Shown: positions 1 to 40,145, counted from the stretch's first letter. The stretch: DNA of 40,145 nucleotides from an uncultured Desulfobulbia bacterium (GCA_964654555.1 CAZZJP010000001.1:1-40145); one strand, 5' to 3'. Notes: generated by a model from the sequence alone, not told the origin. Numbers and translations: made by a program.

Positions 1-174
1 TTTATTTTTCCAATTTTATAACTCCCAGATAGAGTTTGTTCTTTTAATACAGCGTTCTGCAAGGCCCTGGGGCTTGGCGGCGCTTAATAAAATATATTTG
101 TGTTTGTGTCGGTATATTTTATGCTGTTATCACTAATTTTACTGTTATTTTAATGCGTTAAGGAGATTGTTTCT

Positions 175-1434
175 ATGGATTTGGCGGAACTCAAATTAAA
201 AAAAATTAGCGAATTGACCAACTTGGCCAAGCAATACAAGGTGGAGGGCTACAGCAGTCTTCGTAAACAGGAGCTGATTTTTGAAATATTAAAGGCCCAT
301 GACGCTAAGGCCGAGAAAGATGACAGCGATAATCGGGGCAGCGGTGTTTTGGAAATCCTTCCTGACGGCTTTGGTTTTTTGCGGGCCCCTGATTATAATT
401 ATCTGCCCGGCCCCGATGATATCTATGTTTCGCCATCCCAGATCAGGCGTCTTAATCTCCGTACCGGTGATTCCATTGCCGGGCAGATCCGTTCTCCCAA
501 GTCTGGTGAGCGTTATTTCGCTCTGCTCAAGGTTGAGGAGGTGAATTTTGATCTGCCGGAGAAAAATCGGGAGAAAACCCTGTTCACCAACCTTACCCCT
601 CTGCATCCGGAGGAACGTCTCAATCTGGAGTTTGCCCCTGATAATTATTCCATGCGGATCATGGATATGATGTCACCCATTGGTAAAGGGCAGCGCGGCC
701 TGATCGTGGCGCCGCCCCGTACCGGCAAGACTGTGCTGATTAAGGATATTGCCAACAGCATCGCTCATAACCATCCTGAGGCTATTCTGCTGGTTCTGCT
801 CATTGATGAGCGCCCGGAGGAGGTCACGGATATGGCCCGCAGCGTTAAGGGCGAGGTGGTAAGTTCCACCTTCGATGAGCCCCCCCAGCGTCATATCCAG
901 GTGGCTGAGATGGTCATTAAAAAGGCTAAGCGGCTGGTCGAGGCCAAGAAGGATGTCGTTATCCTCTTAGACAGTATAACCCGTTTGGCCAGGGCCTATA
1001 ATACCGTGGTTCCGCCCAGTGGCAAGATTCTTTCCGGCGGGGTTGATTCCAACGCCCTGCACCGGCCCAAGAGATTTTTCGGAGCGGCCAGAAATATTGA
1101 GGAGGGCGGCAGTCTTACTATTATCGCCACCGCCCTCGTTGATACGGGCAGCAGGATGGACGAGGTTATATTTGAGGAATTCAAGGGTACTGGTAATATG
1201 GAGATTGTTCTCGATCGTAAATTGTCGGATCGCCGCCTGTATCCCGCCTTTGATCTGAACCGTTCCGGAACCAGAAAGGAGGAGCTGCTGCTGTCACCTG
1301 ATGAGTTGAATCGAGCCTGGATTTTAAGGAATCTCCTTTCCAAGATGAATTCTGCCGATGCCATGCAGTTTCTGCTGGGCAAGATGAAGGGTACCAAGAC
1401 CAATGCCGATTTTTTTGCGATGATGAACGCTTAA
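175..1434 (+). CDS. rho: Transcription termination factor Rho
   Basis: [26 protein letters not shown], Walker [31 protein letters not shown]; AGGAG upstream. Confidence 0.99.
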
Positions 1435-1535
1435 AAGTTGATTTATTCGTTGAATCAAGGTAAATATAACCGGTTCACAGTTGATATGCCCGCTGACGAC
1501 GGGCAGCCCTAAAATTTATCCGCAAGAGGAAAGCT

Positions 1536-1754
1536 ATGAAAAAAGATATCCATCCAGATTACCATAAGATTGTGGCCACCTGCGCCTGTGGCAATAAGAT
1601 AGAGTTAGGTTCCGTTGACAGTTCCATGAGTGTTGAAATTTGTTCAGCCTGCCACCCCTTTTTTACCGGCAAACAGAAATTAGTTGATACTGCCGGCCGG
1701 GTTGAAAAATTCAAGAAAAAATATGCCAAGCATTTTCAGGCAGCCAGTAAATAA
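1536..1754 (+). CDS. rpmE: 50S ribosomal protein L31 (zinc-binding type)
   Basis: [13 protein letters not shown]...[19 protein letters not shown]. Confidence 0.98.
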
Positions 1755-1943
1755 TTTGTAATAGTTTACCAAGGGCACCAGCAGTTGATGCTGCTCGATA
1801 GTGTAAGAGTTCATCCAGGCCGCTGATTACAACTGGTTTCGTAGATCTGTAAAAAAAACCTGTGTTTTTTGAAGCTATCGCCCCGTCCTTTAGGCGACTG
1901 ATATAGAATTGTTGGGATTAACTGTTTACTGGTTCAAGGTTTT

Positions 1944-1982
1944 ATAAGCATCATCGGTCTGCCGGTGATGCTTATTTTGTTT
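1944..1982 (+). terminator. Putative intrinsic terminator between rpmE and prfA
   Basis: 14-bp stem ATAAGCATCATCGG-tctg-CCGGTGATGCTTAT followed by TTTGTTT. Confidence 0.6.
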
Positions 1983-2031
1983 CAGGGTAGTCGGCAGTTC
2001 CACTGGAGTAGATACGTTTAAGGTACTTCTT

Positions 2032-3099
2032 ATGTTTGCTAAATTTGAGCATCTGTCAACCAAACGGCTTGAGCTTGAGGCCCGTCTCTCTGATCCGGCT
2101 CTGATGGGCTGTCGGGATGAATATCAGAAAATAGCGCGGGAGCATGCTCACGTCGTTAAGATGGATGATCTATATCAGGACTTTCGCCGTGCCGGTGAAG
2201 AACTTGCGGATAGTGAAGAGATGTTGGCGGTCGAGACCGATGCCGAAATGCTGGCCATGATTAAGGAGGACATTGCCAATCTTCATCAAAGACGGCGGCA
2301 GATGGAGCAGGAGCTGAAGGTATTGCTGCTGCCGCCCAACCCCAATGATGCTAAGAACATTTTGTTGGAAATTCGGGCCGGAACCGGCGGTGATGAGGCG
2401 GCGCTCTTTGCCGCTGATCTCTTCCGGATGTACTCGCGTTTTGCCGAAGCCCAGGGCTGGAAAATTGAAATATTAAGCAGTAATCCCATTGGTATTGGTG
2501 GTTTTAAAGAGATTATCGCCCTCATTAAGGGCAAGAAGGTCTTCAGTAAATTAAAATACGAATCAGGGGTACACCGGGTGCAGAGGGTGCCGGAAACCGA
2601 GACCCAGGGCCGCATCCATACCTCGGCGGTTACTGTGGCTGTTCTTCCCGAGGTCGAAGATGTTGAGCTCAATATCCGCCCCGATGAATTGCGTTTTGAT
2701 ATATTTCGTTCTTCCGGGCCCGGCGGCCAGAGCGTGAATACCACTGATTCAGCGGTGCGGATTACCCATCTGCCCACCGGGATGATTGTGACCTGTCAGG
2801 ACGAAAAGTCTCAGCATAAGAACAAGGAGTCCGCCCTGCGGGTTTTACGGGCTCGGCTGCTGGATAAGTTTGAGCAGGAACGGCATGACAAAATATCTGC
2901 CCAGCGCAAGAGCCAGGTGGGGAGCGGTGATCGTAGTGAGCGAATCCGCACCTATAATTTCCCACAGGGCCGGGTGAGTGACCATCGAATAAATCTTACC
3001 ATCTATAAAATTGATGATATAATGATGGGAAAATTGGATGAGATTATAGATCCCCTCATTTCTCATTATCAGGCTGAGGCCTTAAAAAGCATTCAATAA
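2032..3099 (+). CDS. prfA: Peptide chain release factor 1
   Basis: [19 protein letters not shown] (PxT), [10 protein letters not shown] (GGQ). Confidence 0.98.
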
Positions 3100-3164
3100 G
3101 CTTCCCTTCTCGTTGTATCTGGCTTGAATTTTATGCTACTCATTACTGATTAATTGTCGTAAAT

Positions 3165-4034
3165 TTGACCTTTTTTGAATTATATAACTTGCTTCTCCAG
3201 CGGCTTGCGGAGGGTGGGATAGAGGCGGCTGAGGCCGAGGCTGAAGCGCTGCTTATAATTGGCCGTTTCAGTGGTCTTAGGCGTGGTGATATTTTTTTGC
3301 AGGCCCATCGCCGGCCATCGGCGGCGGTCATCTCCCTGATTATGGAGGCCTTGGAGGAGCGTTTGCGTACTCGAAGGCCGCTGGCCTATATTCTTGGTGA
3401 GCAGGAATTCTGGGGCCGTTCATTTGCGGTATCGGAGGCGGTGCTTATTCCCCGGCCGGAGACGGAGATTCTGATTGAAGAGGTATTACGGCAGTTTCCT
3501 GCTCCCATACCTTCTTGCGGGCCGCGACAGCCGCTGTTTTTAGACCTTGGGACAGGCAGCGGTATAATAGCTGTTACCTTGGCCATGGAGCTTCCCTGGA
3601 TGCGGGGGCTGGCCCTTGACCTGGAGCATTCCGCTCTTCTCCAGGCCAGAGAAAATGCCCGCCGCCTGGGGGCGGAGGGACTCGAATTTGTCCAGGCGGA
3701 CTGGCACAGCGCCTTTGTTCGCGGGCAGCGCTTCTCTCTCGTGACTGCCAATCCCCCCTATGTCGCTGCTGAGGTCATAGGCAGTCTGCAGCCGGAATTG
3801 CGCCATGAGCCCCTTGCCGCCTTAGACGGTGGTCAGGATGGTGTTGAAGAGATAAAGCGTTTAACCAGCGGTCTGCCTGATATTATATCTCCAGGCGGCT
3901 GGTTTTTTATGGAAATTGGCTATGACCAGGAAGAATATGTCTTGCAGCTTTTTAAAAGCTCTAAATATGAGCGGGTAATGGTTCATCGGGATTATGCCGG
4001 TCTGCCTCGTGTATTACAGGCTCAAGTGAGGTAA
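3165..4034 (+). CDS. prmC: Release factor glutamine N5-methyltransferase
   Basis: [19 protein letters not shown]; follows prfA; TTG start uncertain. Confidence 0.95.
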
Positions 4035-4041
4035 TTTTATA

Positions 4042-5313
4042 ATGGATAAATTAGTTATTGAGGGGGGGCATCCCCTGCATGGTGAGATAAGGATCAGCGG
4101 GGCCAAAAATGCCGCCTTGCCGCTGCTGGCCGCCACCATGCTTTGCGCCGGTACTCATGTCATCAGTAATGTTCCTGATCTGCGTGATACGAGGACTATT
4201 GTCAAACTTCTGCGCTCATTTGGGCTGCAATGTCAGCCGGATGCCGGGGGTGAGTGGCGGATTGACGCTGATAATATAGATAATTTTGAGGCCTCTTACG
4301 ATTTAGTCAAGACCATGCGGGCCTCGGTATTGGTTTTAGGGCCTTTGCTGGCCCGTTGCGGGGTGGCCAGGGTATCGCTGCCCGGCGGCTGTGCCATTGG
4401 CGCCCGGCCCATTGATTTTCATCTGCAGGGTTTTGAAAAGATGGGAGCCGCCATCAGCCTGCGGGAGGGATATGTGGAGGCCAGAAGCCCCGGCCGGCTC
4501 AAGGGAGCCAATATCTGTTTTGATATTCCCTCGGTGACCGGCACCGAGAATATCCTTATGGCCGCGACTCTGGCCCAGGGCCGCACCGTTATCAAGAATG
4601 CCGCGCGGGAGCCGGAGATTGCTAATCTTATTGATATGCTCACCGGCATGGGGGCTAGAATAGAAGGGCGCGGCACTGATATGCTGGCCATTGACGGGGT
4701 GGATGAATTAAGGCCTGCCGAAACGGCTATTATTCCGGACAGGATTGAGACCGGTACTTATCTCATCGCTGTGGGGGCCACCGGCGGGGAGATAAGAATT
4801 AATAATTGCCGTCCGGATCATCTCCCCATGCTCTTAGACAAATTACGGCGGGCTGGGATGGAGATAGAGGTCGGGGACAACTGGCTGCTGGCGGGCCGTC
4901 GGGGACATTTGAGTAATGTTGACATAAAAACCATGCCGTATCCAGGCTTTCCCACCGATCTTCAGGCCCAGATAATGGCCTTGATGACCCTGACCAACGG
5001 CGGCTTGTCGGTGATTCAGGAGACAATATTTGAAAACCGCTTTATGCATGTCGCCGAGTTGAACCGTATGGGGGCTCATATCAGGATTGAAGGGCGTAAC
5101 GCCATTGTCAAGGGGGGTGGTCTTCTGGCCGGGGCCAGGGTTATGGCTACCGACCTGAGGGCCAGCGCCTCGCTGGTTATTGCCGGTCTGGCGGCCCAGG
5201 GTATAACGGAAATTTCCCGGATTTATCACCTGGAACGGGGATATGATAATCTAACCGCCAAGCTCATCAATTTGGGTGCCAGGGTGGAACAGGTGCAAGA
5301 GACGGCGTCATAG
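4042..5313 (+). CDS. murA: UDP-N-acetylglucosamine 1-carboxyvinyltransferase
   Basis: [20 protein letters not shown] (catalytic Cys), [17 protein letters not shown]. Confidence 0.99.
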
Positions 5314-5377
5314 AATCTTTCTGTGTTCTTCAGGGCGTTATCGTATGATGATCTATGGTGCGAATGGCCCCTTAAGC

Positions 5378-5407
5378 TTGACTTTTGGCGCTAAGCTGTT
5401 TTATAAT
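5378..5407 (+). promoter_or_regulatory. Putative sigma70 promoter for the PilZ gene
   Basis: TTGACT-N18-TATAAT. Confidence 0.55.
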
Positions 5408-5512
5408 TATCGGGTGTTCATGCTTCTTGGCTAAGGTTAAGGAGATTGGTAGTTAATTTGCAGCTTTCCGATACAAAACAGAGTAACCAATCTGGCGGTA
5501 TTAAAACTGCCG

Positions 5513-5893
5513 ATGATATTTGAGGGCATCATAGTGGCGGAAAATAAACGGCAGTATCCAAGGTTTGATTCCTTGAATTTATCTTATATTTGTCTTGATG
5601 AAAATGGTACCCTGGTACGCCAAAGTATGGGGCGCACTCTGAATGTCTCGCAATCCGGGATATGTCTTGAGACCTGTTTCGGCATTGACTCTAAGTTTAT
5701 GTTGAGCATGACGCTGGCTCTTGAGGAGGACTTGGTTGATATTCGCGGCAGGATTATTTATTGCCGGCCCGGTAGCAGGGAAAACTTCGAGACCGGGGTA
5801 GAGTTTGTGGAGATGGATGCAGAAAGCCGTCTGGTGCTGGAGAAGTTTATCCGCCTGTTTAAAGAGTACAAGATAGAACAGGAAAATAAGTAA
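5513..5893 (+). CDS. Stand-alone PilZ domain protein (putative c-di-GMP receptor)
   Basis: RQYPR (RxxxR), NVSQSG ((D/N)xSxxG) and GVEF; start may be GTG 5534. Confidence 0.88.
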   Translation: MIFEGIIVAENKRQYPRFDSLNLSYICLDENGTLVRQSMGRTLNVSQSGICLETCFGIDSKFMLSMTLALEEDLVDIRGRIIYCRPGSRENFETGVEFVEMDAESRLVLEKFIRLFKEYKIEQENK

Positions 5894-5998
5894 GCGATCA
5901 CAGGGCACCGAATCTGCTTCGTTATCGGGGCTGTTCACGTACCGATGTACGCTCCACAGCCTGATGCCTCGTGTCTCCGGCCCCTTGTAAACGCTTAC
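5890..5998. repeat. REP/MITE-like nested inverted-repeat element (GTAAGCG...CGCTTAC)
   Basis: Terminal GTAAGCG/CGCTTAC, inner ATCGGGGCTGT/ACAGCCTGAT, core CACGTAC-CGAT-GTACGCTCC; the first GTAA contains the PilZ stop codon. Confidence 0.65.
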
Positions 5999-6142
5999 TG
6001 GGGCGGGTTTGCAAGGGGCCTGCCGGGTCTCACCCTGTGATCAATTACGACAATAACGGCTGACCACCAAAGGTTTTAACCTTTTACAGAAACAATAAAT
6101 TTTTTGTGGATGTCTAACCAATGTACTTTATTGTTTTCATCA

Positions 6143-6229
6143 GATCTGCCTCCTTGATTTTGGCTCTGTATTGAGTGGATTGATAAATTTCTTAATATAA
6201 CAACCCACGTTTTTCAAGGAAGGCAGATC
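6143..6229. repeat. Inverted-repeat element of about 87 bp (MITE-like or bidirectional terminator)
   Basis: GATCTGCC-TCCTTGA (6143-6157) and TCAAGGAAGGCAGATC (6214-6229) around an AT-rich interior. Confidence 0.5.
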
Positions 6230-6279
6230 CTTTGTGATTGACTGGCAGCCATTATGTCTAATTGGACACCACTAAAGTT

Positions 6280-6867
6280 TTACTTGTGTTTAGACAGATA
6301 TTCTGCCACTCCAGCGGCAGTGGGCTTCATGGCTTCATCACCTGGTTTCCAGTTGGCGGGGCAGACCTCGCCGTGCTCTTCGACAAACTGCAGGGCATCA
6401 AGGACACGGATGGCTTCGTTCACATTGCGGCCCAGGGGCAGGTCATTGATGGTTTCATGGCGGACTATACCTTCCTTGTCGATTAGGAAAAGACCACGCA
6501 GGGCAACCCCGTCGCTTAAGAGAACGCCATAATTCTGGGATATGGATTTGTTGAGATCTGCCACGAGAGGGAACTGAATATCTCCGATGCCACCATTATC
6601 GACGGGGGTATTCTTCCAGGCGAAATGGGTGAATTGTGAATCAACTGAAACTCCAATTATCGCGCAATTACGCTTTTCAAATTCCTTCAGGGCCTTATTA
6701 AAGGCCAGAATCTCTGAGGGGCAGACAAAGGTAAAATCCAGGGGATAGAAAAAAAGGATTACATGCTTGCCGCGATATGAGGATAAAGACAAATCCTGCA
6801 TTGAGTTGTCGGCCATAACGGCCTGGGCGGTGAAATCCGGGGCTTCCTTGGTTACTAATGTACACAT
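6280..6867 (-). CDS. Typical 2-Cys peroxiredoxin (AhpC/Prx1 family)
   Basis: FYPLDFTFVCP and GEVCPANW motifs; AGGAG upstream. Confidence 0.96.
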   Translation of the reverse strand: MCTLVTKEAPDFTAQAVMADNSMQDLSLSSYRGKHVILFFYPLDFTFVCPSEILAFNKALKEFEKRNCAIIGVSVDSQFTHFAWKNTPVDNGGIGDIQFPLVADLNKSISQNYGVLLSDGVALRGLFLIDKEGIVRHETINDLPLGRNVNEAIRVLDALQFVEEHGEVCPANWKPGDEAMKPTAAGVAEYLSKHK

Positions 6868-7040
6868 AACGAGTCTCCTTTTAGTTATTTATTGATAGTA
6901 GTCGGTATTGATAACTTTTACTAAAAATAGCACGTAATGGAGAAAAATCAACTAAAAAAACAAAAAAAAATAATTTAGCGGTTTTGGGCGGAAATAACTA
7001 TATCTTCCAATAAGAAAGCGGGAAAAATAAAATCCATTTC

Positions 7041-7958
7041 TTAAACGGATATTACTGCTTTTAAGTCATTGAAGGTCTGACTGGCGTAAATCTTTTGGCG
7101 TATGGCAGAGCCGCCGGCTTGGCCCTTAAAGTAACGACCGGCATGATTTTTTATCCGTCCCAGGCATTGATTGGGATTCATGTGCAGAGCGATTAACTCC
7201 AGGTGGCGGGCCAGGGCTCGGCGGCGTGAGTTAAGGGTGGGTATAAATTCATTTTTCTGGAAGATCCACGGCGCGCCTAAGGCCGCTCGACCGATCATTA
7301 CGGCCTGACAGCCGGTTCCATCCAGCATGGCGTGGACATCGGCTGATGACTTGATATCTCCGTTGCCAATTACTGGAATACGCACCGCTTGAACAACCAT
7401 GGCAATAATCCGCCAGTCAGCCCGGCCAGAGAAGCCGTCCGACCAGGTGCGGGCGTGAACAGTAACGGCTGAGGCTCCGTTGGCTTCGGCCAGGCGGGCG
7501 AACTCAGGGGCGGTAATCTCATCGTGGTTCCAGCCGCTGCGGAATTTTACCGTCACCGGCCGCTTGCTGTTGGCCACAACCTGTTTTATGATTTCAGCCG
7601 CCAGTTTTGGATTACGCATGAGGGCGGCCCCAGCCCCTTTCCTGACGACCTTACGCACCGGGCAGCCCATATTTATATCAACGATGTCCAGAGGGTAATC
7701 GTTAAGAATGGCGGCCGCCTCAGCCATTACCGCTGGTTCAGCTCCGAAGAGCTGAACCGCGAAGGGGTGTTCAGCTGGAATAGTTTTCAGCATCCTGATG
7801 GTTGGTGGCTGCTGATAGGTAAGGCCATGACAGCTTATCATCTCCGAGACTGTTAGTTCGGCGCCATATTCACGGCACAAGAGGCGGAAGGGGAGATCTG
7901 TGTAACCGGCGAGGGGGGCCAGAACGCGGCTGTTTTCTAAAAGCTTGTTAATAAGAAT
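7041..7958 (-). CDS. dusB: tRNA-dihydrouridine synthase, DusB-like (start extended to a probable ATT codon)
   Basis: DINMGCP, TVHART, IGNGDI, MIGRA; the frame extends upstream of TTG 7880 through VLAPLAGYTDLPFRL with no ATG/GTG/TTG; ATT at 7958 and 7952. Confidence 0.88.
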   Translation of the reverse strand: MLINKLLENSRVLAPLAGYTDLPFRLLCREYGAELTVSEMISCHGLTYQQPPTIRMLKTIPAEHPFAVQLFGAEPAVMAEAAAILNDYPLDIVDINMGCPVRKVVRKGAGAALMRNPKLAAEIIKQVVANSKRPVTVKFRSGWNHDEITAPEFARLAEANGASAVTVHARTWSDGFSGRADWRIIAMVVQAVRIPVIGNGDIKSSADVHAMLDGTGCQAVMIGRAALGAPWIFQKNEFIPTLNSRRRALARHLELIALHMNPNQCLGRIKNHAGRYFKGQAGGSAIRQKIYASQTFNDLKAVISV

Positions 7959-7977
7959 TGCCCCCCCGTTTTTTTGA

Positions 7978-9969
7978 TTAACCGGCCAGCAGTTCTAACA
8001 TCACGGCTGTAACATTATCAACGGTGAGGCCAAATTCTTCAAACAATTCAGCGGCCGGGGCTGACTCGCCAAAGGAGTCAATACCCACCACCCGGCCTTC
8101 CAGGCCCACATATTTACGCCAATAATCGCTGACCCCGGCCTCTACGGCCAGTCTATGAACACCTGTGGGTAAAACCATGCTTTTATATTCATCATCCTGG
8201 GTGTCAAAGGCGTTGGGGCAGGGCATGGATACCACCCTTACGTTGCGGCCCTGGGCGTTAAGCTGAGCGGCACTCTGCATGGCCAGTTCCACCTCTGAGC
8301 CGCAGGAAATGATGATTGCCTCCGGCGCTCCATCCGGTTCCAGGAGGATATAACCCCCTTTACTTATGGCCGCGATTTGTTCCGCAGAGCGTTTTTGATG
8401 GGGCAGACCCTGGCGGGAGAATAACAGGGACGAGGGGCCGTTCCGGCGCTCTATCGCTTCCTTCCAGGCCACGGCCGATTCCACGGCATCACAGGGGCGC
8501 CAGACCATCATATTGGGGATCATACGCAGGGTTGCGGCTTGTTCCACGGGCTGGTGGGTGGGGCCGTCTTCACCGAGACCGATGGAGTCATGGGTGAAGA
8601 CAAATATATCGCGGATTTTCATCAGGGCCGCCATGCGCAGGGCATTGCGGGCGTATTCGGAAAACATCAGAAAGGTAGCGCCGTAGGGGATGAAGCCGCC
8701 ATAGAGGGATATACCGCTCATAATGGCTGCCATGCCGAATTCCCTGACCCCGAAATGAATATAATTGCCGTTGTCTTCGGTTTTTATATTGCGGCTGCCG
8801 GCCCAGATGGTGAGGTTGGAGCTGGCCAGATCGGCGGAGCCGCCGATTAATTCCGGCAGCAGCGGCCCATAGCCGTTAAGATCATTTTGGGAGGCCTTGC
8901 GGCTGGCAATCTTTTCCGCCTTATCATTAACTGAAGAAATGAAGGCGGCGGTTTTCTCCTGCCAGTCGGCGGGTAGTTCACCTTGCAGGCGGCGGTTTAA
9001 TTCCTGGCTCAGCTCGGGAAATTCCCGTCTGTAGGCCTCAAATTTCTGCTGCCATTCAGCCTCAAGGGTAGCACCGCGTTCTCTGGCATCCCAGGCCGCC
9101 GCAATCTTCTCTGGAATGATGAAGGGGGCGTAAGGCCAGTCTATTTTCTCCCGAACCAGGGCGATTTCATCATCGCCAAGAGGGGAGCCGTGGCAAGACT
9201 CTTTACCCTGCTTATTGGGAGAGCCCCAGCCAATGATCGTCTTGCAGCAGATAAGGGTGGGCTCGTCTGTCTCGCGGGCTCTTTCCACGGCCTCTTTAAT
9301 TTCCTCTGGATCATGGCCGTCAACTGCTCTTATAACCTGCCAGCCATAGGCCTCAAAGCGTTGAGGGGTATCATCGGCAAACCAGCCTTTAACCTCACCG
9401 TCAATGCTGATGCCGTTATCGTCATAAAAGGCGATTAGTTTGCCTAAGCCCAGGGTGCCGGCCAGCGAGGATACCTCATGGGAGATGCCCTCCATCATAC
9501 AGCCGTCACCCAGAAAGACATAGGTGTAATGATTGATGATTTCGTGGCCCGGCCGGTTGAACTGGGCGGCCAGTGTCCGTTCGGCGATGGCCATGCCCAC
9601 GGCGTTGGCAATGCCCTGGCCCAGAGGGCCGGTGGTGGTCTCTACCCCTGGGGCGTAGCCGTATTCCGGGTGACCGGGGGTTTTGGAATGGAGCTGGCGG
9701 AAATTCTTTAAATCATCAATGGTCAGATCATAGCCGGTGAGATGGAGCAGCGAGTAAAGGAGCATGGAGCCATGGCCGTTGGAGAGTACGAAACGGTCAC
9801 GGTTGGGCCAGGCCGGGTTGGCCGGGTTGTGGCACATAAAATCGTTCCACAGTACCTCCGCTATATCGGCCATCCCCATGGGAGCGCCGGGATGACCTGA
9901 TTTGGCTTTCTGGATGGCGTCCATACTCAGGGCGCGGATGGCATTGGCAAGATTTCGATGGGATGTCAT
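7978..9969 (-). CDS. tkt: Transketolase
   Basis: [44 protein letters not shown]. Confidence 0.99.
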
Positions 9970-10006
9970 GGCTTTTTCTCCAAAGGAAATAATTGTTGAG
10001 GCTGGC

Positions 10007-10552
10007 TTAATTAGCCTTCTGTAGCCTCATTATGTGATTGATTATATGTAAGTAAATTGCTTCAGCGATGTCGTTGGTAATTTTGGCCAGGGCCTCTTTC
10101 TTGTTGGCCTGTAAGGTTGTAGGATTGGCTGACACGCTCAGGGTTTCGGTAAATGTGCGGTTTTTCTGCGTCCAGACTGCTTTTTTATCTTTATTATTAC
10201 TGTGATCAATAATGCTGAACCTTACCCGCAGGTTGGCTCGTAATTCATTGGCCAGCAGGTGGTTGCCATATGATATTTCCTGGTAATTAATGTCGAGCAG
10301 AGTTCCGGTGAGCTCGTATTGGGCCTGGGCCGGATTATCCACTAAGTGAATGAGTTTAGTCTTACGCAGCCAGTTTGACAGGGACATATCCATGGTGTTT
10401 TCCAGGCCTATTTCGCCGGTATTGTTGATCCATAAAGGGCGGCTCATGGTAATGGGGCGGCTGTCGCTGTCGGCAACATAGGGGTTGTAATAGCCGCAAC
10501 TGGTTAGAAAGAGTAAAAGGAACACCGCGATAATCTTTATTGTTCTCGTCAT
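10007..10552 (-). CDS. lptE: LptE-family lipoprotein (LPS assembly)
   Basis: Signal peptide with lipobox LTSC-GY; directly downstream of leuS, the usual lptE position. Confidence 0.75.
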
Positions 10553-10570
10553 TGTTATGCCCCGGGGCCC

Positions 10571-13036
10571 TTAAATCACAATATTTATTAATTTGTTCTT
10601 AACTACAATAATCTTTTTTATCGGATTGTCGCCAATAAATTTTTTAGTTTTTTCATCATTTACGGCCATTTCCCGTAATTCATCATCAGAGGTGCCCACG
10701 CTGACCTGGAGTCGGCTGCGAACTTTGCCCTTCACTTGAATAACGATGGTAATCTCATCATCTTTGGCCTTTTGAGGATCAAATTCCGGCCAGGCGGCGT
10801 GATCGAGAAGCTCGTTATGACCGGTCATCTCCCAGAGCTCGGCGCAGAAATGCGGTACCATGGGGTAGAGAAGTTTGATGATGACCGTCACTGTTTGCTT
10901 GATGATATGCGGGTCTGCCTGCTCCTGCCGGTTATTATTGGGGGCAGCCAGCAGGAGGTTGGTAAGTTCCATTACCGCGCTTATGCAGGTGTTGAAGTGA
11001 AAGTTGTTTTCAATATCAGTGCTGAATTTTTTGACGCATTGATGGGTTTTGCGCTCCAGATCACGACTTATCTGATTCAGGGTTACGCCTGGTTCCGTCT
11101 GAGTTTTTAATAAATCACGGTTGGCATCCACAAAACGATATACCTTGTTCAGGAAACGGGAGGCGCCGTCGACGCCCTTGTCATTCCATTCCAGATCCTT
11201 TTCCGGCGGTGCGGCAAAAAGGCTGAAGAGGCGCACCGTATCGGCACCATATTTTTCAATCAGGGTGCTGGGGTCGACCACATTACCCTTGGATTTGCTC
11301 ATCTTAGTGCCGTCCTTGATTACCATACCCTGGGTCAGCAGATTGGTGAAGGGTTCATCAATATTGAGATACCCCGTATCGCGCATGGCCTTGGTAAAAA
11401 AACGGGCGTAAAGCAGGTGGAGAATGGCGTGTTCCACACCGCCGATATATTGATCTACCGGCAGCCAATAAGCGGCAGCCTGCTGATCTATCATCCCCTC
11501 TTTATAATGGGGATTGGTGTAGCGGGCGTAATACCATGAGGACTCCACAAAGGTGTCCATGGTGTCGGTTTCACGATGGGCCGGGCCGCCGCAGCGCGGG
11601 CAGGTAGTTTCATAGAACTCAGGCAGTTGCTGCAAGGGAGATTTACCGGATTTATCTAATTTAACCTCGGTGGGCAGCCGGACTGGTAGATTGGAGTCTG
11701 CCACCGGCTGGATGCCGCATTTCCCGCAGTTCAGCATGGGAATGGGCGTTCCCCAGTAACGCTGGCGGGATATGCCCCAGTCCCGGAGCCGAAAGGTGGT
11801 TCTGGCCCGGCCAAAGCCCTGGTCGGCGGCGGCTTTAGTAATGGCCGCTTTGGCCTTTATATTGTCCATGCCGTTGAAGTCAGCGGAATTGATTAAGGTT
11901 CCCGGCCCCTCATAGGCCTGATCCTTCGGCATTTCACCGGCAGGAGGACGAATGACCTCTAAACAGGGGATATTATATTTGGCCGCGAATTCATAATCCC
12001 GCTGATCGTGGGATGGGACGGCCATTACTGCCCCGGAGCCGTATTCCATCAGAACGAAATTGGCGGCATAGATGGGCAGTCGCCGGCCGGTGAAGGGATT
12101 AAGGCAGTAACCGCCGGTGAACACCCCTTCTTTTTCCAGTTCCTCACCGTGTGAGGCCCGCTGTTTAGCGGCTTTGGTACGTTCAATGAATTCTTTAACC
12201 TCATCTTCCGTGCTGCCGCCCTTTGATAACTTCAGGGCCAGGGGATGTTCCGGGGCGATGGACATAAAGGTAGCCCCGAAGATGGTATCAGGACGGGTGG
12301 TGAAGATGGTGAGCTTCTTATCGCTGTTCTCAATGGGGAAGTTGATTTCCGCCCCTGTACTCTTGCCGATCCAATGACGCTGCATGGTCAGCACCTTATC
12401 GGGCCAGCCGCCGAGTTTCTCCATATCGGTCAGTAATTCTTCGGCGTAAGCGGTAATTTTAAAGAACCAGCCATGCATTTCACGGGGGATTACCTGGGAA
12501 TCACAGCGCCAGCATTCGCCGTCAATGACCTGCTCGTTGGCCAGAACGGTCTGGCATTGTTCACACCAGTTAACTGTGGTCTTTTTACGGTAAATCAGCC
12601 CTTTTTGGTAAAGCTCAATAAAGAATTTCTGTTCCCAGCGATAGTACTCAGCCCCGCAGGTGGCAATTTCCCGCTGCCAGTCATAGCTGAAGCCCATGCG
12701 GCGCAACTGGCTCCGCATATAGTCTATATTGTCATAGGTCCAGTGGGCTGGATGGGTGTCATGCTTGATGGCGGCGTTTTCCGCCGGCAGGCCGAAGGCG
12801 TCCCAGCCCATGGGATGAAGGACATTAAAGCCCCGCATTCTCTTATAACGGGCAATGACATCGCCGATGGTATAATTGCGGACATGACCCATGTGGATGC
12901 GGCCCGAGGGGTAGGGGAACATCTCCAGAAGATAATATTTCGGTCCCTTGTCTTCCTTGACCGCGTAGCATTGTCCGGTCTGCCACTTCTCCTGCCATTT
13001 TTGTTCAATGGCCGTGAAATTATAGTGTTTAGCCAT
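10571..13036 (-). CDS. leuS: Leucine--tRNA ligase
   Basis: [13 protein letters not shown] (HIGH), [16 protein letters not shown]. Confidence 0.99.
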
Positions 13037-13183
13037 TTATTTATTGACCTTGTAGATTTTCTTGTTATTCCCGCGTATTTTTAGCGGGAGGTAAGCTAGA
13101 CTTCGGGTAAGCGCAGGTTCCGCTCCTGAAAAACCAAAACGAAGTTACCACTATTTTCGCGGAAGTTACATTCCTGACGGGAT

Positions 13184-14560
13184 TCATGAAAAGGCAGCCG
13201 CCTCATTTCGCTGTCCGGCCAGGTTCTCGAAGGTGGTAATGTCGGCTATAAAAGCTAATTTTACCGTGCCAATGGGGCCGTTTCGCTGCTTGCCGATGAT
13301 GATTTCCGCCATCCCGCGGTTGGGGTTATCCGGCGCCTTATTATATACTTCATCACGATAGATGAAGCAAATAACATCCGCGTCCTGCTCAATGGCTCCC
13401 GATTCCCGCAAATCTGAAAGCTGGGGACGTTTATCGGTACGACTTTCCAGACTGCGGTTAAGCTGAGAGAGGGCCAGAACCGGAATTTTCATCTCCTTGG
13501 CCATGGCTTTTAAAGAGCGTGAAATATCGCTGATCTCCTGTTCGCGGTTGTCAATGCCGGCCCGGCCGCGCATGAGCTGCAGATAATCCACTACCACCAT
13601 CCCTATATCATGTTCGGCCTTCAGCCGTCTGGTCTTGGCCCGCATTTCAAGAACCGTGATGGCCGGGGTATCATCAATGAAGATGGGGGCTTTGCTGAGC
13701 ATGCCTGTGGCCCGTACTAACTTCGGCCAGTCCGTATCCCGCAGATGTCCGGTTCTGACTCTTGAGGCGTCTACCCGGCCCACGGAGCAGAGCAGACGCA
13801 TGGCCAGTTGTTCCTTGGGCATTTCCAGGCTGAAAACCGCTGTTGGCACCTTGGCCAGCATGGCGGCGTTCTGGGCGATATTCATGGCAAAGGCGGTCTT
13901 GCCCATACTGGGGCGGCCGGCGATGATAACCAGGTCGGAGGGCTGAAATCCGGCGGTTTTATGATCGAAATCATTGTAACCGCTGGGTACTCCGGTAATC
14001 ATCTCCTTACGTTCAGCCAGCTGTTCAATATTTTTGAAGGCCTCGTTGATGATCTCGTTCATCCGGTAGAAGCTCTGTTTACTTTTGGAACTTGAGATGT
14101 CAAAGACGTTTTTCTCGACCTCATCTAAAAGGAGGTCGATATTGTCCTGTTCCTCGAAGCAGCGGCCGGCGATTTCCGAGGTGGTTTGAATCAGTTGGCG
14201 GAGGATGCTTTTGTTGCGGACAATAGTGGCATAATAGGCGATATTGGCGGCCACCGGCACGATGTCGGTAAGTGTCGCGAGATAGGCGGCTCCACCGACT
14301 TCGTCCAGTTTATGGCTGTCCTTTAAGGAGTTGATAATGGTAACCAGATCCAGAGGCTCGGTTTTATCAAAGAGAGTGAGCATGGAGCTATAGATGGTCT
14401 GGTGAGCCGGCTTATAAAAATCGGAGGGGGCGAGGAGGTTTACAACCTTATCCATGGCCGGCTGGCGGAGAAGAATGGAACCGAGAACGCATTGTTCAGC
14501 CTCAATGTTTTGAGGCGGCAGGCGCTGGCCGATGGTTGAGGGAGGAAATGGCGCTTCCAT
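13184..14560 (-). CDS. dnaB: Replicative DNA helicase (no intein)
   Basis: PPQNIEAEQ, AGRPSMGKT, VVDYLQLM, DLRESGAIEQDAD, KQRNGP. Confidence 0.98.
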   Translation of the reverse strand: MEAPFPPSTIGQRLPPQNIEAEQCVLGSILLRQPAMDKVVNLLAPSDFYKPAHQTIYSSMLTLFDKTEPLDLVTIINSLKDSHKLDEVGGAAYLATLTDIVPVAANIAYYATIVRNKSILRQLIQTTSEIAGRCFEEQDNIDLLLDEVEKNVFDISSSKSKQSFYRMNEIINEAFKNIEQLAERKEMITGVPSGYNDFDHKTAGFQPSDLVIIAGRPSMGKTAFAMNIAQNAAMLAKVPTAVFSLEMPKEQLAMRLLCSVGRVDASRVRTGHLRDTDWPKLVRATGMLSKAPIFIDDTPAITVLEMRAKTRRLKAEHDIGMVVVDYLQLMRGRAGIDNREQEISDISRSLKAMAKEMKIPVLALSQLNRSLESRTDKRPQLSDLRESGAIEQDADVICFIYRDEVYNKAPDNPNRGMAEIIIGKQRNGPIGTVKLAFIADITTFENLAGQRNEAAAFS

Positions 14561-14584
14561 TGATGAGTTGTGATTCCGGGGAAC

Positions 14585-14646
14585 GTGAATAGTTAAAAGT
14601 TACAAAGCCGGGATGTGTGAACATCGCCGGCATTGTAACTACCTCA
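14585..14646. repeat. Hairpin with degenerate GTAAC-family ends upstream of dnaB
   Basis: AGTTACAA-AGCCGG-GATGT / ACATC-GCCGG-CA-TTGTAACT stem; flanked by GTGAATAGTTA and GTAACTAC. Confidence 0.45.
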
Positions 14647-14686
14647 TACAGACTTTATACAAATTATCCTGTTTGCTGTTTTAAAA

Positions 14687-14714
14687 CAGGCCGCCAATAA
14701 TTATTGGCGGCCTG
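14687..14714 (-). terminator. Perfect 28-bp palindrome, probable terminator after rplI
   Basis: CAGGCCGCCAATAA|TTATTGGCGGCCTG, followed by TTTT on the minus strand. Confidence 0.6.
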
Positions 14715-14800
14715 CCATTACCAAATGCGGTCAATAAAACAACGGGGAGCAACAATACCCCCTATGGCCGCTAAAAGCGGCTTTAGTACTCTGGATAATA

Positions 14801-15250
14801 TTACTCGGTCTGCGGTATTATCTCAACTTTGATATCGGCGTGGGTCTGGTAGCCGATCTTAATAGGTACGTTGAAAATCCCCACCGTTTTGATGGGCTCC
14901 TCAATGGCAATCTTACGGCGGTCTACTTCAATGCCGAGTTCGGCTAATTTATCGGCAATCTCGGAGTTGGTAACAGAACCGTATAATTTGTTCTCGTCAC
15001 CAACCCGCTTGCTGATAGTAACCACGGCGCCGGCAATTTTTTTGGACAGCCCTTCAGTCTGCTGGCGCAGAGTTGATTTGCGGGCTTCAATGGCATCTCT
15101 TTCCAGCTCGAGATTAGTCTTGTTGGCCTTATTAGCGAGAACTGCCAGATTTTGAGGAATAAGGTAATTACGGCCAAAGCCTGGTTTTACTGTGACTAAA
15201 TCTCCCTCTTCTCCAAGATTATCTATGGTCGTTTTCAATATTAATTCCAT
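14801..15250 (-). CDS. rplI: 50S ribosomal protein L9
   Basis: LGEEGDLVTVKPGFGRNYLIP, KLYGSVT. Confidence 0.98.
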   Translation of the reverse strand: MELILKTTIDNLGEEGDLVTVKPGFGRNYLIPQNLAVLANKANKTNLELERDAIEARKSTLRQQTEGLSKKIAGAVVTISKRVGDENKLYGSVTNSEIADKLAELGIEVDRRKIAIEEPIKTVGIFNVPIKIGYQTHADIKVEIIPQTE

Positions 15251-15331
15251 ATGTCCCTCATTCTATGTAGTTTTAAGTTTTTAAATATTTGTATTCAATC
15301 AAGGCGGATAAACTGCCCTGAACCGTGAGCT

Positions 15332-15383
15332 GTAACTGCTCAGAAAAGCGTGGACTCCGGATTAGCTGCAGCTGAGTAGTTAC
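15332..15383. repeat. Short GTAAC-family inverted-repeat element
   Basis: GTAACTGCTCAG (15332-15343) and CTGAGTAGTTAC (15372-15383); abuts the stop codon of the DUF2232 gene. Confidence 0.65.
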
Positions 15384-16349
15384 CTATTTGCCGTTAATTT
15401 TATCTAAGGGCTTGGCCTTACGGAAGTTGGCCCAAATCTCAACAATCCCCAGAAAGGCCAGCATAATAATGCCATAGGCCTGAATTGTAATAATTATATA
15501 GATCAGAAATCTTATGGGCCTCGGTACCTCCCATTTTTCCAGAAGACTTGTCAGAACCGCCAGTCCCTGCAGAAAATAGAGAAAACCAAGCACCAGAACT
15601 ATATTAAGCCCCGCCGTGTTCAACCACGTGCTGGAGATCATTAAAGTAAAAACTCCGGCGATGAACAGCCAGATTAGATTATCCGGCAGCCGCCAGCGGC
15701 GGAAATCATCCCATACTTTAATGCCGCTTCTTTTTAACAAACGATTAGCCAACAGCAGGTTCAGCCAGATTGTGCAAATAGCTGAGATCAGCAGACTGCC
15801 GGGAAATATGCGGGGGACGGTTTCCCTTGTCCGCTGAAATACCTCTTTGAGCTGGGCCTTGGAGTCAGGGGTGAGCCCTGGTGATGTGCTATATGACTTA
15901 AAGGCTATAGTCAACGATGTATCAATTTCTTTTAGTACTGCCTTGTAGATATTAACCTGACTGAAGGCGCTGAAGGCAATACCCAGAACGAGCCAGGTAA
16001 GAATTATTGCCCCTATGCCCTTAAAACCGGCCCGGTGGATACTGTCACCTTGATTAATTGATTGTCCCAGGATGATTCCGGCTGGTATCAGGCTCAGGGC
16101 TGAAAAGACAATCTGAACATCAGCGGCCGTAATCATAATCAGGCCGGCTGCCGGAACAGCCGCGTAGGCTGTCAACCTGCTGCCCCGCTTAAAACCTAAG
16201 ACGGTGATATAATATATTACCGGCAGAGGAGTAATGAAATACAGCCAGAAGAAAAAACTGCTGACCACCGGCAGGGTAAGAATAAGCGCGGTAATGCCTA
16301 TTGCCGTTAAATAATACTGACCGCTGAAATTCCTCTTTGCCTGTTCCAA
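15384..16349 (-). CDS. YybS/DUF2232 family membrane protein
   Basis: Many hydrophobic helices, FRRWRLPD and YFLQGLAV motifs; lies between rpsR and rplI. Confidence 0.85.
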   Translation of the reverse strand: MEQAKRNFSGQYYLTAIGITALILTLPVVSSFFFWLYFITPLPVIYYITVLGFKRGSRLTAYAAVPAAGLIMITAADVQIVFSALSLIPAGIILGQSINQGDSIHRAGFKGIGAIILTWLVLGIAFSAFSQVNIYKAVLKEIDTSLTIAFKSYSTSPGLTPDSKAQLKEVFQRTRETVPRIFPGSLLISAICTIWLNLLLANRLLKRSGIKVWDDFRRWRLPDNLIWLFIAGVFTLMISSTWLNTAGLNIVLVLGFLYFLQGLAVLTSLLEKWEVPRPIRFLIYIIITIQAYGIIMLAFLGIVEIWANFRKAKPLDKINGK

Positions 16350-16389
16350 GTCATTATAGGGGTGTTAATCTGTTCAAAAGACTGCCGCT

Positions 16390-16647
16390 TTACAGACGGG
16401 TTGTGGCGCTATAGGGCAGCAGGGCGATTTGACGAGCCCGTTTAATGGCCTCGCAACATTGCCTCTGGTGCTTGGCGCAATTACCATATATCCGGCTGGG
16501 AATAATCTTGCCCTGGTCGGTGATAAAATTGCTTAAGGTCTTGACGTCTTTGTAATCAATTTTCAGACTGCTGTCGGCACAAAACCGGCATATTCTTTTG
16601 CGGATAAAGGTCTTTTTCTTATATTGTTGACGGGTTGGCGCTGCCAT
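16390..16647 (-). CDS. rpsR: 30S ribosomal protein S18
   Basis: [29 protein letters not shown]. Confidence 0.98.
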
Positions 16648-16675
16648 TTTTTTGTCTCCTGTTGTATCTTAGGCC

Positions 16676-17080
16676 TTAGGCCGGGTCTGCTGCTTCTGTA
16701 ACCGTTTCCGGGGCTTCCTGCGTCTCGGCTTCTTCAGCCGGGGCGGTCTCTGCCTCTACATCCGCTTCCGGTTCAGGGGCGTCAGGGATATATGTATCCT
16801 GAATTTTAATGGTCATGTATTTCAGGGTATTCTCATCGATACGAAAGAGACGCTCGATTTCGTCAACTGCCGCGGGGATACTGGCGTATTCCATGAAAAC
16901 GTAATAGCCCTGGCTCTCTTTTTTAATGAGATAGGCCAGTTTTCTGAGGCCCCAGCGGTCAAGATTAATGATGGTGCCGCCAGCCTTCTCAATAACGGCG
17001 TTGGTTCGGTCGATAATGGCGGTTATATCATCTTCATTGGCTGTGGGCCGGATAATATAGATTGTTTCATACCTGCGCAT
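16676..17080 (-). CDS. rpsF: 30S ribosomal protein S6
   Basis: MRRYETIYI, WGLRKLAYLIKK; start moved to ATG 17080, which follows AAGGAGG. Confidence 0.97.
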   Translation of the reverse strand: MRRYETIYIIRPTANEDDITAIIDRTNAVIEKAGGTIINLDRWGLRKLAYLIKKESQGYYVFMEYASIPAAVDEIERLFRIDENTLKYMTIKIQDTYIPDAPEPEADVEAETAPAEEAETQEAPETVTEAADPA

Positions 17081-17084
17081 GCTT

Positions 17085-17150
17085 CCTCCTTGTGGACTAT
17101 GGGTGATTCCCCAGGCCCTCGTGTTTCCTGCCTCAGAGAGCAAGAAGGTT
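17085..17150 (-). promoter_or_regulatory. Putative S6:S18 ribosomal protein leader RNA
   Basis: Minus strand CCTTCTTGCTCTC...GAGGGCC...TAGTCCACAAGGAGG; the 5' CCTTCTTG can pair with the SD-containing CAAGGAGG; same layout as rpsF leaders. Confidence 0.7.
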
Positions 17151-17219
17151 TACGGATAGAGGCTGGAATATGAAAATCCAGCCAAAGAATAAACGGATTC
17201 TTTACCATATAACCTTGTT

Positions 17220-18014
17220 TTATGTCAAATTATTTTTGTTGCGCTGCCACAACTTAAGTAATTCTCTTTCTGAGAGATCGTGGAGATTAAGCCCTTCTTT
17301 AAGGCACTGATTTTCCATACCGCGAAAACGGCGGATAAATTTTTCCGTGGCGAGGTGCATGGTATCTTCGGCATTTATACTATAGAGACGGGCCAGATTG
17401 ACCAGCATGAAGAGGACATCACCCATTTCTTCGATAATATGGTTCTGGTCACCATCCCTCATGGCCTCCAGCAATTCTTCGGTTTCTTCTGTGAATTTTT
17501 TTATTGCCGCCTGCCGTCCGCTCCACTCAAAGCCATTATGGGCCGCCCGTTCAGATACCCGTTGAGCCCGGCGCAGGGCCGGCAGACTTTTAGGGACTCC
17601 AGCCAGGCGGTCGGCGGCACTATTGGCGGTTCTTTTCTCGGCGGCCTTGATCTCGTTCCAGCGCTGACTCTGCTGGGCTGCTGAACCAACCTTTTCATCA
17701 CCAAAAACATGGGGGTGGCGGTGTACCATCTTGTCGGCGATGCCGCCGATAACCTCGGTCAGTGAAAAGGCGTGCTGTTCTTCATAGAGCTGGCTGATAA
17801 AGACAAGCTGGAAAAAGAGATCGCCCATCTCTTCCCGGACGGCTGCTGCTTTGCCGCTGTCGATGGCATCGGCTGTTTCGTAACATTCCTCAAGGAGATA
17901 GGTCTTCATGGTCTCCGGGGTCTGCTTCTGATCCCAGGGGCAGCCGCCCCGGGGATTACGCAGGGCGGTGATAATATTATTTAAACGGTGGAGTTCCTGC
18001 TCGGTGGTAGTCAT
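17220..18014 (-). CDS. mazG: Nucleoside triphosphate pyrophosphohydrolase MazG
   Basis: GCPWDQKQT, LLEECYE, EEMGDL, RHPHVF; second EEMGDVLF module. Confidence 0.95.
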   Translation of the reverse strand: MTTTEQELHRLNNIITALRNPRGGCPWDQKQTPETMKTYLLEECYETADAIDSGKAAAVREEMGDLFFQLVFISQLYEEQHAFSLTEVIGGIADKMVHRHPHVFGDEKVGSAAQQSQRWNEIKAAEKRTANSAADRLAGVPKSLPALRRAQRVSERAAHNGFEWSGRQAAIKKFTEETEELLEAMRDGDQNHIIEEMGDVLFMLVNLARLYSINAEDTMHLATEKFIRRFRGMENQCLKEGLNLHDLSERELLKLWQRNKNNLT

Positions 18015-18057
18015 GGCTGTTGAGGGGAAACGGGATGGTACTCTCGGAGAAAATTTA

Positions 18058-18208
18058 GTAACTATTCAGCAGCACCCCATCTTCGCCCATTTAGGCCTTC
18101 TCGAATACCAAAGTATGCTTCGAAGTCCTAAAGAACAAACCTGGAGCACTGCTGAATAGTTACGCTCTGGGGCTATTGTTACTTTTAGGTACTACGCTGA
18201 ATAGTTAC
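18058..18208. repeat. GTAAC-family REP/MITE-like element plus a second degenerate copy
   Basis: Perfect 15-bp IR GTAACTATTCAGCAG (18058-18072) / CTGCTGAATAGTTAC (18149-18163); core TCGAATAC-CAAA-GTATGCTTCG; extra GCTGAATAGTTAC at 18196-18208. Confidence 0.75.
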
Positions 18209-18213
18209 AAAAT

Positions 18214-18729
18214 TTATTCCTTAATTGTCGATGCCTGGTCGTTGTCCTTATCTGTATCTGCCGGGTCTGGAATGCTGTTGTCTATTTTTGTTTCCGCACA
18301 GGGGCTGGGCGGCGCGGATTCCGTCAGGCTGAGGGCGTTATCTATGATACGGCGGCCCACGCCAAGGCGGGCTCGTAGGTCAGATGGTTTGCAGGGCTTA
18401 ACCAGGTAGTCATCGGCACCGCCGTCTAAGGCCATGAGTTTTTCTTCATGCGACTTGCGGGCACTGAACATGATAGCGTAAACATAAGGCCCGGTGCGGG
18501 TACGCAGCCGTTGACATAACTGGATTCCGCTGATGCCGGGCAGGTTCCAGTCTATAATGGCAAGACGGATGGCAGGATTTTCCTCTAATAGTTCCCAGGC
18601 CTTATCGCCGTTGTCTGCCGCAATGGCTTCATATCCCCATTTGCTGAGGAAGTTTTCTACCCCTTTACGCACTACGGGATTATCTTCAGCCAGCAACACT
18701 AAGGGTTTTGAGATTTTTGACGGTGCCAT
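18214..18729 (-). CDS. Response regulator receiver protein with no recognisable output domain
   Basis: LLAEDN, IIDWNLP, FSAR, DDYLVKP; low-complexity acidic tail. Confidence 0.85.
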   Translation of the reverse strand: MAPSKISKPLVLLAEDNPVVRKGVENFLSKWGYEAIAADNGDKAWELLEENPAIRLAIIDWNLPGISGIQLCQRLRTRTGPYVYAIMFSARKSHEEKLMALDGGADDYLVKPCKPSDLRARLGVGRRIIDNALSLTESAPPSPCAETKIDNSIPDPADTDKDNDQASTIKE

Positions 18730-18829
18730 AATAGCCTTTTACTAGTCCTGAAATTTATCTTAAAGGTGAGATTACCATTTCTTATCCTGAATAACAATAT
18801 CTCTCTGAATAAGTGTTCTATTTTTCTGC

Positions 18830-18858
18830 TTGACTGAACTATTTATAAGCACTATGTT
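18830..18858 (+). promoter_or_regulatory. Putative sigma70 promoter for ppaC
   Basis: TTGACT-N17-TATGTT. Confidence 0.5.
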
Positions 18859-18946
18859 CACCAACAAACTTTGTTATGTTATCTTAAAAAAGGTTCGTCT
18901 TTTGTGGACGATATAATTATTAATATATGGATTGGAGGATTATGTT

Positions 18947-19867
18947 ATGTCAGTTTATGTTGTTGGGCATAAAAGCCCTGATACGGATTCGGTAACTTCT
19001 GCTATTGCTTATGCTGCTTTGCAGAAAGAGATGGGTGTTGACGCGGTTCCAGCCATGCAGGGTGAGTTGAATCCTGAGACTGAGATGGTATTGAACAAGT
19101 TTGGTTTTGCCGCCCCTGAAATCATGACGGACGGTGCCGGTAAGCAGCTGATGCTGGTGGATCACAGCGATCTGGCTCAGGCCCCTGATAATCTTGGTGA
19201 CGCCGAACTGCTGGCCATTATTGATCATCATAAGGTCGGTGATATTACCACCAATAATCCCATCATCTTTAACGCTCAGCCCGTGGGCTGCACCGGTACG
19301 GTTTTAAAGCAGCTTTATGATCTTAATAATGTTGCTATCCCGGCCAATATCGCTGGTATTATGCTCTGTGCCATTTTAAGCGATACTGTAATGTTTAAAT
19401 CCCCCACCTGCACTGAGGCCGATAAGGCTGCCTGTGAGGATCTGGCCAAAATCGCCGGAGTCGACGATATGGAGGCCCTGGCCATGGAGATGTTCAAGGC
19501 CAAGTCCGCTGTTGCCGGTGTCCCGGCCAAGGATCTGGTATTCAGAGACTATAAAGACTTTGACATGAACGGCAAGAAGATCGGTATCGGCCAGCTGGAG
19601 CTGGTTGATCTCTCCCTCGTTGACGGTATTCGTGATGACCTGTATAAGGCTTGTGAAGAGGTGAAGGCCGATGGCCGTCATACCGTCATTCTCATGCTCA
19701 CTGACATCATGAAAGAGGGTACTGACCTTATGGTGGTTTCCGATGACCCAAGCCTGATTGAGAATGCCTTCGGCGGTAAACTCGAGGGCAACACCATGTG
19801 GGTTGACGGCATGATGAGCCGTAAAAAGCAGACTGTTCCCAATATGCAGAAAGCCTGCGGTTGTTAA
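18947..19867 (+). CDS. ppaC: Manganese-dependent (family II) inorganic pyrophosphatase, no CBS insert
   Basis: GHKSPDTDS, LVDH, IIDHH (DHH), ILSDT, SRKKQ; ATG 18947 follows GGAGG. Confidence 0.96.
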   Translation: MSVYVVGHKSPDTDSVTSAIAYAALQKEMGVDAVPAMQGELNPETEMVLNKFGFAAPEIMTDGAGKQLMLVDHSDLAQAPDNLGDAELLAIIDHHKVGDITTNNPIIFNAQPVGCTGTVLKQLYDLNNVAIPANIAGIMLCAILSDTVMFKSPTCTEADKAACEDLAKIAGVDDMEALAMEMFKAKSAVAGVPAKDLVFRDYKDFDMNGKKIGIGQLELVDLSLVDGIRDDLYKACEEVKADGRHTVILMLTDIMKEGTDLMVVSDDPSLIENAFGGKLEGNTMWVDGMMSRKKQTVPNMQKACGC

Positions 19868-19919
19868 GTTAAGGTCTTTGTGACAGTTTAGAATTTAAAA
19901 TAGTTACGGGCTTTTCAGT

Positions 19920-19974
19920 AAAAAAAGGCCGTCCAGCCTCCTTGTTTGGGGAGTGCGGGGCGGCCTTTTTTTTT
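19920..19974 (+). terminator. Intrinsic terminator after ppaC
   Basis: AAAAAAGGCCGTCC...GGGGCGGCC followed by a long T run. Confidence 0.75.
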
Positions 19975-20266
19975 GTGTGGGGTGCGGTTAGAATTTTAAG
20001 CTCTTTTAAGTTGTTTGTGACCCTGTGCTATTACTGGTATTATTAAGTCTTTTGCTAAGTATTAAAAAGGAATATTACGAAGTTAAAAACCTATCTTTTC
20101 TCTCTTTGCGTAGAAATTTGGAGTGAAGGATAACAAAAAAAGAATAAAATAATTTGATTTTTATTGTTGCTTATGAACACAATAATAAAAGTCTCTGTTC
20201 TGCGACGCAGATTAATAGTCAAGTGTTCATCGACTTATTTTTTCCAAAATTTATTGAGGGGGAGAG

Positions 20267-21037
20267 GTGGGCAGAATTATTGTTTTCGCGAACCGTAAAG
20301 GCGGGTGCGGAAAAACCACTACGGCGGTGAATGCTGCGCATGCTTTAACCACCCATGGCCGAGTGCTTCTTATTGATATGGATGCTCAGGCCCACGTCTC
20401 CATCATATTTGGTTCCGCCCCTCACCCCCAAAACACCATCCTTGAGGTTCTTGAAAACAGACTTGCCTTAACAGAGGCTATTTCTCCCAGCCGCATTGCT
20501 GGTCTTGAGCTAATTTACTCTTCGCGTAATCTCGGTGCCTATGAATTAGGGGCCGGGCCTGATGACGAACAGGCGCTTGTGCTGGCTGAGCAGATCATCC
20601 CCGTCCTGTCTCTCTATGATTATATTATTATCGACCCGCCCCCGACTCTGGGGATCTTGATGGTCGCATCTCTTGTCGCTGCCAAGGAGGTGTTTATTCC
20701 AATGCCCATGCATTTTCTGGCCATGGAGGGCCTTGCCGAGATGATGCAGGTTATCTACCGGCTCAATGCCTCATACAATCCCGCCCTGCGCTTAAGCGGC
20801 ATTGTGCCGACATTCTATAATCAGAAAACTAAAATTGCCCGTAAAATCAGCGAGGAAATAAAGGGCAGTTTCGGAGCGGAGATAATGATGCCGGGGATAA
20901 GGAATAATATCACACTGGCCGAGGCTCCGGCCTATAAACAGACGATCTTTGAGTATGCGCCAAAAAGTCATGGGGCGGTTGATTACAGGAAACTGGTTGA
21001 AGAGGGAATTTGTGGAAGGATGAAGACTGAGGGGTGA
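20267..21037 (+). CDS. ParA/Soj-family ATPase heading the chemosensory cluster
   Basis: Deviant Walker A KGGCGKTT, LIDMDAQ, IIDPPP, LAEAP; no parB in the window. Confidence 0.9.
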   Translation: MGRIIVFANRKGGCGKTTTAVNAAHALTTHGRVLLIDMDAQAHVSIIFGSAPHPQNTILEVLENRLALTEAISPSRIAGLELIYSSRNLGAYELGAGPDDEQALVLAEQIIPVLSLYDYIIIDPPPTLGILMVASLVAAKEVFIPMPMHFLAMEGLAEMMQVIYRLNASYNPALRLSGIVPTFYNQKTKIARKISEEIKGSFGAEIMMPGIRNNITLAEAPAYKQTIFEYAPKSHGAVDYRKLVEEGICGRMKTEG

Positions 21038-21077
21038 CCGGGCTTAGGCTATAAATCGGGATCAAAAAGGGATAGAC

Positions 21078-22964
21078 ATGAATAAATTACCGCAAGATAT
21101 TACAATTTTACTGGCTGAGGATGCCAAAACTATGCGCCGGATTGAGGTTAATATCCTTAATTCTCTGGGCTATAAAAATATTATTGAGGCCGATGACGGT
21201 GTGCATGCCAAAAAGCTGCTTCAGAGGGCCGGTGATGTCGACTTGATTATCAGTGACTGGAATATGCCCAATATGAGTGGTTTTGACCTTTTGGCCTGGA
21301 TTCGGAAAAAATCCAAAAAATTTAAAAAGGTACCGTTTATTATGGCCACCGCTCAAGCTGATAAGACCCAGAAGGACAAGGTGATCGAAGCTGGCGGTAC
21401 CTCGGTGGTTCCGAAACCATTTACTCCCGATGAACTTAACCGCAAGATTAACCAGGCTCTGGGCTTTAAAGAGAAGGCCGTCGGAATCAGCGGTGAGCAG
21501 GAAGAAATGATTGACGGCAAGATCAAGCTGCGGGTGGCTCATTTACAGATTACTGACCATCTGCTTTTGGGAATGGTGCGGGAAGATATCCGCGCCGGCC
21601 TTATTAAGCCGGTTAATTTTGTTTTGCAGACGGAACTCATGGGGGGGTGGAATCCAGTGATTGACGCTCTGGAAGAGGGCGAGGTGGACGCGGCTTTTAT
21701 CCTGGCCCCCATTGCTATGGATTTAAACAGTCACGGCTCTCCCATTAAAACAGTACTCATGGCCCACCGGGGCGGCAGTATCATGGTGCGTAACGCCCAT
21801 AATGACTATAAAGAGCCCTATCGTGATTTTTTCAAAAAGAAATCCTGCCTCATTCCCCATAAATTATCCATCCACCATATGCTGAGCCATATATTTTTCA
21901 AAGGAATCGGTCTTAATGCCAGTCTCGACAAGGGGGAAGAGGTGGATGTTAATTTTGAGGTAGTGGCCCCGGTCTCCATGCCGGCCTTCATGGGATCAAA
22001 TCATGATGCCGCCGCCTTCATAGTGGCGGAACCAGTGGGCTCCAAGGCTATTAATAATGGTATTGCCAAGAGGCAGTTTATGACCAGCGAAATCTGGCCG
22101 GAACATCCCTGCTGTGTGGTGGCGGTACGTCAGGAATTTATTGATAACCATCCGGAAACCGTACAGGAATTTATTGATTATCTCGTTAAGGCCGGTAAGG
22201 GCATGGCTGCTGATACAGACAACGCCGCCAGGGTGGGAGTGGAGTTTCTTGATCCCGATAAAAGTATTGGTCTCAAAGAGGCCCTTCTGAAAAAGGTTAT
22301 TGCTGATCCCAATGGCATCCGCTGGGACAGCTTATATCCTTCGGCGGCTGATTTTGAAACTATTCATAAATATATGTCGGAGGAACTCCATATTACTGGT
22401 GAGCTTAATGTTGACCACTTGCTTGATCTCCGCTTTGCCGATAAGGCCTGCTCTGCCGTGGACAAGGTAACCCAGCCGCCCGCTATTCTGGCCTTAGAGG
22501 AAATCACCTCCCTACTCACCCCGGAGGATAAAAAGACTGCTGTCCCGCGGATATCCCTTAAAAAAATGCTTTTTGATAAGGGTATTAATCAGAGTAGCGC
22601 CGCCGCGGCGGAGCAGCTAAGCAAGCTGGCGGCCGATTACAAAGCCCTGTCTGTTGAACATGAAAAATTGCAGAGAAAGGTCTCCAAACAAGAGGAAAAG
22701 CTGTGTAGTTACGAGGAGATGGCGGCTAAACTGTTCAAGGATGGTGTCGCCCGCCTGAAAAATGATGATTTTTTTGAGGCCGCTGGTCTCTTTAACGCGG
22801 TTTTAACTTTGGAACTGGAAAATATGAAGGCCCTTAATAATCTGGCCGTTATTTATAGTGAAATGGATTTTCCAGAAAAGGCCAGAGCAATCCTGAAGAG
22901 GATTTTAGAGATTGAGCCGGATAATAAACTGGCCAGGGAAAATCTTGCAATTTCGGAATTATGA
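21078..22964 (+). CDS. CheY-like receiver + NrtA/CmpA-like (NMT1-type) solute-binding domain + coiled coil/TPR fusion
   Basis: REC: AED, ISDWNMP, ATA, KPF. Binding domain: QITDH, DAAFILAPIA, IPHKLSIHH, WPEHPCCVV. TPR: ALNNLAVIY...ILEIEPDN. No signal peptide. Confidence 0.8.
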   Translation: MNKLPQDITILLAEDAKTMRRIEVNILNSLGYKNIIEADDGVHAKKLLQRAGDVDLIISDWNMPNMSGFDLLAWIRKKSKKFKKVPFIMATAQADKTQKDKVIEAGGTSVVPKPFTPDELNRKINQALGFKEKAVGISGEQEEMIDGKIKLRVAHLQITDHLLLGMVREDIRAGLIKPVNFVLQTELMGGWNPVIDALEEGEVDAAFILAPIAMDLNSHGSPIKTVLMAHRGGSIMVRNAHNDYKEPYRDFFKKKSCLIPHKLSIHHMLSHIFFKGIGLNASLDKGEEVDVNFEVVAPVSMPAFMGSNHDAAAFIVAEPVGSKAINNGIAKRQFMTSEIWPEHPCCVVAVRQEFIDNHPETVQEFIDYLVKAGKGMAADTDNAARVGVEFLDPDKSIGLKEALLKKVIADPNGIRWDSLYPSAADFETIHKYMSEELHITGELNVDHLLDLRFADKACSAVDKVTQPPAILALEEITSLLTPEDKKTAVPRISLKKMLFDKGINQSSAAAAEQLSKLAADYKALSVEHEKLQRKVSKQEEKLCSYEEMAAKLFKDGVARLKNDDFFEAAGLFNAVLTLELENMKALNNLAVIYSEMDFPEKARAILKRILEIEPDNKLARENLAISEL

Positions 22965-23071
22965 TGTTGGAAATTACTGGGATTTTACTAATTATTTCAC
23001 GAAATACCGAAAATGAAAAAAAGTAATCAGATCAATAAAAGAAGCGGCGGAATTTCGAAATCTGAATTTCG
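22949..23071. repeat. Heptamer inverted-repeat element, family A (degenerate)
   Basis: Left AATTTCGGAATTATGA overlaps the stop codon; right AATTTCGAAATCTGAATTTCG lies in the Hsp70 N-terminal extension. Confidence 0.5.
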
Positions 23072-24536
23072 CCCTCTGCGGTCAAAAAGGATTATTGGTA
23101 TAGATCTGGGCACCACCAATTCGCTGCTTTCCTTTATTAAAAACGGTGCCCCTCGGATTATTCCCAACGAACGGGGCAGCCGCACCACGCCCTCCGTGGT
23201 CTGCCTGAAAAAGGATAAGGTAATTGTCGGCGAGATGGCTCGTAATCAGGCGGTATTGAACTCGGAGCTTACCGTGGCTAACGTTAAGCTGGGTATGGGT
23301 ACTAACCGCCGCTTTACCATTAATGGTTATCAATATGTTCCGGAGGAAATATCCGGTTTTATCCTGGCCCATCTACGAAAGATTGCCGAGGACTATCTTG
23401 GCTGCGAGGTGGAAGAGGCCGTTATCACCGTTCCAGCCTATTTTGATGATAACCAGCGTCAGGCTACACTGCGGGCGGCGGCTATGGTCGGGATTCAGGT
23501 GCGAAAGTTATTGAATGAACCAACCGCCGCCGCTCTTACCTATGGCATTAGTCAGGGCGGGAACAGTCATATGCTGGTGATTGATCTTGGCGGCGGTACC
23601 CTGGATATTACCCTCATGGCCTATGAAGATAAGGTCTTTCGGGTCATGGGTGTGGGCGGTTCCACCGCCATTGGCGGTATAAATTTTGACAACGCTCTCA
23701 TTGAACATATCCTGGCCCGTTTTGCCGCTGACTGCCCTTATGATTTACGAAATGATCGCATCGCCTATCAACAGCTGGTAATTCACGCTGAAAAGGTCAA
23801 GATTGATCTCTCTTCCGCCGACAGTACTGCCCTTATGATTCCCTATATAGCGGTAACAGATGACGGTCCTCTGCATTTGAATATGGAGATCAGCCGGGAT
23901 GATTTTAATGCCCTAACCAGTTCGGTTTTAGAAGATATAAAAAGGCATATTATGGATACCTTCGCCCAGTCCGGGGTATCCCCGGACTGGGTTGATTCGG
24001 TAATTATGGTGGGCGGCGCCAGCCGTATTCCTGCGGTGGGTGAACTGGTAGACGAGGTACTCTGTTCTGCCTGCGCCAGGTCGTCCAGCGGCCCGAGATT
24101 AAAGAAAAATATTAATCCTGATGAGGCTGTGGCGCGAGGGGCCGGTATTCTGGCCGGGGTACTGAGTGGCGAGATTGCCGGGGTGGAGTTTCACGATATT
24201 ACGGCCCATAATCTCGGGATTGAAGATGATAAGGGCGATTTTATTAATATAATTCCGGCTGCTTCAGCTTATCCCTGCGAGGTCAGCCGTTTGTTCACCA
24301 CGGTGGTTGATAGTCAGCCCGAGGTAATTATCCATATCATGCAGGATCGCGGTCTGCCGGGGGCGCAGGATTACGTGTCGTTGGGACGTTTCCACCTGAA
24401 GGTAAACCATGGTCGGAAAAAGGGGGAACCCAATATAGATGTAACCTTTGCCATTGACTTGAACGGGGTGCTGACGGTGAGCGCCATAGACTTGGATACC
24501 GCCGAGGGAAAGGATATTACGATTTCGGATTTGTGA
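23013..24536 (+). CDS. Hsp70/DnaK-family protein lacking the alpha-helical lid
   Basis: GIDLGTTNS, TVPAYF, NEPTAAA, DLGGGT, VGGASRIP, NPDEAVA; ends right after the SBD-beta (VTFAIDLNG...ITI). Confidence 0.92.
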   Translation: MKKSNQINKRSGGISKSEFRPLRSKRIIGIDLGTTNSLLSFIKNGAPRIIPNERGSRTTPSVVCLKKDKVIVGEMARNQAVLNSELTVANVKLGMGTNRRFTINGYQYVPEEISGFILAHLRKIAEDYLGCEVEEAVITVPAYFDDNQRQATLRAAAMVGIQVRKLLNEPTAAALTYGISQGGNSHMLVIDLGGGTLDITLMAYEDKVFRVMGVGGSTAIGGINFDNALIEHILARFAADCPYDLRNDRIAYQQLVIHAEKVKIDLSSADSTALMIPYIAVTDDGPLHLNMEISRDDFNALTSSVLEDIKRHIMDTFAQSGVSPDWVDSVIMVGGASRIPAVGELVDEVLCSACARSSSGPRLKKNINPDEAVARGAGILAGVLSGEIAGVEFHDITAHNLGIEDDKGDFINIIPAASAYPCEVSRLFTTVVDSQPEVIIHIMQDRGLPGAQDYVSLGRFHLKVNHGRKKGEPNIDVTFAIDLNGVLTVSAIDLDTAEGKDITISDL

Positions 24537-24691
24537 TTTTTAGATTTCGGAATTTGGCATGATGAAGCACGGAATTTTATAATTCCGCAGTCTGTAAATA
24601 AACATTGGCAGCCAAAACTATATAAATGGAATGCTGAAGAAGAAAGACGGCGTGGGGGGACTCATTCCGCAATCCGCATTCCGCAATTCCA
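24521..24691. repeat. Heptamer inverted-repeat element, family A
   Basis: Left GATTTCG GATTTGT GATTTTTA GATTTCG GAATTT contains the Hsp70 stop; right CATTCCG CAATCCG CATTCCG CAATTCC just before the MCP RBS. Confidence 0.75.
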
Positions 24692-24706
24692 AAGAGGAGT
24701 ATTGAG

Positions 24707-26644
24707 ATGGCAAAGAAATTAGCAAAACCTGATTCATTGGCAACTGGTATTACCAGCAAAGAGGGGGATAACAAAGTTCTGGCTCAAAAACGGGAGCTGG
24801 CTAAAAAGCAGGCTCAGGCCAAGACCCAGGCTCGTACCCTGGCCCGGCAGCAGGCTATTGCTGAACGAATTGCCGTGGCTGTGGAACAGATGGCCGCCTC
24901 TCTTGAGGAGGCTATCGCGGCATCCGAGCAGCTTACCAATAATATGGCAGAGATCGGTCAGAAAGCCGATGGCAATGCCGAAGCGGCCGATAAATCACGT
25001 AGTTCCATTGCGGTTATCAAGGAAAATTCACAGGAAGTCAATAAACACGCGGTCTATTCCGATGACAAATGTACTGAATTACAGCTTCTGGCCCGTACTA
25101 CCGGCAAGGATATCCGCCAGATAATTCTCGGGATCAAGGAGGCGGTGCAGAAAAATGATGAGTCGGCGGTTCTGATTCATCAACTGGAACAATACTCCAA
25201 TGAGATTGGTGAGATTGTCGGGGCCGTGGTGCGGATTGCCGATCAGACCAATCTTCTGGCCTTGAATGCCGCCATTGAGGCCGCCAGGGCCGGAGAACAT
25301 GGCCGTGGTTTTGCCGTAGTGGCCGATGAGGTCAGAAATCTGGCCGAGATTTCCGAGAACTGCGCCCGTGATATCCGCACCGTGGTGGATGAAATTCAGG
25401 AGCAGGTTAAAATGGTGGTAATTAACGTTGAATCGGCCAGTAAGGCCAGCCGGGAGGAGGCGGATAAAAGTGAACTTATAAACGAGGCTCTGGGGAAAAT
25501 TGACAATGGTATTGACGATCTGGTGGAGGCCTCTAAAAGAGTGGCTATATTGTCAACCCAGGCCGTTGAAGGTTCTGATGTCTTTTATCAGGCGGCCGAG
25601 GATATTGCCGCGGCTTCGGCGGAGGCCTCCAGCGCTATTGAGGAATCTATTAAAGGTTTGGAAGAACAGAATAAGGCCTATGTTGAGATGCAGGCGGCCT
25701 CTGATGATCTCACTGAACTGGCCGACAGTTTGAAGAATTCTGTCGATACCCAGAAGTCGGCTGAGGAAATGGCGGCCGCCGCCGAGGAGTTATCGGCCAA
25801 CGTGGAGCAGTCCCTGGCCTCGGCCCGCCAGATTATGACTGCCATAGAGCAGATTGCCGCCGCCGCTGAACAGCAGAAAAAATCGGCCGCCGGCTGTAAG
25901 GTTCAGGGAAAGCAGGTTGAGGAAATCGGGGCAGAAATCGACACCCTGGCCCGGAACGCCGAGACCAGGATTAATGAGCTCCTGGAGATCGTGGTGGAGA
26001 ACAACCAGAACGTCAATAATACGATTGCCAATATCACCAAGGCGGCGGAGGATTCACAACAGTCGGCCAAAAGTATAGGCATGCTGCAGGAGAAGACCAA
26101 CGCCATTGAAAAGATTGTCGATCAGATTGTCAATGTTACCCTGCAGACCAATATGCTGGCCGTAAACGGCTCCATTGAGGCGGCCAGGGCTGGTGAGTTT
26201 GGCCGGGGATTTTCAGTAGTGGCCGGAGATATCCGCACCCTGGCTGATGATTCATCAGAAAATGCTAGTAAGATCAAGGATATGGTGCGCCAGATGCAGA
26301 ACCAGATAATTATGGTCAGTTCCGATATAGAGGGGGTTGGCAAGAGCGCTGCCGAGGAAGCGGAGAAGGCTAAAATATCGGCAGCTGGTTTGACCAGAAT
26401 TGATAATGAATCCCGTGTGGTTTTGGAGGGGGTTGAAAAAATCGTGGCCAAAACCGCCGAGGCTATGACCTCTCTGGCGGAGGTTGGCAAGGAGGTCGAG
26501 GTTATTACTGAGGGAGTGGAAGATGCGGCCAACGCCTGCGAAGAGGCCTCAACCTCTTCAGAGCAAACCACCAAAGGCATGGAGAATATTGCCGAGGCCA
26601 TTGAGGATATCGCCAGCCAGGCGGATGAGATGCAGAGTATGTGA
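24707..26644 (+). CDS. Soluble methyl-accepting chemotaxis protein with two signalling domains (DosM-like)
   Basis: Two hairpin tips: [31 protein letters not shown] and [31 protein letters not shown]; no TM segment or sensor domain. Confidence 0.92.
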
Positions 26645-26650
26645 TTCCGG

Positions 26651-26741
26651 AAGGATAAAGGCAAAAGGCTGGAATGAACACAACTAACAGTTTCGGCTTT
26701 TTATTTTTCATCATTTATCCTTTCAAACTCCTTCATCTTTT
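26651..26741. repeat. Heptamer inverted-repeat element, family B
   Basis: AAGGATA AAGGCAA AAGGCTG ... TTCATCA TTTATCC ... CTTCATCTTT. Confidence 0.65.
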
Positions 26742-26762
26742 ATAAGAACATGGAGATAAATA

Positions 26763-28712
26763 ATGTCTGAACATATAGAAAACACCCAAAAATCCATTAA
26801 TGCCACCGAGGGCCAGTTTGTTGTTTTCGCTCTTGGCGAGGAGGAATTTGGAGTGGATATTCATCAGGTAAAGGAGATTGTCCGTATGCCGGACTTGACC
26901 GCGGTGCCTAAGAGCCCTGATTATGTGGCGGGAATCTGCAATCTGCGTGGTAAGGTGTTGCCGGCTCTGGATAGTCGTAATCGTTTTGGTCTAAAGAAAC
27001 GGGAGGTGACGGAAGACAGCCGCCTGCTGGTGGTGGAGACGGATGGTAATGCTACCGGCCTTATTGTTGATGGTCTGCGTGAGGTTATGCATATTCGTGA
27101 CGAGCAGGTCGCGCCGCCCCCGGCCGTATGTAAGGGGATTGACCGGGGATTTTTATCTGGGGTGGTAAAAAAAGATGACGGCAAGCGTCTGGTGCTGATC
27201 CTTAAGCTGGCGGAGGTCTTAAAAATAGAGGATGAGGAAACGGCCGCTGTCCAGGATGTCGGCGGCCGGGCTGGAGCCGGGTCGGTATCTGAAACAGTTA
27301 AAGAAGAGGTAGTGGACGATGAGCAACTGGTCTCATTTCATATCGCCGATGAGGAGTACGCCTTTAATATTGACAGTGTCCGGGAGATACTGCGGGTATC
27401 TGAAATTACCGAGGTGCCCAATGTTCCGGCCTACATCAAGGGGGTAATCACGGTTCGTGAACAGCTTATTCCCATCATTGATCTGCGCTCACTGCTCGGA
27501 ATTGATGAATTGATTGCCGGTAATATCAATGAGCTGGAGATGATTGTCAAGGAGCATAGGCAATGGATTGTCGATCTTGAACAAGCCCTTGAAGACGGTG
27601 AACAATTCCCTGGGACTCTGGATCCGGTTCAATGCGCCTTTGGCCGCTGGCTGGTGGTTAACCCTGCCCTGGTTGAGAATGAACTCTTTCGAGAGCTAAG
27701 GCCCCGGCATACCGTTTTCCATGAGCTTGGCCATGAACTTCTTGACTTGGCAGCGGCAGATAAGGAGACGGCACTGACTCGATTTAAGGCCGAACTTGTC
27801 CCCCTGGGGAAGGAGATAATAGATAGTTTGGAATGTCTCAAGGTGGATATAAGCGCTATTATTAAAAATAACCAACGGATCATGGTGGTGGAGAATGGTA
27901 CTTTGTTTATGGGCTTTTTGGTGGATTCGGTGAAAGAGGTTCTACGGCTGCCAAAGGCCTTGATTGATGCTCCGCCCTGGAATGTTTCCTCCGGACATCG
28001 GGAGGTGGCGGGGGTAGCCAAGATTGATGAGGGCAAACGTTTAATTATGATAATGGATGAAAAAAACCTGATTGGTGAAAAGGAGTCCGTGATGCTGGAT
28101 GAGATTAAACAGAAGAAAGAGCAGGACAATCCGGACCAGTCCCAAACTCTGGCTGAGAAATCTCTGGTTGAGGAGCAGTTGGTAACCTTCTTTATCGGTG
28201 AGGAGGAATACGGGGTTAAGATTATGCAGGTACAGGAGATAAACCGCTTGGAGGAGATTACCTCCGTTCCCAAGGCTCCGGAGTTTATTGACGGGGTAAC
28301 CAATCTGCGCGGCAATGTCATTCCGGTAATGAATATAAGGAAACTCTTTGGTCGCGAGGAGAGAAAAAAAGATGATCGCACCAGGATTGTCATTGTTGAT
28401 ATCGCTGGGAAAAAGACCGGCCTTAGAGTTGACCGGGTCAATGAGGTGCTGCGCATCCCAAAGAGTGATATTGACGATACCCCTCCCATTGTTGCTGGTT
28501 CTGATGCCGCCCGTTTCATGGAGGGAGTATGTAAGCTGGATGGCGGCCGCCGTATGGTGATGCTGATTAATGTTCAGCGGATTCTCGGTACTGATGAGCT
28601 GGAAACCTTTAACGAGATGGACGGTAAGAAGCCGCCGCTCAAGAGGGCGGGGAAGGTAGCTGGCAAGGCGAAAAAAGCGGTTGGAAAGAAGAAGATGAAA
28701 ATCGCGGAATGA
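26763..28712 (+). CDS. cheW: Triple-domain CheW with a CZB domain inserted in CheW-2 and a Lys-rich tail
   Basis: Three modules begin QFVVF/QLVSF/QLVTF...EE(F/Y) with NLRG/TVRE; insert EHRQW...CAFGRW...RHTVFH. Confidence 0.92.
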   Translation: MSEHIENTQKSINATEGQFVVFALGEEEFGVDIHQVKEIVRMPDLTAVPKSPDYVAGICNLRGKVLPALDSRNRFGLKKREVTEDSRLLVVETDGNATGLIVDGLREVMHIRDEQVAPPPAVCKGIDRGFLSGVVKKDDGKRLVLILKLAEVLKIEDEETAAVQDVGGRAGAGSVSETVKEEVVDDEQLVSFHIADEEYAFNIDSVREILRVSEITEVPNVPAYIKGVITVREQLIPIIDLRSLLGIDELIAGNINELEMIVKEHRQWIVDLEQALEDGEQFPGTLDPVQCAFGRWLVVNPALVENELFRELRPRHTVFHELGHELLDLAAADKETALTRFKAELVPLGKEIIDSLECLKVDISAIIKNNQRIMVVENGTLFMGFLVDSVKEVLRLPKALIDAPPWNVSSGHREVAGVAKIDEGKRLIMIMDEKNLIGEKESVMLDEIKQKKEQDNPDQSQTLAEKSLVEEQLVTFFIGEEEYGVKIMQVQEINRLEEITSVPKAPEFIDGVTNLRGNVIPVMNIRKLFGREERKKDDRTRIVIVDIAGKKTGLRVDRVNEVLRIPKSDIDDTPPIVAGSDAARFMEGVCKLDGGRRMVMLINVQRILGTDELETFNEMDGKKPPLKRAGKVAGKAKKAVGKKKMKIAE

Positions 28713-28715
28713 TAT

Positions 28716-28791
28716 GATTTGGGAATTAGGAATGCGGATCTCGGAAAGTTTACCTTGCAATTCCGAAATCCGAATTCCAAAAACTAAAATT
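28716..28791. repeat. Heptamer inverted-repeat element, family A
   Basis: GATTTGG GAATTAG GAATGCG GATCTCG GAA - 14-nt loop - TTC CGAAATC CGAATTC CAAAAAC TAAAATT. Confidence 0.8.
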
Positions 28792-28796
28792 GGAAT

Positions 28797-29864
28797 ATGA
28801 TAAACGTACTAATATGTGATGATTCCGCCTTGATGCGGCGGAGTCTTAAAAAAATTATTGAATCAGACCGCAGGCTTAATGTTATTGGCACGGCGAGGGA
28901 TGGTGAGGATGCGGTTTTAAAGGCGAGAGAGCTGCGGCCGGATGTGGTGACCATGGATATTAATATGCCTCTTCTTGACGGCATCAGCGCCATGCAGCAC
29001 ATTGTTGACGAGGAAATCGCTCCGGTGCTTATGGTTTCCTCCCTTACCCAGGAGGGGGCTGAGGCTACTTTTGAATCTCTGGCCCTGGGCGCCTTTGATT
29101 ATATAGCTAAACCGGGCGGCACAGTTTCCGTCAATATGGAGGAGTCAGCCCGGGAAATTATCGCCAAGATCAAGGCGGCCTCTGACTCCAAATCGGTAAG
29201 CAAGATGAGGAGGAGCGGGCGGCAGAGAGCCGCTCCTGCGGTTGGAACGCCGCGCAAATCCGTATCGCTCCGCCGTAAATCTCGGGTAGGCACCGACGGC
29301 ATGGTGGTGGCTATTGGCATCTCCACTGGCGGCCCCAAGACCATCTTTGATGTCTTGCCGCTTATCCCGGCTGATCTTCCTGCTCCGGTCTTTCTGGTGC
29401 AGCATATGCCGGTGGGGTTTACCGCCTCTTACGCCAAACGTATTGACGCGGCTTCGCCCATGAGCTGCGTGGAGGCGGCGGCCGGCATGAAGATTGAGCC
29501 TGGTGTCATTTATCTTGCCAGGGCCGGCCGTCACCTGACCCTGTTTAAGAAGGCCAGCAGTGAGATCGTGGTTCGTACTCCAACCCGGCCAGAACACCAA
29601 TTTATGCCCTCGGTAAATGTAATGATGGAGTCGGTGTTTAACGTCTATGGGGCTGGTACGGTGGCTGTTTTGATGACTGGTATGGGTGATGACGGGGCTA
29701 ACATGATGGTGGAAATTACCGAGGCTGGCGGCCATACCATTGCCGAGAGTGAGGAAACGGCTATTGTCTTTGGTATGCCAAATGAGGCAATTTTACGGGG
29801 CGGTGCCAATGTAGTTGCCCCGAGTTGGGATATTGCCGGGGAGATAATCAAGGCGGTTGCTTGA
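28797..29864 (+). CDS. cheB: Chemotaxis response regulator methylesterase CheB
   Basis: REC (CDDS, TMDINMP, KP) plus catalytic GISTGGP, VQHMP, MTGMGDDG. Confidence 0.97.
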   Translation: MINVLICDDSALMRRSLKKIIESDRRLNVIGTARDGEDAVLKARELRPDVVTMDINMPLLDGISAMQHIVDEEIAPVLMVSSLTQEGAEATFESLALGAFDYIAKPGGTVSVNMEESAREIIAKIKAASDSKSVSKMRRSGRQRAAPAVGTPRKSVSLRRKSRVGTDGMVVAIGISTGGPKTIFDVLPLIPADLPAPVFLVQHMPVGFTASYAKRIDAASPMSCVEAAAGMKIEPGVIYLARAGRHLTLFKKASSEIVVRTPTRPEHQFMPSVNVMMESVFNVYGAGTVAVLMTGMGDDGANMMVEITEAGGHTIAESEETAIVFGMPNEAILRGGANVVAPSWDIAGEIIKAVA

Positions 29865-29935
29865 TTTTGTCGTTGTGGATTTGGCAGTTAACACTCTGAT
29901 TATGGATTGCTGATTAGCAACTGTCTAATTATAGC
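29863..29935. repeat. Degenerate family-A heptamer element
   Basis: GATTTTG...GGATTTGGCAGTT / AACTGTCTAATT stem with internal GATTATG GATTGCT GATTAGC. Confidence 0.4.
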
Positions 29936-29969
29936 GCAAACAGAAAGCCAGTACAAAATAAAATAATAC

Positions 29970-30850
29970 ATGGCTGACAATCTTGATGATTATCTCGGCG
30001 ATTTTATACAGGAATCGCAGGAGATGCTGGAAAACACCTCGGAGTGTTTTCTACGGATTGAGAAATATCCCGATAATTTAGATGAGATAAACGCCCTATT
30101 TCGCGCCTTGCATACCATTAAGGGCAGTGCCGCTTTTTTCAAGCTGGACTGCATCTCTGAACACGCCCACCGGGCGGAAAATCTTCTCGATCAGGTAAAG
30201 AACAAGCGTCTCTTTTTTTAATGCCGAGGTTGTGGACGGTATATTCCGCCACCCTGGATTTATTGATGTCCATAATAGTGTCATGGTCATGAGTATGGTG
30301 TCGGTGAAGGGTGTTTTCCAGAAATTTGGCCGGATAGTGTGCGTTTATTCTGGAGGGTGAAGATACGGAGCTGGATAAAATGGTGGGTGATATGCTCTCC
30401 GATCCGCTTGTTCATCTAATCATAAATTCCTGTGACCATGGTCTTGAAACTATCCATGAACGAAGGGCGGCCGGTAAACCGGAGGAGGGCCGTCTTGTCT
30501 TGAGGGCCGCTCTCAGGGGGCTGAAGGTGAATAAGGATGATGGTGAGGCCGTCCTGTATTTGGCCCTTGTGGCCGGTCTGTCCACCAATGATAAAGCCAC
30601 CGATCTCTCCGGCCGGGGGGTGGGAATGGATGTGGTCATAAACTGTATTAATGCCCTGCGTGGCAAAATTATGCTTTCTTCACCGCCGGGGGAAGAAACT
30701 ACTCTTACCAAGACGATTCCCATGCCGATGGGTGTAAATACCATTTTGCTGGTGGAAGCCGGTGGGGCTGAGTACGCCCTGCCCTTTGAGCAGGTACGGG
30801 AGGTTATCAAACTCAATTCTGAGGCCGTAAAAAAGGTCAAGGATAATTAT
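29970..30850 (+). pseudogene. cheA: Eroded cheA (Hpt, P3 end, partial kinase, truncated CheW domain)
   Basis: FRALHTIKGS then a stop in a T7 run; other frame DVHNSVMVMSMVSVKGVFQKFGRIV; then EGEDTELDK...NSCDHGLE...SGRGVGMDVV; the DDGRG box and most of P5 are missing. Confidence 0.88.
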
Positions 30851-30867
30851 TTTATCCTTCATCCTTT
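30839..30867. repeat. Truncated family-B heptamer element
   Basis: AAGGATAA-ttatt-TTATCCTTCATCCTTT where the pseudo-cheA homology ends. Confidence 0.6.
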
Positions 30868-30883
30868 AAGTCATGGGTGGAGA

Positions 30884-31133
30884 ATGAATTTTTATTAGTT
30901 GAAGATGACTATGTATCTGCCATGGCCTTGGTTAATATCATGTCTCCTTACGGGGAATGCCGGATGGCGGGCCAACGGCCGGGAGGCGGTAACGGCCTTT
31001 AAAGAGGCCCTGGACATGGGTAAACCCTTTGATGCCGGTTATGGACGGTCAGGACGAGGCCTTTTTGAATAAGCCTCTTGAGGTGGATGAACTGAAGGCG
31101 TATTTGAAAAAATTAGGGATTTTGGAATTCTGA
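30884..31133 (+). pseudogene. Eroded single-domain response regulator
   Basis: Fragments in shifting frames: FLLVEDDY...SPYGEC, ANGREAVTAFKEAL...KPFD, MPVMDGQ, AFLNKP...LKKLGI; the phosphoacceptor strand is deleted; not in the ORF track. Confidence 0.8.
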
Positions 31134-31180
31134 TTTTGGTATGCGGCCGGTGGAATGGCAATTCCGAAATAAAAAAACCG
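31116..31180. repeat. Heptamer inverted-repeat element, family A
   Basis: GATTTTG GAATTCT GATTTTG GTATGCG ... GCAATTCCGAAAT (13-mer identical to the 28.76 kb copy). Confidence 0.7.
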
Positions 31181-31189
31181 GAGAAGGAC

Positions 31190-32278
31190 ATGGAAGATTT
31201 AATGAAGGCGTTACATAGTGCTGATGAGGCCGTCCGTCTGTATGCCGTTGAAGATATTGCGGAACTTGGTACGCCGGATGCGGCGATTCCACTAATCTAT
31301 CAATTGGTTCGTGAAGGTTCCGAGGCCGTGAAGAACGCCGTCGTTTTTGCTCTTTGCCATCTTGATTGCCGACAGGTGTATGAGCAGTTGTTCGATTTAT
31401 TCACCTCCAACAACGCCTTTTTGCGTAACGCGGCGGTGGCTATATTCGGAGCCGGCGGTGAGGAGGCGGTGGCCTATCTCACCTCCAAGCTGGATTATCA
31501 GGATCGTGAGGTCAGAAAGCTGGTTTTGGATGCCTTATTTGAGATCGGTAGTCCGGAAACTCTGCTGATTATTCGGGCCGGACTCTATGATGAATCGCCC
31601 AATGTCCAGATTACGGCGGTGGAATATCTGGGCCGCCTAAATGATGATGAGGCGGTTGACGATATGATCTCCATCCTGTCCGAGACCGATGAACCCATGC
31701 TCAAGGCCGTGATTCTTGAAACCTTGAGTATGGTGGGTAAGGCGGAAAATATCCAGGATGTTCTGGATATTATGATGCCCGACGGTGATGTGATGGGAGT
31801 GGATTCATTTTATCTTGCCCCTCTGACTGATCTTACCGCCAAAGTTGGGTCAATAGAGCATATAATCAAGATGCTGGAAACCATTGAAAATATCGAGCTG
31901 TACGGCGCCGAGGTAGTGAACATAATTGATACTGCCTGTAAACGGATGGGCGATATATTCAATTATGACGAGATACTGGATAAGACGCGGCAAATAATTA
32001 TTACTTCGGAAGTTGCCGCTTATATTCGTTATGACGCGGTTAAATGTATCGTGCACCGGGAAACCTGCTCTGTTTCTGGCCAGGAATACCATGTGATTGC
32101 TAAGTCCCTATTAGATGAAAATAATCCGGAGATGTTATTACCGGCGGTGCGTCTCCTGGCCCGCAGCGGCATGTATGAAGATCTGGCAAAGATTGATGAA
32201 TTGGCGGCGGATACGGAGGATGATGATTTACGGGAGCTCTGCGCAGAAATGAAAAAGGAAATAACCAATGCCATTTGA
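31190..32278 (+). CDS. HEAT-repeat protein associated with CheR
   Basis: Repeats VRLYAVEDI, VKNAVVFAL, LRNAAVAIF, VRKLVLDAL, VQITAVEYL; start moved to ATG 31190 after AAGGA. Confidence 0.85.
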   Translation: MEDLMKALHSADEAVRLYAVEDIAELGTPDAAIPLIYQLVREGSEAVKNAVVFALCHLDCRQVYEQLFDLFTSNNAFLRNAAVAIFGAGGEEAVAYLTSKLDYQDREVRKLVLDALFEIGSPETLLIIRAGLYDESPNVQITAVEYLGRLNDDEAVDDMISILSETDEPMLKAVILETLSMVGKAENIQDVLDIMMPDGDVMGVDSFYLAPLTDLTAKVGSIEHIIKMLETIENIELYGAEVVNIIDTACKRMGDIFNYDEILDKTRQIIITSEVAAYIRYDAVKCIVHRETCSVSGQEYHVIAKSLLDENNPEMLLPAVRLLARSGMYEDLAKIDELAADTEDDDLRELCAEMKKEITNAI

Positions 32279-33101
32279 ATTGGAAATAGACGAGTTTGAA
32301 CGCCTCACTGACCTTATTTATCGTAAGGCGGGTATCCGTTTCGAACAAAAAAAGATTTACTATATTGCCAAACGTCTGGAAAAGCGTATGGTCGCGGTGG
32401 ATTTGGAGACGGTAATGGACTATATCAGTCACCTGAAATTCAGTGATCGTGATGGCCGGGAGATGCAGGAGCTTCTTAACATTTTGACCATTAATGAAAC
32501 GTATTTCTTCCGTGATTTTAATCAGTTGCAGGCCTTTGCCGAAGACAGCTTAGACACTGTCGTCAGCCAAAAGGCCGCCCGCGGCGACCGCCGCCTGCGA
32601 ATATGGTCAGCGGGCTGTTCCAGTGGCGAGGAGCCATATACCCTAGGAATTATTCTCCTGGAGATGATTGATGATATCAAACGCTGGGATGTGGAGATTA
32701 TTGCCACCGATATTGACGAGGTAATTCTTGATAAGGCCCGGAAGGGTATCTATATGAGCCGCAGCGTCAAGGATGTGCCAAAGGAATATCTTGAACAATA
32801 TTTTACCCGGTCGTCCGGCTTCTATCATGTCAAACAGAAGATCAAAGATACGGTGCGCTTTGATTACCTGAATTTGAATGATCGGGCTGTTTTGCGTAAG
32901 TATCGGGGCTTTGACTTTATATTTTGCCGTAATGTTCTGATTTATTTTGATGATGTCTCCAGAAGGCGGGTGGTGGATCATTATTATATGGCCCTCAACC
33001 AGGGCGGTTATATATTTCTGGGCTCGGCCGAATCCCCCGCTCGGATAAACCCAGCTTTTAAGATCAGGAAAACAGCAAATCATATGGTCTATTATAAATA
33101 A
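32268..33101 (+). CDS. cheR: Chemotaxis methyltransferase CheR
   Basis: TINETYFFRD, IWSAGCSSGEEPY, ATDID, FCRNVLIYF. Confidence 0.97.
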   Translation: MPFELEIDEFERLTDLIYRKAGIRFEQKKIYYIAKRLEKRMVAVDLETVMDYISHLKFSDRDGREMQELLNILTINETYFFRDFNQLQAFAEDSLDTVVSQKAARGDRRLRIWSAGCSSGEEPYTLGIILLEMIDDIKRWDVEIIATDIDEVILDKARKGIYMSRSVKDVPKEYLEQYFTRSSGFYHVKQKIKDTVRFDYLNLNDRAVLRKYRGFDFIFCRNVLIYFDDVSRRRVVDHYYMALNQGGYIFLGSAESPARINPAFKIRKTANHMVYYK

Positions 33102-33187
33102 AAAGCTGCAGGATGAAAGATAAAGGCCGAAGGATGAAGAAAAGGCTCCCTAATTATAGTTATTCATTCTTTCACCTTAATTCTTTC
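33102..33187. repeat. Heptamer inverted-repeat element, family B
   Basis: AAGCTGC AGGATGA AAGATAA AGGCCGA AGGATGA ... TTCATTCT TTCACCT. Confidence 0.75.
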
Positions 33188-33203
33188 AATAAAGGGGTGT
33201 TTT

Positions 33204-33560
33204 ATGAAAAAGGTGCTTGTGGTGGATGATTCAAGATTCGTGAGAAATTTTCACACTAATCTTCTGAAGGCGGCTGGTTTGCAGGCGGATAAGGCCTCCG
33301 ATGGTGTTGAGGCCCTGGAGAAGGCCACGGCGGTTAAATATGATCTTATTCTCTCTGATATAAATATGCCTAATATGGACGGTATTGTCTTTACCGAAAA
33401 ATACCGCCAAAATGATGATGAGACGCCAATTGTGATTATCTCTACTCAGGCCGAGGCTGCCAATAAGGAAAAGGCCATCAGCGCCGGGGCCAATCTTTAT
33501 ATTGTGAAGCCGGTTAAACCAAACGCCCTGGTATTACATATTAAGATGCTTCTTGGTTGA
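33204..33560 (+). CDS. cheY: CheY-like single-domain response regulator
   Basis: VVDDS, LSDINMP, IST, VKP; between cheR and cheA. Confidence 0.9.
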   Translation: MKKVLVVDDSRFVRNFHTNLLKAAGLQADKASDGVEALEKATAVKYDLILSDINMPNMDGIVFTEKYRQNDDETPIVIISTQAEAANKEKAISAGANLYIVKPVKPNALVLHIKMLLG

Positions 33561-33600
33561 TTTTGGCACTCCGAAATTCTAAATCAGAAATCCGAAATTA
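33558..33600. repeat. Family-A heptamer element (mostly right arm)
   Basis: CGAAATT CTAAATC AGAAATC CGAAATT directly before the cheA ATG. Confidence 0.7.
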
Positions 33601-33602
33601 AC

Positions 33603-36248
33603 ATGAATAACCAACAATTAAAATCAGATTTTCTGCAAGAGGCCCGCGAACTTCTCGACGATGTGACTGACGATGTTTTAAAGGCCGAGGCCGAGCCGGA
33701 TAATGAGGAAATAATCAACGCTGTCTTCCGAGGGATTCATTCCTTTAAGGGGAGTGCCGGTACCATTGGGGCCGAGCCGCTGGTAAAGTTCGCCCATGGC
33801 CTGGAGGGGGTGCTGGATGCCCTGCGTAATCTTGAATTTAGCTTAGAACCGGAAATTGTTGATACCATTCTGGCTGCCAACGATCATCTTATCTCCATGC
33901 TGGACGCCTTTGAGTCGGAAGACGATATGCCGGATGATTCTGTCCTCAGCGCCCGGCTCCAGAGTTTTTTAAAACCAGCCGCCGGGGATGAGCTGGAAAC
34001 CGCCCCTCAGGCCCGTAAAAAGCCACTGTTGGCCCCGCCGCCGGAGGCGGTTGAACGGCCCGCTGACGATGAAGGGGCGGACTCCCCCATCATTCCCGTT
34101 ATAGAGGCGGAGGATATTGAGGAGTTCATGGTTGATGCCGTGGAGCGTTTAGATAATCTGGCCCGTGATGTGGAGGCCTACGAGAAAGAGGGCGGTAGTA
34201 AGATATTAAACGATATTTTTCGTGATATTCACACCATTAAGGGTGACGCCGCCTATCTGCAGTTGGAGAAGACTGCCTCCTTCGCCCATCTTTTTGAGAG
34301 TTTGCTTAGTCGTTTGCGGGACGGTAAGATCAGCCGCGGGCCCGAGGTATGTGATCTGCTTATCCGCGGGGTTGACGCTCTGCGGGAGATAATTGACCGC
34401 CTTGGCAGGGGTGAAATGGTGGAATCATTACCACCGCTGAGTGTGGAACTGCGTGAATTTTGCGCCGACGGCAGTCCCGCTTCGGCATTTCCGGCAGCCG
34501 GTGGCAGCCCCGGTGATCTTCTTCAGGCTCTGCCCGACGATATGCGGGAGGTCTTTCTGGATCAGGTTGTGCAGCAAGGCCTGATTCTTGCCTCTCATGC
34601 TGTGCCGGCCTTGGAGGATAAGGGACGTCTCATAGTTAAACGGGCCTTGAAAGGGCTTAAAACAGCCGCTTCATTTGCCGATATTGTCACCTTTACCGTC
34701 CTTGTCGAAAAGGGATTGGCGGCCTTGGATGGTGAAGACGAGTCTCTGCAGGCGGCAGTTAAGGAAATATGCAGTTTTATTGATGGTCTGGCGGGCGGTA
34801 GTAAGCCGCTTGGTGAAATATTGGTGGAGGATGGCGAGGTCAGTAAAGAGGATGTTGATGAGGCCGTCAGGAGTCAGAGGCCGGTGGGTGAGATTCTGGT
34901 GGCCCGTGGCAAGGTCAGTAAGGACGATGTGGAGAGGGCTTTAAAGAGTCAGAAACCGGTGGGCGAGATTCTGGTGGAGCATGGTAAGGTCAAGCCGCAT
35001 AGGGTTAAAGATGCCTTGAAAAGGCAGGAACTAATGGCGGTGGCTAATCAGCTTAAACCTGCTGCCTTTGGTGGCCGGGAAACAAACACTATGCGGGTAA
35101 ATGAGGAGAAGATTGAGAATTTTGCCAATATGATCGGAGAACTGCTTATTTCCCGTAATACCTTTGAGTATATTCTTGATGAATTATTTGAGAACCGCCG
35201 CCCGGCGGCGGATTGTATCCATTTACTGCGGGATGAACTGCATGGCTTTTCTCGGCTGGTAAATGATATGCACCACGGCATTATGGCCATGCGGATGATT
35301 CCAGTGGGCGGCATATTCCAGAAATTCAACCGGGTAGTGCGGGATATATCGAGGCAGCAGCATAAGGAAATCCAGTTGATCATTCAAGGGGAGAACACCG
35401 AGATTGATAAAAAAGTGGCAGACCACCTGGCGGAGCCGCTCATTCATTTAATCAGGAATTCCTGCGATCACGGCATTGAGTCACGGGAGGAGCGGCTGGC
35501 AGCCGACAAACCTGAGCAGGGTACTATTCTGCTGTCCGCCAGCCATGAGGGTAGTAGTCTGGTGATTAAGATCAGCGATGATGGCCGGGGTATTGATCGT
35601 CATCTCCTCTACGAGAAGGCCGTCAGGCGCGGGATGACCGCAGTATCTGAAGAAAAGATCAGCTTGGCGGAGCTGATTTTTATGCCTGGACTTTCTTCTA
35701 AGGAGAACGCCACTGATCTTTCCGGACGCGGGGTGGGCATGGACGTGGTGCATAACACCGTTACCTCTTTAAAGGGTAGTGTCACCGTTTTGTCGGAGGA
35801 GGGTGAGGGCACTGAAATTGTCCTATCTCTGCCCATGAGCTTAGGCATATCCACCATGCTGCTTGTGGAAACCGGCGGTACTGCCTACGCCATTCCCTTT
35901 GAGCATGTAATTGAAGCTATGAAAATCAAGCCGGAAATGCTTCATGGCAGCAGAGATGATCTGATGTTCAGCTATCGCGGCCAGGTTATAGTGCTTGATT
36001 CTCTATCCAATCTGTTAAGCGGCACCCCGCTGAATAATAAAATTCCCGGTGCTGCCGAAATATCCGTGGTGATTATCGAGGCCAGGGGCCGCCGGGTCGG
36101 AATTATCGTGGACTGTTTTGTCCGGATTATGGAACTGGCCATCAAGCCCATGCCATCATCATTGGCGGCAATGGAGGCGGTGAGCGGCGTCAGTATAATG
36201 GGAGATGGGAAGTTGATTCTAACTTTGAACACGGAAAAACTAATTTAA
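33603..36248 (+). CDS. cheA: CheA histidine kinase with two Hpt domains, a degenerate third and three MshEN-like repeats
   Basis: FRGIHSFKG, FRDIHTIKG; three GEILVxxG repeats; RNSCDHG, DDGRG, SGRGVGMDVV; C-terminal CheW-like domain. Confidence 0.96.
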   Translation: MNNQQLKSDFLQEARELLDDVTDDVLKAEAEPDNEEIINAVFRGIHSFKGSAGTIGAEPLVKFAHGLEGVLDALRNLEFSLEPEIVDTILAANDHLISMLDAFESEDDMPDDSVLSARLQSFLKPAAGDELETAPQARKKPLLAPPPEAVERPADDEGADSPIIPVIEAEDIEEFMVDAVERLDNLARDVEAYEKEGGSKILNDIFRDIHTIKGDAAYLQLEKTASFAHLFESLLSRLRDGKISRGPEVCDLLIRGVDALREIIDRLGRGEMVESLPPLSVELREFCADGSPASAFPAAGGSPGDLLQALPDDMREVFLDQVVQQGLILASHAVPALEDKGRLIVKRALKGLKTAASFADIVTFTVLVEKGLAALDGEDESLQAAVKEICSFIDGLAGGSKPLGEILVEDGEVSKEDVDEAVRSQRPVGEILVARGKVSKDDVERALKSQKPVGEILVEHGKVKPHRVKDALKRQELMAVANQLKPAAFGGRETNTMRVNEEKIENFANMIGELLISRNTFEYILDELFENRRPAADCIHLLRDELHGFSRLVNDMHHGIMAMRMIPVGGIFQKFNRVVRDISRQQHKEIQLIIQGENTEIDKKVADHLAEPLIHLIRNSCDHGIESREERLAADKPEQGTILLSASHEGSSLVIKISDDGRGIDRHLLYEKAVRRGMTAVSEEKISLAELIFMPGLSSKENATDLSGRGVGMDVVHNTVTSLKGSVTVLSEEGEGTEIVLSLPMSLGISTMLLVETGGTAYAIPFEHVIEAMKIKPEMLHGSRDDLMFSYRGQVIVLDSLSNLLSGTPLNNKIPGAAEISVVIIEARGRRVGIIVDCFVRIMELAIKPMPSSLAAMEAVSGVSIMGDGKLILTLNTEKLI

Positions 36249-36292
36249 AGGATGAAGGATAAAAACACTCCGTAACTGAGTTATTCATCCTT
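36247..36292. repeat. Heptamer inverted-repeat element, family B
   Basis: AAGGATG AAGGATA AAAACACTCCGTAACTGAGTTA TTCATCCTT, beginning in the stop codon. Confidence 0.75.
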
Positions 36293-36315
36293 GCCAAATA
36301 ACGGGGGTAAAAATC

Positions 36316-36735
36316 ATGCAGAAAAAGGACTTTAAAATAATGGTGGTGGACGATGAGGTGGATATCGCCCAGGGGATGGCGGAGAATCTGGAGGTGATCA
36401 CCGGTCATAGTTTTGATTTTTTCTCTGATCCTTACCTTGCTCTGCAGGCCTTTAAGAACAAAAATTATAATTTGGTGCTGACGGATATCAGTATGCCCAA
36501 TATTGATGGTTTTGAGGTGATGAAGCGCATGCGGGCCCGTCGGCCAACCACCTTTTTTATCGTCATAACCGCTCATAAAACAATTGAGATGGTTACCCGA
36601 AGTATGCGTCTTGGGGCCTCCTATATATTTTATAAACCGGTTGACCTGGCGGAATTAGAGAGCGCTATTGAAACGCTTGTCGGCCGTTATTTGTATTGGA
36701 TTGGTAAAATAGAAGAGTTGAGGGGGACAGAATGA
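36316..36735 (+). CDS. Single-domain response regulator
   Basis: VVDDE, LTDISMP, ITA, YKP; overlaps the next gene (ATGA). Confidence 0.9.
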   Translation: MQKKDFKIMVVDDEVDIAQGMAENLEVITGHSFDFFSDPYLALQAFKNKNYNLVLTDISMPNIDGFEVMKRMRARRPTTFFIVITAHKTIEMVTRSMRLGASYIFYKPVDLAELESAIETLVGRYLYWIGKIEELRGTE

Positions 36736-38843
36736 GCTCTTTTATAAGTAAGGAAATAGTTGAGGATTTTATTCAGGAGGCCCTGACCTATATTGACGAG
36801 GCCAGGGAGCAGATCAGCGATGACGGCTGTGAACCGGCTGGAGTGAACGGGGTATTTCGCTGCCTGCATACCTTGAAGGGGACGAGCGGTTTCCTGCAGC
36901 TTGAGGAGTTATCCCGCTTTGTACACCGTTTTGAGGACTTTGTCCGTGACAAGCAGGAGATTGGCTCCGGGCTGAACAGCCGGGAGGGCAAAAAGGTTGT
37001 TGAGGGCCTGGATCTTCTGGAGACGGCGGTAACCAAGGCCGATAGTCCAGAGATTATGGCTGCTGCCGAGTATGAGGAATTTTTAACCACTCTCCATGCC
37101 TTGGCCTTTGCTAAGGCTGGTTATATGCAGCTTGACGCCCTGGTCGGCCAGTTGAAGGGGCTTCTGGGTGATGACGGCGGTCAAAAGTTTCCACCGGACG
37201 CCTTTACTCCGGCCATTGACGCCATAAAATTTTTGATAAACAAGATTATCCGGCAACAGAAGCGCGTTCTGCTGCCAGTTGACTATAAGGCCATAGACAA
37301 GATTGTACTTAAAGGAAAAGATATAACCGCAGAGATTAAATTGCAGCTTACGGCCCTGGAAGAAGTTGCCATGCATGGTAAAGCCGCCTTTGGTAGTATC
37401 GATTTTACGGAGCTGGTGCGCGGCGAGAAGCTATTGCGGGAGAATTTGAGTCATGGCAGGGATATGTTGGGGTGGCAGGTTATTTTAGATGTCTGCGAGG
37501 ACTCGGATGAGGTGGTTGACGAGGCCTTCAGGCATCTGTGGATAGAAGGGGTGGGTAAAGAGGCTGAAATTACCATGTCCCAATCCGCGGCGGAGGCGGG
37601 AGCTAAAAAAGACGGCAGGGGCCAGGCTGCGGCCGCTGATGCCGGTGTTGGTGCTCCTAAGGAGGAATTCTTGCGGGTTAAAGGTTCGGATTTGCAGGAA
37701 CTTGCCGTCAGCTCGGGTAACCTGGTAGCCAATCGTAATAATCTGGAAAATATCTTTCAGGACTTAAATCAGTATTTGCCGTCCCTCTATAAACGTCATT
37801 TGAAGGATTCATACGCCGAACTTGATCAGTCGGTAAATATGCTTGAACGCCGGGTATCCGCCTTAAACAACAAGCAGCTTAAAGATGTTCTGGGGCAGAT
37901 GCCTTCCATTGTTCAGCGCTTGGCTCATGATCTGGGCAAGGACATTAAGCTTACCATCAGCGGTGAGCAGATTGAAATTCCCAGAGGCTTGGTGAAGGCC
38001 CTGAAAGACCCCTTGGTACACATTGTTCGTAACTCTTGCGATCATGGCATTGAGCCTCTGGAGGAGAGGCAGGCGGCGGGTAAGCCTGGGGTGGGAAAAC
38101 TGATTATTGCCGCGGAACGTGATGATGAGCGTTTGACCATGACCATTGAGGATGACGGCCATGGCCTCGACCCTGTGATTATCCGTCGTAAGGCTGTGGA
38201 AAAGGGGATTATCTCGGACGCTGATAATTTGACTGATGAGGAATGTCAGGCTCTGATCTTTGAGGCCGGGTTCTCGACCAATGAGGAGGTTTCCACGGTC
38301 TCCGGTCGCGGGGTGGGTATGGATGTGGTCAAAAACGCCATTGAGCCGCGCGGCGGTACCATCAAACTTGACTCCACCTTGGGCCATGGCACTCGTATCC
38401 AGCTTATTGTCCCTTTAAACGCTGGTAACAGCACCCGTGATGTTCTGCTGGTGCAGATAGCTGATCAAGTGTTCGGGATTGATTACCACTGTCTCGTGGA
38501 AATTTTAAAAAGAGATATAGTGGATGACCACGGTTTTAAAAGGGATAGTTTTGTTAACTATCGTGATACTCTGATTCCCATGGTTGATATGGCCTCTCTC
38601 CTGACCAGGGCCTGTGGAGATGACTGCCTGAACAAATTTAGCCAGGTGCTGGTGGTAGAGGATGAGCAGAAGAGACGAATGTGCTTTGGGGTGCATGGCA
38701 TAAAGCATAAGGTGAAGGTGGTGGTGAATGGTTTTGAACATGATTTCCTAAAGGATAATACCATTTTCCAAGGCTCGGCGGTGCTTGGTGCCGGGCAGCC
38801 ATGTCTGGTATTGAACTTCAAAGATGTGGGAAAATATCTTTGA
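36732..38843 (+). CDS. cheA: Second, divergent CheA histidine kinase
   Basis: FRCLHTLKG, RNSCDHG, EDDGHG, SGRGVGMDVV, CheW-like C-terminus. Confidence 0.93.
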   Translation: MSSFISKEIVEDFIQEALTYIDEAREQISDDGCEPAGVNGVFRCLHTLKGTSGFLQLEELSRFVHRFEDFVRDKQEIGSGLNSREGKKVVEGLDLLETAVTKADSPEIMAAAEYEEFLTTLHALAFAKAGYMQLDALVGQLKGLLGDDGGQKFPPDAFTPAIDAIKFLINKIIRQQKRVLLPVDYKAIDKIVLKGKDITAEIKLQLTALEEVAMHGKAAFGSIDFTELVRGEKLLRENLSHGRDMLGWQVILDVCEDSDEVVDEAFRHLWIEGVGKEAEITMSQSAAEAGAKKDGRGQAAAADAGVGAPKEEFLRVKGSDLQELAVSSGNLVANRNNLENIFQDLNQYLPSLYKRHLKDSYAELDQSVNMLERRVSALNNKQLKDVLGQMPSIVQRLAHDLGKDIKLTISGEQIEIPRGLVKALKDPLVHIVRNSCDHGIEPLEERQAAGKPGVGKLIIAAERDDERLTMTIEDDGHGLDPVIIRRKAVEKGIISDADNLTDEECQALIFEAGFSTNEEVSTVSGRGVGMDVVKNAIEPRGGTIKLDSTLGHGTRIQLIVPLNAGNSTRDVLLVQIADQVFGIDYHCLVEILKRDIVDDHGFKRDSFVNYRDTLIPMVDMASLLTRACGDDCLNKFSQVLVVEDEQKRRMCFGVHGIKHKVKVVVNGFEHDFLKDNTIFQGSAVLGAGQPCLVLNFKDVGKYL

Positions 38844-38900
38844 AAGGATGAAGGCTGGAAAAACACACCGTAGCTTCAGCTTTTCATCCTTCAGCCTTTA
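38841..38900. repeat. Heptamer inverted-repeat element, family B
   Basis: TGA-AAGGATG AAGGCTG GAAAAACACACCGTAGC TTCAGCT TTTCATCC TTCAGCC TTTA. Confidence 0.8.
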
Positions 38901-38914
38901 AATATGGTGTTAAT

Positions 38915-40102
38915 GTGAAAAAAGAATGTCTTGAAGGTCTGAGTCTCAAGGCGGAGGCGGAAGGCTCGGCATACCAGATTCTTGTTGTTGACGATGAGGT
39001 AGGCCAGCGTTTGCTGTTGCGGGGTATTCTGGAGGAAAATGGTTATTGTCGGACAACGGCAGCCTCATCAGGGGAGGAGGCCCTGAAAATTATAGAGGCT
39101 GGCTCTGTTGATCTGCTGATTACCGACATAACTATGCCCGGCATGGACGGTCTTACTCTCATTACCGAGGCTCGCAGGCTCTGTGATGATTTTATTACCC
39201 TGGTGGTTACCGGCGCCGATGACAAGGAGACTCCTATTGCCGCTCTTAATGCCGGGGCCTTCGGTTATATGCAGAAGCCGATAGTTTTAGATGATGTTCT
39301 TTATCACACCCATCGGGCTTTGGAATATCTTGAGATGAGGCGTCTGATCGCCATGCAGGAGGAGGCTAATCTCCGTCAGACCTTGCTGGCCCATGGCGGC
39401 CGGATGGCAGCCCTCGGTGAGATGGCGGCTGCCATGGCCCACGAAATTAATCAGCCTTTGAATATTATGTCTATCGTGGTGCAGGGCTGGGAAATACTGG
39501 CAGCAAGAGGGCGCCTGGATATAGATAAGGTGCTAAAGGATGTGGACAAGCTGCGTGGTAATATAGAGCGGATCAGCGGTCTCATTGATCACGTCCGCCG
39601 TCTTGGGCGTCAGAGCCGGGATTTGATGGAGATCTACCCTTCAGAGGTTATCTGTCAGGCCCTGGACCTTTGTCATGTGCAGCTCAAAAAGCATAATATT
39701 GATCTGCTGGTTGAGGTTGACCCTGATCTCCCCGCCGTTATGGGGGCAGCAAATGAGCTGGAACAGGTAATTATGAATTTAGTGGCTAATGCCCGTTACG
39801 CCATCGAGGAACGAGTCAGTAATGAGGATATCAGAGGCTGGATTGAGGTCAGGGCTGCTTGTATTGACGGGCAAATTGAAATTATTATTAAAGATAATGG
39901 CGGCGGCCTGCCGGTTGTCACGGCCCGCAAGGCCTTTGAGGCATTTTTCAGCACCAAACCTGTGGGTGTGGGTACGGGTCTGGGTCTGAGCATCAGTAAG
40001 GAGATAATTGAGAGGTTCAAGGGCACAATTACCTTGCGCAACCAGCCGGGTGAAGGGGCGGAGTTTGTGATTGAGATTGAGGGGTGTTGCTTGCGGACTT
40101 AG
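38915..40102 (+). CDS. Cytoplasmic hybrid kinase: receiver + HisKA + HATPase (NtrB-like)
   Basis: VVDDE, ITDITMP, QKP; H-box AHEINQP, NLVANA, DNGGG, FFSTK, GTGLGL; start uncertain. Confidence 0.92.
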   Translation: MKKECLEGLSLKAEAEGSAYQILVVDDEVGQRLLLRGILEENGYCRTTAASSGEEALKIIEAGSVDLLITDITMPGMDGLTLITEARRLCDDFITLVVTGADDKETPIAALNAGAFGYMQKPIVLDDVLYHTHRALEYLEMRRLIAMQEEANLRQTLLAHGGRMAALGEMAAAMAHEINQPLNIMSIVVQGWEILAARGRLDIDKVLKDVDKLRGNIERISGLIDHVRRLGRQSRDLMEIYPSEVICQALDLCHVQLKKHNIDLLVEVDPDLPAVMGAANELEQVIMNLVANARYAIEERVSNEDIRGWIEVRAACIDGQIEIIIKDNGGGLPVVTARKAFEAFFSTKPVGVGTGLGLSISKEIIERFKGTITLRNQPGEGAEFVIEIEGCCLRT

Positions 40103-40145
40103 GGATATAATACTGCTTACCTGTCACAATCCGAATTTCGCAATC
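40089..40145. repeat. Heptamer inverted-repeat element, family A (runs off the window edge)
   Basis: GCTTGCGGACTTAGG (contains the TAG stop) ... CAATCCGAATTTCGCAATC. Confidence 0.6.

What the first reader, a model, noticed from the sequence alone, without database searches (positions are those of the whole stretch)
20267..40102. All-cytoplasmic DosM/F9-type chemosensory system with its own ParA, Hsp70 and distributed ligand inputs
Seen: about 20 kb of co-directional genes with no obvious TM protein, and an MCP with no sensor domain. Known: the order double-domain MCP, multi-CheW, cheB, cheR, cheY, cheA resembles Vibrio cholerae cluster I (class F9), which forms cytoplasmic sandwich arrays. 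Seen here in addition: an upstream ParA / REC-NrtA-TPR / lid-less Hsp70 trio, a CZB domain inside CheW, MshEN-like repeats inside CheA, a second CheA and a REC-kinase. Inference: signals (oxidant or Zn, an oxyanion, c-di-GMP) may enter through the scaffold, kinase and a receiver fusion rather than the receptor. A dedicated chaperone and ATPase may assemble and position the array, and output may go to a two-component relay rather than only the motor.
Basis: partly seen in the sequence, partly recalled or inferred. Interest (0 to 1): 0.85.

Follow-up and report, generated by a model that had tools for sequence, protein, structure and literature searches.

The report
Chemoreceptor array with positioning-chaperone cassette
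This is a known type of cytoplasmic chemoreceptor gene cluster (class F9) headed by three genes I could not find described in print (a ParA ATPase, a partner protein ending in TPR repeats, and an Hsp70 that lacks its lid), which recur together in many distantly related bacteria and likely position and assemble the array, while a predicted metal-binding sensor fused to the partner protein would feed signals to a receptor that has no sensor of its own.

Summary
The core (DosM, triple CheW, cheB, HEAT, cheR, cheY, cheA) is a known F9 cluster: DosM tip spacing equals two published F9 references.

New in print, though this scan noted it before on another genome (e1-4882304), is the upstream cassette. 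The lidless Hsp70 forms its own clade. 38 of 42 distinct metagenomic members lie just upstream of DosM; the other 4 end at a contig edge. It keeps all ATPase residues, has lost the lid and J-domain contacts, and has no J-domain neighbour (0 of 42).

The middle gene's conserved part is a small TPR adaptor with a ParB-type peptide (exact in 10 of 37 relatives, degenerate here). ParA plus adaptor also occur without Hsp70 (3 genomes).

The REC-'NrtA' module is a Cys-Cys/His, probably metal-binding, domain usually fused to CheW and swapped here onto the adaptor. A 99% complete relative has no other soluble receptor, which supports sensing through scaffolds.

Corrections: a third cheA-cheY pair is a real pseudogene; the MshEN-like repeats are degenerate; CheW-CZB and CheA-MshEN fusions are known; the gene run continues to a membrane kinase. 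No binding or function was shown.

The parts
20267..21037 (+). Orphan ParA-family ATPase (256 aa) with intact deviant Walker A; 31% identical to the genome's own chromosomal ParA on contig C7
21078..21470 (+). CheY-like receiver domain (Asp60 intact) of the REC-SBP-adaptor protein
21510..22470 (+). Cytoplasmic substrate-binding-protein domain (NMT1_2/NrtA-CmpA fold) with invariant H155, D160, H161, H230, H261, H266, E318, H343, C345, C346; closest solved sequence is 3UN6 (Zn-bound)
22527..22964 (+). Adaptor part: degenerate ParB-type peptide (about residues 489-500), coiled coil and TPR repeats; a stand-alone gene of about 100-150 aa in most relatives
23013..24536 (+). Lidless Hsp70 (507 aa) of a DosM-linked clade; ATPase residues intact, lid absent, allosteric and J-domain contact residues changed
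24707..26644 (+). DosM: soluble chemoreceptor with two signalling tips 300 residues apart and no sensor domain
26763..28712 (+). CheW3 with a CZB (3His/1Cys) domain inserted in the second CheW domain
28797..29864 (+). CheB methylesterase (REC plus catalytic motifs intact)
29970..30860 (+). Pseudogene of a third cheA (stop at 30219-30221, deletions near 30263 and 30860, frameshifts); intact 563-583 aa in three same-genus genomes
30886..31130 (+). Pseudogene of a receiver (cheY-like) gene, frameshifted and internally deleted; intact 133 aa in G001 and G002
31136..32278 (+). HEAT-repeat protein, the standard gene between cheB and cheR of F9 clusters (true start probably near 31190)
32268..33101 (+). 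CheR methyltransferase
33204..33560 (+). CheY-type single receiver
33603..36248 (+). CheA1: two HPt domains (both His intact), three degenerate MshEN-like repeats (residues 402-475), P3-P4-P5
36316..36735 (+). Single receiver that travels with CheA2
36732..38843 (+). CheA2: divergent, catalytically intact CheA of a 17-member family found almost only in DosM-bearing genomes
38915..40102 (+). Soluble REC-histidine kinase (LvrB-like architecture, below the NCBIfam cut-off)

Best explanation
The locus is an F9-class chemosensory cluster whose sensorless double-tipped receptor DosM and triple CheW likely form a two-layer cytoplasmic array, and whose upstream ParA, ParB-peptide/TPR adaptor and lidless Hsp70 likely act together to position and assemble that array. 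Inferred steps: (1) The adaptor's N-terminal peptide binds ParA, and its TPR end holds the array, as ParP does for ParC and TlpT for PpfA. Because ParA plus adaptor also occur without Hsp70, the TPR target is probably the array itself, for example the conserved N-terminal tail of DosM. (2) The Hsp70 keeps its ATPase and peptide groove but has lost the lid and J-domain contacts, so it would be a single-client clamp or assembly factor for the array, not a general foldase. (3) No other soluble receptor was found in the 99% complete relative, so signals would enter through plug-in thiolate-metal sensors: CZB in CheW3 (in DosM in relatives) and a REC-linked Cys2His substrate-binding domain that has moved from its usual CheW anchor onto the adaptor. 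(4) Output would run through CheA1/CheY and the CheA2-receiver-kinase block towards a downstream HD-GYP phosphodiesterase more than to the flagellar motor, which has its own systems. Steps 1-4 are inferred from conservation and fusions; none was shown experimentally.
For: F9 core: tips 300 residues apart and 149-150 from the C-terminus, as in Azospirillum WP_149198667.1 and Sphaerotilus WP_149505510.1, both listed as F9 in the S6 table of PMC9321776. Hsp70 clade: 57 rows, SH-aLRT 100. Of 42 distinct locus-derived members, 41 have the adaptor directly upstream, 35 have ParA and 38 have DosM; the misses lie at contig ends except one unclear ParA case (L054). None of the 12 other Hsp70s caught by the same pattern has adaptor or DosM. 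The 42 fall into 22 clusters at 70% identity, with locus GC 0.29-0.68. J-domain gene nearby: 0 of 42 clade loci, 11 of 12 others. D8, K70, E171, D194, T199, D201 are kept in 82 of 82; a median of 9.5 residues follows E. coli position 507 against about 131 in DnaK; K155, E217, D326, L390, L392, L397, E444, R445 are changed (roles recalled). Peptide: LG[RK]G[LI] starts 10 of 37 adaptors; it occurs in the first 30 residues of 1 of 1954 ORFs of this genome (its ParB) and 6 of 797 locus ORFs (all adaptors). Sensor swap: of the top 120 relatives of the REC-SBP protein, 82 end in CheW, 15 in the adaptor and 23 in neither; the adaptor fusion clade (100) is nested among CheW forms, with a second, separate TPR-type pairing beside ParA in L056 and L101. 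DosM is the only soluble MCP of 14 in G001. CZB lies in DosM in G008, G028, G545 and G565. CheA2: 7 of 8 other genomes that have it also have DosM, against 11 of 400 phylum genomes.
Against: All of it is comparative; there are no expression or binding data. The window's own peptide is degenerate and internal (16 of 37 adaptors are degenerate), and a profile of all adaptors ranked the genome's ParB only 6th of 1793. Most F9 clusters lack the cassette: of 13 DosM loci in 400 phylum genomes, 1 has the full trio, 3 have ParA plus adaptor only, 7 have none and 2 are cut, so arrays evidently form without it. Cassette and DosM N-terminal motif follow the DosM tree, so their match is not independent evidence. 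By fold alone NrtA (Z 36.5), 3UN6 (36.0) and the CmpC regulatory domain (35.8) tie, so an anion ligand is not excluded. The CheA tree does not settle F9 membership (AU p = 0.001 against one clade as I first defined it). The MshEN-like repeats fail the relaxed motif and also occur in a non-F9 CheA of this genome. One cheA-cheY pair has decayed, and DosM was not found in 4 of 7 same-genus genomes (63-95% complete), so parts of the system are dispensable. V. cholerae F9 arrays need a second soluble receptor (PMC7534058), which is missing here, so the array may differ or may recruit membrane receptors.
Confidence: 0.55

Rival explanations
1. The Hsp70 is a signalling ATPase rather than an assembly or positioning factor. 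[quoted passage not shown] ParA and adaptor position the array independently.
For: ParA plus adaptor occur without Hsp70 in G315, G381 and G271, which hold only DnaK. Allosteric residues are rewired rather than lost at random. StkA precedent (PMC4319316). The receptor has no sensor.
Against: The Hsp70 gene sits between adaptor and dosM in most loci (34 of 42 adjacent to dosM) and was never seen without the adaptor where sequence was available. StkA is not encoded in a che operon in the passages read, and I did not test homology to StkA.
Confidence: 0.17
2. ParA and adaptor tether the array to a pole or membrane landmark (ParC/ParP-like) or bring it next to the membrane arrays, so that the 13 transmembrane MCPs supply the real inputs. 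The internal sensor domains only modulate.
For: 11 TM MCPs in this genome and 13 in G001. No soluble partner receptor to complete DosM trimers. The ParC/ParP precedent. A dCache membrane kinase lies downstream in the same run.
Against: Published F9 arrays are purely cytoplasmic (PMC7534058, PMC9321776). The genome has several other CheA/CheW sets for its TM receptors. CZB and REC-SBP were each recruited to this cluster more than once.
Confidence: 0.15
3. It is an ordinary, horizontally moving F9 cluster. The upstream trio is a separately regulated passenger with its own function, and the sensor fusions are neutral domain shuffling in a decaying locus.
For: F9 clusters move horizontally (PMC9321776). 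7 of 13 phylum DosM loci have no cassette. One pseudogene pair. A 170-bp gap before dosM holds the best sigma70-like site of the region.
Against: The clade Hsp70 was not seen away from DosM where sequence allowed (38 of 38 with enough downstream DNA), across several gene orders. The sigma70-like site is not conserved in G001, and the scan count was at chance level (32 against 27.2 +/- 4.3). Trio proteins are 76-91% conserved with G001, with intact active sites.
Confidence: 0.1

Closest known systems
F9 chemosensory class (Vibrio cholerae cluster I; Azospirillum oryzae and Sphaerotilus clusters of the S6 table of PMC9321776)
   Same: DosM with two tips 300 residues apart, CheW3, order dosM-cheW3-cheB-HEAT-cheR-cheY-cheA, no TM protein; 35-39% DosM identity to the two references.
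   Different: Upstream ParA-adaptor-Hsp70 cassette (absent from both references), CZB inside CheW3, two-HPt CheA with MshEN-like repeats, extra CheA2 block, and no soluble partner receptor in a 99% complete relative.
ParC/ParP (Vibrio) and PpfA/TlpT (Rhodobacter sphaeroides) array-positioning systems
   Same: An orphan ParA in a che operon with a partner that carries an N-terminal ParA-binding segment and a cargo-binding part (ParA role from PMC11407121 and PMC9178275; ParP and TlpT details partly recalled).
   Different: The partner is a ParB-type LGRGL peptide on a TPR domain, not a CheW-like domain or the receptor's own tail; a dedicated Hsp70 is added; described examples serve F6 membrane arrays or the Rhodobacter cytoplasmic cluster, not F9.
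DnaK/Hsp70 family; Myxococcus xanthus StkA
   Same: Actin-like NBD with all catalytic residues and an SBD-beta groove; StkA is an Hsp70 acting genetically upstream of the Dif chemosensory pathway (PMC4319316).
   Different: No lid, altered linker (IEFH for VLLL) and J-domain surface, no dnaJ neighbour, strict linkage to DosM. Homology to StkA was not tested.
Cys-Cys substrate-binding proteins (S. aureus 3UN6, SaoX, clade B CODH-linked SBPs) and cytoplasmic NrtC/CmpC regulatory domains
   Same: NrtA/CmpA fold used in the cytoplasm; shared His and Cys-Cys pocket with 3UN6, predicted by others to bind Zn or another metal through two Cys and one or two His (PMC13592312).
   Different: Fused to a CheY-like receiver and to CheW or the ParA adaptor rather than exported or fused to an ABC ATPase; ligand unknown for the whole subfamily.
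CheW-CZB and CheA-MshEN fusions
   Same: Both architectures are listed in print (PMC8262984: 1.4% of CZB proteins; PMC5013675).
   Different: Here CZB is inserted inside the middle domain of an F9 CheW3 and alternates with insertion into DosM; the MshEN-like repeats are degenerate.

Membership tests
F9 chemosensory class | DosM: chemoreceptor with two tandem signalling domains and no sensor | tested here: met
   Two MCPsignal stretches; tips at 196 and 496, 300 apart, as in both published references; no TM segment.
F9 chemosensory class | Concatenated triple CheW (CheW3) | tested here: met
   Four Pfam stretches = three CheW domains, the second split by CZB.
F9 chemosensory class | Gene order DosM-W3-B-(HEAT)-R-Y-A | tested here: met
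   Same as the S6 table order and the two reference loci, with a pseudogene pair inserted after cheB.
F9 chemosensory class | CheA scores best with the MiST F9 model; MCP scores as 44H | not testable with these tools
   The MiST/heptad models are not among the tools.
F9 chemosensory class | CheA groups with F9 CheAs in a tree (proxy for the class model) | tested here: inconclusive
   CheA1 lies on the side of the two F9 references (95/90); three non-F9 CheAs form their own 100/99 branch; one clade of all DosM-operon CheAs was rejected (AU p = 0.001) when the reverse-strand CheA of L103 was counted out. Only three clear outgroups.
F9 chemosensory class | Double-layer cytoplasmic array | not testable with these tools
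   Needs cryo-ET.
V. cholerae cluster I array composition (not a class-defining feature) | A second soluble chemoreceptor to complete DosM trimers | tested here: not met
   13 of the 14 MCP genes of G001 (99% complete) have two predicted TM segments; DosM is the only soluble one.
ParA/Soj-type positioning ATPase | Deviant Walker A (KGGxGKT) with signature lysine | tested here: met
   KGGCGKT; best PDB matches are ParA/Soj, E 3e-40.
ParA/Soj-type positioning ATPase | Partner with a ParB-type N-terminal basic peptide | tested here: inconclusive
   Exact motif in 10 of 37 adaptors, near motif in 11, degenerate in 16 including the window's.
ParA/Soj-type positioning ATPase | C-terminal basic residues for non-specific DNA binding | tested here: inconclusive
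   Basic residues lie at or one place beside the Soj positions in the alignments, but differ among members (positions recalled).
DnaK (canonical Hsp70) | NBD catalytic residues | tested here: met
   82 of 82.
DnaK (canonical Hsp70) | Alpha-helical lid after SBD-beta | tested here: not met
   Median 9.5 residues (0-48) after E. coli position 507, against 106-147 in 32 DnaKs; below all NCBIfam DnaK and HscA cut-offs.
DnaK (canonical Hsp70) | Hydrophobic linker, J-domain contact residues, dnaJ neighbour | tested here: not met
   L390, L392, E217, D326 changed; J-domain gene in 0 of 42 loci against 11 of 12 controls, though many loci are short.
NrtA/CmpA nitrate-bicarbonate binding proteins | Cluster fold | tested here: met
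   Z 36.5, rmsd 2.2, 312 aligned to 2G29.
NrtA/CmpA nitrate-bicarbonate binding proteins | Pocket lysine of the HPxK motif | tested here: not met
   HPCC invariant in 104 of 104 where the CmpC domain has HPGK (the lysine's role is recalled).
MshEN c-di-GMP receptor | NCBIfam NF053729 cut-off | tested here: met
   63.8 bits against 38.
MshEN c-di-GMP receptor | Two 24-residue RLGxxhhxxGhhxxxxLxxxLxxQ motifs with a 5-residue spacer | tested here: not met
   Pro for Arg, a charged residue after the second Gly, 1-residue spacers; 0 of 3 repeats match the relaxed motif of PMC5013675.
CZB domain | 3His/1Cys core and CX(L/F)GXW motif | tested here: met
   All present.

The most novel reading that the evidence does not exclude
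A receptor-free chemosensory organelle: DosM alone scaffolds a cytoplasmic array that is partitioned over the nucleoid by a ParA, through a ParB-peptide/TPR adaptor, and built or remodelled by a J-domain-independent lidless Hsp70 with one client. Its senses are interchangeable thiolate-metal modules (CZB, Cys2His SBP) plugged into the receptor, the CheW scaffold or even the positioning adaptor, so that sensing can steer where the array sits. The cassette may be ancestral to F9, the V. cholerae type having lost it.
Probability: 0.3. Interest if true: 0.85.

Novelty: new variant of a known kind. Interest (0 to 1): 0.63.

Why it matters
The function, inputs and assembly of F9 arrays are open questions (PMC7534058, PMC9321776). 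This subclass names candidate parts for each: a positioning ATPase with a testable peptide, a dedicated Hsp70, and defined sensor domains in a genome with no soluble partner receptor. A lidless Hsp70 that has dropped J-domain coupling yet kept its ATPase would be a natural experiment on Hsp70 allostery and, to my searches, the first Hsp70 family tied to a chemoreceptor operon. The REC-SBP-CheW family (82 of the top 120 hits) is itself a common, apparently undescribed chemosensory input protein of sulfur-cycling bacteria, and points to a ligand for the orphan 3UN6-type binding proteins.

Tried and rejected
Complex prediction of Hsp70 with the adaptor TPR gave no answer (score 0.00, controls not folded); it is neither support nor evidence against binding. 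No RNA holder was listed among sequencing runs, so co-transcription could not be examined. The promoter/terminator scan was at chance level, and the best sigma70-like site (24554) is not conserved in G001. The CheA trees did not give a clean class call. The fold of CheA2 matched CheA domains; its middle region (about residues 130-290) was barely tested, so I make no claim on it. The protein Atlas returned nothing. The primary DosM paper PMC5027440 is not held. My strict CZB pattern missed divergent CZBs in other CheW3 proteins (0 of 26), so CZB counts there rest on BLAST and a looser motif. The single-protein DosM search and the 1e-120 phylum search miss DosM::CZB forms, so those counts are lower bounds. 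The Hsp70 phylum search scored only three candidates per genome and used a cut-off that can miss divergent members. Rejected: 'pseudogene is an assembly artefact' (contigs of runs from three studies cross the stop and the first deletion with no difference); 'truncated DnaK' (separate clade with a fixed end); 'REC-NMT1 is the conserved partner' (most relatives have the bare adaptor); my early note that the fusion is genus-specific (it is wider); 'TPR exists to bind the Hsp70' as the sole role (adaptor occurs without Hsp70).

Full report
SOURCE. The window is G000:C1:1-40145, a 69.5% complete assembly of 2.04 Mb. The closest named record by DosM that is not a MAG (L020, 91% identity) is titled Desulfobacterota bacterium M19. 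Runs holding the DNA are listed as hydrothermal vent metagenome or metagenome. The genome has FliG, an flhF-flhG-fliA-cheY block, at least three other che gene sets (C53, C143, C8), further CheA genes on C224 and C43, and 12 other MCP genes.

OBSERVATION. None of the 13 intact proteins has a TM-strength segment, while 11 of the 12 other MCPs have two. Catalytic motifs of CheB, CheR, both CheAs and all five receivers are intact. Between cheB and the HEAT gene lies a broken cheA-cheY pair: a stop at 30219-30221, deletions near 30263, 30860 and 31045, and frameshifts. It is intact in G001, G002 and G005. Contigs of four runs from three studies match the window across the stop and first deletion with no other letter (one run may be the source sample). 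The co-directional run continues beyond the window across a 100-N gap (contiguous in G001) with a GAF-PAS hybrid kinase, a REC-GAF-PAS protein, a two-TM dCache hybrid kinase and a REC-HD-GYP protein.

CORE = F9. PMC9321776 defines F9 by DosM and CheW3, and its S6 table gives the usual order DosM W3 B. R Y A. Two clusters of that table, fetched from plasmids, show that the dot is a HEAT gene and that no ParA or Hsp70 lies upstream. Their DosMs and the window's all have tips 300 residues apart, as do 28 of 29 distinct DosMs in the metagenome loci (one has 301). The CheA tree is inconclusive, and MiST models were not available.

THE HSP70. A protein search gave about 87 relatives, 484-575 aa where complete, that score above canonical DnaKs of about 600-650 aa. 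Source names include Desulfonema limicola, Desulfamplus, Syntrophomonadaceae and Thermotoga; L023 is Ca. Aminicenantes. Against E. coli DnaK, 82 of 82 keep the catalytic residues, the lid is absent, and linker, allosteric and J-domain contact positions differ; the groove residues I401, F426, V436, I438 are mostly kept while the arch becomes acidic (residue roles are recalled). A motif scan of metagenomes found 94 stretches, of which 80 were listed with DNA and 14 were not examined. 74 of 80 had an Hsp70 ORF at the match. After dropping fragments under 440 aa and duplicates, 54 went into a tree: 42 in one clade (SH-aLRT 100) and 12 outside. In the clade, 41 of 42 have the adaptor upstream, 35 ParA and 38 DosM (34 adjacent); the misses are at contig ends except L054. 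Outside it, 0 of 12 have adaptor or DosM, but 11 of 12 have a J-domain gene, against 0 of 42 inside. The cassette keeps its internal order in at least three arrangements of the cluster. These rows are related (34 clusters at 90%, 22 at 70%), so the counts are not independent trials.

THE ADAPTOR. In most loci the middle gene is a 100-150 aa protein: a short N-terminal peptide, a variable coiled coil and TPR repeats. The peptide reads LG[RK]G[LI] in 10 of 37, LGxG[LI] in 11, and is degenerate in 16, including the window. The exact motif opens only 1 of 1954 ORFs of this genome, its chromosomal ParB, and 6 of 797 locus ORFs, all adaptors. A mixed profile was a weaker test: ParB ranked 6th of 1793. 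ParB N-termini are known to stimulate ParA (PMC9178275). I saw the cassette, before looking up earlier notes; the word 'adaptor' comes from note e1-4882304, which reports the same cassette on another genome.

REVERSE TEST. Among 400 phylum genomes of at least 90% completeness, 11 have DosM at E <= 1e-120 (13 loci): 1 full trio, 3 ParA plus adaptor without Hsp70, 7 with no cassette, 2 cut at the contig end. G315, G381 and G271 hold only one Hsp70, of DnaK length. So the parts nest: DosM, then ParA plus adaptor, then Hsp70. In the DosM tree the cassette-less forms, with both published references, make one clade (100/100, 10 rows; L153 lies apart), while cassette forms spread over the deeper branches (midpoint root only). 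This allows, but does not show, an ancestral cassette. Cassette DosMs share an N-terminal K-L-x-(R/K)-P...TG(I/L) motif (25 of 29), a candidate docking site confounded by ancestry.

THE SENSORS. The REC-NMT1 module has 928 relatives at E <= 1e-30. Of the top 120, 82 end in CheW, 15 in the adaptor and 23 in neither. This genome has a REC-SBP-CheW paralogue beside a hemerythrin, a stand-alone cytoplasmic copy, and an exported copy in an ABC operon. The adaptor fusion is one clade nested among CheW forms; L056 and L101 carry a separate REC-SBP-TPR gene beside parA. A module that swaps CheW for the adaptor as its C-terminal partner suggests that both deliver it to the array (inference). The pocket has invariant His and Cys-Cys residues in 104 of 104. 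The best sequence and Foldseek match is 3UN6, a Zn-bound S. aureus protein; by VIA-align NrtA, 3UN6 and the CmpC domain tie. Papers call 3UN6-like proteins metal-binding with unknown ligand (PMC6344411, PMC13592312) and note that Cys-Cys motifs are rare in SBPs (bioRxiv 10.1101/2022.07.06.499078). CZB is complete in CheW3 here and in G001, G002, G315, G351 and G381, but sits between the tips of DosM in G008, G028, G545 and G565. In G001, DosM is the only soluble MCP of 14, although V. cholerae arrays need a second soluble receptor (PMC7534058). The MshEN-like repeats pass NCBIfam but fail the published relaxed motif, and occur also in the genome's C224 CheA; c-di-GMP input is possible, not likely shown.

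CHEA2 BLOCK. CheA2 belongs to a family of 17 proteins. Of 200 order genomes, 8 carry it, and 7 of those have DosM. It lies in or beside the DosM cluster in G001, G002, G008, G028 and G351, always after a receiver. With the downstream kinases and HD-GYP protein this suggests a phosphorelay or c-di-GMP output (inference).

MECHANISM AND ODDS. F9 array 0.9; ParA-adaptor positioning 0.7; REC-SBP and CZB as inputs 0.6; Hsp70 as dedicated assembly clamp 0.5; non-motor output 0.55. Shown: genes, domains, conserved residues, synteny, fusions, pseudogene. Inferred: every interaction and function.

LITERATURE SEEN. Passages only: PMC9321776 (plus its S6 table in full), PMC7534058, PMC5013675, PMC8262984, PMC11407121, PMC4319316, PMC13592312, PMC6344411, PMC9178275, bioRxiv 10.1101/2022.07.06.499078 and 10.64898/2026.05.11.724241. 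Not seen: Briegel 2016 (not held) and Wuichet and Zhulin 2010 (known only through citing papers); their text or supplements, and MiST, could list ParA or Hsp70 as F9 auxiliary genes. Searches found no paper describing the cassette or the REC-SBP-CheW family; the library lacks most subscription journals. The S6 table shows three unnamed genes before dosM in two Syntrophomonadaceae, probably this cassette (unchecked).

VERDICT. Real, and a new variant of a known kind. The strictly linked lidless Hsp70, the ParB-type adaptor and the anchor-swapping metal sensor make open questions on F9 arrays directly testable. Interest 0.63.

Noticed in passing
L002:1870-4207 (G000:C129): REC-SBP-CheW paralogue followed by a hemerythrin gene, with a J-domain gene nearby on the other strand; this fusion is the commonest form of the family (82 of top 120 hits) and I found no paper on it.
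   Followed up: partly
L011:2115-6502 (G000:C10) and L008:2705-3643 (G000:C39): An exported, twin-arginine-type SBP with the same HPCC motif in an ABC operon next to a REC-HD-GYP gene, and a stand-alone cytoplasmic copy; importer and sensors may share one ligand.
   Followed up: partly
L007:641-1453 (G000:C177): A single CheW with a CZB domain inserted, outside any F9 cluster.
   Followed up: no
L038, L063, L067, L073, L075, L097, L109, L110: A different Hsp70 group (562-602 aa where complete, outside the clade) lies just downstream of flhF-flhG-fliA-fapA genes, usually with a J-domain gene: a second motility-linked Hsp70 family.
   Followed up: partly
L164:12831-15095 (G008), L171, L172, L173: DosM with a CZB domain inserted between the tips (spacing 402-403 instead of 300); PMC9321776 knew only two CZB-bearing DosMs.
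   Followed up: partly
L001:480-10499 (G000:C1 40279-50298, beyond the window): GAF-PAS hybrid kinase, REC-GAF-PAS-PAS protein, two-TM dCache hybrid kinase and REC-HD-GYP continue the run and are 79-89% conserved in G001.
   Followed up: partly
L107:7755-8579, L101, L049, L078: Other fusions and inserts at the adaptor position: REC-adaptor (274 aa), extra TPR-like genes, and a CheW-REC plus kinase pair between hsp70 and dosM.
   Followed up: no
window 29700-31200: Three of four laid runs also hold a sister strain about 90% alike over parts of this stretch, at similar depth; whether its third cheA is intact was not examined.
   Followed up: no
window 24540-24700 and other intergenic gaps: Short repeated AT-rich motifs of the type TCCGCAAT recur in the gaps, and the scaffold gap after 40145 is flanked by them; not analysed.
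   Followed up: no
window 5513-5893 and 18214-18729: A stand-alone PilZ gene and a stand-alone receiver lie among the housekeeping genes upstream; no link to the cluster tested.
   Followed up: no
L015 (G026:C151): A cassette-less F9 cluster with a longer ParA (328 aa) downstream of cheA: an independent ParA recruitment.
   Followed up: no
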